A DNA stretch of 64,000 bases from an uncultured Gemmatimonadales bacterium. GTDB taxonomy: Bacteria; Gemmatimonadota; Gemmatimonadetes; Gemmatimonadales; Gemmatimonadaceae. The stretch covers positions 41,855 through 105,854 of the forward strand of contig CAWKNZ010000012.1 of NCBI GenBank assembly GCA_963851265.1. The letters run 5' to 3'. The notes beneath the pieces are model-generated. The model saw only the letters and a program-made list of their open reading frames with translations, was not told where the DNA came from and ran no database searches. Numbering within the stretch: position 1 is the stretch's first letter; every line of letters begins with the position of its first letter. The translations under genes were made by a program, and so were the position numbers. Shown here piece by piece: positions 1 to 64,000 of this stretch.

Positions 1-1002
1 CCCGCTCGTCGCGTCGAGGCGCATCCCTGCGACGCGGGTGCCCGGGATCGCCACCGACAACTCGGCCTGCGCGGGCAGCTCGATTCGCTGGCCGGCGTAC
101 TCGAGGAGCGTTCCCGCCGACGGACGCGCGACCGGCACGACCTGCGGCACTCCCGGGGGCGCCACGGACGGGGGAACCGGCGCCACCGGCGCATCTGCTG
201 CTCCGGCACCCGGGACCGGCACGGCGACGGCGAGCGGCGTGAGCGACGCGGCATCGCCGGCGAGCACCGCGGGTGCCGAAGTTGGTGCCACGCCGACGAG
301 CACGGCGTCAGCGAGAAGCAGCTGCTTCGCGCGCCCGGCCTGTGCCTGCTCCACCACCAGCCCGCGCTGCACGAGCGTGCGCGCGCCGCGCCGCGCCTGA
401 TCCTCGCTCAGGCCGAGTTGCTCCTGCACCACCGAGGCCGGGAGCGTGACCGGCGCACGCGGGTGCGCGAGGCGGTCGAGCAGCAGCCGAAAGAGCCCGA
501 TCGCGGCGAGCGCGCCCTCGCCGCGTCGGTCGAGCAGCTGGTCGGCCACCGTCCCCCACCGCACGGCGTACGCGAGCGGCGTGGGCGCGAGCAGCTCGTC
601 CGAGAAGCGCGTGGTGCCCGCGTCGCTCCCGGCGCGCAGCACGTCGGCCACCCAGAGCGCACGCAGCGCTTCCTCGATCGCCGCCGCCGGCAGCGCGATC
701 CGCGTGGTGAGGGCATCGACGTCCAGCGGAAGGTCGACGGCGGCCAGCGATCCGCCCCCTGCGTCGGGCAGCGCGAGCAGGTTGAGCGCGAACGCGACGA
801 CGCGCGCATTCCGCCGCAGGGTCGCGTCGCGCACCGGCAGCACCGGATGGCCGGCGAGCCGCGACGCCACGAGCGCGTCCGACACGAGCCACGGCCGCTC
901 GCGAACCACCTGCGGCGTCGCTGCGCCGGCCGCGGAGGACGATCCGGCGACCGGCGGCAACGCCCCGCCGACGACCCGGAGTGACGCGCGTCGCGCCGTC
1001 AT
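1..1002 (-). CDS. Hypothetical DNA-binding protein with two probable winged-helix domains; 3' end runs off the window
   Basis: Not in the ORF track because no stop falls in the window. Manual translation from ATG at 1002: MTARRASLRVVGG...LPLDVDALTTRIALPAAAIEEALRALWVADVL...VTLPASVVQEQLGLSEDQARRGARTLVQRGLVVEQAQAGRAKQLLL, then a Pro/Ala linker and ...MRLDATSG at base 1. It has GC3-rich codon usage and two HTH+wing-like patterns. Confidence 0.7.
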   Translation of the reverse strand, partial: MTARRASLRVVGGALPPVAGSSSAAGAATPQVVRERPWLVSDALVASRLAGHPVLPVRDATLRRNARVVAFALNLLALPDAGGGSLAAVDLPLDVDALTTRIALPAAAIEEALRALWVADVLRAGSDAGTTRFSDELLAPTPLAYAVRWGTVADQLLDRRGEGALAAIGLFRLLLDRLAHPRAPVTLPASVVQEQLGLSEDQARRGARTLVQRGLVVEQAQAGRAKQLLLADAVLVGVAPTSAPAVLAGDAASLTPLAVAVPVPGAGAADAPVAPVPPSVAPPGVPQVVPVARPSAGTLLEYAGQRIELPAQAELSVAIPGTRVAGMRLDATSG

Positions 1003-1032
1003 ACGGACTCGGCGCCCCCTGGGCACAGCCAC

Positions 1033-1473
1033 GACGGTACGCGGATCGGCACGGGAGCCAAGTTCGGGGGCGAGCACGCCAGATGTCAACACCTCGCGCT
1101 ACCCCCCGCGCCCCCTCTCGCGCCTGCCTCGCCCCTCCCTGCCGCCACTCGGCGTTCGAGAGGTGTGCAGGCACTGCGCGACGCCGCGGCCCGGACGGTA
1201 TCCACGACCCGACGGACCCGCCGCGCCACCCCCAGCGTCAGGGCCGGGACGGTACGCAGTGCCGCCCGTTCCGCACCGCCTCCCTGCCGACGCGTCACGC
1301 GCAACCGCCTGTCGTACCGCGAGTTACACGACTCGCTGCCCGGCGACGGTCCGAGCGGTAGCCGACCGGTGCGTACCGTCCCGGCCGGCGTCCCTCCGTG
1401 CCCGATCCGCGTACCGTCCGGGCCCAGGATGCGGACTGTCCACCCCCGCGTCGCGATGCGTCGCGTACCGCCC
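1033..1473. repeat. Iteron-like repeats (core GCGTACCGTCC) in inverted and direct orientation; putative replication origin
   Basis: Perfect 17-bp inverted pairs at 1033-1049/1402-1418 (CCGATCCGCGTACCGTC) and 1242-1258/1370-1386 (TGCGTACCGTCCCGGCC). There is a 13-bp inverted pair at 1188-1200/1412-1424 and partial copies at 1313-1320 and 1463-1473. The array lies directly upstream of a Rep-like gene. Confidence 0.7.
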
Positions 1474-1504
1474 CCGCCCCGTCGCAACGTGCGAACCTGC
1501 GGCA

Positions 1505-1600
1505 TCTCAACCACTTGCCTGCTTTCTCCACATCCGGTTCGCTGCCGAACCCCTGCGTTGTGGTGGTGGATTTGTGTTTGAAGAGCGAAGCGAAAGAACC
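1505..1600. other. AT-richer patch with a DnaA-box-like 9-mer (candidate unwinding element)
   Basis: Visibly lower GC than its surroundings (ATCTCAACCACTTG...GATTTGTGTTTGAAGAGCGAAGCGAAAGAA). TTCTCCACA at 1524-1532 is one mismatch from TTATCCACA. Confidence 0.4.
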
Positions 1601-1753
1601 CCCCCGATCCGGTGCGCGGCTCGCGATCAGGACCAGCCGACCTGCAGTGCGGCCGGAGCGGTGGCGAGCCGAACCTTGAACCGCGTGGCCCCTTGCCTGC
1701 ATTCACGAGGTCCTTGCCCGCCCGACGCCCCACGACGAGATTGGTCGCGATCC

Positions 1754-3553
1754 ATGACCCGCCCTGCTGCATCCTCCCCGTCCACCGCCGACGCGGTCCT
1801 CTGGACCGCGCTCGACCAGGGAGTTCGGGCGCTACCGCTCCCCGCGCCCGCGGGCCTCTGCGAACTGCCGCTCGCCCGGCTTTCGCGCTACGAGCCCAAG
1901 CCCGACCCCGCGACCGGCCGGCTGGCGGAAGAAGAGTGGCTGCATGTCCACCGCGTGCGCGCGCTCAGCGGCCAGTGGTTCGCCGTCCGTATCGCCGGTG
2001 ATGCGGCGCTCGGCCTTCCCCGCGCCGGCGACTGGCCGGTCCTGATGGCCGTCGTGCGCCTGTTCGACGAGGCCGGATGGGCGAGCAACACCCTCTCCGA
2101 CGTCAGCATCCGCCGCCTCAACGCGACGATGGGCGTCACCGGCGGCGGGAAGATGATCCGCCGCGTCCGCGACGCCCTCCTCCGCTTCGCCCAGGTCCGC
2201 GTGCTGCTCGCGCCGATGGCGGCGACCGCCGACCCGGCCACCGCCCTCTCCGAACTGCTCGCGTCCGACGAGGCGAACGCGGCGTCCGCCGACGCCCCCG
2301 CCCCGGCCCTCTGGGCCCCCGCCGCGCTCGACCGCACGGCGGCCCGCGGAGCCCGCGCCCGCCGTGCCGGCGCCGACCCCGCGTCGGGCCCGGCGATGGG
2401 GCGTGGCACCGCGACCGGCGTGCTCGACGTGGCGTGGCGCGACGACACGCTCGACCGCATCACGCTCGCCGACGTCTGGCGTCCGCGGGCCGGCACCACG
2501 GCGACCACGTGGATGGACTACGAGCGCTACTTCGCGCTGGTCGATCCGGTCGCGCAGCGTCTCTACCAGCTCTACGCCGGCGCCGCCGCGCGCGGCGAGC
2601 CGCTCCCGTTCGAGCACGACCTCGAATGGCTCCGCTCCGCGCTCGGCCTCTCCCCGCGCTTCAAGCGCAGTCGGGTGCTCGAGTACCTCGCCGGAGCGAC
2701 CGCCGAGCTGCGTGAGGCGGGCATCCTCGGCGACGTGCTCATCGAGCCGCCTGGGCGCGCCGCCGACCGCCTCGTCGCGATGCCGGGGCCGGTGCTCGAG
2801 GCCGCCCGCCTCTTCGCCGGGCTCTCGCTCGAAGTGCCGCGCGACGCGCGCGTGCAGCTCGCCGCGCTGCAGGCGTTAGGCGTCCACCGCGCCGAGGCCG
2901 AGCGGCTGCTGCGCGCCGACCCGGCGCAGGTGTACGAGGTGCTGTGCTACGTGCTCTACGCGCGCCGGCACGAGCCCGACGCCATCCGCGACCCGGGCGC
3001 GTACGTCCGCCGCGCGGTGACCGAGGGCTACCGCTTCGCGAAGCCCGGCTACCAGACGTGGCGCGCCGGCGTCCAGCGCCGCTCGCTCGACCTCGTGCGC
3101 GCCCGTGCCGACCGCCCCGGCGCTGACCGCCCCGGCGCCGACCGCCCGGTGCCGGCCGGAGCGTCCGCCGCCCCCGACGTGCCATCCCCGAGCGCGCCCG
3201 CATCCGTTCCAGCGCCCGAGCCCGCGGTTCCCGTCGCGCCGTCGCCGGCGGGCGCGGAGGCCGACGCGGCCGCCCTGTGGCGTGGCGTGGCCGACGAGGT
3301 GCGCCGGCGTGTGGGCCCGCGCGAGTTGCGGCTGCTCTGGGTCACGACCCAGCTGCACCGCGTGGCCGGCGTCCGGCTCGAGGGGGCGGCGCTCGTCTGC
3401 GCCGTGCCCGACCTGGAGCTACGCGCCTGGGCCGCGAACGATGCGGGCCGCGCCCTGCTCGGCGACGCGGTCGCCGCGCTCACGGGCGGCAGCGTGACGC
3501 GCGTGATCGCCCGGGTGCCGGGCGACGTGGATCGGAGCGTCGACGACGGCTGA
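1754..3553 (+). CDS. Plasmid/chromid replication initiator (RepA/RPA-like) with C-terminal DnaA domain-I-like module
   Basis: True start inferred at ATG 1754 (MTRPAASS) inside ORF 446..3553. GLPRAGDWPVLMAVVRL...SIRRLNATMGVTGGGKMIRRVRDALLRF and YFALVDPVAQRLYQL resemble Rep initiators, and there is an IRDPGAYVRRAVTEGY motif. The C-terminal LWRGVADEVRRR...LVCAVPDLELRAWA resembles the DnaA N-terminal domain. Confidence 0.7.
   Translation: MTRPAASSPSTADAVLWTALDQGVRALPLPAPAGLCELPLARLSRYEPKPDPATGRLAEEEWLHVHRVRALSGQWFAVRIAGDAALGLPRAGDWPVLMAVVRLFDEAGWASNTLSDVSIRRLNATMGVTGGGKMIRRVRDALLRFAQVRVLLAPMAATADPATALSELLASDEANAASADAPAPALWAPAALDRTAARGARARRAGADPASGPAMGRGTATGVLDVAWRDDTLDRITLADVWRPRAGTTATTWMDYERYFALVDPVAQRLYQLYAGAAARGEPLPFEHDLEWLRSALGLSPRFKRSRVLEYLAGATAELREAGILGDVLIEPPGRAADRLVAMPGPVLEAARLFAGLSLEVPRDARVQLAALQALGVHRAEAERLLRADPAQVYEVLCYVLYARRHEPDAIRDPGAYVRRAVTEGYRFAKPGYQTWRAGVQRRSLDLVRARADRPGADRPGADRPVPAGASAAPDVPSPSAPASVPAPEPAVPVAPSPAGAEADAAALWRGVADEVRRRVGPRELRLLWVTTQLHRVAGVRLEGAALVCAVPDLELRAWAANDAGRALLGDAVAALTGGSVTRVIARVPGDVDRSVDDG
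3107..3149 (+). repeat. 15-bp in-frame tandem repeat x3 (ADRPG) in the Rep linker
   Basis: GCCGACCGCCCCGGC GCTGACCGCCCCGGC GCCGACCGCCCGG. Confidence 0.85.
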
Positions 3554-3617
3554 CGCCGCCGTGTCGGCGCGCCGAGCGCGTGCGGCGGCAACTCCGCCGG
3601 GGACGTAGCTTTGCGCG

Positions 3618-5111
<1,494 letters not shown>

Positions 5112-5119
5112 CGTCACGC

Positions 5120-6190
5120 ATGCCCGCAACCGTCACCACCACCGCGTTCGGCGCCGCGCCCGACGGGCGCGCCGTCGCCCTCCACACGCTCGACGCCGGC
5201 CCCGTCCGGGTCGGCGTGACGCCGTACGGCGCCCACCTCACCTCCATCGCGGTCCCCGACCGCGACGGCCGCCCCGCCGACGTCGCGCTCGGCTACGACG
5301 ACCTCGCCGGCTACGTCGCCGACACCGCCTACTTCGGCGCGCTCGTCGGGCGGTACGCCAACCGCATCGCGCGCGGCCGCTTCACGCTCGACGGCGCCGC
5401 GTACACGCTCGCGATCAACAACCCGCCTAACGCGCTGCACGGCGGCGTGGTCGGCTTCAACCGCGTGCTGTGGGACGCCGAGCCCTTCACGGCGGGCGGC
5501 GCGGCGGGCGTGGTACTCCGGCACACGAGCCCGGCGGGCGACCAGGGGTACCCGGGCGCGCTCGACGTGCGCGTGACGTACACGGTCACCGCCGACGCGC
5601 TCGCGATCGACTACCACGCGGCGGCCGACGCGCCCACCCCGGTGAACCTCACGCAGCACACGTACTGGAACCTCGCCGGCCACGCCGCGGGCTCGGTGCT
5701 GGAGCACGAGGTCACCCTCGGCGCGTCGCGCTTCACGCCGGTCGACGACACGCTGATCCCGACCGGCGAGCTGCGGGGGGTGGCCGGCACCCCCTTCGAC
5801 TTCCGGCGGCCGCACCCGATCGGCGCGCGCATCGACGCCGACGACGCGCAGCTCCGCGCCGGCGGGGGCTACGACCACAACTTCGTGGTCGACGCGCCGT
5901 CGCCCGGCGCGTTCGCCTTCGCGGCGCGCGTGTACGAGCCGCGCAGCGGGCGGGTCCTGGAAGTGCACACCACCGAGCCCGGCGTGCAGTTCTATTCGGG
6001 CAACATGATCCCCGACGGGCTCGCCGGAAAGGGCGGCGCGCGCTACGCCCGGCGCGGCGGCTTCGCCCTCGAGACGCAGCACTACCCGGACTCGCCCAAC
6101 GAGCCCGCGTTCCCGTCGACGATCGTCCGCCCGGGCGCGCCGTACGCCTCGCGGACCGTGTACCGCTTCTCGAGTCAGCCGGCGGGATGA
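5120..6190 (+). CDS. galM: Aldose 1-epimerase (galactose mutarotase)
   Basis: Motifs GRYANRIARG, NALHGG, NLTQHTYWNL, GYDHNF and ALETQHYPDSPN. ATG at 5120. Confidence 0.95.
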   Translation: MPATVTTTAFGAAPDGRAVALHTLDAGPVRVGVTPYGAHLTSIAVPDRDGRPADVALGYDDLAGYVADTAYFGALVGRYANRIARGRFTLDGAAYTLAINNPPNALHGGVVGFNRVLWDAEPFTAGGAAGVVLRHTSPAGDQGYPGALDVRVTYTVTADALAIDYHAAADAPTPVNLTQHTYWNLAGHAAGSVLEHEVTLGASRFTPVDDTLIPTGELRGVAGTPFDFRRPHPIGARIDADDAQLRAGGGYDHNFVVDAPSPGAFAFAARVYEPRSGRVLEVHTTEPGVQFYSGNMIPDGLAGKGGARYARRGGFALETQHYPDSPNEPAFPSTIVRPGAPYASRTVYRFSSQPAG

Positions 6191-7863
6191 CCGCCGCCCT
6201 CGACGCCGACGTGATCGTCGTCGGCGCCGGGCTGGCGGGCCTCGTCGCGGCCGCGGAACTCGCCGACGCCGGGCGCCGCGTGCTCGTCGTCGAGCAGGAG
6301 GGCGAGCAGAGCCTCGGCGGGCAGGCGTTCTGGTCGTTGGGCGGCCTCTTCCTCGTCGACACGCCCGAGCAGCGCCGCCTGGGCATCCGCGACTCGCGCG
6401 AGCTGGCCGCGCAGGACTGGATGGGCACGGCGGGCTTCGACCGCCCCGAGGACCACTGGCCGCGTCGGTGGGCCGAGGCGTACCTCGACTTCGCGGCCGG
6501 CGAAAAGCGCGCGTGGCTGCGCGCGCAGGGCCTCCGCCTCTTTCCCGTCGTCGGCTGGGCCGAGCGCGGCGGCTACGGCGCGGTCGGCCACGGCAACTCG
6601 GTGCCCCGCTTCCACGTCACCTGGGGCACGGGCCCCGGCGTCGTCGAGCCGTTCGCGCGCCGGGCGCGGGCCCACGCGGCGCGCGGTCGCGTCCGCTTCG
6701 CGTTCCGCCACCGCGTCGACGCGATGGTCACCACCAACGGCGCGGTCGACGGCGTGCGCGGCGCCGTGCTCGCCCCGAGCCGCGTGCCCCGCGGCGTGAC
6801 CAGCTCGCGCGAGGTCGCGGGCGAGTTCGCCTTCCGCGCGCAGGCCGTCGTGGTCGCCTCGGGCGGGATCGGAGGCGACCACGCGCTCGTGCGCCGCAAC
6901 TGGCCCGAGCGCCTGGGCCCTCCGCCCACGCGCATGGTCGCGGGCGTGCCCGCGCACGTCGACGGGCGGATGATCGGCATCGCCGAGGCCGCGGGCGTGC
7001 GCGTCGTGAACTCCGACCGGATGTGGCACTACGTGGAGGGGCTCGAGAACTGGGACCCGATCTGGCCCAACCACGGGATCCGCGTCCTCCCGGGCCCGTC
7101 GTCGCTCTGGCTCGACGCCGAGGGGCGCCGCCTGCCGGTCCCGCTCTTCCCCGGCTTCGACACGCTCGGCACGCTGGCCCACCTGCGGCGCACCGGGCAC
7201 GACTACTCGTGGTTCGTGCTCACGCAGTCCATCATCCGCAAGGAGTTCGCGCTCTCGGGCTCCGAGCAGAATCCCGACCTCACCGGGCGCTCGTGGCGGC
7301 AGGTCGCGCGCCGCGCCTACGGCGACGAGGCCCCGGGGCCGGTGGAGGCGTTCAAGCGACACGGGGCCGATTTCGTCGTCCGCCGCACGCTCGCGGAGCT
7401 GGTCGAGGGGATGAACGCGCTCGCCGCCGCCACGCCGGGCGCCCCGCGCATCGACCCCGCCGCAGTCGAGCGCGAGATCGTCGCCCGCGACCGCGAGCTG
7501 GCCAACCCGTTCGCCAAGGACCTGCAGATCACCGCGCTCCGCGGTGCGCGCGCCTACCTCGGCGACCGGCTCATTCGCACGGCGAGGCCACACCGACTGC
7601 TCGACCCGGCGCACGGGCCACTCATCGCGGTGCGCCTGCACGTGCTCACCCGCAAGACGCTCGGCGGTCTCGAAACCGACCTGCGCGGCCAGGCGCTCGC
7701 GCCCGACGGCTCGGCAATCCCCGGGCTCTTCGCCGCGGGCGAAGCGGCCGGATTCGGCGGCGGCGGGATGCACGGCTACCGGTCGCTCGAGGGGACCTTC
7801 CTCGGCGGGTGTCTCTTTTCGGGGCGCGTGGTCGGGCGCGAGCTCGCGCGCGCCGTCGCGTGA
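6187..7863 (+). CDS. FAD-binding dehydrogenase (3-ketosteroid dehydrogenase-like family)
   Basis: Rossmann GAGLAG, GGQAFWSLGGLF, GNSVPRFHVTWGTG, RKTLGGLETD and GYRSLEGTFLGGCLFSGR. ATGA overlap with the galM stop. Confidence 0.9.
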   Translation: MTAALDADVIVVGAGLAGLVAAAELADAGRRVLVVEQEGEQSLGGQAFWSLGGLFLVDTPEQRRLGIRDSRELAAQDWMGTAGFDRPEDHWPRRWAEAYLDFAAGEKRAWLRAQGLRLFPVVGWAERGGYGAVGHGNSVPRFHVTWGTGPGVVEPFARRARAHAARGRVRFAFRHRVDAMVTTNGAVDGVRGAVLAPSRVPRGVTSSREVAGEFAFRAQAVVVASGGIGGDHALVRRNWPERLGPPPTRMVAGVPAHVDGRMIGIAEAAGVRVVNSDRMWHYVEGLENWDPIWPNHGIRVLPGPSSLWLDAEGRRLPVPLFPGFDTLGTLAHLRRTGHDYSWFVLTQSIIRKEFALSGSEQNPDLTGRSWRQVARRAYGDEAPGPVEAFKRHGADFVVRRTLAELVEGMNALAAATPGAPRIDPAAVEREIVARDRELANPFAKDLQITALRGARAYLGDRLIRTARPHRLLDPAHGPLIAVRLHVLTRKTLGGLETDLRGQALAPDGSAIPGLFAAGEAAGFGGGGMHGYRSLEGTFLGGCLFSGRVVGRELARAVA

Positions 7864-8002
7864 GTCCGGGACGGCCGCTCACGGCCGACCACGCCTTCCC
7901 TCGCGACGGTGCAGACTGCTACGCTCCGAATGCCGGAGCGCACGCGCGTTGTGCTGCCCCGGCCCACCATTCCGCACGTAGCAGGCTGCATCTGCGTCAC
8001 AT

Positions 8003-8015
8003 ACTGTCATACAGT
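8003..8015. promoter_or_regulatory. Possible operator palindrome upstream of the kinase gene
   Basis: ACTGT-CAT-ACAGT inverted repeat in an AT-richer intergenic patch. Confidence 0.25.
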
Positions 8016-8127
8016 GGTTCCCGGTCGAATCGCGGCCGCGGCGCGCTCGCCGTCGTTCCGAGGCGAGTTGAGGGGCCCGACGCGGCCGGCGGCGTGCCCG
8101 CGCACGTGACGTGCACGTGACGCCGGC

Positions 8128-10254
<2,127 letters not shown>

Positions 10255-10309
10255 GCCGGCGGACGCTCCGTCGCGCGCGCTGCCTGCCCCGCCCTACGCG
10301 CACGTCGCG

Positions 10310-10978
10310 TCACGTCCCCTTCAGCGCGCGCAGCCGTGCGTCCAGGTGGGCGCGGTCGGCCACCGCGTCGGCCATCGGTCCGTGCCGCCCGAACTCGATC
10401 ACGCTCACCGACGCCGTCGGGCACGCGAACCGAAAGCGGAACCGGCCCACGTCCACGCCCAACAGCCCGCAGAGCGCGACGCGGATGGCCGCCTTGTGCG
10501 ACACGACGAGCACGTCGCCTTCGGCGTCGTGACTGCCGTCCTCGCTGCCGCCCTGTTCCGCGACGATCGTCTCGACGGCGCCGAGCACGCGGCGCGCGAG
10601 GGCGACCGCGGTCTCGCCGCCCGTCGGCGCGTTCCAGGCCGGGTCGGCCGTCCAGCGCACGTAGTCGTCGTGGAACGCGTGGTCGACGTCGTCGGCGGTG
10701 CGCCCGTCCCACTTGCCGTAATCGATCTCGGCCAGGCCGTCGAGCGGGCGGACGGTGAGCCCGGCCAGCTCGGCGGTGGGGCGCGCGGTGGCGAGCGCGC
10801 GGCGCAGCGGGCTCGCGTAGATGGCGCGCCAGCGCATGTCGCGGTAGAACTCGGCGAACGCCTGCGCCATCGCGAGGCCGTCGGGCGTGAGGTCGATGTC
10901 GAGGCCTCGGCCGCAGAACACGTTGTCCCGGCTGCCGGAGGTCTGGCCGTGGCGCAGAAAGTGGAGGCGTAAGGGCAT
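10310..10978 (-). CDS. Histidine phosphatase (phosphoglycerate mutase) family protein
   Basis: MPLRLHFLRHGQT (RHG motif), SPLRRA, EIDYGKWDG and VVSHK. Confidence 0.92.
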   Translation of the reverse strand: MPLRLHFLRHGQTSGSRDNVFCGRGLDIDLTPDGLAMAQAFAEFYRDMRWRAIYASPLRRALATARPTAELAGLTVRPLDGLAEIDYGKWDGRTADDVDHAFHDDYVRWTADPAWNAPTGGETAVALARRVLGAVETIVAEQGGSEDGSHDAEGDVLVVSHKAAIRVALCGLLGVDVGRFRFRFACPTASVSVIEFGRHGPMADAVADRAHLDARLRALKGT

Positions 10979-11726
10979 GCCGCAAAGAAGCGAGGTTCTC
11001 GTCGTCCAGCAGGTCGCAAACGAGCCGCCGGGCACCCTCCTCCGCGCCCTCGCGGCGTCGGGGCTGGCCGCGCGCGTGCTGCACCCGTACGCGGGCGAGC
11101 CCGTTCCGGCCGACGCGTCCGGGTTGGGCGGGCTGGTCCTGCTCGGCGGCCCGCAGGCGGTGTACGAGCAGGACGCGCACCCGTTCCTCGCCGACGAGCT
11201 GCGCCTCGTGGACCGCGCCCTCGCGCGCGGCACGCCCGTGCTCGGCATCTGCCTCGGCGCGCAGCTGCTCGCGCACGCGTTAGGCGCCGCGGTGCGGCCG
11301 GGGGGCGCGGTCGAGATGGGGTGGCTGCCCGTGACGCTCACCGCGGCCGGACGCGCGGATCCGGTGTTGGGCCCGCTCGCGGCCGACGGCGGTCCGTCGG
11401 GCGGCGAGCCGTTCGTCCCCTTTCATCAGCACGGCGACGTGTTCGACCTGCCCGCGGGCGCGACGCTGCTGGCGCACTCCGAGCGTACGGCGCACCAGGC
11501 GTTCCTCGCGCGCGGCGCGGGCGGGGCCGCGGCGTACGGCGTGCTGTTCCATCCGGAGGTGGACGGCCCGCTGGTCGAGACCATGCTGGCCGAGTTCGGC
11601 GCGGCGGCGGCGGCGGCGGGGTGGGACGTGGACGCGATGCGGCGTGACGCGCCGGCCCGGCTGGCCGCGCTCGCGCCGCGCGCGGCCGGCCTGTTCGCGC
11701 GATGGGCCGCGCTCGGCACACGTTAG
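10977..11726 (+). CDS. Class I glutamine amidotransferase-like protein
   Basis: LLGGPQAVY, nucleophile GICLGAQL and FHPE triad motif. ATG at 10977. Confidence 0.92.
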   Translation: MPQRSEVLVVQQVANEPPGTLLRALAASGLAARVLHPYAGEPVPADASGLGGLVLLGGPQAVYEQDAHPFLADELRLVDRALARGTPVLGICLGAQLLAHALGAAVRPGGAVEMGWLPVTLTAAGRADPVLGPLAADGGPSGGEPFVPFHQHGDVFDLPAGATLLAHSERTAHQAFLARGAGGAAAYGVLFHPEVDGPLVETMLAEFGAAAAAAGWDVDAMRRDAPARLAALAPRAAGLFARWAALGTR

Positions 11727-11877
11727 GCGTCGGCCCATGTCGAGCCCGCCGCCGCGGGCGCGCGTCGCCCAACCGCCACGAAATCGTCGCGCCGCGCGGC
11801 CGGCCGAGGCACCGATTCTGCCGTCCCCGCCGGCGCGCGGGCGAGGGCGCCCGCATCACACCGGGAGGAACGGGACC

Positions 11878-12366
11878 ATGGCGATCAACGGACTTCAGGA
11901 ACTCTTCGTGCAGGGCATGCAGGCGGTGTACGACGCGGAGCAGCAGGGCATCAACGCCGCGCCCGCCATCGCCGACCGGGCGACGCACCCCGAGCTCAAG
12001 CAGAAGCTGCAGGAGCGCACCGACAAGGGGCGCCAGCAGGTGCAGCGGCTGGAGCAGGCCATCCAGCAGGCCGGCGGCACGCCGCGGGGCGAGCCTAACG
12101 AGATCGCGAAGGGCATCCTCGCGGTCGGCAACAAGATCATGAACGAGACGCAGGACCCCGACGCGCGCGACGCGGGCATCATCGCCGCGGCGCAGATCGC
12201 CCTGCACTACCACATGGCGGCGTACGGCACGCTGCGGTCGTACGCGGACGCGCTCGGCAACCAGCAGGCCTCACAGCTCCTGCAGCAGACGCTCGACGAG
12301 CGGAAGCGGCAGGACCAGGACATGTCGCGCCTGGCCGAGCAGGTGATCAACCCCAAGGCCGCGTAA
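11878..12366 (+). CDS. Ferritin-like DUF892 (YciE/YciF) stress protein
   Basis: LQELFVQGMQAVYDAEQQ...RDAGIIAAAQIALHYHMAAYGTL...LLQQTLDER. GGAGG RBS upstream. Confidence 0.88.
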   Translation: MAINGLQELFVQGMQAVYDAEQQGINAAPAIADRATHPELKQKLQERTDKGRQQVQRLEQAIQQAGGTPRGEPNEIAKGILAVGNKIMNETQDPDARDAGIIAAAQIALHYHMAAYGTLRSYADALGNQQASQLLQQTLDERKRQDQDMSRLAEQVINPKAA

Positions 12367-12403
12367 GGCGGGCCGCCCGGGGCCGTGCGGCGGCGCGGGG
12401 TCG

Positions 12404-13519
12404 TCAGTAGGCGACGTCGCGCCGCTCGGCCGCGCACCGGCTGCACAGCGTGGCGCTGTGCAGCCACTCCGGCGGGTTCCGCTCGCCGCACTCCGCGCAC
12501 GTGCGGAAGCGCGCGACGCGCTCCGCACGCGCGGCGAGCACGGCCTCGATGAACGGCGCCTCGCCGCCGAAGCGCGTCACCGCCTCGCGCGGGAAGCTCG
12601 CGCGGCGCTCGCCGGTGAGCACCGGGGTGTGCCCACGCCACTCGACCACGGGCACCTCGACGTGCACCGCGTGCGGGTCGGCGCGCACCAGCACCTCGAC
12701 CGGGTCGCCGTACGAGAGGAGCGTCGACGCGGTCGCCTCGATGGCGCCGCCGAGAATGGCACCGAGCAGGTCGCGCAGGGTCTCGTCCGGCGACGGCGGG
12801 TCGGCGGGCGGGGTCGCGCCCTGGGCCCAGCCGAAATGCAGCCGGCGCCCGTCCGCGCGCTCGATGGTGGCGAGCGCGCCCACACGCGCCGTGGCGCCGA
12901 AGAGTCGCACGAACGCCGCGTAGTCGGCGAATTCCGCGGGCGCAGGCGGCGGCGCGGCGTCGTCCGCCTCGCCGGGGGCCGGCTCGAACGCGTGCACCAG
13001 GACGACGGCGTGCCGCGCCGCGAACGCGTCGGCGTCGAGCAGCGCGGCGGCCGTGCGCTGGAGCAGCGCGTACCGCACCTCGTCCGGCACCGCGCGCAGC
13101 CCGAGCACCGCGAGCACGCGGGCGAGCCGCGCCTGCTCGACCGGCGACGCGTCCGCCCGCCACTCGCCGACCGTGAGGCCGAACGCCTCGCCCGCCCTGC
13201 CCTCGACCGCGATCACGGCGAGGCCGTCGGCCGTGCGGGCGAGAACGAGCGCGTCGGTGCGCGACCCCACCACCGCGTCGGGCAGAGGCGAGGCGTGCTC
13301 GGGGATGACCAGCAGCGCCTCCGCGCTCGCCAGCGCGGGATCCCCGGCGAATACCGCGCGCACCTCGGACGGCAGCCCGTCCGGGGCGGCGTCGGCCGCG
13401 CGCTGCCACGCGTGGGCGAGCGCGTGCGCCGACCCGCCCTCGCCCCACCGCCCCTCGGGCTCGGCGAGCAACGGGCGCCAGTCAGTGGCGGTGCGGGCGG
13501 GCAGCGAAACGCGGGGCAT
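12404..13519 (-). CDS. DUF6946-like (PD-(D/E)xK-type) domain fused to a C-terminal CxxC...CxxC zinc-finger domain
   Basis: N-terminal DWRPLLAEPEGRWGEGGSAHALAHAW...PEHASPLP...SRTDALVL...AVEGRAGEAFGLTVGEW...YALLQRTAAAL. C-terminal CAECGERNPPEWLHSATLCSRC. Confidence 0.65.
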   Translation of the reverse strand: MPRVSLPARTATDWRPLLAEPEGRWGEGGSAHALAHAWQRAADAAPDGLPSEVRAVFAGDPALASAEALLVIPEHASPLPDAVVGSRTDALVLARTADGLAVIAVEGRAGEAFGLTVGEWRADASPVEQARLARVLAVLGLRAVPDEVRYALLQRTAAALLDADAFAARHAVVLVHAFEPAPGEADDAAPPPAPAEFADYAAFVRLFGATARVGALATIERADGRRLHFGWAQGATPPADPPSPDETLRDLLGAILGGAIEATASTLLSYGDPVEVLVRADPHAVHVEVPVVEWRGHTPVLTGERRASFPREAVTRFGGEAPFIEAVLAARAERVARFRTCAECGERNPPEWLHSATLCSRCAAERRDVAY

Positions 13520-13631
13520 CGGCAAAGGGAAGTCTGGCGGTCGCGCAAGTTACGGCGGATTGCCGCACGACCTGAATCGTACTGCCTCGGGCTCGAGCGC
13601 CGCGGCCTTGAGTCTGCATTCGCGTCCTTGC

Positions 13632-15632
13632 ATGGCGAACGAACCACCCACCGACTCCGTCCCGCACCCGGAGCCCGACTCGCCCGAGGCGCGGGAACGT
13701 GCGGCCGCATTCCGACGTGGCGCAGCGCGCGAGCACGAGCGGTCCGGGGGTGCCCCGGCGCCGGGCCACGCGCCGGAGCCGGCCCGCGACGCCGTGGCCG
13801 GGCGCGCGCGCGGGGCCGTCGCCGCGCGCGCGTTCGCCGCGCTCGCCGACAACGTGCGCGACTACGCGATCTTCCTCCTCGACCCCGCGGGCGTGATCAC
13901 CTTCTGGGGTGAGGGCGCGCGGTACATCAAGTGGTGGACCAAGGACCAGGCCGAGGGCGCGCACCTCCGCCTGCTCTACCCGTCGGGCGGGGCGGAGGAC
14001 GGGTCGGCGGAGGCGCACCTGCAGACGGCCGCGGAGCGCGGCGAGTACACCGGCGAGGGCCACCGCGTTCGCAGCGACGGGTCGACGTTCTGGGCGGGGG
14101 TCACGCTGACCGCGCTCTGGGACGAGGACGGCACCCTGCTCGGCTTCGCGAAGGTGACGCGCGACCTCACCGCTCGGCGCGCCGCCGACAACCTCCTGCA
14201 AGCCGCGGCCGAAGCGTCCGAGACGGCGCGGAACGAGGCGGTGGCGGCGAGCAATGCCAAGAGCGGGTTCCTGGCGACGATGAGCCACGAGATCCGCACG
14301 CCCGTCAACGCGATCCTCGGCTACCACGAGTTGCTCGATCTCGAGATCGACGGGCCGCTCACGCCCGGACAGCGCCGCTCCCTCGCGCGCGCGGGCGCGA
14401 GCGCGCGACACCTCCTCGCGCTCATCTCGGAGGTGCTCGACTTCTCGCGCATCGAGGCCGAGCAGGTATCGGTCGAGCGGACGGCGTTTCGCATCGGCGA
14501 CGCCGTCGGCGGCGCGCTCTCGCTCGTCACGCCCCAGGCGCGCGAGCGTGGACTCGAGCTCAACAATGAGGTGGGCGGGTACGCGGCCGGACTCTCGGCC
14601 TGGGGCGACGAGGCGCGCGTCCGCCAGATCCTCGTCAACCTGCTGAGCAACGCGATCGCGTTCACCACGGCCCGGTCGGACGAGCCCGGCCGCATCGCGG
14701 TGAGCGCGGGCACGGCGACGCAGGCGTCGCCCGACGCCGAACTCGATGGTGACGGGCCGTGGGTGTACGTGCGCGTGGAGGACAACGGCGCGGGCATTCC
14801 GGCCGACCGGCTGCGCCCGATTTTCGAGGCGTTCGTGCAGGCGGACATGACGCTCACGCGCCGGCACGGCGGCACCGGCCTGGGCCTCGCGATCTGCCGC
14901 CGCCTCGCGCGCCTCATGGGCGGCGACGTGACGGTGCGGAGCGAGGTCGGGGTCGGCTCGACGTTCATCCTCTGGATCCCGGCGGCTCCGGTCGAGTCGC
15001 TCGGCACGGGCGGGCTGGCCGGGCACGGGCCCGGGGGGGAGCTCGGCGCCGCCGGCGACGCGAGCCCGCCCGCGGCCCCACGATCCGAAGCCGCGACGCG
15101 CCCGCTGCGCGCCACCGCCGACGCGGTGCTCGCGGAGCTCGAGCGCGTGCTGCACGCCTACGTCGCGCGCCTGCGGAGCGATCCCGCCACGCCGAGCGCG
15201 CACGCCAGGCCCGAGTCGGAGATCGAGGACCACCTCGCGAGCTTCCTCGCCGACATGGCGGGCATGCTCTATCAGCTCGACCTGACGCTCACCGACCCCC
15301 AGAGCGAGGCCGCCGCGGAGGTGCAGGACGGGACGGCGATCCAGCGCGTCGTGGCCGAACGCCACGGGGCGCAGCGGGCGCGCCTCGGGTGGGCGGAGGA
15401 CGAGATCCGACGCGAGTTCGTGATCCTGAACGAGGAACTCGCCGCGGCGGTGCGGCGCGGCGTGGTGGACCGTCTCGCCGGCCCCACACGCGAAGCGCGC
15501 GAGCGCGAGGCCGAACGGTGCCTCGTGCTACTCGCGCGCTTCACGGCGGTCTCCGAACGGTTGAGCGTGGCGGCGTACCGGGCCGCGAGCGCCGGTGGGA
15601 TGGCGGAGCGCTCCGCCGGAAGCACCGTCTGA
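13632..15632 (+). CDS. PAS sensor histidine kinase with an extra C-terminal helical (RsbRD_N-like) domain
   Basis: PAS (DYAIFLLD...RVRSDGSTFWA...GFAKVTRDLT), MSHEIRTPVNAI and GGTGLGLAICRRLA. A ~170-aa tail carries IEDHLASFL...ERHGAQRARLGW...IRREF. Confidence 0.9.
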   Translation: MANEPPTDSVPHPEPDSPEARERAAAFRRGAAREHERSGGAPAPGHAPEPARDAVAGRARGAVAARAFAALADNVRDYAIFLLDPAGVITFWGEGARYIKWWTKDQAEGAHLRLLYPSGGAEDGSAEAHLQTAAERGEYTGEGHRVRSDGSTFWAGVTLTALWDEDGTLLGFAKVTRDLTARRAADNLLQAAAEASETARNEAVAASNAKSGFLATMSHEIRTPVNAILGYHELLDLEIDGPLTPGQRRSLARAGASARHLLALISEVLDFSRIEAEQVSVERTAFRIGDAVGGALSLVTPQARERGLELNNEVGGYAAGLSAWGDEARVRQILVNLLSNAIAFTTARSDEPGRIAVSAGTATQASPDAELDGDGPWVYVRVEDNGAGIPADRLRPIFEAFVQADMTLTRRHGGTGLGLAICRRLARLMGGDVTVRSEVGVGSTFILWIPAAPVESLGTGGLAGHGPGGELGAAGDASPPAAPRSEAATRPLRATADAVLAELERVLHAYVARLRSDPATPSAHARPESEIEDHLASFLADMAGMLYQLDLTLTDPQSEAAAEVQDGTAIQRVVAERHGAQRARLGWAEDEIRREFVILNEELAAAVRRGVVDRLAGPTREAREREAERCLVLLARFTAVSERLSVAAYRAASAGGMAERSAGSTV

Positions 15633-15662
15633 CCCGCGGGACGGCCTGGCCCGCGGGACCGC

Positions 15663-17924
15663 CTAACTCGCGAGCGCGCGTGCCCGCCGACGTCCGGCGG
15701 CAGCGCGCACGACCTCTGCCCGCTCCGCCGGGGCCGACACCGTGCCCGCGATCGAGCCCGACAGGTGGAACCGCTCGACCATGGCGCTGAGTGCCGCCGA
15801 CTGCCGGACGAGCACGCCGGCCGCGTTCGCGGCGTCGTCGGCGCCCGCCGCCGTGCGCTCGGTGACGCGGTGCACCTGGGCGACCTCGGTGCTGATGTGG
15901 GCGACGTCGTCGGCCTGGGCGCTGCTCGCGGCCGTGATCTCCCCGACGCGACCGGCCATCTGGTCCACGTCGGCGTTGATCTCGCGCAGGCTGCCGACCA
16001 CCTCCGCGTTCAGCGCCACGCTCCGGACCGCGGTCTCGGTCCCCTGGGCGATCAGCGTCGCGACCTGCCGGGCCGCTTCGGCCGATCGCTGAGCGAGGGC
16101 GCGCACCTCTCCGGCGACGACCGCGAAGCCACGCCCCGCGTCGCCCGCGCGCGCGGCCTCGACCGCCGCGTTCAGCGCCAGGAGGTTGGTCTGCAGCGCG
16201 ATCTCGTCGATCGTGCGGACGATCTGCGCCGTCGCTTCGCTCGAGCGGCGCATCTCGGCCATCGACTCGGAGAGGCGCTCCATACGGACCACGCCCCCCG
16301 CGGCCCGCTCCCGTGCCTGCTCCGCGAGGTTGCGCGCGTCGCCCGCGCTCGCCGCGCTGCTGCGCGCGGCGGCGGTCACGCGCTCGATACGCCCGGCGAC
16401 CGTCTGGAGACTCGACGCCTGCGCGCTCGAGCCCTGGGCGAGGGTGCGGCTGCCCGCCGTGATCTGCTCGCCCGCCGTCGCGACCTCGCCCGCCGCCGCG
16501 CGCACCTGGGCGAGTGCGCCGTCGAGCGTCCCGACCGCCCCGTTGAGCGCGGTCTGGATGGAGCCGTACGCGCCGTGGTACTCACCCGTCATGCGGGCCG
16601 AGAGGTCGCGGTCGGCGACGCGCTCGAGCACCGCGCGCGTGGCCTGCACCGGCGACTCGACCGCGCTGAGGGCGCGGTTCATCCCGGCCACGAGCTCTGC
16701 GAACGCGCCCTCGTAGCGCGTCGCGTCGGCGCGCTCGCTCAGGCGCCCGGCTTCCGCGGCGGTCGCCAGCGACGACACGTCGCTGGCGAGTCGCTGCAGC
16801 GTCGCGCCGAGCGACGCGAACCCTGCGCCGAGCCGGTCGTTGGCGCTGCGCGCCACGCACGCGACCGAGGTGTCTCCGGCGGCGAGACGCGTGGCCACGT
16901 CGGCGAACGCCCGCTCGGCCGCGGTGACGGCCGCGAAGGCCGCGGACACCTGCCCGACCTCGTCGTCGCGCTCGAGGGTCGGCACGCTCGCGTCGAGGTC
17001 GCCGACGGCGACGCGCCTGGCGACCGTGCTCAGCGCGGTCAGCGGGCCGAGCGCCCGGCGGGTGAAGCCCCACAGGAGCGCACAGCCGAGGACCGCGCAG
17101 AGCGCGGCGGCCGCGACGACGACGTTGGCCGCGTGACCGGCCGCATTCCGCGCGCTGGCTGCATACGGCGCGAACGGAAAGCCCGCGTAGATGATGCCGA
17201 TCACGGCGCCGGAGGCGTCGGTGATGGGCAGATACTGCGTGAACTCGTCGACACCCGCGACCGTGGCCCGGCCGTGGTACGCGCGGCCCGACGCGAAGGC
17301 CGCGCCGGCACCGGCCGGGCGGTGCGTCGCCGTGTCCTGCGCCGGCATCACCGTGAACACCGCACGCGTGGGGCGCCCGTGCGCGTCGGGGCGCGTGACC
17401 GTCGTCGCGAGGCGGAGCGCGCGCCCCATGGGCGCGGACCCGACCGTCGGGTCGGCGGACGGCGTCGCCGACGCACGCGGCGGCAGGCGGACGGCGACCG
17501 TGAACTCCGCGCCGGTGATCTCGGTGGCGCGGTCGAGCGCGTGCTGCACCACCGCGCGGCCGATCACGGGCGTGGTGCCCTTCGCGAGCAGGGCCGACAC
17601 CGACTCGGTGGTCCGGTACGGGTCCTTGCGGCCGTTGCCGTTGTAGAAGGCGAGCGCCGTGTCCCCGCCGGCGGGGCGCACGAGCGTCCAGGCGCCCGGC
17701 GCCGCGTCGTCGAGCAGCGCGCGCGCGGTACTGAGCGCGAACGAGAGGCGGTCGTCCGCCTGGGTGAGCTGTGCGCGGAGCGTCGCGTCGGCGATCTGCG
17801 AACGGGCGAAGAAGCCGACGACGGCGATGGTGAGGACGAGCGTCGCGGCGCTGATGCCGGCGATCCGTGTGCTGAGGCGGATGCGGAGCAATTGCCGCCG
17901 CAGCGCGGCAATGGTAGGAGGCAC
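15663..17924 (-). CDS. Methyl-accepting chemotaxis protein (Cache-type sensor, HAMP domains)
   Basis: Two TM segments, an extracellular YHGRATVAG...[18 protein letters not shown]ache motif, HAMP repeats and the signalling tip [34 protein letters not shown] start at 17924 is inferred. Confidence 0.92.
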
Positions 17925-18189
17925 TCGGCGGGGGGTGGCAGGGGAGGTATCGCACCGAGACGATCGTGATCGCCGGAAGTCCCGTCTGCGCCACTCGGTT
18001 GGACGTAGGGAAGGGCGGATTTCGCTGCCCAGGGCGATCCGGTTGGCGCGACGACGTGGGGGCCCGGCCCGGCCGCACGCGCGCGGGGCTGGACGCCGCG
18101 CCGGGCACGGGACGCATATTCGTTCGGGCCGTCGCGGCGCCGTCCCGTGCGACCGTCCGGCCCGGTTCCCCTCCCCGCACCGCATGCTC

Positions 18190-19416
18190 ATGCCCCGTCG
18201 CCGTCCCGCCCTCGTCGCCCTGCTCGGCGCCGTCCTTGCCGCACCCGCCGCGTCCGCTCGTGCGCAGACCCCGGCCGGGCCAGCCGCTGTGCCTGCCGCC
18301 GACGACCCCATCAAGGGCCTCGTCGGCCGCCTCGACCTGGAGCGGTACAAGGCGACGATCAAGGGCCTCACGCAGTTCGGCGACCGGCGCCAGGGCACCG
18401 ACCGCAATCGCGCCGCCGTGGACTGGATCGAGGCCCAGCTCAAGAGCTACGGCTGCACCAACACCGAGCGGATCACGTACGACTACCAGCCGCCCCCGCC
18501 GCGGCCCGGGTCGGAGAACGCGTACCGTGCGCGTGTCGCGACGTCGGCGCCGGGCGGCGCGCGTCTCCGGGGCAGCCAGCTGCCGATCGGCGTGAACAGC
18601 GACTCGCTCGCGCAGCCCGACGCGCGGCTCCGCGCGCTGAACGCGCAGGCGAGCGCGCCGGGGCGGCGGCAGGAGGTGTACTGCACCAAGGTGGGGAGCA
18701 CGCACCCGGGCGAGATGTACATCGTGGGCGCGCACATGGACGGCATCGGCTGGGGCGAGGCCGCAAACGACGACGGGTCGGGCACCGCGCTCGTGATGGA
18801 GCTCGCGCGCGTGTTGTCCGCGCCCGACGTGCAGACGGACCGCTCGATCCGCTTCGTCCTGTGGAACAACGAGGAGACGGGGCTCAACGGCGCGCGCGCG
18901 TACGTGGAGCAGCGGCAGGCGTTGCAGGGCAAGGAGTCGCCCGCCGGGTCTGGGCGGTACCCCGAGCCGCGGTGGTTAGGCATGATCCAGCACGACATGA
19001 TGCTCTTCGACCACGGCATGCCCCGCCCCGACGGGACGATGAGCCGCGAGCAGCGCCCGGAAGCCGACGTGAACGTCGAGTTCCAGAGCGCCTCGAAGAT
19101 GGCCGCCGGGGCGCAGCAGCTGGCGTGGGCGCTCGCGAACGCGAACGAGGCGTACGCGACCGACTACCCGGCGACGGTGGGGCAGCACATGACCAACACG
19201 GACTCCGGGCCGTTCCAGGACCTCGTCCCGGCGGTCAGCCTGCGCGAGAACGAGCGCGGGTCGCAGATCGGCGCCGGGTGGGATCCGCAGTGGCACCAGC
19301 CGACGGACCTGTACGCGACCTACAACGACAGGGACTTCCGGCTGGGCCTCAACGCGGCGCAGACGACGTTAGGCGGGGTGGCGCGGCTGGCCGGGGCGAC
19401 GATGCGGGGCCGGTGA
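18190..19416 (+). CDS. Secreted M28 family metallopeptidase
   Basis: Signal peptide, GAHMD, ANDDGSG, NEETGL, HDMM and WHQPTD zinc-ligand motifs. Start may be 18184. Confidence 0.9.
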
Positions 19417-19418
19417 GC

Positions 19419-21287
19419 ATGAACACCCGCCGCCAGTTTCTCGTCCGCGCGCCGCTCGGCGTCGCCGGCGCGCTCGCCGCCTGCCGCCACGCGCCCGCGT
19501 CCGAGTCCCAGCCGCCCGTACCCGGCCCGGGCGGTACCCCGACCGGAGCCCCCGCCGCCGCGCCCGCCGCCGCGCCCGCCGGGGCGCCGGCAGGCGCGCC
19601 GCCCGCGTTCAACACCGCGCCCCCGGTCGGGCCCGAGGTGTCGACGGCCACGTTCGCGGAGGCGGAGAAGCTGATGCAGGTGCAGCTCACCCCCGCGCAG
19701 CGGCGCATGGCCGCCGACAGCTGGCGCACGTCGATGGCGCCTCTGGTGGAGCGGCGCACCGGCCCCAAGAAGCTCGCGCTCCCCGACGGGCTCGCGCCCG
19801 CGACCCGCTGGACGCCCGGCGTCGGCGGGGAGCCGATGGGGGCGGCGCGCGACCGCTTCGTGCGCACCCCGGCCGACTCCGCTCCGCTCCCGACGAGCGA
19901 TGCCGACATCGCCTACGCGCCGGTGACGCGCCTCTCGCGCTGGATCGAGTCGCGCCAGCTCACCTCCGAGCGCCTCACGCGCATCTACCTCGAGCGCATC
20001 CGGCGCTACGACCCGAAGCTGCGCTGCGTCATCACCCTGGTCGCCGACGCGGCGATGGTCGAGGCGCGGCGTGCGGACGCCGAGATCGCCGCCGGGCGCT
20101 ACCGCGGGCCGCTGCATGGTGTGCCGTACGGCGTGAAGGACCTGCTCGACACCGCGGGCGTTCGCACGACTTGGGGTGCGGAGCCGTTCCGCGACCGGGT
20201 GCCGAACGCGGACGCGGCCGTCGTGGCGCGGCTGCGCGCCGCGGGGGCGGTGCTCGTCGCCAAGCTCAGCCTCGGCGCGCTCGCACTCAACGACATCTGG
20301 TTCGGCGGGCAGACGATGAACCCGTGGCTCCTGGAGGAAGGCGCGTCGGGGTCGAGCGCGGGGCCCGGCGCGGCGACCGCGGCTGCGCTCGTCGGGTTCT
20401 CGGTGGGGAGCGAGACGGGCGGCAGCATCATCAGCCCGAGCATGCGTTGTGGCGTGACGGGACTCCGCCCGACGTACGGCCGCGTCGCGCGCACGGGCGC
20501 GATGACGCTCGCCTGGTCGCTCGACAAGCTCGGGCCGATGACGCGGAGCGTGGAGGACGCGATGCTGGTGCTGCAGGCGATCACCGGCCCCGACGCGGGC
20601 GACGTGGCGAGCGTGCCGAGCCGGCTCGACTACGACGCGACCGCGGGAGTGCGGGGGCTGCGCGTGGGGTACGTGCCGGCGTGGATGCGGGAGGCGCCCG
20701 CCACCGACGTCGACCGCGCCGCGCTCGACGCGGTGCGCGCGTTAGGCATGACCGCGGTCCCGGTCACCTTCCCCGACTGGCCCTACGACTCGCTCAACCT
20801 GGTGCTCTTCGCGGAGGCCGCGGCGGCGTTCGAGGAGTTGACGCTGAGCGGGCGCGCGGACCAGCTGCGCGCGCAGGTGCCCGACGCGTGGCCCAACCTG
20901 TTCCGCGAGGCGCGCTTCCTCTCGGCCGTGGACTTCGTGCAGACCGACCGCCTGCGGCGTCGCGTCGCGGAGGAGATGGGGCGCGTCATGTCGCAGGTCG
21001 ACCTGCTGCTCGTGCCTTCGCTGCGCGACGAGATGCTCGTGATCTCGAACAACACCGGGCACCCGTCGCTCACGCTCCGCACGGGGTTCGTGCGCGTGGC
21101 CGAGGCGCGCAGCGACTGGGCGCCCGACCCGGCCCACCCGCTGCCCAGGTTCGACCCGCCGCGGCGCGTGCCGCACGGCGTGACGCTCATCGGGCGGCTG
21201 TTCGACGAGGGGACGATCGCGCGCGCGGGGCTGGCGCTCGAGCGCGCGTCGGGGGTGGTCGCCGAACGGCCCCCGCAGTTCGCCTGA
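19419..21287 (+). CDS. Amidase-signature enzyme with Tat/lipoprotein-like signal
   Basis: MNTRRQFL...LAAC, GPLHGVPYGVKDL, SGSSAG and GSETGGSI. Confidence 0.92.
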   Translation: MNTRRQFLVRAPLGVAGALAACRHAPASESQPPVPGPGGTPTGAPAAAPAAAPAGAPAGAPPAFNTAPPVGPEVSTATFAEAEKLMQVQLTPAQRRMAADSWRTSMAPLVERRTGPKKLALPDGLAPATRWTPGVGGEPMGAARDRFVRTPADSAPLPTSDADIAYAPVTRLSRWIESRQLTSERLTRIYLERIRRYDPKLRCVITLVADAAMVEARRADAEIAAGRYRGPLHGVPYGVKDLLDTAGVRTTWGAEPFRDRVPNADAAVVARLRAAGAVLVAKLSLGALALNDIWFGGQTMNPWLLEEGASGSSAGPGAATAAALVGFSVGSETGGSIISPSMRCGVTGLRPTYGRVARTGAMTLAWSLDKLGPMTRSVEDAMLVLQAITGPDAGDVASVPSRLDYDATAGVRGLRVGYVPAWMREAPATDVDRAALDAVRALGMTAVPVTFPDWPYDSLNLVLFAEAAAAFEELTLSGRADQLRAQVPDAWPNLFREARFLSAVDFVQTDRLRRRVAEEMGRVMSQVDLLLVPSLRDEMLVISNNTGHPSLTLRTGFVRVAEARSDWAPDPAHPLPRFDPPRRVPHGVTLIGRLFDEGTIARAGLALERASGVVAERPPQFA

Positions 21288-21354
21288 CAGGCGGGGCGGG
21301 GGTGACCGGCGCGCGCCTCACGGCCGTGCGCTTCGTCGCGCACGCGGCGGCGAT

Positions 21355-21831
21355 CTACGGCGTCACCCGGGCGCGCTGCGGATCGTCGGCCGGATGCACG
21401 TAGGTCATCGCGAACGGCCCCGTCGCGCTCACCGCGACGACCGTCGCTCCCTGCGCGGCGGCATAATGGTGCATCCGCGCCGGTACGTCCCCCGCCTGCC
21501 CGCTCGTCATCGGGCGCGCGGTCGCGAGGTTGAGCGAGTCGCCCATCCCGACGAGGAAGGTGCCGCGCCGCACGACCACGTGCTCGCTCGTCGGATGCGA
21601 GTGGGGCGGGATCCGGTAGCCGTCGGGAAGCGAGAGTTCGATGGTGAACGGGCCAGACTTGCTGGGATCACCTTTCAGGACGGCCATCTGCGCGCCGGCG
21701 GGGAACACCGGGGGGGCCGGTGTCCAGTGTCGGACGGGCATGCTGTCCTGCTTCGCCGCGGAGGGCTGCTGCGCTTGGACCGCCGACGCGGCGGCCAGTC
21801 CGACTACAGTGGTGACGAGTACCGGTCGCAT
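21355..21831 (-). CDS. Secreted cupin-domain protein
   Basis: Signal peptide, GDPSKSGPF, IPPHSHPTSEHVVV and HHYA. Confidence 0.85.
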   Translation of the reverse strand: MRPVLVTTVVGLAAASAVQAQQPSAAKQDSMPVRHWTPAPPVFPAGAQMAVLKGDPSKSGPFTIELSLPDGYRIPPHSHPTSEHVVVRRGTFLVGMGDSLNLATARPMTSGQAGDVPARMHHYAAAQGATVVAVSATGPFAMTYVHPADDPQRARVTP

Positions 21832-22052
21832 ACGCCGATCTCCATGAGTGGCGAGGCGCATAGGGAGCAACTGCGCCGGCCGAACATGGGGGCCCCATCC
21901 GCGGTTGGACAGGTCGCCAGACGTTGCGACGACGACTCGGGCGATCGGACGACGCTCGCGCGACGCGGTGTACCAGAGACTGCGCGTCAGATCGGGGCAT
22001 TCAGCACGTATGCGCTGGTGACGGCGTCCGGTGTTCGACCGGCCGTGGCTCG

Positions 22053-22730
22053 TCAGACGCCGACAGGAGACGCCTGCTCGGTCGAGACATCGCGCGCGAA
22101 CGAGCCGGTCCGGACGTCCCCGGCGCGTTCGTAGGTCGCGAGGATCACGCCGGTCGGCGCGACCACGGAATGCGACAGCCGATACGCGGCCGGCCGGATC
22201 CCCTCGCCGAAGAGCCGCTTGCCAGAGCCGAGCGCCACCGGGAAGATCAGCAGCCGGAGCTCGTCGACCAGGTCTGTCGCGAGGAGCGTCTGCGCGAAGT
22301 CGCCGGAGCCCTGGGTCAGCAGGTCCGGCCCGTCGCCCCGCTTCAGCTCACGCACCGCGGCCACGGCGTCGGGCCCGAGCCACCGGCTGTTCTCCCAGGC
22401 GAGCGCCGGGCGGGAGCGCGACGCGACGTACTTCGTGGCCCGGTTGAAGGTGTTGGCGAGCTCCGCCCCCCCGGCCGAGTAGGTCGGTGAGCCGGGATCG
22501 ACGGCGACGTGCGGCCAGTAGCCGGCGAAGATGTCGTACGTGCGGCGGCCGAGGAGCAGGTCGAAGGGCCGGCCGGCGTTCTCCGCCGTCCCCTTCCCGA
22601 TCGCGGGGTCGGCGTACGGCACGACCCACCCGCCGTAGCGGAAGCCGCCGGACGGGTCCTCACCGGGCCCGCCCGGGGCCTGCATGACGCCGTCGAGGCT
22701 CACGAAGGCGGCGGTCACGAGCTTGCGCAT
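22053..22730 (-). CDS. Dihydrofolate reductase / RibD C-terminal family protein
   Basis: FVSLDGVMQAPGGP, LLLGRRTYDIF, QGSG and LVDELRLLIFPVALGSGKRLF. Confidence 0.92.
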   Translation of the reverse strand: MRKLVTAAFVSLDGVMQAPGGPGEDPSGGFRYGGWVVPYADPAIGKGTAENAGRPFDLLLGRRTYDIFAGYWPHVAVDPGSPTYSAGGAELANTFNRATKYVASRSRPALAWENSRWLGPDAVAAVRELKRGDGPDLLTQGSGDFAQTLLATDLVDELRLLIFPVALGSGKRLFGEGIRPAAYRLSHSVVAPTGVILATYERAGDVRTGSFARDVSTEQASPVGV

Positions 22731-22804
22731 CACGGTCCTCTCTCGAGTGTTGGGGGGGACGGAGCGACGCGATGCGCCCGGACGTGGCTCCCGTCACACA
22801 CGGC

Positions 22805-23686
22805 CTAACGCAGCCGGCGCAGCTCGACCTCTGACATGAGGAACCCGAACGCCGGCCACCCGCCGGCCCGAACGGAGCGCGTGAACCAGGTGCGCGCGGA
22901 CGCGGTGTCGCCGCGCACCAAATACCAGTTCCCCACGCCGTAGCTCAGCGTCGACGCCGCGACGGCCCCGGTGTCGGCGGCCGTGATCACCGAGTCGGGG
23001 GCGGTCTGACCGCGGTACAGCCGGAGCCGCTGCGCGTACGCGTTCGCGACCGGGAGTGAGTCGGGGTGGCGGTCGAGCATCGCCCGCGCATCGGCCGCGC
23101 GCCCGGCCCGCGACAGCGACATCCAGCGCCAGTCGGTGGAGCCGGCCAGCTCGCCCGCGTCGGGCGCGCGCGGCTGGGCGTGTCCGAACGCGTCGGCCGC
23201 GCCGGCGAAGTCGCCCGCCGCGTAGCGCGAAATGCCGAGGTGGTACCAGATCCCGTAGTTGGTGCTGTCGAGGCGGTTGCCGCGCGTGAGGTCGGCGAGC
23301 GCGGGGCCGAACTCGCCGACCGAGATGTGGCGGTGGCCGCGCCAGCGGTAGAGCACCGCGTCGTCGGGCGCGACCGCGAGGCCGCGCGTGAACGTCGCGA
23401 TCGCCTCGCGGTACTGGCGCGCGCCGGCCTGGGCGAGGCCGAGCGCGAGGAGGAGGTCGACGTTTCGCGGGTTGGACGCGAGTGCGGCCGTGGCGCGCGC
23501 GACGGGCCCCGTGTCGGCATCGGCGCGAAACACCACGCCCTGCACGGAGCGGTACTCGACGGGCGGCTCGGCGGCCGGCGCCGCGGTCTGGGCCGCGGCG
23601 GGGGCGACGGCGGGAGCGGCGGGCGAGGCGGCGAGCGCCGCCGCGCCCGCCATGAGCGTGACGGTCCAACGTCGGCGAACTCGCAT
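22805..23686 (-). CDS. Secreted TPR-repeat protein
   Basis: Signal peptide followed by TPR-like helices (YREAIATFTRGL...YRWRGHR...WYHLGISRY). Confidence 0.8.
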   Translation of the reverse strand: MRVRRRWTVTLMAGAAALAASPAAPAVAPAAAQTAAPAAEPPVEYRSVQGVVFRADADTGPVARATAALASNPRNVDLLLALGLAQAGARQYREAIATFTRGLAVAPDDAVLYRWRGHRHISVGEFGPALADLTRGNRLDSTNYGIWYHLGISRYAAGDFAGAADAFGHAQPRAPDAGELAGSTDWRWMSLSRAGRAADARAMLDRHPDSLPVANAYAQRLRLYRGQTAPDSVITAADTGAVAASTLSYGVGNWYLVRGDTASARTWFTRSVRAGGWPAFGFLMSEVELRRLR

Positions 23687-23712
23687 CGGGGTGTTCCTCG
23701 GGGTTGGGGGCG

Positions 23713-24045
23713 TCACCACGACACCGGGTGCGCCGCGTGGGGCGCGCGCCCGTCGTGCAGCGCGACCGCGCGCACGAGCAGCTCGCGCGCCGCGCGCCAG
23801 AGGTCGGCGTTCTCCCCCGGCTCGACATGCTGGAGATCGTATTCGACCGACTCGAGCGCCTGCCGCGGGGTCGAGCACGCGATCAACCGCTGGCCGGCGT
23901 ACTCCTCGGGCGTGTCGGCTACGGGGACGTACGTCTCGCCCCCGGTCCGCCGGGCGTGCTCCAGCGCGGCGTTGGCGCGGGCGAGGTAGTCCGCGCCGAT
24001 GCGCGTGAGGTCGTGGACGGTGAGCGGCGGACGAACGTCGGACAT
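23713..24045 (-). CDS. Hypothetical protein (110 aa)
   Basis: ATG start, GC3-rich codons and protein-like composition. Fills the gap between co-oriented genes. Confidence 0.65.
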   Translation of the reverse strand: MSDVRPPLTVHDLTRIGADYLARANAALEHARRTGGETYVPVADTPEEYAGQRLIACSTPRQALESVEYDLQHVEPGENADLWRAARELLVRAVALHDGRAPHAAHPVSW

Positions 24046-24152
24046 GAGCGGGTGGGCGGAGACGGGCGCGTGGTGTGGGCGGCGCGAGGGTGGCGCCCGA
24101 ATATGCGACGCCGTTCAGGCGCCGCGAGAGGGTCGGTCGCGGTCGGCGCCCC

Positions 24153-26057
24153 TCACGGCCCCGGGTCCGGATGCGCCGCCCGCTGCGCCTCGTAATGACG
24201 CCGCAGCACCTCGAACGCCTGCTTGCGCTCCCCGCGCTCCGAGACCAGCCCCTTCCGGTTGAAATAGTCCTGCAGCCCCGGCAGCGGGCGCCGCGGCGAG
24301 CGGAAGTCCTTCAGGATCCACGGCGTCATCCCCGCGAGGAACGGGATCCGTGCGAGCATCGCCACCTGATGCTCGTAGAGGCGGGCCTGGTACTCCTCCG
24401 TCCACCGACCGGCCGCCGCTCCGTGCCGCCCCTGCAGCGCGCCGCCGCCCAGCTCGCTCATCACGAGCGGCTTGTCGAACGCGCTCGTCCACCGGACGCT
24501 GTCGGCCTTCTCGATCGGGCCGTCGTACCAGCCGAGGTACTCGTTGTTGCCGACCACGTCGAGGTAGTTGCCTAACGGGTCGTCGATCGCGATGGTGTGC
24601 GGGTCCGCGTAGCGGTGCTCCAGCGCGGCCGTGACCAGGCGCGTCGAGTCGAGCAGCCGCGCCCGGTCGACGAGCGCCTTGAGGAAGGTGATGCGCGGCC
24701 CCGCGGCGGGGTTCGAGTCGCGCGGCGTCTCGTTGGCCACCGACCAGAGCGCGACGGCGGCGCGGTTGCGGTCGCGCGTGATCATCTCGCCGAGCTGCTG
24801 GCGGGCGAGCGCCAGCGTCGCCGGGTTCTCCCACGCGATGGTCCAGTACACCGGGATCTCGGCCCACACGAGGACGCCCATCTCGTCGGCCGCGCGCAGC
24901 ATCGCCTCGTCGTGCGGGTAGTGCGCGAGGCGCACGAAGTTGCCACCGAGGTCGTGCACCCAGCCCAGCAGCGTGCGCGCGTCGTCGCGGCTGAAGGCGC
25001 GCCGCGCCTCGTAGGGCGCCTCCTCGTGCACCGCGATGCCGCGCAGGAAGATCGGGCGCCCGTTGAGCAGGATCTGCGTGCCGCGCACGCCGACGGTGCG
25101 GAAGCCGATGCGGTCGCGCACCGTCTCGCCCGCGGTCGCCACCTCGACGTCGTAGAGCGTCGGGCGCCCGGTCGACCAGCGCGCGAGGCGCGTCGCGTCG
25201 AGCGAGAGCGCGGCGCGCCCGTCGGCGTCGGGCGTCACGGTCTGGCTGAGGCCCGCGGACGGGATGCGCACCGTGACCGGCGTCGTCGCGGCCGCGGCGC
25301 CGTCGAGCTGCACCCAGCCCCGCGCGCGCTCGGGGTGCCGGGGGTCCAGCTGCAGCGTGTAATCGCGCACGAACGTGGCCGGCGCCTCGACGAGCGTCAC
25401 CTCGCGCGTGAGCCCGCCGTAGTTCCACCAGTCCGAGTTGACGGTCGGCACGGCCTCGGGGCGCCGGCGGTTGTCGACCTTGACGACGAGATCGTTAGGC
25501 CCCGGCCGCAGCAGGCGCGTCACCTCGAAGTCGAACGGCGTGAAGCCGCCCTCGTGCACGCCGAGCTCGCTGCCGTTGAGCCACACGCGGGCCTCGTAGT
25601 TGGCCGCGCCGAAATGCACGAACAGCCGGCGCCCGGGCGCGAGGGCGCGCGTGAAGCTCGTCTTGTACCAGACCGTGCCCTCGTACCAGAGCAGGTCCGC
25701 GCGCTGGGTGTTCCAGTCGCCCGGCACGGCGAGCTGCGGCGAGCGGTCGAAGTCGTACTCGACGAGCTCGTTGCCCTCGGGCCTGCGGTTGCGGAAGTAG
25801 CCGTTGGGGTCGGGGCGGTGCCGGTAGTTGTAGTAGCCGTTCTCGAACGGGTCGACGATCGTCGACCAGCGGCCGTCGAGCGTCGTGGTCAGGCGTCCGG
25901 CGACGTTCGTGATGAGCGGCGCCGTCACGCCCGGCGTGGCCGCGCCCGGCGTGGCCGCGCCCGGCATAACCGCGTCCTGCGCCGCGGCGGGGCGCGGCGA
26001 CACGGCCAACACCATGGCGGCGAACGCCGCGGCGGCCGCCGGCGTCGCCGCCCTCAC
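24153..26057 (-). CDS. Glycoside hydrolase family 2, probable beta-glucuronidase, with signal peptide
   Basis: WYEGTVWY, HEGGFTPF, DWWNYGG, RLAHYP, acid/base ANET, nucleophile MSELGG and the GUS-type NRKG motif. The GTG start overlaps the AraC stop. Confidence 0.9.
   Translation of the reverse strand: MRAATPAAAAAFAAMVLAVSPRPAAAQDAVMPGAATPGAATPGVTAPLITNVAGRLTTTLDGRWSTIVDPFENGYYNYRHRPDPNGYFRNRRPEGNELVEYDFDRSPQLAVPGDWNTQRADLLWYEGTVWYKTSFTRALAPGRRLFVHFGAANYEARVWLNGSELGVHEGGFTPFDFEVTRLLRPGPNDLVVKVDNRRRPEAVPTVNSDWWNYGGLTREVTLVEAPATFVRDYTLQLDPRHPERARGWVQLDGAAAATTPVTVRIPSAGLSQTVTPDADGRAALSLDATRLARWSTGRPTLYDVEVATAGETVRDRIGFRTVGVRGTQILLNGRPIFLRGIAVHEEAPYEARRAFSRDDARTLLGWVHDLGGNFVRLAHYPHDEAMLRAADEMGVLVWAEIPVYWTIAWENPATLALARQQLGEMITRDRNRAAVALWSVANETPRDSNPAAGPRITFLKALVDRARLLDSTRLVTAALEHRYADPHTIAIDDPLGNYLDVVGNNEYLGWYDGPIEKADSVRWTSAFDKPLVMSELGGGALQGRHGAAAGRWTEEYQARLYEHQVAMLARIPFLAGMTPWILKDFRSPRRPLPGLQDYFNRKGLVSERGERKQAFEVLRRHYEAQRAAHPDPGP
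25928..25965 (-). repeat. 15-bp in-frame tandem repeat (PGAAT) after the GH2 signal peptide
   Basis: CGCCCGGCGTGGCCG x2 plus a partial third copy. Confidence 0.8.
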
Positions 26058-26965
26058 GCGACGCCCCCCGCCTCGCGCGCCGCCTGCGCGCCCCGCAGCC
26101 GCTCGATGTCGCGCAGTGGCGGGGACCCGAACAGCCGTCGGTACTCGCGGCTGAACTGCGACGCGCTCTCGTAGCCCACGCGCTGGCTCGCCGTGGCCGC
26201 GTCCGCGCCCTCGGTGAGCAGGATGCGCCGCGCCTCCTGCAGCCGCAGCTGCTTCTGGAACTGCAGGGGGCTCATGCTCGTCACCGCCTTGAACCACGCG
26301 TGCATCGTCGAGGGGCTCATGTTGACCTCGCGCGCCAGCTCCTCCATCCGGATCGGCCGCGTCGCGTTCCGTTTCAGCCACTCCAGCCCGGCCGCGATGC
26401 GCTGCACCTGCCCGTTGTCGGCGCGCAAGCGGCGCAGCAGCCCGCTCCGCTCCCCGAGCAGCAGGCGGTAGAAGATCTCGCGGCGGACGAGTGGGGCGAG
26501 GATCGGGATCTGCGCCGGCGTGCGCAGCAGCCGCACGTAGCGGATGACGGCGTCCAACAGCTCGGCGTCGAGCGGACTCGCGAACACGCTCTGCTGGTGG
26601 CGCGATTCCGCCTCCAGCGGCATCCCCGACTCGAGAATCAGCGCGCCGATCTCGGCGAAGTCGAGCTCGATCGCGACGCCGAGGCAGGGCGTCTCGGGTG
26701 TCGCCTCGACGATCTGGCCGAGTAGCGGCAGGTCGAGCGAGAGGACGAGGTACGTGTTGGGGTCGTACAGGTAGCGCGCGTCTTTCACGAGCACGCTCTT
26801 CACGCCCTGGGCGACGACGCAGAGTACGGCGCGGTCGACCGTGTGCCGCGGTGCGGTGGTCGTGGTGAACCGCGACAGGTGCAGTCCCGGCAGCGCCGTC
26901 GCGGTGAAGCCTTCCCGCGCGCTGAGCTCCGTGACGAGCGCCGCGAGCTGCTCGATCTGTGGCAC
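26054..26965 (-). CDS. AraC family regulator (AraC_N / YqhC-like)
   Basis: LCVVAQGVKSV, EIFYRLL and the HTH MSPLQFQKQLRLQEARR...VGYESASQFSREYRRLFG. Start is uncertain. Confidence 0.92.
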   Translation of the reverse strand: MPQIEQLAALVTELSAREGFTATALPGLHLSRFTTTTAPRHTVDRAVLCVVAQGVKSVLVKDARYLYDPNTYLVLSLDLPLLGQIVEATPETPCLGVAIELDFAEIGALILESGMPLEAESRHQQSVFASPLDAELLDAVIRYVRLLRTPAQIPILAPLVRREIFYRLLLGERSGLLRRLRADNGQVQRIAAGLEWLKRNATRPIRMEELAREVNMSPSTMHAWFKAVTSMSPLQFQKQLRLQEARRILLTEGADAATASQRVGYESASQFSREYRRLFGSPPLRDIERLRGAQAAREAGGVA

Positions 26966-27039
26966 CTGCCTCCGTTGCTGTCGTCGTGTGGGCCGCGACG
27001 GAACGTACGCGTGCGCGCGCCGCGGAGACAGGAACGTCG

Positions 27040-27073
27040 GAGCATCGGGCAAGTATTCCCGAGGATCGGTCAA
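27040..27073. promoter_or_regulatory. Probable AraC binding site (direct repeat, 21-bp period)
   Basis: GAGCATCGGGCAA (27040-27052) and GAGGATCGGTCAA (27061-27073) lie between the divergent AraC and aldo-keto reductase genes. Confidence 0.6.
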
Positions 27074-27152
27074 CGTGTTCCCGCGCCGCTGCCAGCGAAC
27101 CTTGGGCAGGCACTCGGCGCCGACCATCACGCGACCTCGGGGGGATCGACAC

Positions 27153-28193
27153 ATGCGGTACAATCGATTGGGCACGACGGGGCTCTTCGTCTCGGAGCTG
27201 TGCCTCGGCACGATGACCTTCGGCGCGAGCGACCAGTACGCGTTCATGGGCGCGGTGGCGCAGGCCGACGCCGACGCGATGGTGCGCCGTGCGATCGAGG
27301 CGGGCGTCAATGTCTTCGACACGGCCGACACCTACTCCGGCGGCAACTCCGAACGGATCACCGGGCAGGCGCTGAAGAATCTGGGCGTCGCGCGCGACGA
27401 GGTCGTCGTCGCGACCAAGGTGTTCGGCGAGACCGGCCCGGGTCCTAACGGCCGCGGCTCGTCGCGCGCGCACATCATCGCCGGCGCGCACGCGAGCCTC
27501 GAACGGCTGCAGCTGGACCACATCGACCTCTACCAGCTGCACGGCTTCGATCCGGCCACGCCGATCGAGGAGAGCCTCGGCGCGCTCACGGACCTCGTGC
27601 GACAGGGCCTCGTCCGCTACGTGGGGGTGTCCAACTGGGCGGCGTGGCAGATCGCCAGGGCGGTCGGCGTCGCGGAGCGCCTCGGGCTCACGAAGCCCGC
27701 CTCGCTGCAGGCGTACTACACCATCGCCGGACGCGACGTCGAGCGCGAGATCGTCCCGATGCTCGCGAGCGAGGGGTTGGGCATGCTCGTCTGGAGCCCG
27801 CTCGCCGGCGGGCTGCTGAGCGGCAAGATCGGGCGCGAGCAACCGAGTGCGGAGGGGACGCGCCGCGCCGCGTTCGCGTTCCCGCCGGTCGCGATGGACC
27901 GCGCGTACGACGTGCTCGACGCGCTGCGCCCGATGGCCGAGCAGAAGGGCGTCTCGGTCGCCCAGCTCGCCCTCGCGTGGCTCCTCCACCAACCGGCCGT
28001 GACGAGCGTGATCCTCGGCGCCAAGCGCCTCGACCAGCTGAACGACAATCTCGGCGCGGCGGACGTCACGTTCACGGCCGAGGAGCTGGCGGCGCTCGAC
28101 GAGGTCAGCCGGCTACCCGCGGAGTACCCCGGCTGGATGTTGGGCATGTGGGGCCAGGAGCGCGCCGCGCAGCTCGCGGGCTCGCGGAGCTGA
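27153..28193 (+). CDS. Aldo/keto reductase
   Basis: LCLGTMTFG, FDTADTY, ATKV, IDLYQLH and WSPLAGGLLSGK. Confidence 0.95.
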   Translation: MRYNRLGTTGLFVSELCLGTMTFGASDQYAFMGAVAQADADAMVRRAIEAGVNVFDTADTYSGGNSERITGQALKNLGVARDEVVVATKVFGETGPGPNGRGSSRAHIIAGAHASLERLQLDHIDLYQLHGFDPATPIEESLGALTDLVRQGLVRYVGVSNWAAWQIARAVGVAERLGLTKPASLQAYYTIAGRDVEREIVPMLASEGLGMLVWSPLAGGLLSGKIGREQPSAEGTRRAAFAFPPVAMDRAYDVLDALRPMAEQKGVSVAQLALAWLLHQPAVTSVILGAKRLDQLNDNLGAADVTFTAEELAALDEVSRLPAEYPGWMLGMWGQERAAQLAGSRS

Positions 28194-28200
28194 CCGTCAC

Positions 28201-29271
28201 ATGAGCCTCACAAGCTTCCGCACCCTCGGCCGCTCCGGCCTCGTCGTCAGCCCGCTCGCCCTCGGCACGATGACCTTCGGCGCCGCGCGCTGGGGCTCCC
28301 CCGACGACGTGTCGCGCGCGGTGTTCGATGCCTACGTCGACGCGGGCGGCAACTTCGTCGACACCGCCGACGTGTACGCGAGGGGGCACAGCGAGGAGTT
28401 GGTCGGGCGGTACATCGCCGAGCGTGGGTTGCGCGACCAGATCGTCCTCGCGACCAAGTTCGGGTTCAACGCCGCCGCGCCCGACCCGCACGCCGGCGGC
28501 AACGGCCGCAAGCACGTCTACCGCGCGCTCGAGGGGTCGCTCCGGCGCCTCGAGACCGACCACGTCGACCTGTACTGGCTGCACGTGTGGGACACGGTCA
28601 CGCCCGCCGAGGAGGTGCTGCAGACGTTGGGCGACCTCGTGCGCTCGGGGAAGGTCCGATACTTCGGCCTCTCCGACATGCCGGCGTGGTACGCGGCCAA
28701 GATGGCGACGCTGGCCGCGTCGCACGGCGTGCCGGGCCCGGTCGCGATGCAGCTCGAGTACTCGCTCGTCGAGCGAACGATCGAGCGTGAGTACGTGCCC
28801 GCCGCGCGCGACCTCGGGCTCGGCGTCGTGCCGTGGAGCCCGCTCGCGGGCGGGTTCCTCGCGGGCAAGTACCGGCGGGCTGAAGCGGCGGAGGTGGGCG
28901 ATCCGGCGCCGGACGGAGGGCGGCTCGCGGGGCCCAACCCGTTCGGCAACACGAAGTTCACCGACCGCAACTGGCGCGTGCTCGACGCGCTCCGGGCGGT
29001 GGCGGCGGAACTCGGCCGGCCGCCCGCGCAGGTGGCGCTCGCGTGGACCGCGGGGCGGCCCGGGGTCACCGCGCCCATCATCGGCGCGAGCCGGCTGGAG
29101 CAGCTGCACGACAACGTCGCGTCGCTCGAGGTGGCGCTCACCGCCGAGCAGCGGCGCGCGCTCGACGAGGCGAGCGCGCCGGAGCCGACGTTCCCGTACC
29201 CCATCTTCGAGCCCGCGGTGAACCGCATGATCTTCGGCGGGCACGACGTGGCGGGGTTCCCCCTGCGGTAG
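28201..29271 (+). CDS. Aldo/keto reductase
   Basis: LALGTMTFG, VDTADVY, ATKF, VDLYWLH and WSPLAGGFLAGKY. Confidence 0.95.
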   Translation: MSLTSFRTLGRSGLVVSPLALGTMTFGAARWGSPDDVSRAVFDAYVDAGGNFVDTADVYARGHSEELVGRYIAERGLRDQIVLATKFGFNAAAPDPHAGGNGRKHVYRALEGSLRRLETDHVDLYWLHVWDTVTPAEEVLQTLGDLVRSGKVRYFGLSDMPAWYAAKMATLAASHGVPGPVAMQLEYSLVERTIEREYVPAARDLGLGVVPWSPLAGGFLAGKYRRAEAAEVGDPAPDGGRLAGPNPFGNTKFTDRNWRVLDALRAVAAELGRPPAQVALAWTAGRPGVTAPIIGASRLEQLHDNVASLEVALTAEQRRALDEASAPEPTFPYPIFEPAVNRMIFGGHDVAGFPLR

Positions 29272-29462
29272 GGGAGCCGGGGCCGGCGCGGGGAACTGGC
29301 GCGGGAACGCGGACGTACGCCGTAGGCCGCTGTGCAGGCGGTGACGGCCCCGCGTGGCCCCGTTGCTGCTCCTGCCGTGGGCCGGCGTGTTGATTACGGT
29401 GGTACCGAAAACTGGCCGCAGGCGGGCGTTCGCCCGTCCGATCCGCAGACGTGAGGCGTACG

Positions 29463-32087
29463 ATGAGCGATACCGGTAGGGTCGATCCGCAGGAGCGCGG
29501 GGATCTCGAAGCGCGCAACAGCGTGGAGCACGAACACGGCGCGATCCGCGGCGACGACCGCGGTCGCCAGCAGCCCAACGCGTGGGAGGCGGCGAAGATC
29601 GACCTCGCCTCGGAGGAGGACATGCGCGAGCAGCTCGTCGCCCAGGGCCGGCCGACGGCGAGCGCGGCCGACGAGGCGTTCCACGGCGACGTGACCGTGC
29701 ACCCGCCCGAGACGTTCGAGAAGCTCAAGCGCAAGGACATCATGAAGACCGCCGCCGGGCTCGAGGCGGTCAAGGTGGCGCTGCAGTACGCGGTGGACGA
29801 GATGGGCGCGGTCGACTCGACGCGCATGCTCGTCAAGCTCAACCAAGTGGGTGGGATCGACTGTCAGAGCTGCGCGTGGCCCGACCCCAAGCCCGGGCAC
29901 CGCTCACCTTTCGCCGAGTACTGCGAGAACGGCGCGAAGGTCACGGCCGAGGAGAACACGCGCCGGCTCATCTCGCCCGAGTTCTTCCGCCAGCACAGCG
30001 TGCAGGAGCTGTCGGAGAAGAGCGACTACTGGCTGGCCAAGCAGGGGCGCATCGCGCACCCGATGGTGCTGCGCGAGGGCGCCACGCACTACGAGCCGAT
30101 CGCGTGGGACGACGCGTTCCGGCTGATCGCGCAGGAGCTGAACGCGCTCGAGTCGCCCGACGAGGCGGCGTTCTACACCTCGGGGCGGACGAGCAACGAG
30201 GCCGCCTTCATGTACCAGGTGTTCGTCCGGCAGTTCGGGACCAACAACCTGCCCGACTGCTCCAACATGTGCCACGAGTCGAGCGGGGCCGCGCTCACCG
30301 ACGCGATCGGGATCGGCAAGGGCACGGTCACGCTCGAGGACATCGAGACCACCGACCTGCTCATCGACATCGGGCACAACCCGGGCAGCTGCCACCCGCG
30401 CATGCTGAGCGCGCTGCAGCTGCTCAAGGAGAACGGGGGCAAGGTCATCGGCATCAACCCCCTGCCCGAGACGGGGCTCAACCACTTCCACAACCCGCAG
30501 AACCTGCGGCACCCGACGCGCGCGCTGCAGGTGTTCGTGGGCTCGGGCACGAAGATCTCGGACCTGTTCGTGCACCCGCGCATCGCCGGCGACCTCGCGC
30601 TGCTCAAGGGCGTGGCGAAGGAGATCGTCGAGGCCGAGGACCGGCGCCCGGGTACCGTGTTCGACCACGACTTCATCCGCGCGCACACGCACGGGCTCGA
30701 CGAGTTCGTGGCCGACACGCGCGCGGAGTCGTGGGACGTGATCCTCGAGGAGAGCGGCGTGTCGCGCGCGCAGATCCGCGAGATCGCCGACATGATCGTG
30801 CGGCACCGCAACGTGATCATCTGCTGGGGGATGGGGCTCACGCAGCAGCCGCAGGCGGTGGCGACCATCCAGCAGGTGGTGAACATCCTGCTGCTGCGCG
30901 GCAGCATCGGCAAGCCGGGCGCGGGCGTGTGCCCGGTGCGCGGGCACAGCAACGTGCAGGGCGACCGCACGGTGGGCGTGTGGGAGCGCATGCCCGACGA
31001 GTTCCTCGACAAGATCGGCGCGGAGTTCCGCTTCGAGCCGCCGCGCAAGCACGGCCACGACGTGGTCGAGACGCTCAAGGCGATGCACGCGGGCGCGGTG
31101 AAGGTGTTCTTCGGCATGGGCGGCAACTTCCTCTCGGCCGGCCCCGACACCGAGTACGCCGGCCAGGCGATGCGCCGCTGCCGCCTCACCGCGCAGGTCT
31201 CGATCAAGCTCAACCGCGGGCACCTCGTCACCGGCGCGCAGGCGCTCATCCTGCCGACGTTAGGCCGCGCCGAGCACGACGAGCAGGCGTCGGGGCAGCA
31301 GTTCGTCTCGGTCGAGAACTCGATGGGCGTGGTGTCGATGTCCAAGGGCACGCTCAAGCCGGCGTCGGACGACCTGCTGAGCGAGGTGGCGATCGTCTGC
31401 CGGATGGCGAAGGCCACGCTCGGCGCGCGCAGCTCGACCGACTGGGACGCGGAGGCCGCGGACTACGACCGCATCCGCGACCACATCGCGCGCGTGGTGC
31501 CCGGCTTCGACGACTACAACCGCCGCGTGCGCGAGCCGGGCGGGTTCTACCTGCCCAACGCGCCGCGAGACAAGCGCGAGTTCACGACGGAGACGGGCAA
31601 GGCCAACTTCACCGTGCACCCGATCCACGCGGTGCGGCTGGAGCCCGGCCAGCTGCTGATGATGTCGATGCGCAGCCACGACCAGTTCAACACCACGGTC
31701 TACGGCCTGCACGACCGCTACCGCGGCATCCACAACGAGCGCCGCGTGATCTTCATGAACGAGGCCGACGTGCGCGAGCGGGGGCTCAGGGAGGGGCAGG
31801 TCGTCGACCTCACGAGCCACTGGAACGGCACCGAGCGCGTGGCGCGGCAGTTCATCGTGGTCACCTACCCCATCCCGCGGCGCTGCACGGCGACGTACTA
31901 CCCCGAGGCCAACCCGCTCGTGCCGATCGACTCGGTGGCCGAGCGGAGCAACACGCCGACGTCGAAGTTCGTCGTGCTCACCGTGGCGCCGTCGGCGCGC
32001 GCGGGGCGGTTCGACTACGACCGCGTGGAGGCGGCGCAGGGGTCTAACGGGAACGGGGCGGCGCGCCGGGCGGTGGCGACGGCGTAG
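29463..32087 (+). CDS. FdhF/YdeP family molybdopterin oxidoreductase
   Basis: DCQSCAWPD, EYCENGAK, FYTSGRTSNEAA, NNLPDCSNMCHESSG, VRGHSNVQGDRT and RSHDQFNTTVYG. Confidence 0.95.
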   Translation: MSDTGRVDPQERGDLEARNSVEHEHGAIRGDDRGRQQPNAWEAAKIDLASEEDMREQLVAQGRPTASAADEAFHGDVTVHPPETFEKLKRKDIMKTAAGLEAVKVALQYAVDEMGAVDSTRMLVKLNQVGGIDCQSCAWPDPKPGHRSPFAEYCENGAKVTAEENTRRLISPEFFRQHSVQELSEKSDYWLAKQGRIAHPMVLREGATHYEPIAWDDAFRLIAQELNALESPDEAAFYTSGRTSNEAAFMYQVFVRQFGTNNLPDCSNMCHESSGAALTDAIGIGKGTVTLEDIETTDLLIDIGHNPGSCHPRMLSALQLLKENGGKVIGINPLPETGLNHFHNPQNLRHPTRALQVFVGSGTKISDLFVHPRIAGDLALLKGVAKEIVEAEDRRPGTVFDHDFIRAHTHGLDEFVADTRAESWDVILEESGVSRAQIREIADMIVRHRNVIICWGMGLTQQPQAVATIQQVVNILLLRGSIGKPGAGVCPVRGHSNVQGDRTVGVWERMPDEFLDKIGAEFRFEPPRKHGHDVVETLKAMHAGAVKVFFGMGGNFLSAGPDTEYAGQAMRRCRLTAQVSIKLNRGHLVTGAQALILPTLGRAEHDEQASGQQFVSVENSMGVVSMSKGTLKPASDDLLSEVAIVCRMAKATLGARSSTDWDAEAADYDRIRDHIARVVPGFDDYNRRVREPGGFYLPNAPRDKREFTTETGKANFTVHPIHAVRLEPGQLLMMSMRSHDQFNTTVYGLHDRYRGIHNERRVIFMNEADVRERGLREGQVVDLTSHWNGTERVARQFIVVTYPIPRRCTATYYPEANPLVPIDSVAERSNTPTSKFVVLTVAPSARAGRFDYDRVEAAQGSNGNGAARRAVATA

Positions 32088-32913
32088 CGGAGTCCCGGAC
32101 GCCCGCCGCCGTGTCGCCGAGCACGTAGGCCACGGCGGCGAGCACCACCGGGCCGGCCCGGCCGAGGTTCAGGAGCGAGTGCCCCTGCCCCTCGACCACG
32201 AACCGGCGCGCCCCGGCCGCCACGATCCCCGAATCGGCCCGCCGGAAGTCGTCGCGCGTGCCGCGCACGAGCGCGACCCGCACCCGCGGGGCGAGCCGCG
32301 CCACCTCGGAGTCGACGGCGAAGCTCTCCGCCCCGTGCGGCTCGCGGCCCAACATGTCGGACAACCCGGTGCGCAGGTGCCCGCGCGCACCCGGGCTCAT
32401 CGTGACCACGCCCGCGAGTCCCGGCTCGAGCGCCGGAGCGCGCAGGCGTACCGCCGTCCACACCGCCAGCTCGCCACCGATCGAGTGGCCCGCGATCACG
32501 AGCGGCGCCGCGGCCGCGCCGAGCGCGTCGCGCGCGCCCGCGACGAGCGAGTCGACGTAGGCCAGGTAGACCGCCGTGCGCGTCGGCCCGTTCGGCAACC
32601 GCCCGAGCACGCGACGCACGTCGAAGCCGACCACCGCGTACCCGTGCGCGCTCAACAGTTCGGCCAGCCGCTGGTGGGCGCGCCAGAACCCGACGTCGTT
32701 GCCGAAGAAGAACACGACCGCGCGCGGCGGCCCCGGGGCGCGCGCCGCGCCGCCGTCGGCCGGTCGCGCCGGGTAGAAGTAGAGCGGCGCGCGCCGGAGA
32801 TCCGGCGCGGCGGGATGGAACGGAGCGTGGGCGCGCGGCAGGACGAGCGCGGGCACGCCACAGCCGGCGAGCAGCGCTGCCGCGACCGCGACGCTGAGAG
32901 CGTGACGGGCCAT
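32044..32913 (-). CDS. Alpha/beta-hydrolase lipoprotein (AcvB/VirJ-like)
   Basis: Lipobox LLAGC, FFFGNDVGFW, nucleophile elbow GHSIGG and C-terminal GHS. Confidence 0.75.
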   Translation of the reverse strand: MARHALSVAVAAALLAGCGVPALVLPRAHAPFHPAAPDLRRAPLYFYPARPADGGAARAPGPPRAVVFFFGNDVGFWRAHQRLAELLSAHGYAVVGFDVRRVLGRLPNGPTRTAVYLAYVDSLVAGARDALGAAAAPLVIAGHSIGGELAVWTAVRLRAPALEPGLAGVVTMSPGARGHLRTGLSDMLGREPHGAESFAVDSEVARLAPRVRVALVRGTRDDFRRADSGIVAAGARRFVVEGQGHSLLNLGRAGPVVLAAVAYVLGDTAAGVRDSATPSPPPGAPPRSR

Positions 32914-32999
32914 GGCGTACGGCATCGGGGAATGCGAACACTACTTCGCCCGGATTCACCGAGCGCCGTCACCGCGCTAAGGAGTCGCTGCGGCGGGCG

Positions 33000-34088
33000 C
33001 TAATCGTTCTGCGCGACCGGCCGCGAACGCCGCCGCCCTTGCCGTTCCTGCTCCTCCGTCGGCACCGTGGGGCGGGCCACCGTCGGCGGCGCGCCGGCCG
33101 GTGGCGCGCCCGTCAGCGGCGCGCCCGTCAGCGGGTCAGCCGTCGCACGGTCGGCGGTCCGCCGGTCGATCGTCAGTCGGTCGGCCGCGGCCATGGCGGA
33201 CGGCCTCGACGTCGCGGGCGGCGCGAGCCGCTTCCCCGACATCGGCCGGTGGGTCGCGGTCTCGGCACGCGACATGGGACGCGAGGCGACCCGTGACGTG
33301 ACGCGCAGCGTGGCGCTTGGCGAGACGCGCGGCGCCATGTGCGCCGGCGTCGGTGCGGGCGTCGGTGCCGGCGTGCGCGGGGCGCCATCGCCGTCCGAAT
33401 GGTGCGCGACGCCGACCGCGACGGGTGCCACGGTCGGCACCAGGCGCGGCTCGCCGGGTCGCGCTCCCACATGCCGTCCGTCCGCAGCCCGCGCCGTGAC
33501 GCCGGCCCTGGCTCTCCGTGCCGTGTTCGCCACGCCGAGCCCGGCGAGAACGGCCGCCCCCGCGACGAGGGCGGTGACGGTGCGCGTCGGGCGCCGGCGG
33601 CGCGCGCGCGCACGGGCGACGGGCAGGGCGGGTCGGTCGCGCGCCGCGAGGTCGCCGATACGGCGGAGCGTGACGCCCTCGACCAGCACCTGCGCGGTGA
33701 TCGGGTAGAGGCGCACGTTCCCGATCGGCAGGAGCGTGCGCGCCGCGGCGCGCGTGGCGGCCGCGGCGCCGCGAACCCGTCCGGCGGGCGTGGCAGGGGG
33801 CGCGACCTCGAGGTACCGAACGCACCGCGCGTCCAGGTCGACGATGAGGTCGACGACGGTACCGACCGCCTTCCCGTCCGGCGTTCGCACGTCCCACCCG
33901 CGCACGTCGGACTGCCCGTCCACGACCCGCCACGCGCGCGCACGGCTCAGCCGTTCCAGCGTCGGGTGCTCCGACGACGTGCGCCCGAGCAACGACGCCG
34001 GCAACGGCAGACGTCGTGACGGCAGATCTTCGACCGAGGGTCGGGAACTCGCGGGCGCGACCTCTACCGACTCCGACGTCTCAGGCAT
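33000..34088 (-). CDS. PRC-barrel domain protein with a membrane anchor and low-complexity tail
   Basis: DVRGWDVRTPDGKAVGTVVDLIVDLDARCVRYLEV...LLPIGNVRL, then hydrophobic ALVAGAAVLAGLGVA. Confidence 0.7.
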   Translation of the reverse strand: MPETSESVEVAPASSRPSVEDLPSRRLPLPASLLGRTSSEHPTLERLSRARAWRVVDGQSDVRGWDVRTPDGKAVGTVVDLIVDLDARCVRYLEVAPPATPAGRVRGAAAATRAAARTLLPIGNVRLYPITAQVLVEGVTLRRIGDLAARDRPALPVARARARRRRPTRTVTALVAGAAVLAGLGVANTARRARAGVTARAADGRHVGARPGEPRLVPTVAPVAVGVAHHSDGDGAPRTPAPTPAPTPAHMAPRVSPSATLRVTSRVASRPMSRAETATHRPMSGKRLAPPATSRPSAMAAADRLTIDRRTADRATADPLTGAPLTGAPPAGAPPTVARPTVPTEEQERQGRRRSRPVAQND

Positions 34089-34317
34089 GGGACGCTGGGT
34101 GACGGGTGCGTCGTCGCACCGCGATCTGCGACGAGATGGGGTGAATGTAGCGTCATCGTTGCGCCCCCGTGTGGTGCCGAGCCCAGGTGCTGTGCGCTGC
34201 GACACCACGGCATGCGCGCCGCCGCTCTCGCTCGCCCCGCGCCGATGACTTGCCCCGCCCCGGTACCTCGGACATCATCGGCAGGTCGTCCACGACTTTC
34301 CTCCGCCCCGCCCCGTC

Positions 34318-35829
34318 ATGCGCGGCTGTTCCCCCGCCCTCTCGCGCCGCACGTTCCTGCAAACGTCGGCGCTCGCCGCCGCCGGCGCGGTCCTTCCCGC
34401 GCGCGCGTGGGGCTCCGTGCTCGGCGCCAACGGCGACGTCCGCGTGGCCGTCATCGGGCTCAACGGCCGCGGCCAGAACCATCTCGCGACCCTCTCGCGC
34501 ATCCCCGGTGTGCGCGTGGTGGCGCTCTGCGACGTCGACACCGCCGTCCTCGACCGCACGAACGCCGCGCTGGGCGGGCGCCCCCTGAAAACGTACGTCG
34601 ACGTCCGCGAACTGCTCGCCGACCCCGACGTCGACGCGGTGACGATCGCCACGCCCAACCACTGGCACTCGCTCGGCGCGATCTGGGCGATGCAGGCGGG
34701 GAAGGACGTGTACGTCGAGAAGCCCGTGTCGCACGACGTCTGGGAGGGGCGCCAGCTCGTCGCGGCCGCGGCGCGGTACCGGCGCGTCGTCCAGGCGGGG
34801 ATGCAGATCCGCTCGGGCGAGGGGCTGCGCGAGGCGGTCGACTGGGTGCGCGCCGGCAACCTCGGCCGGATCACGGCGGCCCGCGGCTTCTGCTACAAGC
34901 GCCGCGACAGCATCGGGCGCTGCGGCGGCCCGCAGCCCGTGCCGGCGACCATCGACTACGACCTGTGGAGCGGGCCCGCGCCGCTCGTCCCGCCGCACCG
35001 CAACACGCGCAACGGGACGGTGCACTACGACTGGCACTGGGTCTACCTGTACGGCAACGGCGACGTCGGCAACCAGGGCATCCACCAGATGGACGTGGCC
35101 CGCTGGTTCCTCGGTGAGCCCGGCCTGCCGCGCCACACGCTGAGCGTCGGCGGGCGCCTGGGCTACGTCGACGACGGCGAGACGCCCAACACCCAGGTGG
35201 TCGTGCACGACTACGCGACCGCGCCGCTGGTGTTCGAGGTGCGCGGCCTTCCGTCGCGCGCGGGCCTCGCGAAAGCCGTCACCGACCCGCGCCTCGTCCA
35301 GGGTGGCGGGGGCGGCGACATGGACGCGTACCGCGACGTCAGCATCGGCAACGTGATCGACTGCGAGGGCGGCAGCGTCATCGTCCCGACCTACACCACC
35401 GCGCGGGCGGTCGACCGCACCGGACGCGTGGTGAAGGAGTTCGCCGGCACCGACCGCCACATGCAGAACTTCATCGACGTGGTGCGCAGCCGGCGGACCG
35501 CCGACCTCTACGGCCCCGTCGGCGAGGGCCACGTGTCGAGCGCGCTCTGCCACCTCGGCAACATCTCGCACCGGCTCGGCCGCGCCACGCCCGACGGCGC
35601 ACTGCGCGAGGCGGTGCGCGGCGACGCCGCGCTCGCCGAGGCGCACGGGCGCATGGTCGAGCACCTCCGCGCCAACCGCGTCGACCTCGGCGCGACGCCG
35701 CTCACGTTAGGCGTCCCGCTCGCCGTCGAGTCGGGCGCCGAGCACTTCACGGGGGCGAACGCGGCGGCCGCGAACGCGATGCTCAGGCGCGAGTACCGGG
35801 CCCCGTTCGCGGTGCCGGCGTTGGCCTAA
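34318..35829 (+). CDS. Tat-exported Gfo/Idh/MocA family oxidoreductase
   Basis: SRRTFL Tat motif, GLNGRG, ATPNHWH, YVEKP, GMQIRS and NQGIHQMD. Confidence 0.93.
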   Translation: MRGCSPALSRRTFLQTSALAAAGAVLPARAWGSVLGANGDVRVAVIGLNGRGQNHLATLSRIPGVRVVALCDVDTAVLDRTNAALGGRPLKTYVDVRELLADPDVDAVTIATPNHWHSLGAIWAMQAGKDVYVEKPVSHDVWEGRQLVAAAARYRRVVQAGMQIRSGEGLREAVDWVRAGNLGRITAARGFCYKRRDSIGRCGGPQPVPATIDYDLWSGPAPLVPPHRNTRNGTVHYDWHWVYLYGNGDVGNQGIHQMDVARWFLGEPGLPRHTLSVGGRLGYVDDGETPNTQVVVHDYATAPLVFEVRGLPSRAGLAKAVTDPRLVQGGGGGDMDAYRDVSIGNVIDCEGGSVIVPTYTTARAVDRTGRVVKEFAGTDRHMQNFIDVVRSRRTADLYGPVGEGHVSSALCHLGNISHRLGRATPDGALREAVRGDAALAEAHGRMVEHLRANRVDLGATPLTLGVPLAVESGAEHFTGANAAAANAMLRREYRAPFAVPALA

Positions 35830-35842
35830 CGGTCTGTCCCGC

Positions 35843-36925
35843 TCACCGCGCGAATTCCCGAAACTCCTCCTCCACCCGCGCCGCGGTCGTCGCGCCGCTG
35901 AACACCACGACGCGGTGCCGGAACGTGGTCGACGTCCCCGCCGCGAGCGTGAAGTCGTCGACGACCCTGCCCCCGGTGAAGTCCTTCGCGCCGAGCGGGT
36001 TGGCCGCGAAGAGCCCGTACCCGCGGGCGTGCCAGTACGTCGGGAAGTTGTAGTTCCGCGGGTGGTCGATGATCGCGATCGTCACCGGCTCGCCGCCGAC
36101 CGTGCCGCCGAGGGTCGTCCACCGCGCCCGCGTGCCCCACACGGCGTCGCCCTCGCGGCCCTCCGCGCTCCGGTAGCGTCCCGTCACCCCCGCGTTGTCG
36201 AGCACGGGCACCGCGGTGGCCCGCCCGCCGGCGTCGGTGAACACCTCGGCGCGGTCGGACGGCTGCTCCAGCTCGCGCCGCACACGCAGCCCGAGCGTGC
36301 CGTCCTTGTTGTCGCGGAACGTGACCGGCGCGCCGAGCGCGGTGAGTGTGGTGACGCGGTCGACGCCGCGCAGGCGGTCGGCGGCGCGGAAGACGTAGCG
36401 GGTCGTCTCGTGCAGGAGCGGCGTGCCGTCGGGGCGCACCCAGTCGCTCCGCACCACGAGCACGCCCTCCCCCGCCCCGCTCCGCACCGTGTCGATGCCG
36501 CGGAACACGATCCGTCCCATCTGGCTCGCCTTCGACGCGGGAATCGCGTCCGAGTTGTTCCAGAAGTCGAGGCCGTTGACGTCGGCGTGGTTGAACCACA
36601 GGCCGATGTGGTGCGGGTGGTCGACGCGCTCCCCCGGCCGCGGGTCGAGCGGCCAGCCGCGCGTGATCACCGTGCCCGATGCGGCGCGGAGCGGGTAGAG
36701 CACCTGCTTGGGGAGCTCCGCCGGAAACAGGTACGACGTGAACGGGCGGCCGTCCACGAGCACGTCCACGCGGTGGTCGGACCGCCGGTCGACGAGTTCA
36801 ACCCGCGGCGGCCCGTCGTGCGGGCGCGGGGGCGCCGACTGCGCCGCGGCGCCCCCGCCGGGCGTGGCTGACGAAACGGCGAGCGCGGCGAGCGCCGCGC
36901 CGAAGTGCACGGGAGGCCGGCGCAC
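35843..36925 (-). CDS. PmoA-like (DUF6807) secreted protein of unknown function
   Basis: Signal peptide, DHPHHIGLWF, DFWNN and DHPRNYNFPTYWHARGYGLFAANP. Confidence 0.82.
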   Translation of the reverse strand: MRRPPVHFGAALAALAVSSATPGGGAAAQSAPPRPHDGPPRVELVDRRSDHRVDVLVDGRPFTSYLFPAELPKQVLYPLRAASGTVITRGWPLDPRPGERVDHPHHIGLWFNHADVNGLDFWNNSDAIPASKASQMGRIVFRGIDTVRSGAGEGVLVVRSDWVRPDGTPLLHETTRYVFRAADRLRGVDRVTTLTALGAPVTFRDNKDGTLGLRVRRELEQPSDRAEVFTDAGGRATAVPVLDNAGVTGRYRSAEGREGDAVWGTRARWTTLGGTVGGEPVTIAIIDHPRNYNFPTYWHARGYGLFAANPLGAKDFTGGRVVDDFTLAAGTSTTFRHRVVVFSGATTAARVEEEFREFAR

Positions 36926-36929
36926 CGCG

Positions 36930-37802
36930 CTACCGCCCGGCCACCCCGAACTCGCGGATCTTGATGCCCCGGAAGTACACCTCGTCGCCGTGGTCCTGCA
37001 GCACGATCGGCCCCTTGCGACGCTCGGCGAACCACGGGATCCCGCGGAACTTGCTCGCGGCCAGCGCCGAATCCATGCGCGGCGTGCCGAGGTCGTACTG
37101 GACCACCTTCTCGCCGTTGAGCCAGTGCTCGCCGTGATTTCCGCGGAACACGATTCGCGACTCGTTCCACTCGCCCACGGGCCGCACGCGCTTGCGGTCG
37201 TTCGACGCGATCAGGTCGTAGAGGTCGCCCGTCTTGTGCCGCACCAGCTTCCCGTCCGGATGCCGGTCGTCGTCGATCATCTGATACTCGAAGCCCTTCG
37301 CCGCGTGCGCGGGCGGAATCGTCGTCGACAGCGCTTCCGACACGTTGTACTTCACGCCGCTGTTCGCGCCCGGCGTGACCTTCCACTGCCACGCCAGCTC
37401 GAAGTCCGCGAACGTCGCCTCCGTCATCAGGTCGCCGCCTTCGAGCGGCTGACCGTCGGCCTGCGTGGGGACGCGGCCGCTCGCGACCTTCCGGATCGCG
37501 CCGTCGGCGACGGTCCAGTGACCGGGCGGCACGCGGTCGTAGCCGAGTCCGCGCCAGCCCCGCAGCGTGTTGCCGTCGAACAGCAGCCGCCAGCCTGCCG
37601 CGCGCTCGGCCGCGGTCAGCTGGTTGGGGTCGACCGCCGCGGCCGGCGCCCCCACCACGGGCGCGCTCGCCGCGACCGCGCGGGTCTGGCTCGGGGCCGT
37701 GAGCGGCCCGCCGCCGGCGATCGCGCGCGGCCCGGTGCCGGCGAGGAGCAGTGCACCCGCAGTGGCGGCGGCGCTCGCGCACCGCGTCGTACGATCGGTC
37801 AT
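36930..37802 (-). CDS. DUF1080 3-keto-glycoside hydrolase/hydratase family protein
   Basis: GWRLLFDGNTLRGW, NSGVKY, FEYQMIDD, GEWNE and LQDHGDEVYFRGIKIRE. Confidence 0.9.
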   Translation of the reverse strand: MTDRTTRCASAAATAGALLLAGTGPRAIAGGGPLTAPSQTRAVAASAPVVGAPAAAVDPNQLTAAERAAGWRLLFDGNTLRGWRGLGYDRVPPGHWTVADGAIRKVASGRVPTQADGQPLEGGDLMTEATFADFELAWQWKVTPGANSGVKYNVSEALSTTIPPAHAAKGFEYQMIDDDRHPDGKLVRHKTGDLYDLIASNDRKRVRPVGEWNESRIVFRGNHGEHWLNGEKVVQYDLGTPRMDSALAASKFRGIPWFAERRKGPIVLQDHGDEVYFRGIKIREFGVAGR

Positions 37803-37906
37803 GGTCCGGTTCGGTCGCGACGAGGTCGCCCCGTCGTGGTGGAATGCGCCGCGCGGGCGGCGCGCGCGAGACGTGGTGTGCTGCGTCGGTGCGCTACGTC
37901 GGTTCG

Positions 37907-38356
37907 CTACTTCATCGGCGAGAAGTCCGTCGGGTCGAGGAACACCGACTCGACCTTCTCGACGATCTTCCCGCCCGCCTCCGACTCGGTGCGGACCTTC
38001 TGCCATTCGGGGTCGGCGTTGAACGCGGCCCAACTCGCGCGCCCCGCCTCCCGGCTCGGGTAGGCGAGCAGGTAGACGAGGGTGTTGCCGGCGCGCGTCG
38101 AGTCTTCGGGCGTCCAGTAGCCGACGTTGGTCATCCCGTGCCGCGCGAAGAGCGCCATCGTGTGCTCGCGGAAGCGCCGCTGCAGCGCGGGCAGCTTGCC
38201 CGCCGGCGTGGTGTAGGTGCGCATCTCGAACACGCGCGACGCCTGCTCCCCGCGCGTCCCGGCGTCGGGCGTGAGGCGGCTCCGGCCGACGACCGTGCCG
38301 GCGGTGAACGTGGCGAGCAGCAGCACGGGCAGCGCGGTCAGGCGCATGGCAATCAT
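37907..38356 (-). CDS. NIPSNAP family protein with signal peptide
   Basis: FEMRTYTTPAGKL...RFREHT...GYWTP...F.ADPEW...PTDFSPMK. Confidence 0.92.
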   Translation of the reverse strand: MIAMRLTALPVLLLATFTAGTVVGRSRLTPDAGTRGEQASRVFEMRTYTTPAGKLPALQRRFREHTMALFARHGMTNVGYWTPEDSTRAGNTLVYLLAYPSREAGRASWAAFNADPEWQKVRTESEAGGKIVEKVESVFLDPTDFSPMK

Positions 38357-38485
38357 CCGGGGGCGGGAGGGCGTGGGACCGCGCGGCGCGCGACGGCGGG
38401 CGCGGGGCACCGCAAGGTACTCGCACGCGCGAATCCGGTGACCCGCGTAGAATCCATCGGCCGCCCCGTCCCCGTCCGCGCCCCC

Positions 38486-40099
38486 ATGCTCCACACCCGC
38501 CGCGAAGCGCTCGCGCAGCTCGCCGCCCTCGTCACGTTCCCGGTCGCGATGCCGGGCGTGCGGCCGGTCGGTGTGTGGCGCGCGCCCGGCCGCGACCCGC
38601 TCGACGGCACGATCGCCGACTACCAGGCCGGCCGCCGCGCCGGCGCGTGGACCGCGGCGGAGGTCACCGCGCGCGCGCTCGACCGCTGCCGCGCGGCGGG
38701 GGCGGCCTGGCACGCCATCGACGCCCTCGCGAGCACCGCGCCCGCGGAGGCCCGCGCGGCCGACGCACGTCTGCGCGCCGGCCGCGTGCGCGGGCCGCTC
38801 GACGGCGTGCCGGTGTTCGCCAAGGCCATCTACGACGTGGTCGGCCTGCCCACCACCGGGTCCAACGCCGAGTGGGCGCGCCTCTTCCCCGACCCCGTCG
38901 GGCGCGACGCGATCGAGGTCGCCCGGCTGCGCGCGGCCGGCGCCGTCGTCCTCGGCAAGACCGCGGCGGACGACTTCGCCTACCACGGCAACGGCACGAG
39001 CAGCCTCACGGGCCAGGTGCGCAACCCGCACGACCCCACCGGCGCCCGCACGCCCGGCGGGTCGAGCGCCGGCTCGGCCGTCGCGGTCGCCGCCGGACTG
39101 GCCTTCGCGGCGTTAGGCACCGACGACGGCGGATCCAACCGCATCCCCGCGCAGTTCACGGGCGTCGTGGGGATGAAGCCGACGTTCGGCCTCGTGCCGC
39201 GCACGGGCGTGATCCCCACCTGGCCCTACCTCGACACGCACGGCCCGCTCGCGCGCACCGTGGCCGACGCCGCGCTCCTCCTCGCCGCGGTCGCCGGCGC
39301 CGACGCGTCGGACCCGCTCTCGGCGGGCGCGCTCGCCGACGGCGCGACCGCCGGGTTCCGCGACGACGCGCTCGCCGGCGTGCGGCTCGGGATCGTCGAG
39401 GCGCACGTGCCGCGCGCGCAGATGACCGCCGGGGCGCTCGAGGCGTGGGACCGCGCGTTAGGCGACCTGCGCGCCGCCGGGGCGGCGGTCGCGCCCTTCG
39501 CCCCCGCGGTCACGCGCGTGGACTACCGCGACGCGTTTGCCGCCGCGGCGCGCGCCCGCGGCGACGTCGCCGTCGACGCGAACGCGCCCGCGCCCACGGC
39601 CAACGCCCTGCTGCGCTACTTCGCCGGACGCACGGCCGACCCGGACCTCGCCGACCCGCGCGCGGCCGTGCGCCGCGGATACCCCGCGTACCGCGCCTTC
39701 TACGACGTGCTTCCCGCCACGTTCGAGGCCTGCGAGCCGCTGCTCGACCGCCCGATGGCCGGGGACCCCGCGGGGCACGCCTTCGCCCGCTCGCGCGCCG
39801 AGGTGGTCGCGGCGCTCGCGGCGTCGATGCGCGCGGCCGGCGTCGCGGCGATGGTCTACCCGACGATGCCCTTCAACGCGCCCCGCGCCGTCGACCACTG
39901 GCCGGACGTCCGCACCGCGCTCGGCTACGGCAACTGGCTCGGCCTGCCCGAGGTGTCGGTGCCGGCCGGACTCGGGGCCGACGGCATGCCCGCGCTCAAC
40001 GTCTCGGTCGTCGGGCTCCCGGGCGACGACGCCCGCGTGCTCGCGCTGGCCCACGCGTACGAGCGGCAGTCCCGGCGGTTCGTCGCGCCGCCGCGGTGA
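38486..40099 (+). CDS. Amidase-signature enzyme with probable Tat signal
   Basis: TRREAL, GPLDGVPVFAK, PGGSSAGS and GTDDGGSNRIPA. Confidence 0.92.
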   Translation: MLHTRREALAQLAALVTFPVAMPGVRPVGVWRAPGRDPLDGTIADYQAGRRAGAWTAAEVTARALDRCRAAGAAWHAIDALASTAPAEARAADARLRAGRVRGPLDGVPVFAKAIYDVVGLPTTGSNAEWARLFPDPVGRDAIEVARLRAAGAVVLGKTAADDFAYHGNGTSSLTGQVRNPHDPTGARTPGGSSAGSAVAVAAGLAFAALGTDDGGSNRIPAQFTGVVGMKPTFGLVPRTGVIPTWPYLDTHGPLARTVADAALLLAAVAGADASDPLSAGALADGATAGFRDDALAGVRLGIVEAHVPRAQMTAGALEAWDRALGDLRAAGAAVAPFAPAVTRVDYRDAFAAAARARGDVAVDANAPAPTANALLRYFAGRTADPDLADPRAAVRRGYPAYRAFYDVLPATFEACEPLLDRPMAGDPAGHAFARSRAEVVAALAASMRAAGVAAMVYPTMPFNAPRAVDHWPDVRTALGYGNWLGLPEVSVPAGLGADGMPALNVSVVGLPGDDARVLALAHAYERQSRRFVAPPR

Positions 40100-40145
40100 C
40101 CGGCCGACGCGATCCCGTCCACCCCCACTCCACAGGAGGCCAGGA

Positions 40146-40610
40146 ATGCCCGATGGAAGCCCCGGCGGCGCGGCCGACGACCCGTACGACCTCGACCGCT
40201 TCGTGCGCGCCCAGGAGGGCGACTACGACCGTGCGCTCGCCGAGATCACGGCCGGCCGCAAGCGCTCGCACTGGATGTGGTACGTGTTCCCGCAGTTCCG
40301 CGGCCTCGGGCGGAGCGGAACGGCCGAGCGCTACGCCATCCGCAGCGTGGCGGAGGCGGAGGCGTACCTACGTCACCCCGTGCTCGGCCCGCGGCTGGTC
40401 GCGTGCGCCGAGGCCGCACTCGGCGTCGCGGGTCGGTCCGCGTACGACGTGTTCGGGTCGCCCGACGACCTGAAGCTGCGCTCGTCGATGACGCTGTTCG
40501 CGCACGTGTCGCCGGCGGGCTCTGTGTTCGAGCGGGTGCTCGACCGTTACTACGCGGGGCAGCCCGACGCGGCGACACTCGGCCTCGTCGGCGCGCGGGT
40601 CGCGTCGTGA
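40146..40610 (+). CDS. DUF1810 family protein
   Basis: DLDRFVRAQ, GRKRSHWMWYVFPQ, YLRHPVLGPRL and DDLKLRSSMTLF. AGGAGG RBS. Confidence 0.92.
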   Translation: MPDGSPGGAADDPYDLDRFVRAQEGDYDRALAEITAGRKRSHWMWYVFPQFRGLGRSGTAERYAIRSVAEAEAYLRHPVLGPRLVACAEAALGVAGRSAYDVFGSPDDLKLRSSMTLFAHVSPAGSVFERVLDRYYAGQPDAATLGLVGARVAS

Positions 40611-40622
40611 CCGGCCCGCGGG

Positions 40623-42110
40623 TCACCGCGGACGTGCACCGCCGCGTGAACGCGCCTGGCGCATGAGCGCCTCGATCTCGCCGACCTCGCGCGGGGCGGT
40701 GCTGAGCCGCTCCAGCCCCGCCTGTGTGATCGCGTAATCGTCCTCGATGCGGACGCCCGTGCCCGAGTAGCGGTCGACGACCGGACGCACGCGGGCGATC
40801 CACGCCCGGTTCCGGGGCGTGTCGGGGAGCGCGTCGAGAAACGCGCGGCTCACGTACAGACCGGGTTCGATGGTGAACGCGTCGCCGACGCGGAACGTGC
40901 GGTCGCCGGTGTAGTACTGGGCGGGGTCGTGGACCGCGAGGCCCAGCCCGTGGCTGATGCCGTGGATCATCCAGAGCTGCGACTGCCGGCACTGCTGCGG
41001 CGTGCGCGCGCAGTCGGCGGCCCACGGCGGGTCCATGGTCGCGTTGACGCTGTCGATGAGCCCGAGTCGCGCGAGACCGGCCGCGCGCACGGCGACCGAG
41101 GAGTCCTGCGCCGCCACGGCCGACCGCCCGGGGCGCGAGTTGCGCTCCGCGGCGGCCTGCGCGTCGCGCACGAGCTGGTAGATGGTGCGCTGTGCGGCGG
41201 TGAAGGCGCCGCTCACCGGGATGGTGCGCGTGACGTCGGCGGCGTACCCCTCGTACTCGGTCGCCGCGTCCATCACGACCAGCTCCCCGGGGCGGAGCGG
41301 GCCGCGGTCGCGCATGTAGTGCAGCTGCGTGCCGCGCTCGCCGCTACCGACGATCGACCCGTACGCGGGGCGCGCGCCGCCGAGCCGCAGGAAGGTGGAC
41401 TCGAGCGCGGCCTGCAGATCGTACTCGTACTTCGCGTCCGTCAGGCGCAGCACGGCGCGGTGCCCCGCGCTCGACACCTCGGCGGCGCGGCGCAGCAACG
41501 CCAGCTCGGCCGGACTCTTGTGCGCCCGCAGCGCGTCGACCACGGGGTGCGCGTCGCGCACGACGAGCCCCGGGTGTCGGGCGACGAGCCCTGCGACGAA
41601 CGCGCGCCCGCGCGTGAGCGAGTCCTGCTGGGCGAAGTCGGCGTCGCCGTAATCGGCCAGCTGGTAGACGGGACCGCCGGCCGCGACGAGCGAGTCGACC
41701 ACGGCGGCGAGAGCGGCGAAGGGGCGCGACGTGAGGCCGAGGGTGCGGGCGACCGCCGCCGAGTCGGGGCGGCGGCCGTAGTACATCGCGCGGCGCGGCT
41801 CGATGGGCGTGACGAACAGAGTGGCCGCCGGGCGCCCGCCGCGCACGACGACCACGAGCGCGGCGTCGGGCTCCGGATAATCGGTGAGATAGCGGAACGC
41901 GGGGAGCTGGTAGAACGGGCCGAAGTCGGTGACCGGCGTGCGGCCGCCGAACGCGATCACGACGCCGCTGTCGAGGTGCGCGGCGACCGAGTCGCGGCGG
42001 GCGGCGAACTCGCTCGCGGGGATCTGGGCGCGCAGGGCGGTCGCACGCGCGGCAAGCGCGAGCAGGGCGAGGGCGACGCGCCACCCGCGGCGGCGTACGT
42101 GGGTCTTCAT
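40623..42110 (-). CDS. Xaa-Pro aminopeptidase (M24B) with signal peptide
   Basis: LHY, MDAATEYEGYAADVTRT, HGISHGLGLAVHD, TIEPGLY and GVRIEDD. An alternative TTG start at 42125 overlaps the upstream stop. Confidence 0.92.
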   Translation of the reverse strand: MKTHVRRRGWRVALALLALAARATALRAQIPASEFAARRDSVAAHLDSGVVIAFGGRTPVTDFGPFYQLPAFRYLTDYPEPDAALVVVVRGGRPAATLFVTPIEPRRAMYYGRRPDSAAVARTLGLTSRPFAALAAVVDSLVAAGGPVYQLADYGDADFAQQDSLTRGRAFVAGLVARHPGLVVRDAHPVVDALRAHKSPAELALLRRAAEVSSAGHRAVLRLTDAKYEYDLQAALESTFLRLGGARPAYGSIVGSGERGTQLHYMRDRGPLRPGELVVMDAATEYEGYAADVTRTIPVSGAFTAAQRTIYQLVRDAQAAAERNSRPGRSAVAAQDSSVAVRAAGLARLGLIDSVNATMDPPWAADCARTPQQCRQSQLWMIHGISHGLGLAVHDPAQYYTGDRTFRVGDAFTIEPGLYVSRAFLDALPDTPRNRAWIARVRPVVDRYSGTGVRIEDDYAITQAGLERLSTAPREVGEIEALMRQARSRGGARPR

Positions 42111-42121
42111 CGGCACGCGGC

Positions 42122-42541
42122 TCAAGGTAGCCGCATGGCGGCCACCTCCGCGTCCGTCGGCGGCCGGACCTTGAGCACCGTCTCCTTGCGGATCTCCACC
42201 GTCCCCGGCTTCGCGCCGCGCGGTTTGGTGACGTGTCGTCCCTCGGTCATCGACACCGCCACGGCGCCGCCCGCGCGCGCCTTGCTGTGGTACGCCGCGA
42301 GTCCGGCCGCGCGCTCGAGCGTGGCGCGGTCCGGCTCGCGGTCCCCCGGCACGCGCAGCACGACGTGCCCGCCCGGCATGCCGCGGACGTGGAACCAGCG
42401 GTCGCGCGGGCGCGCGAGCTTGACGCTGACGAAATCGTTCGCCGCGTCGGTCTTGCCGGCGAACGCCTGCCAGCCTTCGGGGAGCGCGTACTCCAGCACG
42501 CCGGGCGGGACGCGGAGTGCGGGTCGCTCGGATTCGCTCAT
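42122..42541 (-). CDS. Stand-alone NFACT RNA-binding (NFACT-R, DUF814) domain protein
   Basis: GKTDAANDFVS...DRWFHVRGMPGGHVVL...AAGLAAYHSKAR...VTKPRGAKPGTV. Confidence 0.88.
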   Translation of the reverse strand: MSESERPALRVPPGVLEYALPEGWQAFAGKTDAANDFVSVKLARPRDRWFHVRGMPGGHVVLRVPGDREPDRATLERAAGLAAYHSKARAGGAVAVSMTEGRHVTKPRGAKPGTVEIRKETVLKVRPPTDAEVAAMRLP

Positions 42542-42565
42542 GCGCGTGTTAGGCTGTCTGCCGGG

Positions 42566-44014
42566 TCACCCGGACGTCGGCACCGCGCGGAGCACCGGCA
42601 CCGCCGGGTCGCCGGCGCCCACGCCGGCGCCCACGCCGGCGCCCACGCCGGGGCCGCCGCCGGGCCGCGCGGCGCCGAACGGCCAGCCGCCGGTGCGCCA
42701 CGCCCAGGCGAGGAACGCCACGCACCCCAATCCCAGCACGCCGACGCCGAACCCGATCACCCGAGGCTGCGTGGTGGCGAACACGAACCCCCACCCCAGG
42801 AGCGCGACCAGCGCGGGGACCGGGTACAGCCACATGCGGTAGGGCCGCGGCATCGCGGGCGCGCGCCGGCGCAGCAGCATCAGTCCGCACGCCTGTCCGA
42901 CGAACTGCACGAGGATGCGCGTGACGATGAGCGCGTCGATCACCGTGCCGAGCGGAAAGCACGCCGCGATGATCGAGATGGCGCCGAGGACGAGCAGGGA
43001 GACGTGCGGAAATCCGTGCGCCGCGTGACGCCGCGCGAAGACGCGGAAGAAGTACCCGTCGTCCGCCGCGGCCGCCGGCACCCGCGAGTACCCGAGGAGC
43101 AGCGCGAACACCGACCCGAAGGTGGTCCAGAGCACGAGCATCGTGAACGCCGTCGCCACGCGTGCGCCGTAGATCTTCTGCATGAACGCCGAGACCACGA
43201 ACGCCGACATCGCGTGCGACTCGGCGGGCACGAACTCCCGCCACGGCACGACCCCGACGATCGAGAGGTTGATGCCCAGGTAGATCACCGCGACGGCCGC
43301 GGTGCTGATGAGGATCGACCGCGGGATCACGCGACCCGGATCGCGCACCTCGTCGCCGATGTAGCAGACGTCGGAGTAGCCGAGGTAGTCGTAGATCCCC
43401 ACGCGCGACGCGGCGCCCAGCCCCAGGAAGAAGCCGAGCGAGAACGTGAACGCTTTGGGCGGCAGGTCGAACGCGACGCGCGGGTCGAAGTGCCTGGCGC
43501 CCGTCGCGATCACCGCGAGGACGGTGACCAGCGTGCCGGCCCAGAGGAGCACCGTCACCCGCGCGATCGAGTGGATGCGCCGGTAGAGCAGCGCCACGTT
43601 GAGCAGCCCCACCGCCGTGACGAGCGCAACGGTCCCGGCGCGCGTGAGCCCCGTCCACACGTAGCCCGCGTAGTCGGCGAATCCGATGTACCCGGAGGCG
43701 ATCTCGAGCGGCCCGCTGAGCACGAACTGCCACACGAAGAGGAACGCCATCAGGCGCCCCACGCGCTCGCGCCCGAAGGCCTCGCGCAGGTACTGGAACG
43801 ACCCGCCCGAGCCGGGCATGGCGGCGCCCAACTCGCTCCACACCATCCCGTCGCAGACCACCACGACCAGCGCGACGAGCCAGCCGAGCATGGCCTGAGG
43901 CCCGCCGAGGGCCGACATGAGCAGCGGGATCGTGATGAACGGTCCGACGCCGATCATGTTGGTCATGTTCAGCGCCGTGGCCGCGAGGAGGCCGAACCGG
44001 TTTCCGCGGTCCAA
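42566..44014 (-). CDS. APC family amino acid permease
   Basis: NMIGVGPFI, ELGAAMPGSGG, EVRDPGRVIPRSI and RPYRMWLYP, with many TM segments. TTG start. Confidence 0.92.
   Translation of the reverse strand: MDRGNRFGLLAATALNMTNMIGVGPFITIPLLMSALGGPQAMLGWLVALVVVVCDGMVWSELGAAMPGSGGSFQYLREAFGRERVGRLMAFLFVWQFVLSGPLEIASGYIGFADYAGYVWTGLTRAGTVALVTAVGLLNVALLYRRIHSIARVTVLLWAGTLVTVLAVIATGARHFDPRVAFDLPPKAFTFSLGFFLGLGAASRVGIYDYLGYSDVCYIGDEVRDPGRVIPRSILISTAAVAVIYLGINLSIVGVVPWREFVPAESHAMSAFVVSAFMQKIYGARVATAFTMLVLWTTFGSVFALLLGYSRVPAAAADDGYFFRVFARRHAAHGFPHVSLLVLGAISIIAACFPLGTVIDALIVTRILVQFVGQACGLMLLRRRAPAMPRPYRMWLYPVPALVALLGWGFVFATTQPRVIGFGVGVLGLGCVAFLAWAWRTGGWPFGAARPGGGPGVGAGVGAGVGAGDPAVPVLRAVPTSG
42611..42651 (-). 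repeat. 12-bp in-frame tandem repeat x3 (GVGA) in the permease tail
   Basis: GCCGGCGCCCAC x3. Confidence 0.85.
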
Positions 44015-44026
44015 CGTGCGGCGCGC

Positions 44027-45418
44027 TCAGAGGCGGTTGAAGCCCGCGAGCGCCGCCACCTTGTACGCTTCGGCCAGCGTGGGGTAGTTGAACACGGTGT
44101 CGCGGAAGTACTCGATCGTGCCGCCGAGGGCGAGCACCGCCTGCCCGATGTGGATCAGCTCCGTGGCCCCGTCGCCGATCGCGTGCACGCCGAGCAGGCG
44201 CAGCGTGTCGGGGTCGAAGAGCAGCTTGAGCATCCCCGTCTCGTCGCCGAGGATCTGCCCCTTCGCGAGCTCCTCGTACTTGGCGATCCCCACCTCGTAC
44301 GGCACCCGCGCCTCGGTGAGCTGCTCCTCCGTCTGCCCGACCATCGACATCTCGGGCACGGAGTAGATGCCGTAGGGCAGCAGCTCCCGCGCGGCGACCG
44401 TCGCCGGCGCGCCGAACATGTGGGCACCCGCGAGCCGCCCCTGCTCGTTGGACGACGAGGCGAGCGACGGGAAGCCGATCACGTCGCCCGCGGCGTAGAC
44501 GTGGGGCACCGCGGTCCGGCCCCACGCGTCCACGGCGAGCTTGCCGCGCGCGTCGGGCGTTAGGCCGGCCGCGCCGAGGTTCAGCAGGTCGGTGTTCGCC
44601 TGACGCCCGACGGTGTAGAGCAGCGCGTCGCTGTGCACGCGTTTCCCGCTCTCGAGCAGCGCCTCCACGCGGCCCCGCTCGTCGAGGCGGACCGACGCGA
44701 CCGTCTCGCCGAGGCGGAACGTGGAGCCGCGCCGCCGCATGTGGTAGAGCAGGCCGTCGATCAGCTCGCGGTCGACGAAGTCGAGCAGGGTCGGGCGCTG
44801 ATCGATGATCGTGACCTTGATGTCGAGCGCGGTGAACATCGACGCGTACTCCAGCCCGATCACCCCCGCGCCGACGACGATGAGCTCGCGCGGGAGATCG
44901 GTCACGCCGGGCAGCTGGTCGGCGTCGAAGATGCGCTCGCCGTCGAGCGGGATCTGGGTGCTGCGGGCGGCGCGCGTGCCGCACGCGATGAGCACGTGGG
45001 CCGCGCGCACCAGGCTCGCGGCCCCGGCCGACGAGAGCACCTCGATCGTGTGCGGGTCGACGAAGCGCGCGGTGCCCGCGAGCGTCGTGATCCCGTTGCG
45101 CCGGAGCTGGTTGCGCACCACCTCGGTTTGCCGGCCCACCACCGCGTTCACCCGGTGGGCGAGATCCTTGGCGGAGATGCTGCTGCTGACGACGTAGTCC
45201 TTGCCGTAGAACGTGCGCTGCCGGAACCCGCTGAGGTAGAGAATCGCCTCGCGCATCGTCTTGCTCGGGATGGTGCCCGTGTGGATGCACACGCCGCCGA
45301 CCATCTCCTGCCGGTCGATGATCGCGACGCGCCGCCCGAGCTTGGCCGCGGCGATGGCGCCCTTCTGCCCCGCCGGGCCGCTGCCGATCACGACGAGATC
45401 ATAGTCGTACGTGTCCAT
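44027..45418 (-). CDS. sthA: Soluble pyridine nucleotide transhydrogenase
   Basis: GSGPAGQKGA, the STH-type CIHTGTIPSK (CxxxxT), GAGVIGLEYASMF and C-terminal FNYPTLAEAYKVAALAGFNRL. Confidence 0.92.
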   Translation of the reverse strand: MDTYDYDLVVIGSGPAGQKGAIAAAKLGRRVAIIDRQEMVGGVCIHTGTIPSKTMREAILYLSGFRQRTFYGKDYVVSSSISAKDLAHRVNAVVGRQTEVVRNQLRRNGITTLAGTARFVDPHTIEVLSSAGAASLVRAAHVLIACGTRAARSTQIPLDGERIFDADQLPGVTDLPRELIVVGAGVIGLEYASMFTALDIKVTIIDQRPTLLDFVDRELIDGLLYHMRRRGSTFRLGETVASVRLDERGRVEALLESGKRVHSDALLYTVGRQANTDLLNLGAAGLTPDARGKLAVDAWGRTAVPHVYAAGDVIGFPSLASSSNEQGRLAGAHMFGAPATVAARELLPYGIYSVPEMSMVGQTEEQLTEARVPYEVGIAKYEELAKGQILGDETGMLKLLFDPDTLRLLGVHAIGDGATELIHIGQAVLALGGTIEYFRDTVFNYPTLAEAYKVAALAGFNRL

Positions 45419-45509
45419 CGCCTCTCCACGGTGGGGTGCTCGACGCGCGGGGCGCGGCCGACGCAGAAAGTAGGATGGCTCCCCACGGCCGGACAGGTGA
45501 GCCGCTCCG

Positions 45510-48431
45510 CTACACGGCCCGATCCGGCGACGTCGCGGTCGGCGGGGCGTCGGTCGTCGGGGCGGCGCTCGGCGGGGTGGCACTCGGCGGGGTGGCACTC
45601 GGCAGGGTGAGCGTGAACGTCGAGCCGACGCCGACGACGCTCTCGGCCGTGACGTCGCCGCCCATGCCGCGCGCCAGCTCGCGACTGATCGCGAGGCCGA
45701 GTCCGACACCCTGTTGCGAGGCGTGGGTCAGATTGCGGTCGACCTGGACGAACGGTTCGAAGACGTGCGGCAGCTGGTCCGCCGGGATGCCGCGGCCCGT
45801 GTCGGTGACCCGCACGCGGACGACCCGCGCCGCGACGTCGTCCTCGCAGACGACGCTCACGCGGCCGCCAGCCGGGGTGAACTTGCCCGCGTTCGTCACC
45901 AGGTTGAGCAGCACCTGCCGCACCTTGTCGGGGTCGGCCCGCGCCACGCAGGGCCGCTCGGGGTCATCCGGCTCGCACGCGTCGTGGACGTACGTGAGGC
46001 CCTTGGCCGTCAGTTGTGGCCCCACCAGCGTCTCGAGGTCCGCCACGAGGGGACCGAGGCGCACGACCTCCGCGCGGTACTCGACCCGCGCCGCGTCGAG
46101 GCGGGCGAAGTTGAGCACGTCGGTCACGAGCGTCGTCAGGTGGTCGTTGGCGCGGCGCAACCGCTCCAGGTCCGCGGACTGTGCCGGCGTGACCGGCCCG
46201 CGTACGCCGAGGGCCAGCAGCTCCGCGTAGCCCGCGATGGCGTTGAGCGGCGTGCGCAACTCGTGACTCATGGTGGCCAGGAACTGCGACTTCGCCCGGT
46301 TCGCGGCTTCCGCCTCGGCCCGGGCCGCACGCTCGGCCGCGAACAGGCGGGCGCGCTCGAGCGCCTGCGCGCACTGGCGCGCGACCGCCTCGAGGAACGC
46401 GCGCGCCGCGGGGTCGAAACGCCGGGGCTCGCCGTAGTTGAACGCCAGCGCCCCGATCACCTGCCCGACGCCGTCGGTGAGCGGGAGCGCGGCCGACGCC
46501 CGCGCCCCGGTGGCCGCATACACGGGTGGCAGGTCCGCGTACGCCCGCCCTCCGGCTTCGGGGTCCTCGATCCACACGGACCGCTGCTCCCGGACCACGG
46601 CCGCGACGGGGAGCGGCGCGTCGAGTGGCAGGTTCGCGAAACGGGCGTCCGCGCCGGGCGGGTACCCGTACGCCCCCGCGAGGGTGAGGCGTGCCCCGTC
46701 CGCGCTCGTGAGCAGCACGAGCCCGGTGATCGCCCCGAGTGCCGGGACGCCACGCTCGAGCAGCACGTGAACCACGGCCTCGGGGGTGAGCGCCGCGCTG
46801 AACGCCGCCGTGAGCGCCTGCAGCAGTTGCGCGCGCCCGACGGCCACGCGTTCGGCCGTGAGCAGCTGCTCGCGCTCCGTCACGTCGGTAGAAGTCACCA
46901 CGCCGCCGACCACGGCGCCGTCGGCGTCCCGCACGGGGGCCGCCGAGAGACTCACGAGCACGCGCGATCCGTCGCCGCGCGCGACCTCGACCACCTCGTC
47001 CTCGACCACCTCGCCGTGGGCCAGCGCCCGCGCGAGCGGCCACTCGTGGCTCGCGATCGGCTGGCCCGCGCGCGGACCGTCCCGGTGCGTCGCGACGTAA
47101 TCGGCGCTGTAGTCCTCGACGCTGGCCGAGGCCGGCGCGCCGCCCCAGATCCGGCGCACGGCGGCGTTCCCCATCACGAGGCGCCCCGTCGGGGCTTCGG
47201 CGATGTGCACGCCCAGCGGGAGCTGCTCCAGCGTGGCCGCGAGCCGGCGACGCTCCAGATCGACCTCGGCGCGCGCCGCCTCGCTCTCGGCCAGCAGTCG
47301 GGCGCGCTCGCCCTCGGCGCGCACGCGCTCGGTGACGTCCCGCCAGAACAGGGCGACGCCCCCCGGGGTGTCACCGGTCGGGGCCGGGTACGCGTCCACC
47401 TCGACCACGAACGCGAGCCGGCCGTCCGAATGGTCGTGCGTGAAGTGGGCGGAGACGCCCGCGGCCGCCCTCCGGCAGTGGTCCTCGAACGCGGTGCCCA
47501 CCGCGCCCGGGAACACGTCCCAGAAGTCGCGCCCGAGAAGCTCCCCGCGTGGCAGGCCCCGCCCGCGCTCCATCGCCCGGTTGACTTCCACGATCCGGAA
47601 ATCCGCGTCCAGAGCGACGTACGCATCGGCGGTCGCCTCGAGGACGGCCACCGTGCGCGCCCGCTCCGCCTCCGCCAGGTCACGCGCGGCCCCGAGGGCT
47701 TCGGTCCGCTCCTCGAGTTCGACCGCGGTCGCTTCGAGCTCGTCGGCCTGCGCTTCGAGTTCCGCCGCCTGCGCCTGCAGCAGGCGGTTCGATTCCTCCA
47801 GGTCGGCCTGCTGGGCCAGCAGCTGCGCCGTGGAGGTCGCGGCGGCGGCGGCGGCGGTCCGGAAGTCCAGTTCGCGCTGGGTGGCCGCGGCGAGTTCGGT
47901 GAGCACCTCGATCTCGTCCGCCGTCCACGCGCGCGGCCGCGTGTCGATGGCGCAGAACGCGCCCACCGTCTGGCCGCCGGCCACGAGGGGGAGGCCGACG
48001 TAGGCGGCCACGCCGAGCGTCCGCACCGTCGGCACGTCGCGGTACGCCGGGTCGGCCGCCGTATCCGGGATGACGAGCGGCGTGGTGCGCTGCACCGCGT
48101 CGTGGCAGAACGTCGGGCCGGTCAGTTCGCGGGCCGTGGCGAGCGGCTCGCCGAACCCGCACGCCGACTTGTAGAAGTCGCGGTTGGCGTCGACGAGCGA
48201 GACGAAGGCGGCCGGTACGCCGACCAGCCGGACGGCGAGGCGCGTCAGGCGGTCGAACGTCTCCTCGACGTCGGTGTCGAGGAGCCCGGTCGCGTGCACG
48301 GCTGCCACGCGCCGCGGGTCGGTCACACCGGCGGGGGGGGCGACCGCGCGCGGATCGGCCGCGGTCGCGTCTCCGCCGCTATCGTCCGCGCTCGCCGCGG
48401 CCGCGGTGGGCGTTGTCGGGGAAGCCGTCAT
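45510..48431 (-). CDS. GAF-PAS-PAS-GAF sensor histidine kinase
   Basis: DPRRVAAVHATGLLDT...TFC GAF, two PAS domains, a second GAF, MSHELRTPLNAI, NAGKFT and GVGLGLAISR. Confidence 0.93.
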   Translation of the reverse strand: MTASPTTPTAAAASADDSGGDATAADPRAVAPPAGVTDPRRVAAVHATGLLDTDVEETFDRLTRLAVRLVGVPAAFVSLVDANRDFYKSACGFGEPLATARELTGPTFCHDAVQRTTPLVIPDTAADPAYRDVPTVRTLGVAAYVGLPLVAGGQTVGAFCAIDTRPRAWTADEIEVLTELAAATQRELDFRTAAAAAATSTAQLLAQQADLEESNRLLQAQAAELEAQADELEATAVELEERTEALGAARDLAEAERARTVAVLEATADAYVALDADFRIVEVNRAMERGRGLPRGELLGRDFWDVFPGAVGTAFEDHCRRAAAGVSAHFTHDHSDGRLAFVVEVDAYPAPTGDTPGGVALFWRDVTERVRAEGERARLLAESEAARAEVDLERRRLAATLEQLPLGVHIAEAPTGRLVMGNAAVRRIWGGAPASASVEDYSADYVATHRDGPRAGQPIASHEWPLARALAHGEVVEDEVVEVARGDGSRVLVSLSAAPVRDADGAVVGGVVTSTDVTEREQLLTAERVAVGRAQLLQALTAAFSAALTPEAVVHVLLERGVPALGAITGLVLLTSADGARLTLAGAYGYPPGADARFANLPLDAPLPVAAVVREQRSVWIEDPEAGGRAYADLPPVYAATGARASAALPLTDGVGQVIGALAFNYGEPRRFDPAARAFLEAVARQCAQALERARLFAAERAARAEAEAANRAKSQFLATMSHELRTPLNAIAGYAELLALGVRGPVTPAQSADLERLRRANDHLTTLVTDVLNFARLDAARVEYRAEVVRLGPLVADLETLVGPQLTAKGLTYVHDACEPDDPERPCVARADPDKVRQVLLNLVTNAGKFTPAGGRVSVVCEDDVAARVVRVRVTDTGRGIPADQLPHVFEPFVQVDRNLTHASQQGVGLGLAISRELARGMGGDVTAESVVGVGSTFTLTLPSATPPSATPPSAAPTTDAPPTATSPDRAV
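45564..45608 (-). repeat. 15-bp in-frame tandem repeat x3 (TPPSA) at the kinase C-terminus
   Basis: GGCRCTCGGCRGGGT x3. Confidence 0.8.
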
Positions 48432-48601
48432 GGGCGCGTCCCGTATGCAAGCGCCACGCGCGGCGCGTCGAGACGTGCGGCGCTCGGTCATTCGGCGGCG
48501 CGGCGCGCGCCTTCCACAGCGGCAGGTTCACCTTCGCCCGTGGTACTGGCCGCGGAGCGTCGGATGGCGGAGGATATCGCGACCCGTCCGGTCGCGCGCG
48601 T

Positions 48602-48946
48602 TCACGATGGCGAGGCGGACCCGGAGCCGGTCGTGCCCGCGAGCGCGACCACGTCGTAGTGCGCCGCCTCGGCATCGTAGCGGGCGAGCAGGGCCTGCGC
48701 CGCCGCGGGCACGACGCACCGCTCGTACGGCATCCCCGCGAACCCCACGACCGCGTCGATCGAGCTGAAGAACATCGTCGTCACGAACTCGACGCCATCG
48801 GGCACGTCGCGCCGGTCGACCCGCATCCCGTGATACCCGTCGATCTGCCGCGCGGAGATCCCGGGAACGACGGTCGTGAGCAACAGGTGCTGATACGCGT
48901 CGGCGTTCTCGGGGGTCGTCCAACCGTGCCAGATGCGGCTGACCAT
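48602..48946 (-). CDS. Antibiotic-biosynthesis-monooxygenase-like (dimeric alpha/beta barrel) protein
   Basis: MVSRIWHGWTTPENADAYQ...VEFVTTMFFSSIDAVVGFAG...HYDV. Confidence 0.85.
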   Translation of the reverse strand: MVSRIWHGWTTPENADAYQHLLLTTVVPGISARQIDGYHGMRVDRRDVPDGVEFVTTMFFSSIDAVVGFAGMPYERCVVPAAAQALLARYDAEAAHYDVVALAGTTGSGSASPS

Positions 48947-49350
48947 GGGCACCAACGGGAGAGGGGTGAGCGTCGGACGGTCCGCGGCCACGCACCGCCT
49001 CCGACGCAGGATGTACGCAGGATGTACGGTGGTGTCGAACCGGGAGGGCAGCGGCGCGAGCCGGCGTCGAACACGACGATGCCGGAACGACCGGGCGCGA
49101 TCGGCGGCGCAGACTCGTGCACCATCATACGTGATGCGCGTCCGGGGAGGATCGGTGCGCACGACGGAACCACTTCCGGCGGACCGGACGGTGCCAATCG
49201 CGTCATCCCGGGGGCGGGCATTGCCCGCCGCCGGGCGTCGACGTACATACGGACCAGTCCCCCTGCGCGAAGCGCCTAACACGATCGCATCGCATGCACA
49301 CCGCCGGTCCGTCATCCCCGCCCGCGCCGCCGATCGCCCGCGACGTCCGT

Positions 49351-49529
49351 AACCGGGAGCTGGTGCTCCGGCTGCGGGCGTCGGGGGTCGCCCCGTCCAC
49401 ACCACCGTGCTCGGCGAGCGGTTCGTGATCCACGTCGCGATCACGAACCACCGCACGCGCCGCCCCGGCCTCGGTCGCTTCACGGGCGCGGCGCGCGCGA
49501 CCGGCGGCGAGCTCCGGCGCTTCGCCTAA
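49351..49529 (+). pseudogene. Remnant of the C-terminus of a PLP-dependent (group II) amino acid decarboxylase
   Basis: Manual translation gives NRELVLRLRASGVAPS, a one-base frameshift near 49397, then HTTVLGERFVIHVAITNHRTRR...ATGGELRRFA-stop. There is no upstream body or start. Confidence 0.65.
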
Positions 49530-49552
49530 CGGAACCGCTCCCCGCCCCGGCG

Positions 49553-50452
49553 ATGCGCATCGTTCCGTACACCGCGGCGCACCGCGCCGCCTTCCGCGAT
49601 CTCAACCTCGCGTGGCTGCGCGAGCACTTCACCGTCGAGCCGCGCGACGCACGCGACCTCGGCGACCCGGAGACCTACATCCTCGGCGACGGCGGCTTCA
49701 TTTTCGTCGCCGAGCGGGACGGAACGGCCGTCGGGACCTGCGCGCTGCTACGCGCGCACGACGCCGGCGACGGCACGTACGAGCTGGCCAAGATGGCCGT
49801 GGCCGAAGACGCACGCGGGCAGGGCGTCGGCCGCGCGCTCGCCGAGGCCGCGATCGCCCACGCGCGGGCCCTCGGCGCCTCGCGCGTCGAGCTGTTCACG
49901 AATCCGCGCCTCGCGCCCGCCGTCCACCTGTACCGACGCCTGGGATTCCACGAGGTGCCGATGACCGCGGCACCGTACGGCCGTGCGGCCCTCAAGATGG
50001 CCCTCGACCTGCCGCGGGGTGGGGGCGAATCCGACGTTCCCGCGGCGTTCGCGTCGGCCGCGTACGCGGTCAGCGTGCGCGAGCGGGCAGATGGCACCGC
50101 GGTGCGCGTGGAGCCGGCGACGCACTACGAGTGGGGCGCGGGGTGCGACGGGTGGCACCTGCTCCGGCACCCTGCCCTCGCGGTGATCGCCGAACGCATG
50201 CCCCACGGGACCGCCGAGGTGCGGCACCGGCACGTCATGGCTCGCCAGTACTTCCTCGTCCTGGCCGGCGAATTACAGGTCGAGTGCGACGGTGCACGCC
50301 ACGTGCTGCGTGCGCGCCAGGGCCTGCACGTTCCGCCCGGCGTCGCACACCAGGTCCTGAACGCGTCGGGTGTCCCGGCCGACTTCCTCGTGATCTCGGC
50401 GCCGCCCAGTCACGGCGACCGCGTCGCCGCGCCGCACCCGGCCGATGCCTGA
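49553..50452 (+). CDS. GNAT acetyltransferase fused to a cupin domain
   Basis: N-half has ELAKMAV...RGQGVGRAL...AVHLYRRLGF. C-half has HYEWGAGCDGWHLL...ERMP...EVRHRH...HQV...PPSHGDR. Confidence 0.85.
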   Translation: MRIVPYTAAHRAAFRDLNLAWLREHFTVEPRDARDLGDPETYILGDGGFIFVAERDGTAVGTCALLRAHDAGDGTYELAKMAVAEDARGQGVGRALAEAAIAHARALGASRVELFTNPRLAPAVHLYRRLGFHEVPMTAAPYGRAALKMALDLPRGGGESDVPAAFASAAYAVSVRERADGTAVRVEPATHYEWGAGCDGWHLLRHPALAVIAERMPHGTAEVRHRHVMARQYFLVLAGELQVECDGARHVLRARQGLHVPPGVAHQVLNASGVPADFLVISAPPSHGDRVAAPHPADA

Positions 50453-50480
50453 CGATTCCGTCGTTCCCCATTCCCGTCCC

Positions 50481-51377
50481 ATGTCGCCAACACCCTCGCA
50501 GCCCTCCGGCCACCTCCGACGCGTGGCGGTCTTCACGACCGATCCTGAGGGCGGCAATCCCGCCGGCGTCTGGGTCGGCGACACCCTGCCGGATGCAGCC
50601 GCGATGCAGCGCATCGCCGCCGACGTCGGGTACTCCGAGACCGCGTTCGTGGCCCCGGCAGGCGGCACGCAGCGCGAGGTGCGGTACTTCAGCCCCGAGG
50701 CGGAGGTCCCGTTCTGCGGTCACGCCACGGTGGGTGCCGGAGCCGTGCTCGGCGAGGCGAACGGGAACGGGACGTATCACCTGTCGACGTCGGTCGGTGT
50801 CGTTCCGGTCGTCGTGCGCACGCGTGACGGCGTGCGGGAGGCGTCGCTCACGTCCGTCGTCCCCCGACACACGGCCGCCGACTCCGTACTCGTCGGCGAC
50901 ATCCTCGACGCGCTCGGCTGGGACGCCAGCGAGCTCGATCCTGCCATCCCGCCTGCGCGCGCGTACGCCGGGGCCTGGCACCTCGTCCTCGCCGCCGCGG
51001 CGTCGGAGCGGCTGGCGCGACTGACCTACGACTTCGACCGCGTCAAGCGGCTCATGCTCGACGCCGGGCTCACGACCCTGCAGCTCGTCTGGCGCGAGTC
51101 GCCGACGGTGTACCACGCGCGGAACCCGTTCCCCGTCGGCGGCGTGGTCGAGGACCCTGCCACCGGCGCGGCGGCCGCGGCGCTCGCGGGCTACCTCCGC
51201 GACAGCGGACTCCTCGCCGTGCCGGCGCGGGTGCACGTGCGCCAGGGAGAGGCGATGGGGCGGCCGAGTCACCTCGTCGTCGACGTCCCGGCGCAAGGCG
51301 GGATCGTCGTCACCGGTGCCGTGGTCCCCATGCCGGACCCGCATGAGCCCGCCCGTGCGGCCTCGGACGGCCGTTAG
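50481..51377 (+). CDS. PhzF family epimerase/isomerase
   Basis: GGNPAGV, SETAF, EVPFCGHAT, EDPATGAA and QGEAMGRPS. Confidence 0.93.
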   Translation: MSPTPSQPSGHLRRVAVFTTDPEGGNPAGVWVGDTLPDAAAMQRIAADVGYSETAFVAPAGGTQREVRYFSPEAEVPFCGHATVGAGAVLGEANGNGTYHLSTSVGVVPVVVRTRDGVREASLTSVVPRHTAADSVLVGDILDALGWDASELDPAIPPARAYAGAWHLVLAAAASERLARLTYDFDRVKRLMLDAGLTTLQLVWRESPTVYHARNPFPVGGVVEDPATGAAAAALAGYLRDSGLLAVPARVHVRQGEAMGRPSHLVVDVPAQGGIVVTGAVVPMPDPHEPARAASDGR

Positions 51378-51463
51378 GCATTCGACGTTGGCTGCGACTC
51401 GGCGCGTGCATCGGACTCCACCGACGACCGCGGTTGCGGGCGCCCCACTCACCCGTTCTCACC

Positions 51464-52027
51464 ATGGACCGACTTCCGCCTGACGCCGCGCTCGTCCCCA
51501 TCGACGTGCAGCAAGCGTTCGACGACCCGCGCTGGGGCCAACGGAACAACCCCGGTGCGGAAGCGAGGGGCGCCGATCTCCTGCGGGCGTGGCGGGCGAG
51601 CGGCCGCCCGGTCGTTCACGTGCGGCACGTGAATCCGCGACCCGGCAGCCTGTTCAATCCGGACGGGCCCGGCGTGCCGCCCAAGCCCGAGGCGAGGCCG
51701 GAAGCCGGGGAGCCGGTGATCACGAAAGACGTGAACAGTGCGTTCATCGGGACCGATCTGGAGGCCCGCCTCCGGTCCGCGGGGATCACCACGCTCGTGC
51801 TGTTCGGGTTGACCACCGATCACTGCGTCTCGACGACGGCGCGCATGGCCGGCAATCTCGGGTTCGACACCTACGTCGTGGCCGACGCGACGGCCACGTT
51901 CGAGCGCACCGCGCCCGGTGGGCGCCACTACACCGCCGACGAGATGCACGACACCGCGCTCACCAGCCTGAGCGGCGAGTTCGCCACCGTGGTCGACACC
52001 GCGGACGTTCTCGCCGCGTTGCGCTGA
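51464..52027 (+). CDS. Isochorismatase-family cysteine hydrolase
   Basis: IDVQ, KDVNSAFIGTDL and TTDHCVSTTAR (D-K-C triad). Confidence 0.93.
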   Translation: MDRLPPDAALVPIDVQQAFDDPRWGQRNNPGAEARGADLLRAWRASGRPVVHVRHVNPRPGSLFNPDGPGVPPKPEARPEAGEPVITKDVNSAFIGTDLEARLRSAGITTLVLFGLTTDHCVSTTARMAGNLGFDTYVVADATATFERTAPGGRHYTADEMHDTALTSLSGEFATVVDTADVLAALR

Positions 52028-52079
52028 GCGCGCCGCTCGGACCGTCCGATCGTCCGTACCGAACCTCGGCTCTGCCGAG

Positions 52080-52430
52080 TCACACGTCGGCGTCGGCGGC
52101 CGCGGCGCGGATCCCGTCGACGAGGGCGAGGGGCGCCCCGCTCGGTTCGACCGCCACGGAGACGTGACCGCCGCGGACCGGAACGACGAGTTGAAAGAAG
52201 TATCCGTACCGAACGAGCACGAACTCGAGCCCCCCACAGTCGATGCGCCCGCGCTGACCGGCGAGCGTGAGGAGCGTCGGATTCACGATCAGCTCCTCGT
52301 AGCGATCGGACTCCGCAGCGCTCGCGTTCGGCGCGGCACGCGCGGCAAGATCGAGCTGGCCGTCGACGTACGTCGCGACGTAGCGCACGTCGGGCGACAG
52401 CGCGAACACGCGGGCGGCGAGCGGGGTCAT
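52080..52430 (-). CDS. Hypothetical protein (116 aa, possibly roadblock/profilin-like fold)
   Basis: MTPLAARVFALSPDVRYVATY...DRYEELIVNPTLL...VLVRYGYFFQLVVP...HVSVAVEP. Codon usage looks coding. Confidence 0.7.
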   Translation of the reverse strand: MTPLAARVFALSPDVRYVATYVDGQLDLAARAAPNASAAESDRYEELIVNPTLLTLAGQRGRIDCGGLEFVLVRYGYFFQLVVPVRGGHVSVAVEPSGAPLALVDGIRAAAADADV

Positions 52431-52501
52431 CGGTGTGGCGAGAGGGGCAAGTAGGGGTGGCGCGCACGCGGCCCGGACGCTCCGCGTACGCGATCCGTGC
52501 G

Positions 52502-53629
52502 TCACGCGGCGGCGAGCGCCCGCCCGATGTCCTCGATCAGATCGGCGGCATCTTCCAGTCCCGCGCTCATGCGAACGAATCCGGGCGGCACGGCATCGCC
52601 GCCCCACCGTGCGCGCCGTTCCGCCGTCGTGTGCGTTCCCCCGAAGCTCGTCGCCTCGCGAACGATCCGGCACGACGCGAGGAACCGCTCCGCGGCCGCG
52701 CGATCGGCCAGCGTGAAGCTGACCACCGGGCCGAAATACTGCATCTGCCGCGCGGCGGTCACGTGGGCGGGATCGGCCGCGAGCCCCGGATAGCGCACCT
52801 GCTGCACCGCCGGATGCGACTCCAGGAACTCCGCGATCGCCTGCGCGTTCGCGCAGCTCCGCTGCAGTCGCACGTCGAGCGTGGCCAGCGAGCGGTGCGC
52901 GAGCCACACTTCCATCGGGCCGGGCACCGCCCCCGTCCGCGTCCGCCACTCGCGGAGCGTGTCGGCCCACGCGGCGTCGCGCACCGCGACGTGACCGAGG
53001 AGGAGGTCGCCGTGGCCGGTCAGCGCCTTCGTGTCCGAGGCGACCGAGAAGTCCGCGCCGAGCGCGAGTGGCACCTGCCCGAGCGGCGTCGCCGTGGTGT
53101 TGTCCAGGGCCACGAGTGCCCCCGCCTCGTGGGCCGCCGCGGCGACGGCCTGGACGTCGCACACGTCCAGCGTCGGATTCACCGGGCTTTCGATCCACAC
53201 GAGGCGCGCGCCGCGGACGTTCCCGGCCGCGGCGGCAGCCGTCGGGATTTCGCGCACCTCCACCCCGTTGGGCGCGAGGTGCTCGCGAACGAGCGCGCGA
53301 ATGGTGTAGTAGCCGTCGCTTGGAAGGACCAACACATCCCCGGGGCGCAGCACGACGCCGAGCACGGCGGCCGCGGCGGCCATCCCCGATGCGAAGGCAA
53401 CGGCCGATCCGCCTTCGAGGTCGCCGAGCGCGGCCTCGAATCGGGTCCACGTCGGATTGTGGTATCGGCCGTACGTGTACGCCGTCTCGGCCGGGTCGCC
53501 CGCGGCGTGGTACACGGCGGCGAAGGTCGGTCCGGGGAGGAACGGCATCCCCTGCTCGGGCGCGGGCACGCCCGCGTGGACCACACGCGTGGCGGGCCGG
53601 GGCCGAGGCGGTACGGGTGGTTCCGACAT
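52502..53629 (-). CDS. Cystathionine gamma-lyase/synthase family PLP enzyme
   Basis: YGRYHNPT, FASGMAA, ESPVNP, DNT, PLP lysine SDTKALTGHGD, TSFGG and RMSAGLED. Confidence 0.93.
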   Translation of the reverse strand: MSEPPVPPRPRPATRVVHAGVPAPEQGMPFLPGPTFAAVYHAAGDPAETAYTYGRYHNPTWTRFEAALGDLEGGSAVAFASGMAAAAAVLGVVLRPGDVLVLPSDGYYTIRALVREHLAPNGVEVREIPTAAAAAGNVRGARLVWIESPVNPTLDVCDVQAVAAAAHEAGALVALDNTTATPLGQVPLALGADFSVASDTKALTGHGDLLLGHVAVRDAAWADTLREWRTRTGAVPGPMEVWLAHRSLATLDVRLQRSCANAQAIAEFLESHPAVQQVRYPGLAADPAHVTAARQMQYFGPVVSFTLADRAAAERFLASCRIVREATSFGGTHTTAERRARWGGDAVPPGFVRMSAGLEDAADLIEDIGRALAAA

Positions 53630-53730
53630 GAGACGTCCGGTCTGCGGGAGGAATCGTTGCCGAGTGGTGAGACGCGCCGGGTGCGCGACCGCCTCGCGCG
53701 ATGCCTGCACGCGGAACGCGGCGGTGACCG

Positions 53731-55197
53731 TCAAGCGCCTAACACGTCGCGCAGGACGTCGACGCCCTGCCGCAGGGCGACCTCGTCGAGCGGCGCGTAT
53801 CCCAGCAGCAGCGCGCCGTCGGCCGCGCGCGGCGCGACGTGGTACATCGAGAGCGGCGGCGCTTCCACGCCGCGCGCGGCGAGCGCCGCCGACACCGCCG
53901 CGTCGCTCCGCCCCGCGGGAAGCCAGCCGAGGAGATGCAGGCCGGCCGCCGCGGGACGGAGGGTGACCCGGCCCCGCAACTCGCGTTCGGCGAGCGCCAC
54001 GAGCGCCGCCTGGCGGGCCGCGTACAGCGTCCGCATCCGCCGGACGTGCCGCGCGAAGTGCCCGTCGATGATGAAATCCGCGAGCACCGCCTGCTCGAGC
54101 GGCGACGCGGAACCGGCCGCGAACGCGCGCGCGCGTGCGAACGGTTCGATCAGATCGCGTGGGACGATCAGGTACCCGATCCGGAGTGACGGGAACACCG
54201 TCTTGCTGAACGTGCCGACGTAGAGCACGCGCCCGTCCGGGTCCAGCCCGTGGAGCGCCGGCAGCGGGTGGCCGGCGAACCGGTACTCGCTCTCGTAGTC
54301 GTCCTCGACGATCCACGCGCCGGCCGCACGCGCCCACCGCAGCAGCGCGTCGCGTCGCGCGCGACTCATCACCACCCCGAGCGGAAACTGGTGCGACGGG
54401 GTCGTGTAGACGAGCCGCGCCCGGGGGGCGATGCGTACGCCCTCGGCGACGTCGAGCCCCTCCGCGTCGACGGGCACAGGCACCACGCGTGCGCCGGCGA
54501 TGGTCAACACGCCGCGCATCCCGAGATAGCCGGGATCCTCCATCCACGCTGCATCGCCGGGATCGAGCAGGACCTGCGCGGCGAGGGTCAGCGCCTGTTG
54601 CGCGCCGCTCGTGACGAGCACCTGCGCCGGATCGCAGTGCACGCCGCGCGCGGTGCCCACGTAGGCGGCGATCGCCTCGCGCAGCGGGCGGTACCCGAAC
54701 GCCTCGCCGTGGTCGAGGAATTCGAGCGACACGCGCTGGGCCCGTCGCGCGGCGAGGCGCGCCCAGAGGTCGACCGGGAACCGGTCGAGCGCCGGCGTGC
54801 CGTGGCGGAACGGACGCGGCGCGAGTCCCAGGCGCGGCATCCCGTCGCTCAGCAGCGCCGTCCGGGCGCCGCGTCGGGCGATCGCCGGCCGCGCCGCCTC
54901 CTCCGGTCGTGCGCCTAACGGATCGCTCGGCGCCTCGGCGCGCACGAGGTCGTCCGGCGGCTGCGGCGCGACTCGCGTGCCCGCGCCCGGGCGCCCGCGG
55001 AGGTAGCCTTCCGCGGCGAGCTGCGTAACCGCCAGGAGGACCGTGTTGCGGGACACGCCGAGGTCCGCCGCGAGCGCGCGCGTCGAGGGGACGCGATCGT
55101 GCGGACGCAACCGGCCGGCGACGACGGCGTCGCGCACCGCGCCGTAGATCTGCCGGTGGAGCGGCTCCCGCGCCGACCGGTCGAGGGTGACCGACAA
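53731..55197 (-). CDS. MocR/GabR family PLP-dependent transcriptional regulator
   Basis: GntR HTH (PLHRQIY...PSTRALAADLGVSRNTV) plus TPSHQFPLG, EDDYESEY and GTFSKTVFPSLRIGY. The start is uncertain; TTG 55197 is the nearest candidate. Confidence 0.92.
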   Translation of the reverse strand: MSVTLDRSAREPLHRQIYGAVRDAVVAGRLRPHDRVPSTRALAADLGVSRNTVLLAVTQLAAEGYLRGRPGAGTRVAPQPPDDLVRAEAPSDPLGARPEEAARPAIARRGARTALLSDGMPRLGLAPRPFRHGTPALDRFPVDLWARLAARRAQRVSLEFLDHGEAFGYRPLREAIAAYVGTARGVHCDPAQVLVTSGAQQALTLAAQVLLDPGDAAWMEDPGYLGMRGVLTIAGARVVPVPVDAEGLDVAEGVRIAPRARLVYTTPSHQFPLGVVMSRARRDALLRWARAAGAWIVEDDYESEYRFAGHPLPALHGLDPDGRVLYVGTFSKTVFPSLRIGYLIVPRDLIEPFARARAFAAGSASPLEQAVLADFIIDGHFARHVRRMRTLYAARQAALVALAERELRGRVTLRPAAAGLHLLGWLPAGRSDAAVSAALAARGVEAPPLSMYHVAPRAADGALLLGYAPLDEVALRQGVDVLRDVLGA

Positions 55198-55292
55198 CGA
55201 CGCGACGTCGGCGGGACGCGCCGGGCGCTTCGGCCGCGGGCCGAGGCGTGGCGGTGGTGGGGCCGCGCGCCCCGTCCCATCGGAGTCCGTCG

Positions 55293-55820
55293 TCAGTTGG
55301 GGTGGACCTGCCACTCCAGCCGCGAACCGGGGCGCAGGAATCCCTGGTGGACGGACCGCGGCGTTTGAGAATCGGTTGGCCCGTACTCCCAGTAGGTGAA
55401 GTAGAGCGCGCCCGGCGTCGCGACGGCGAGCTTTTCGAGGCGCCGGAACGGGCCGACGTTCACGCTCCCGAGTTGCGCGACGAGATTGATGTCGGTCAGG
55501 CCTCCGAGCGTGTGCGGGATGGCGTGCCCGCGGTGGTAGCGGGGGCCGGCGCTCAACGGGTGGCCGGCCATCCTGGATTTGTCGCGCGGCCCGGTGTGCG
55601 CACCGTGGCTCACTCCCCAGGCCGCGACCAGCCGTTCGCCGCGGACATCGAACAGGTACGAGAACCCGCCGCAGGTCGTCTCGACGATGTCGGGCGACGG
55701 CGTCGTCCGGGCGTAGGCGTCGGCCCACGCTTCGACGAGGAAGGCGATCGCCGCCGCGAAGGGGGGCCTCCCCGCCGCGCTCCCGGCAGCGAGCGTGTTC
55801 ACTCGAGAGTAGTCGATCAC
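55293..55820 (-). CDS. DNA/RNA non-specific endonuclease (His-Me finger, Endonuclease_NS_2-like)
   Basis: [13 protein letters not shown]...[11 protein letters not shown]...FRRLE motif. GTG start preceded by GGAGG. Confidence 0.78.
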
Positions 55821-56422
55821 GGACGACCTCCGGCAGAATTCCGCGTCGCGAATGTGCGCTCGACAGTGCAGCGCGCGCGGGGCGGCGTCAAGCGCGGCGC
55901 GCGCGGCGTGTGGCGTATCGAGGGACTCGATCAGGGGGTGGTTTCGCAGCACGCGGGCTGGGCCATCGCGATCACGTTCAGCCGCGGCGTGAAGCTCGGC
56001 GGAGTTTCAGCCCTCCCGAGTCCGGAGCGCGGCCGGAGCGCGGTCGGCCCCGACGCGATCATGCGGACTCGACGATGACGCGGCCGCCGCCCGGGCGCGC
56101 CACGCTGTCGCCCAGCGCACACAGCGGGCCCCGGAGGTGGCCGCGATACGCGACGCGCGGCGCCAGGGCGGTCGCCGGCGCGAACCCGCCGGCGCAACGA
56201 GCAACGTGTCCGTGCCCCGCCGTCGGGCGATCACGCGCGACGGACGCACGGCCACGTCCGCCGCGTCCGCTCTGGCGCTTTGCAGCGCGCGACGGCCGCC
56301 CGCTCGCCGACTTCTGCTCCTATCATTTCATCGGTCCGCGTCCGACGAGGACCGGGCCGTGCGGCGAGCGACAGGAGGTACACGCGCCCAACGTCCTACA
56401 CGAACCGTGTCGAGGGGCCACG

Positions 56423-57463
56423 ATGAAAGCCGTCATGTACGAAGCGTTCGGCGAACGCCCCAAACTGGTCAGTCTGCCGGACCCCACACCCGAGCCGCAC
56501 GGCGTCGTGGTGAAGGTGGCGGCGACCGGTGTGTGCCGCAGCGACTGGCATGGCTGGGTCGGTCACGATGCCGACATCGCACTGCCGCACGTGCCCGGTC
56601 ACGAGCTGGCGGGTACGGTCCAAGCGGTTGGCAGCGACGTCACCAAATGGAAGATCGGCGACCGCGTGACCGTACCATTCGTCGGTGGCTGCGGCTCCTG
56701 CCCCGAGTGCCACGCGGGTCATCAGCAGGTGTGTCACCGCCAATTTCAACCCGGGTTCACTCACTGGGGATCGTTCGCCGAATACGTGTCGCTCCACAAC
56801 GCAGACCTCAATCTGGTCGCGCTGCCGGACACCGTCGAATTCGTCACGGCTGCAGGGTTGGGCTGCCGTTTCGTGACGTCCTTCCGCGCGGTGGTGGATC
56901 AAGGCAAGGTCGCCGCCGGGCAATGGGTGGGCGTGCACGGATGCGGCGGGGTGGGCCTGGCGGCCATCATGATCGCGAACGCGCTCGGAGCCAACGTCGT
57001 TGCGGTGGACATCGCCGACGACAAGCTGGCGCTGGCGAAGCGCCTGGGCGCGGCCGTCACCATCAACGCCAGATCCGCGGCCAGCGTACCCGAGGCGCTG
57101 ATCGAAGTGACCGGCGGGGGCGCGCATGTCTCGTTAGACGCACTCGGGCACCCCGAAACCTGCTTCAACTCTGTCGCGGGCCTGCGCCGACGCGGTAGGC
57201 ATGTGCAGGTCGGGCTGATGCTGGGGGACCACAGCACCCCCGCCGTGCCGATGAGCCGCATCGTCGCGCACGAGCTCGAGATCCTCGGCAGCCACGGCAT
57301 GCCGGCGCATCGCTACGACGTGATGATGCCCATGATTCTCTCCGGCAAGTTGAAACCCGAACTCCTCGTCGGGAAGGAAATCAGCCTCGAGGAGTCGATC
57401 GATGCGCTGATCTCCATGAACGAGTTCCAGGGCACCGGCACCACGGTGGTCACCAGGTTCTGA
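56423..57463 (+). CDS. Zinc-dependent alcohol dehydrogenase family protein
   Basis: [28 protein letters not shown] and GCGGVG. Confidence 0.95.
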
Positions 57464-57883
57464 GGTCGGGCCACACCGGCGCCGCGCCCTCATTGCGGCG
57501 ACGTGATGACCCACCTGCTTCTCGGAGTGCATCGCTATGCCCGATCGCCCTCGCCCCGAGGACGGATGCGCGATGGGGGTACGGCGGACGGCAGGATGGC
57601 CGAACGCCGGGTCCGCAGCCAGCAGCGGCAGCGGGGTCGATCGCGTGTGCGCGCGGGGTGGGCGCTCCATGTCGTGGCAGGCCGCGTACGGTGGTGCGTG
57701 CCGTTCGCGGGACGTCCTCAGTTCGGGAGGAGCGACGAGCACGGGCGCAAGGTCGGTGGCGCGCTCCGGTGATGCGCCCCGCCGTCCCGGGAGTTCCCCA
57801 CACGGCTAGACTGGCCCTGTGCCGCGGCATACGCTCCCGCCGCGCCCAACCGCGCCGACCCGAACGCCGCATCGCGAGGACCC

Positions 57884-59689
57884 GTGGACAGGCCAGTCGA
57901 TTTTCTGGAGGCAGCACAGCCCGAGTTCGAGCGCCGCGCCGAGGCGGCCGAAGCGTCCACCGGCGTCGACCGCCGCGAGTTCCTCTTCCGGTCGCTCGTC
58001 ACCGCCGCCGCGGGGACGCTCGGCGCCGGGCCGGCGCTGCTCGCCGCGCAGCCGCCGACGCGCCCGTCCAACGCCGCGTCCGCCGCCGCCCAGCCGGCAG
58101 TGCCGCCGTTCCCGCTCGGCAATGGGGAGCCGCCGGCCGAGCAGTTCATGCCGTATCCGGGGGGCACGGGTGCGCTGATGGAGCAGCTCGTGCGCGAGCA
58201 CGGCGCTGCGGCGTTCGCGCGCGGCACGTTCCGCGTGGCGCCGTGGACCGGTCCGGTGCCGACGAGCGACGAGGACGTCGCGTTCCTCCCCGCGCACCGC
58301 CTGTCGGCGTTGCTGAAGGAGCGGAAGATCACGTCCACGCGGCTCACGCGGATCTACCTCCAGCGGCTCCAGCGGCTCAACCCCACGCTCCGGTGCGCCG
58401 TCACCGTCATGGAGCCGCAGGCGCTCGCCGAGGCGGCGCGCGCCGACGTCGAGATCGCCGCCGGGCGGTACCGCGGCCCGCTGCACGGGATCCCGTACGG
58501 GGTGAAGGACCTGTTCGCGACGAAGGGCGTGCCCACCACGTGGGGCGCGCGTGACTTCGAGGGGCGCGTTCTCGACGAGGACGCGGAAGTGGTGGCGCGG
58601 CTGCGCGATGCCGGCGCGGTGCTCATCGCGAAGCTCGCGACCGGGCTGTTCGCGCAGAACGACCAGTGGTTCGGGGGGCGCACCAACAACCCGTGGAACC
58701 TGTCGTTAGGCTCGAGCGGCTCGTCCGCCGGCCCGGCGTCGGCGACCGCGGCGGCGTGCGTCGCCTTCGCCATCGGGACCGAGACGCAGGGATCGATCGT
58801 GTCGCCGGCGCTGCGCTGCGGCACGAGCGCGCTCCGGCCGACGTTCGGGCGGGTGAGCCGTGCCGGGGGAATGGTGCTCGCGTGGACGCAGGACCGCGTG
58901 GGGCCGCTCACCCGCACGGCCGAGGATGCCGCGATGGTCTTCCACGCCATCCACGGCGCCGACCCGAAGGATCCGTCGACGGTGACGACGCCGTTCCACT
59001 TCGATCCGGCGATCACGGTGTCGTCGCTGCGCATCGGCGTCGACCCGAGCGCGCCGAAGGAGTTCGTGGACGGGCTGCGCGCGCTCGGCATGCGGCCGGT
59101 CGCGATCGGCGCGCGTCCCACGGTCCCCGGCGTCGGCCAGGGCAGCCTGAACGTCGAGTACGCGGCGGCGTTCGACGACTACGTGCAGCGCAAGGCGAAG
59201 GAGATCGGGCTCGACCTCAACACCGTCGTCACACCGACGACCAACGGCGCCCCGTTCCCAGGCACGTCGCCCACTGCGACGGCCGGGACCCCCATGGCGC
59301 CGGCGGACTGGAACCCACGCTTCGTGAACGGACGCACCGTGAAGGCGTTCGAGTTCGTGCAGAACCAGCGACGCCGCTACGTGCTGGTGTCGCGTTGGGC
59401 GGAGTTCATGAAGGATCTCGACATGTTCATCGGCGCGCCGCTGGCCGACGTTGCCGCCAATGCACAGACCGGGCACCCGTGCGTGGTCGTCCCGTACAAG
59501 TTCGACGTGCCGACGCCCCCCGGCCCGCCGGGCGGCGCGGCCCAGCCGGCGCCCGGCGCCGAGGCGCTGCGGCCGCAACCGATCGGGGCGGTCATCACGG
59601 GCGCGCTCTACGCCGACGACCGCATCCTCTCGGTCGCCCATCAGTTCGAGGCGCACTCGGACGTGCATCTGAAGCGGCCCGTGGTGTGA
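57884..59689 (+). CDS. Amidase-signature enzyme with Tat-like motif
   Basis: DRREFL plus a hydrophobic stretch, GPLHGIPYGVKDL, SGSSAG and GTETQGSI. Confidence 0.9.
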   Translation: MDRPVDFLEAAQPEFERRAEAAEASTGVDRREFLFRSLVTAAAGTLGAGPALLAAQPPTRPSNAASAAAQPAVPPFPLGNGEPPAEQFMPYPGGTGALMEQLVREHGAAAFARGTFRVAPWTGPVPTSDEDVAFLPAHRLSALLKERKITSTRLTRIYLQRLQRLNPTLRCAVTVMEPQALAEAARADVEIAAGRYRGPLHGIPYGVKDLFATKGVPTTWGARDFEGRVLDEDAEVVARLRDAGAVLIAKLATGLFAQNDQWFGGRTNNPWNLSLGSSGSSAGPASATAAACVAFAIGTETQGSIVSPALRCGTSALRPTFGRVSRAGGMVLAWTQDRVGPLTRTAEDAAMVFHAIHGADPKDPSTVTTPFHFDPAITVSSLRIGVDPSAPKEFVDGLRALGMRPVAIGARPTVPGVGQGSLNVEYAAAFDDYVQRKAKEIGLDLNTVVTPTTNGAPFPGTSPTATAGTPMAPADWNPRFVNGRTVKAFEFVQNQRRRYVLVSRWAEFMKDLDMFIGAPLADVAANAQTGHPCVVVPYKFDVPTPPGPPGGAAQPAPGAEALRPQPIGAVITGALYADDRILSVAHQFEAHSDVHLKRPVV

Positions 59690-60194
59690 CCACGCGTCTC
59701 GCGAGCCGCTCGACGCCCTGCCGTCGGCAGGCGGAGCGGCCCGCGTGCGCCGGGACCGGTGTCGAGAGCAGAATGGGGCGCCGGAACAGCCGAGCGCCGC
59801 GCGTGGCCTTTCGGCCCCGCGGAGCATGGCCCGTCGGCAGGCGCGGCCCGCCGCAGCGTGAGAGACGACGTCGTCCACGGTGCGACCGTGAATCGGCGCA
59901 TCCCGTGGTGCCCCACGCTCGGGCGGGTGTGCCGCGCAGCGCCTACTGCGGGGCCGGTTTCGGCACGGTATGTGTCCTCGGGGCAGGAAGGCGAGAAAAC
60001 GTGCCCGCTCTGGTGGAATGATCACGGCCCAGTATGCCACGACGACACGCGGAAAACGCACGGGTCAATGTCGTACCCGGGGCGGCGTGAGGCGGCGATA
60101 CGCGGCGGAAAGCCGGTTAGGCAGTGTGCGTGTAGAGCGTTCTACAGCGATGGGTTGCCCCGTGCAGAACGGTACAATTACCTCGGTCGGCCGG

Positions 60195-60661
60195 TTATGC
60201 GTATCGCGCGCGGCACGACATGCCCTCGTGAGTTCGGCCCGAATTGATGCGAACTGCTTTCGTGATGCGCCGCGAGCTCGGCGACGGCAAGGAGGCGCTC
60301 ACGGGAGTCACCGCCGCCGGCGAGCCCCACACGAACGCGGCGTAATCGACCGGCGCCGGCGCGGCACCCGACTCCCGGAACATCAGGTTCACCTGCCCCC
60401 GGTGGTACTTGCCGTGAAGTATCCGGTGGAGGAGAATGTCGTCGACCCTCGTCGTGAACGCCTGCCCCGCGCTGTTGGTGTAAGACACGCGCCGCTCTAC
60501 GGTGTGTCCGGCAGGGCCGCCGGAATCAGCCCCGCGAGGTCGCGATCGAACTCCGCACGCACGGCGCCGCGCGAAGCTTCGAACTCCTCCCGCGGGAGCG
60601 CAGGGCAAATCGCCGTCCGGGGCAGTTCCCCCTGCAGGCGCCGCGGGACCAACACTCCGTT
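60195..60661 (-). pseudogene. Frameshifted, 5'-truncated DinB family gene
   Basis: One frame reads RRLQGELPRTAICPALPREEFEASRGAVRAEFDRDLAGLIPAAL and stops at 60497-60499. Another frame continues VSYTNSAGQAFTTRVDDILLHRILHGKYHRGQVNLMFRESGAAPAPVDYAAFV. Confidence 0.75.
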
Positions 60662-60739
60662 GGTATGGCATCCCCGCGGATGCTCCTCACGCGGGCGGTT
60701 TCACGACCGCTCGCTCGCCGCGGTGAACGGTACGCCGGC

Positions 60740-60821
60740 CGACCGGGGCAATATCGTGACCTACCTGCGTCTGAACGGGCTGGTCCCGCCGTCGAGCAAG
60801 CCGCGGTCGCCGGCAGGCTGA
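60740..60821 (+). pseudogene. C-terminal remnant of a second DinB family gene
   Basis: DRGNIVTYLRLNGLVPPSSKPR-stop resembles the (H)YGNIVTYLRLxGxVPPSS DinB C-terminus. No intact upstream part. Confidence 0.55.
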
Positions 60822-61091
60822 CGAGCGGGCATCGCGTCCATTCGTGGCTCGACCGACGGACGTCAGGTTGCGCGCTGATTGACTGTCGGGAACACCCGCG
60901 CCGGATCGGGGCCGATCGTCATCGTCGAGTTCAGGGGGAGACGAACCGACGTTCGAACGGCACTTCCCTGCCCGACCGCACCGGCGAAACGTGCGCGGTG
61001 CTGCGTGCGTACGAGCGCACACACGGCCCTCGGCGTGAACGTGCCGCCGCGTCCGGTCAGTGCCGATGGACCCCAGTCCCCAACCCGCCAC

Positions 61092-62531
61092 ATGCGCGCT
61101 CGCACGCTCGTCCTCACGGCCGCGTGGCCCCTCGCCGTCGCGCCACGAATCCCCGCCCAACGTCCCGCCGCCGGCCTGCAGCCCGCGGTGATCGGCGAAC
61201 CCACGCTCGGCGAGGCCGCGCTGGTCCAACGTCTTCGGCAGCATGCCGATAGTCTCGCGCGGCGCGACGAGTTCTCGGGCGTGATCCTGCTGACGAAAGC
61301 GGGCCGACCGGTGTTCGAGTCTGCCTATGGATACGCCGACCGCGAGGCAAGGCGTCCGATCACGGTCGGCACCGCGTTCAACTACAGCTCGATCGGCAAG
61401 CTGTTCACGCAGGCGGCGGTGTGGCAGCTGATCCACGCGGGGAAGCTCGCGCCCGACTCCACCGTCGGACACTACTGGCCCGACTATCCGAACCCGGACG
61501 TCGCGCGCGGCGTGACCATCCGTCAGCTGCTGCAGCATCGGTCAGGGGTCGGCGGCGATGTCTTCGGCACGCCGGCGGGCGGTACACGCCGCGACGTGCG
61601 GTCGACGAAGGACTACGTCGCGCTCGTCGCGAATGCGCCGATGCACTTCGCGGCCGGCACGAAGCAGGAGTACTCCAACGCGGGATACATCATCCTCGGC
61701 GCGCTCGTCGAGCGCGTCTCGGGCCAGGACTACTACACGTACGTGCGCGAGCACGTGCTCGCGCCGGCGGGGCTTCGACACACCGCGTTCTACGCGAGCG
61801 ACTCGCTCCCTCCCGCTGCGGCCATCGGGTACACCCGGAGCGCCGACGGCGACGACACTCCGAACCCGACTGCGCCACTGCGGCGCAACAGCGCCGGCCT
61901 CCCCGGGCGCGGCAGCGCGGCGGGCGGTGGGTACTCGACCGTCGCGGATCTCGCGCAGTTCGTCACCGCGTTGCGGGCGGCGCGGATCGACGGGTTCGCC
62001 GAGGTCCGGCATGGCGCGGTCGCGGGCGGCAGCCCGGGATCGAACGGGATCATCGAGGAGGACATGCCCGGCGGCTACGACCTCGTGGTGCTGAGCAACT
62101 TCGACCCGCCCGCGGCGATGTCCATCGCGTCCACGGTGCGCAACTGGCTGCTCGGCCGCGCTGGCGACGCGCCCGACGCCCGCGTTCGCATCGGTGCGGC
62201 CGCCGCGCTCGACCTCGCGCACACGGACGCGGGGCGCGCGGCTGATCGGTACATCCGTGCGTTCAACACGGGGGATACCGCGGCCGTGCGCACCGTCATC
62301 GAGCACGACATGGTCCCGAATCCTGCCCGCACGATCGCCCAGCGACTCGACGCGTACCGAACGGTGCACGACGACCTGGGCACGCTCACGGCGTTCTCGA
62401 GCACGGCGTCGGGCGACGGCGAGATCGCCGTGGTCGCGCATGCGGAGAAGGGCGGCGACGTGACCCTGCTCGTATCCGTGGAGCGCGCGGTCCCGCACCG
62501 TATCGTTTCGGTTCGGTTCGAGCGGCAGTGA
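61092..62531 (+). CDS. Serine hydrolase (beta-lactamase/PBP class C-like) with an extra C-terminal domain
   Basis: Signal peptide, SxxK motif SIGK, LLQHRSG, YSNAGY and AAGGGYST. Confidence 0.9.
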   Translation: MRARTLVLTAAWPLAVAPRIPAQRPAAGLQPAVIGEPTLGEAALVQRLRQHADSLARRDEFSGVILLTKAGRPVFESAYGYADREARRPITVGTAFNYSSIGKLFTQAAVWQLIHAGKLAPDSTVGHYWPDYPNPDVARGVTIRQLLQHRSGVGGDVFGTPAGGTRRDVRSTKDYVALVANAPMHFAAGTKQEYSNAGYIILGALVERVSGQDYYTYVREHVLAPAGLRHTAFYASDSLPPAAAIGYTRSADGDDTPNPTAPLRRNSAGLPGRGSAAGGGYSTVADLAQFVTALRAARIDGFAEVRHGAVAGGSPGSNGIIEEDMPGGYDLVVLSNFDPPAAMSIASTVRNWLLGRAGDAPDARVRIGAAAALDLAHTDAGRAADRYIRAFNTGDTAAVRTVIEHDMVPNPARTIAQRLDAYRTVHDDLGTLTAFSSTASGDGEIAVVAHAEKGGDVTLLVSVERAVPHRIVSVRFERQ

Positions 62532-63073
62532 GGCGACGCTCCCCACACGGCGGCGGACGGCTCGCTCCGGTGTGCTATCGCACGCTCTGTCGGAATCCCG
62601 GGTGCGGTCGCTCGTAACTTCGGCCCGAGTTCGCGCGAACCGCGTTCGTAACTCGCTGCATTCGCGTCGACGCCCGCCCGCCCGCCCACTCGCTCCGCGG
62701 CGACGGCGATACAGGGCGCATCGCGCGCGACGAGGACCTGAAGTTTGCGCCGATGACGTCGCGTGGCCATGCCCAATGCGGGCGCGCGCCGCAGGTCATC
62801 GATGACCGCGACGTCCACGTGGCGACGATGCCCTTGCCCCTCGGCGCGCGTCCCCCGCACCCCGGCAGCGACGACGTGCCGACGCTCGACCCGCGCGACG
62901 GCCGTCCGCTCCCGTCACCCGGGTGAGCGCCCACCCCGCGACCGCGGCGTCGCGGTCGCGACCGCCGGGGGCGCGACCGGCGCGCGAACGCCGGGCCGCG
63001 TCTCGGGTAACGGATCGGAACGCGGTGTGTGGCGCAAACGTCGTCGCCCGCCCTTTCCCAGGAGACGCATCCC

Positions 63074-63781
63074 GTGAATGTGGAGATCTGGTCCGACATC
63101 GCCTGCCCGTGGTGCTACATCGGCAAACGGCGCTTCGAGCGCGCGCTCGCCGAGTTCGAGCACCGGGACGCCGTGTCGGTCGAGTGGCGCAGCTTCGAGC
63201 TGGACCCGCGCGCGCCGCAACGGCACGCCGAGCCGCAGGCGGTGCTGCTGGCGCGCAAGTACGGCACGACGGTGGCGCAGGCCGACGCGATGAACGCGCG
63301 CATGACCGCCGAGGCGGCGAAGGAGGGACTCACGTTCCGCCTCGACCGCACGCAGGTCGGCAACACGTTCGACGCGCACCGTCTGTTGCATCTCGCGGCC
63401 GATCGGGGCGGCCGGGACGCGCTCGTCGAGCGCCTGTTCGCTGCGTACCTGAGTGAGGGCGAGGCACTCGGCGAGCACGAGGTCCTGGTTCGGCTCGCGG
63501 CCGAGGTCGGGCTGGACACCGACGAGGTGCGCACGACCCTCGAGAGCGACGGCTATGCCGCCGCCGTGCGTGAGGATGAAGCGCGCGCGCACTCACTGGG
63601 GATCAGCGGAGTGCCCTACTTCGTCGCGGACGGCCGATACGGCGTCTCGGGTGCACAGCCGTCCGAGGTGCTCGTCGAGGCGCTGACGCAGGCGTGGCGC
63701 GAGGGGCACGCGCCGCTCCGGGTCGTCGGCGCGGGGGCCGGCGCGGGCGAGGGATGTGCGGACGGAAGCTGTTCCGTGTGA
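63074..63781 (+). CDS. DsbA family oxidoreductase (FrnE-like)
   Basis: WSDIACPWCYIGKRRF, NTFDAHRL, GVPYF, SGAQP and C-terminal CADGSC. GGAG RBS. Confidence 0.92.
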   Translation: MNVEIWSDIACPWCYIGKRRFERALAEFEHRDAVSVEWRSFELDPRAPQRHAEPQAVLLARKYGTTVAQADAMNARMTAEAAKEGLTFRLDRTQVGNTFDAHRLLHLAADRGGRDALVERLFAAYLSEGEALGEHEVLVRLAAEVGLDTDEVRTTLESDGYAAAVREDEARAHSLGISGVPYFVADGRYGVSGAQPSEVLVEALTQAWREGHAPLRVVGAGAGAGEGCADGSCSV

Positions 63782-64000
63782 GGTCGAGCGCTCCGGCGCG
63801 GCCCACGCCCACGAGGTCGTCGAGCGCGAGGCCCGGCGTCTCCAGCCGGCGGTCGCGCAACTCGGCCACAATGGCCGCGCGCACCCCAATTCGTTCCCCG
63901 AGAAGGGTACGGTCGCCCCACCCTGTCGGAGCCGTTCCCGGCCGCCGCGGGCCGCCCCGGCGCGACCCGCTTCCGCGTGCTGCGTAGCCCGGGCGCTGAC

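Follow-up and report, generated by a model that had tools for sequence, protein, structure and literature searches.

A word of a Gemmatimonadaceae genome that resembles DNA-uptake tags and is spelled like an integron cassette crossover site

The uptake sequences of Pasteurellaceae (USS) and Neisseriaceae (DUS), the latter read by the minor pilin ComP, are each one exact short word that runs in either direction and shows no replication polarity. They occur in hundreds to thousands of copies at about one per 1-3 kb, occupy cheap reading frames, at times change amino acids, form some inverted pairs at gene ends, are denser in native genes and are patchy among related genera. HIP1 (GCGATCGC) of cyanobacteria is a hyper-abundant word spread by substitution and present lineage-wide with secondary absences; it is palindromic, methylated by dedicated methylases and quasi-periodic. 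Its function was long obscure and is now being tied to natural transformation (PMC13756078; 10.1101/2024.09.10.611283). Chi and the KOPS-type or architecture-imparting sequences are short, non-palindromic, over-represented and scattered through genes; they are strongly co-oriented with replication and few-fold enriched.

Here we analyse the word (C)GTTAGGC, which a soil bacterium of the Gemmatimonadaceae (G000) carries about 1,800 times (1,762 exact copies of GTTAGGC). The copies lie in coding sequence, stop codons and spacers and run counter to the bacterium's codon preferences. The word shares with USS and DUS these features of sequence and distribution, with HIP1 the abundance, the spread by substitution and the lineage-wide presence with secondary absences, and with Chi and KOPS the general appearance. 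It differs from the uptake sequences in its core of only 7-9 bp and in belonging to another phylum, for which no report of natural transformation was found in the literature searched. Full-text literature searches returned no paper describing GTTAGGC as a genomic word; as far as these reach, the earlier note was right to call it undescribed.

The window, i.e. the whole 64-kb stretch of DNA from which the analysis started, holds 27 exact copies between 2875 and 60122, 16 on the plus and 11 on the minus strand. Dinucleotide-preserving shuffles (n=100) have a mean of 1.99 (sd 1.50, maximum 7), and none reaches 27. The extended form CGTTAGGC accounts for 21 of the 27 (0.97 expected), and 27 of the 57 TTA/TAA trinucleotides on the plus strand (47%) lie inside the word. 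These recounts reproduce the copy number, strand split and extended form given in the earlier note, as well as its estimate that roughly half of all TTA/TAA sit in this context.

Thirteen copies are read in sense as TTA-GGC. Preceded by GCG (Ala-Leu-Gly), the word lies at 2875..2881 (+, CGTTAGGCG) in gene 1754-3553, at 11279..11285 (+, CGTTAGGCG) in a GATase gene (10923-11726), at 20741..20747 (+, CGTTAGGCA) in an amidase gene (19413-21287), and at 39112..39118 (+, CGTTAGGCA) and 39457..39463 (+, CGTTAGGCG) in another amidase gene (38438-40099). ACG-TTA-GGC is found at 19368..19374 (+, CGTTAGGCG) in a peptidase M28 gene (18184-19416), which also contains TGG-TTA-GGC at 18975..18981 (+, GGTTAGGCA), at 31259..31265 (+, CGTTAGGCC) in a molybdopterin oxidoreductase gene (29523-32087) and at 35706..35712 (+, CGTTAGGCG) in a GFO/IDH/MocA gene (34318-35829). 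CCG-TTA-GGC occurs at 24570..24576 (-, CGTTAGGCA) in a glycosyl hydrolase 2 gene (24153-26057, -) and at 54913..54919 (-, CGTTAGGCG) in a GntR-aminotransferase gene (53731-55197, -), where GTG-TTA-GGC is present at 53737..53743 (-, TGTTAGGCG). TCG-TTA-GGC lies at 58705..58711 (+, CGTTAGGCT) in a third amidase gene (57884-59689).

Antisense copies encode Pro-Asn (CCT-AAC) in an aldose epimerase gene (5120-6190; copy at 5425..5431, -, CGTTAGGCG), a DUF892 gene (11878-12366; 12093..12099, -, CGTTAGGCT) and the glycosyl hydrolase 2 gene (25494..25500, +, CGTTAGGCC), and Gly-Leu-Thr (GGC-CTA-ACG) in a pyridine-nucleotide-disulphide oxidoreductase gene (44027-45418, -; 44559..44565, +, CGTTAGGCC). 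Six copies supply a stop codon. TAA stops, read on the plus strand as GCC-TAA-C, end a histidine kinase gene (3618-5111; 5106..5112, -, CGTTAGGCG) and the GFO/IDH/MocA gene (35824..35830, -, CGTTAGGCC). The TAG stop reads CGT-TAG in the GATase gene (11722..11728, +, CGTTAGGCG), a TPR gene (22805-23653, -; 22803..22809, -, CGTTAGGCC) and a PhzF-like gene (50523-51377; 51373..51379, +, CGTTAGGCA), and AGT-TAG in a chemoreceptor gene (15663-17891, -; 15661..15667, -, AGTTAGGCG). Spacer copies lie between genes 42122-42541 and 42566-44014 (42548..42554, +, TGTTAGGCT), upstream of gene 49553-50452 (49524..49530, -, CGTTAGGCG), downstream of the third amidase gene (60116..60122, +, GGTTAGGCA) and at 49274..49280 (-, TGTTAGGCG). 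The earlier tally of 13 sense, three CCT-AAC and one GGC-CTA-ACG copies is thus retained, whereas its seven stops and three intergenic copies become six and four, because the copy at 49274 would supply the TAA stop of ORF 48413-49279, which is absent from our gene calls and has no Pfam match.

Genome-wide, the word is present on all 12 contigs with random spacing (about one copy per 2.6 kb, CV 1.07), and it is exact: G precedes TTAGGC in 1,762 of 1,794 cases (98%), and AT-rich one-letter variants of GTTAGGC number 8-120 each. When synonymous codons were shuffled within each of the 3,711 called genes (10 shuffles, codons and amino acids preserved), about 76 genic copies were expected against 1,296 observed, comprising 1,012 sense copies (41.4 expected, maximum 53) and 284 antisense copies (34.4 expected, maximum 58). 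This null is conservative since the TTA codons supplied by the word itself are kept. GTTAGGC is therefore a real DNA word, 17- to 25-fold over a codon-aware null, and the enrichment survives the check that the earlier note had proposed. The same holds for TTA usage: GGC follows 996 of the 1,320 TTA codons, and TTA makes up 11.05% of Leu codons before GGC versus 0.03-1.8% before nine other codons.

The coding contexts of the word support the earlier suggestion that it is maintained as DNA rather than for the encoded protein. It occupies 987 of 12,759 Leu-Gly and 206 of 1,899 Pro-Asn dipeptides, and where the flanks are already right, sense Leu-Gly sites (775/2,881, ~27%) and antisense Pro-Asn sites (175/662, ~26%) are filled equally. 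It supplies 123 of 434 TAA and 82 of 746 TAG stops, in both orientations, and these are natural protein ends; in gene 3618-5111, for example, HATPase_c ends at residue 493 of 497. Spacer copies read YGTTAGGCR and have the flank preferences of genic copies (dispersed spacer copies, -1: C73/T16; +7: G53/A25/C18/T5), and beyond -1 and +7 the flanks carry no information.

Word orientation tracks dipeptide supply only and not replication. Within a putative replichore (contig C2, 0-1.37 Mb), bounded at ~1.37 Mb by a switch of gene orientation and of a G-rich skewed 8-mer and conditional because GC skew is too weak for independent confirmation, we find no replication polarity: sense to antisense copies are 155:47 in plus genes (77%) and 126:40 in minus genes (76%), and spacer copies are 29:28 by strand. 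The lack of strong strand bias noticed in the window thus extends to this scale. The word is densest in genes of the most native codon usage, rising from 0.12 copies/kb in genes with GC3 below 0.87 to 0.49 above 0.95 and, per dipeptide opportunity, from 3.5% to 13.5%. Base composition would predict a gradient in the other direction; the one observed would be expected if accumulation goes with recombination or residence time.

Among 401 genomes of the phylum 16 are word-rich, all of one order but not one clade, and the word recurs with the same spelling in three families, in five species of the genus of G000 and in many other assemblies. In the cultured relative Gemmatirosa kalamazoonensis, 892 copies (0.81 per kb) lie on plasmid 1 (1.1 Mb), a finished PacBio sequence. 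The word turns over fast between species of one genus. In ~48 kb aligned at 81% identity, G000 and its sister G001 share 11 sites, while 19 further sites are private to G001 and 11 to G000; for the sister G004 the numbers are 11 shared, 24 only in G004 and five only in G000. Sister species keep 50-69% of G000 sites versus 30-33% for any 7-mer, and the commonest alternative state, GCTCGGC, is two changes from the word. Identical sites are also used in unrelated rich lineages, as demonstrated by rpoB, which has no copy in 19 of 19 poor genomes and 10 in G012, the richest genome. GCG-TTA-GGC occupies the same rpoB site in genus g1 and G012, as does GGC-CTA-ACG in G012 and G030, a member of another family, and conserved RpoB residues are altered in G012 (LPD to LPN, RLA to RLG).

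We tentatively propose that YGTTAGGCR is a hyper-abundant word kept by molecular drive coupled to DNA exchange, as uptake sequences or HIP1 are, an explanation that has a good chance but falls somewhat short of probable. Some protein on the uptake or recombination route for own-kind DNA would prefer fragments with the word. Alleles spelling it by chance would be transmitted more often, and the word would spread through ordinary point substitutions to sites of small protein cost, i.e. Leu-Gly, Pro-Asn on the other strand, TAG/TAA stops and spacers. We infer both the placing of the bias in DNA uptake or some other transfer step and the existence of a protein that reads the word. To our knowledge, such enrichment is known only from biased DNA uptake (USS, DUS) and HIP1 (cf. 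PMC5861425, PMC3458573). The strength and exactness of the word, its neutrality to orientation and reading frame, the ongoing gains and losses per site among G000, G001 and G004, the rpoB recurrences and residue changes and the GC3 gradient all argue for such a drive. By analogy, so may the HIP1-transformation link and about eight inverted pairs that form hairpins at gene ends in G000, as uptake sequences do in terminators; terminator-type pairs are few, which counts against the proposal (19 of 1,750 neighbouring spacings within 45 bp).

The uptake proteins ComEC and PilT, whose presence is in favour of the proposal, are found in 31 of 31 relatives (10 rich, 21 poor), but explain nothing about who is rich because the 21 poor genomes have them equally. 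Four pilin queries across these relatives gave no rich/poor pattern, and a rich-specific pilin was not found. While the uptake words of Neisseriaceae and Pasteurellaceae form dialects, here one word serves three families, and 400 kb of the one poor genome sampled (G006) contain no substitute word (top z ~10 versus 41-51 in G000). A purely extracellular reader also does not predict the depletion of the gidA-parAB region, a 45-kb syntenic block with no copy in G000 and with two and one in the alignable sequence of G004 and G001, respectively. Finally, the word with its flanks equals the attC R box of the order, which points to another kind of reader.

GTTAGGC is indeed the canonical integron core site, a point overlooked in the earlier note. 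In the same order, cassette arrays of word-poor genomes contain 46 attC sites (72-142 bp) whose R' box has exactly this sequence and whose R'' box, the inverse core site, is GCCTAAC. These arrays adjoin intI (in G021:C80, intI pieces at 6419-7300 and copies at 90-5802; likewise in G019:C26), and attC sites of G000 itself read GCCTAACG...CGTTAGGC. The pyrimidine before and purine after the dispersed spacer copies agree with the flanks of R' (-1: C96; +7: G61/C22/A15/T2) and, on the other strand, R'' (-1: T96; +7: G61/A20/C15/T4), and about 0.2% of random 7-mers would match the consensus GTTRRRY on one strand or the other. The word could accordingly be read by IntI, or by another protein of the same R-box specificity, with the copies as secondary recombination or docking sites or as a by-product. 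We regard this as unlikely. Integrase presence does not track word richness: IntI scores above cut-off in half of the rich relatives (5 of 10) and in 13 of 21 poor ones, and just three of the 10 rich genomes have it intact over its full length. A large serine recombinase gene has inserted into the intI of G000, G001 has a stop-containing fragment, and in G012 the gene is spread over three frames. Two or three intI copies are present in the poor G289. Unlike attC sites and the R site of attI, the dispersed copies stand alone as half-sites within ordinary genes, without partner or L boxes (8 of 392 neighbouring -/+ pairs lie 40-160 bp apart), cassette or nearby intI, and integrases are not known to introduce synonymous changes into coding sequence.

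It is rather improbable that the word acts inside the cell as a directly selected signal for architecture or repair (a nucleoid protein, strand-discrimination or nicking site), each copy being weakly useful. The random spacing, the presence on all contigs and on the Gemmatirosa plasmid and the gidA-parAB depletion, which is common to three species of the genus and suggests an effect inside the cell, fit such a signal. However, codon bias is overridden at about a quarter of ready sites and conserved RpoB residues are altered in G012, although any selection on a single site would be very weak. Only 50-69% of sites are kept in sisters, and all 19 poor relatives live without a copy in rpoB. In G004 the gidA-parAB region carries 26 copies in 80 kb, only two of which fall where the sequence aligns with the copy-free block of G000; the depletion is not simply positional because non-alignable segments carry the word.

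A context-specific mutation or repair bias, in which sequence-directed mismatch correction turns near-matches into the word without DNA transfer, likewise has a small chance of being correct. Gains are rapid, lineage-specific and convergent, and TTG-GGC is mildly raised (5.4% of Leu versus 1.7-3.6% before most codons). But the usual precursor is two positions off (CTC to TTA), so one mismatch-specific enzyme cannot supply both changes, and the G/C to A/T changes needed would run opposite to Vsr-type repair. No neighbour word is visibly drained, and nine of the 10 rich relatives gave no hit to a cytosine-5 methylase, the usual partner of such repair.

Very unlikely is a methylation-linked word, either HIP1-like or recognized by an orphan or restriction methylase. 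Non-palindromic 7-mers are the format of many type IIS, IIG and III sites, but restriction sites are normally avoided and not enriched. The transformation effect of HIP1 is reported to be methylation-dependent (PMC13756078; 10.1101/2024.09.10.611283). The SMRT methylome of Gemmatirosa, in which 5-methylcytosine is poorly seen, lists RGATCY, ATGCAC and CCAGN7TCA only (PMC3974934), despite the 892 copies on plasmid 1. PF00145 has hits in 3 of 31 relatives and, among the 10 rich ones, only a partial hit in G018. The word is thus not HIP1, because it is not a palindrome and no matching methylase or methylation was found; its spacing is also random. A polar Chi site for RecBCD/AddAB or a KOPS-type guide for FtsK is highly improbable: Chi has a similar length and frequency (about one per 4.5 kb in E. 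coli), but our word lacks polarity within the putative replichore, and is therefore neither Chi-like nor KOPS-like, and is far more enriched. A regulatory TTA codon (as for bldA), DtxR/IdeR iron boxes or an assembly or sequencing artefact can hardly be credited and are refuted for the bulk of copies, since, although 75% of TTA codons lie inside the word, a tRNA-Leu(UAA) gene is present and the heptamer occurs in papers on iron boxes, antisense, stop and spacer copies make up 44% of the total, the flanks (+7 T only 5%) do not resemble the 19-bp palindromic iron box, the word recurs in five species, many assemblies and a PacBio plasmid, and genes ending in it are full-length.

Exchange-coupled drive is our proposal for a Gemmatimonadaceae bacterium whose genome carries a word that resembles the DNA-uptake tags of Neisseria and Haemophilus and matches the crossover site of integron cassettes in its spelling.

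The earlier note had counted 27 exact copies of the heptamer GTTAGGC in the window, and this count holds: 16 copies lie on the forward and 11 on the reverse strand, whereas dinucleotide-preserving shuffles yield 1.99 ± 1.50 copies and reach 27 in none of 100 trials. As had also been claimed, 21 of the 27 copies extend to CGTTAGGC, and about half of the TTA/TAA trinucleotides of the window lie within the word (27 of 57 on the forward strand). The whole genome (G000; 4.60 Mb, 12 contigs, 73-74% G+C) contains 1,762 copies, with a density of 0.33-0.55 per kb on each of the 12 contigs. Counts are 1,925 for TTAGG, 1,794 for TTAGGC, 1,762 for GTTAGGC and 1,396 for CGTTAGGC, while the one-letter AT-rich variants of the word occur 8-120 times each, and the word takes in 29% of all 6,001 TTA trinucleotides. 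No other 5-mer of the genome stands out as much as TTAGG when tested against a maximal-order Markov model (1,925 versus 613 expected, z 53). Copies are spaced at random (CV 1.07), with a mean distance of 2,592 bp and a median of 1,806 bp. A second exceptional family, of the form AGCG-N-CT, heads the corresponding 7-mer test (AGCGCCT 2,075 versus 1,040 expected, AAGCGCT 635 versus 234, and others too); this excess may be a codon-pair effect. One soil sequencing run contains a fraction of 0.23 of the sampled words.

The placement of the word relative to genes was analysed using gene calls from a log-odds model of codon use, for which long ORFs with high GC3 served as the training set. The 3,711 genes so called cover 89% of the genome and agree with the Pfam matches of 47 window proteins. 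Synonymous-codon shuffles within genes (10 shuffles) predict 41.4 sense and 34.4 antisense copies, compared to 1,012 and 284 observed, i.e. 1,296 genic copies versus about 76. This bears out the proposal that the word is written into genes against codon bias, as does the use of TTA: 996 of the 1,320 TTA codons of the genome precede GGC, and TTA accounts for 11.05% of leucine codons in this position versus 0.03-1.8% ahead of nine other codons. The genome encodes a tRNA-Leu(UAA). The 1,762 copies comprise 987 read in sense as xxG-TTA-GGC, 25 in sense as GTT-AGG-C, 206 in antisense as CCT-AAC and 78 in antisense as GGC-CTA-AC, together with 187 on stop codons and 279 in spacers (16% of copies on 10.7% of bases). 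The word appears as GCC-TAA-C at 123 of 434 TAA stops and as GT-TAG-GC at 82 of 746 TAG stops, and 14 of the stop-codon copies are shared by two convergent genes; stops inside the word are natural protein ends.

Maintenance at the level of DNA, as the earlier note had suggested, is supported by the flanks. Spacer copies prefer a pyrimidine at position -1 (C73/T16/G6/A4) and a purine at +7 (G53/A25/C18/T5), the background being 37/13/37/13, and the same preference recurs in all other classes of copies. Since these preferences are common to spacers and every other class, the full word is YGTTAGGCR and it is upheld as DNA. Filling is also alike on both strands: among 12,759 Leu-Gly dipeptides 987 carry the word, as do 206 among 1,899 Pro-Asn dipeptides, and where the flanks already fit the counts are 775 of 2,881 (27%) and 175 of 662 (26%). 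Word density increases with GC3: genes below a GC3 of 0.87 carry 0.12 copies per kb and those above 0.95 carry 0.49, and the share of opportunities that are filled grows from 3.5% to 13.5%. This gradient runs contrary to base composition and would be expected if accumulation follows recombination or residence time. Within the window, three amidase paralogues (19413-21287, 38438-40099 and 57884-59689) each carry the word as TTA-GGC.

The genome's longest gap without the word, of 45 kb (contig C1, 182876-227962), would hold about 17 copies at the mean density, or 9.4 genic copies when GC3 is allowed for. This stretch carries pgm, gidA, parA, parB and mnmE, is not an island, and its genes have a slightly lower GC3 (0.907 versus 0.926). 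Sequence alignable to it in two other species of the genus contains 2 copies (G004) and 1 copy (G001), compared to 35 per 39.9 kb and 30 per 48.4 kb, respectively, in other aligned regions. A purely positional effect, such as a zone set by ParB, is nevertheless unsupported, because non-alignable inserts of G004 in the gidA-parAB region do bear the word and raw counts reveal no depletion around gidA in the rich genomes G300 and G319. The canonical parS sequence has no match with up to 2 mismatches, and its two matches with 3 mismatches are located elsewhere. A 16-bp palindrome, TGTGGCACGTGCCACA, flanks gidA just upstream of parA (perfect at C1:192709 and 195715; with two mismatches at 186276). 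G004 and G001 have it at the same two sites, which makes it the probable parS of this genus, while the surroundings of gidA in G300 and G319 yielded no copy.

We then compared rich and poor genomes, a genome being classed as rich if its 8-mer count exceeds twice that of the reversed control. By this measure 10 of 31 relatives are rich, namely all five of the genus, four further members of the family (G008, G012, G017, G018) and one of another family (G030); G012 is the richest with 6,360 copies. Across the phylum, sampled evenly with 401 genomes, the rich class has 16 members: 13 from the 94 genomes of family f1, spread over nine genera, 3 from the 166 of f2, which all belong to genus g75, and none from the other 141. 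Four unpublished genomes, all word-poor, enter these tallies, G011 in all searches of relatives as well as in the RpoB tree and codon alignment, and G079, G118 and G199 in the 401-genome sample. Genus g42 includes three rich species (G236, G293 and G397, 3,479-4,141 copies) and a poor one (G289, 66 copies), while g75 forms a graded series; both are natural contrasts for locating a candidate gene for the reader, i.e. a protein that recognizes the word. A cultured carrier is Gemmatirosa kalamazoonensis KBS708, whose plasmid 1 (NZ_CP007129.1, 1.106 Mb) harbours 892 copies versus 50 for the control. No substitute word was found in the single poor genome sampled (G006; 400 kb, 67.6% G+C), where the top z is about 10 compared to 41-51 in an equal-sized sample of G000. 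For a window protein no named relative is close, the best match being a Longimicrobium metagenome-assembled genome at 71%.

Individual sites turn over between species. In 48.4 kb aligned with G001 at 81% identity 11 sites are shared, 19 are specific to G001 and 11 to G000, and in 39.9 kb aligned with G004 the numbers are 11, 24 (G004) and 5 (G000); the baseline in these alignments is that 30-33% of any 7-mer are kept. The most frequent alternative state at word sites, GCTCGGC, is two changes away. The rich lineages, i.e. the genus of the window, the pair G012 and G018, and G030, are not united in a quick maximum-likelihood RpoB tree (25 of 27 sequences). In rpoB itself none of the 19 poor genomes examined has the word; it occurs 10 times in G012 and once or twice in G000, G001, G003, G004 and G030. 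The codon alignment (19 of 27 sequences) places GCG-TTA-GGC at one Ala-Leu-Gly common to the genus and G012, and GGC-CTA-ACG at one Gly-Leu-Thr common to G012 and G030; these gains at identical codons are convergent. In the RpoB of G012 word-making changes even fall on conserved residues (LPD to LPN and RLA to RLG). YGTTAGGCR is a real, hyper-abundant word that is maintained as DNA and behaves in a drive-like manner.

In spelling, the word matches the integron. The core consensus of attC and attI sites is GTTRRRY, and the word has exactly the letters of the core site (R') in 46 attC sites from the order, and likewise in the attC sites of G000 itself, which are located on contigs C6 and C10. 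Where poor genomes show the word in same-strand runs, these are cassette arrays: six such stretches contain 65 copies, of which 46 have a GCCTAAC at 35-170 bp on their upstream side and form attC sites of 72-142 bp with it, and an integrase gene (intI) adjoins two of the runs. Flank counts of the attC boxes (R' position -1 C96, +7 G61/C22/A15/T2; inverse core site R'' followed by A in 96%) show that a pyrimidine before and a purine after the word are common to attC boxes and dispersed copies. Integrons have been listed for Gemmatimonadota in a review (PMC8618304). Several arrays were observed along the way. At C10:186000-206000 of G000 (locus L167) small same-strand ORFs with attC sites form a cassette array, in which transposase genes of the IS481 and IS110 families are scattered; long arrays with very uniform attC sites occur in the word-poor genomes G021 (C95:1-24000, C80 and C43), G375 (C2) and G019 (C3), and one 90-bp attC type is found in two genomes of different genera.

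The word might be read with integron specificity, either by an integrase-type protein docking or crossing at some 1,800 R boxes, 205 of them on stop codons, or through an import system tuned to the core, with the word as a by-product of favoured cassette import. We regard this as improbable. If true, either version would be the first tie of a self-tag to a gene-cassette system and would bear on the origin of cassettes. The integron integrase itself is rejected as driver, as its presence does not track richness: 5 of the 10 rich relatives and 13 of the 21 poor ones have an IntI match over the cut-off. Intact copies occur in the rich genomes G300, G293, G236 and G319 and also in the poor G289, and those of G001 and G012 are broken. 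The only intI of G000 (C6:3005-6044, locus L166) is split into parts encoding residues 2-265 and 260-313, 2 kb apart, by an insert carrying a large serine recombinase gene with Resolvase, Recombinase and zinc-ribbon domains. Nor are the dispersed copies attC sites, since just 8 of 392 neighbouring pairs in -/+ orientation are 40-160 bp apart, mostly in the cassette regions of C6 and C10. None of the 27 window copies has a partner box 40-160 bp upstream, and they are no cassette-array sites either, being sited in ordinary metabolic and sensor genes, with intI on C6.

A signal of the Chi or KOPS type would be oriented with replication. The GC skew of G000 is too weak for defining replichores, and the polarity test therefore depends on a point at about 1.37 Mb of contig C2, where gene orientation and the G-rich 8-mer GAAGGGCG change strand together, possibly a terminus with a KOPS-like guide word. 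To the left of it, sense to antisense ratios are 155:47 for genes on the forward and 126:40 for genes on the reverse strand, and spacer copies are balanced (29:28), in keeping with the lack of strong strand bias described earlier. Conditional on this inferred replichore, replication co-orientation is absent and a Chi- or KOPS-type role is rejected.

Among candidate readers, ComEC and PilT are each encoded by all 31 relatives, whether rich or poor; this competence machinery is necessary for uptake but does not discriminate. With a cognate receptor in view, like ComP in Neisseria, four of the seven prepilin-like proteins of G000 were searched in three rich and two poor genomes, and their homologues follow no rich/poor pattern. 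Uptake sequences often form inverted pairs that act as terminators; here neighbouring copies within 45 bp form 19 pairs, of which about 8 are inverted and make hairpins at gene ends, a small minority of the 1,762. A conjugation-coupled drive is unsupported because the T4SS coupling protein (PF02534) occurs in just 3 of 31 relatives (G004, G015 and G016). A methylated word of the HIP1 type does not fit: the word is non-palindromic, its spacing is not quasi-periodic (CV 1.07), and the cytosine-5 methylase PF00145, found in 3 of 31 relatives, is represented in rich genomes by one partial match and was not found in 9 of the 10 rich relatives. The methylome reported for Gemmatirosa kalamazoonensis names RGATCY, ATGCAC and CCAGN7TCA only and does not include the word (PMC3974934). 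An iron box, finally, does not fit the flanks, which are uninformative beyond -1 and +7 with T at +7 in 5% of copies; the DtxR/IdeR site is a 19-bp palindrome around the heptamer. A repeat-domain gene as the source of the same-strand runs in poor genomes is ruled out by their attC structure.

In behaviour, the word is nearest to uptake sequences (USS/DUS) and HIP1, while it shares its spelling with the integron R box. Literature on the heptamer, on integrons and attC, on uptake sequences and on iterated words in connection with Gemmatimonadota or Gemmatirosa yielded no description of it in the article texts. To our knowledge, hyper-abundant genome words with a known reader are confined to two proteobacterial families, and for cyanobacterial HIP1 understanding is just beginning. 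The word is a third case of a hyper-abundant genome word, equal in strength to the other two, and comes from a soil phylum that is abundant but little studied. For annotation it matters that the word supplies 75% of the TTA codons, 28% of the TAA stops and 11% of the TAG stops of G000, and that it can mislead searches for attC sites. With a cultured carrier in KBS708, rich and poor species in one genus, convergent gains and identity to the integron crossover site, it opens to direct test whether soil Gemmatimonadota exchange DNA in a sequence-selective way and which protein reads the word.
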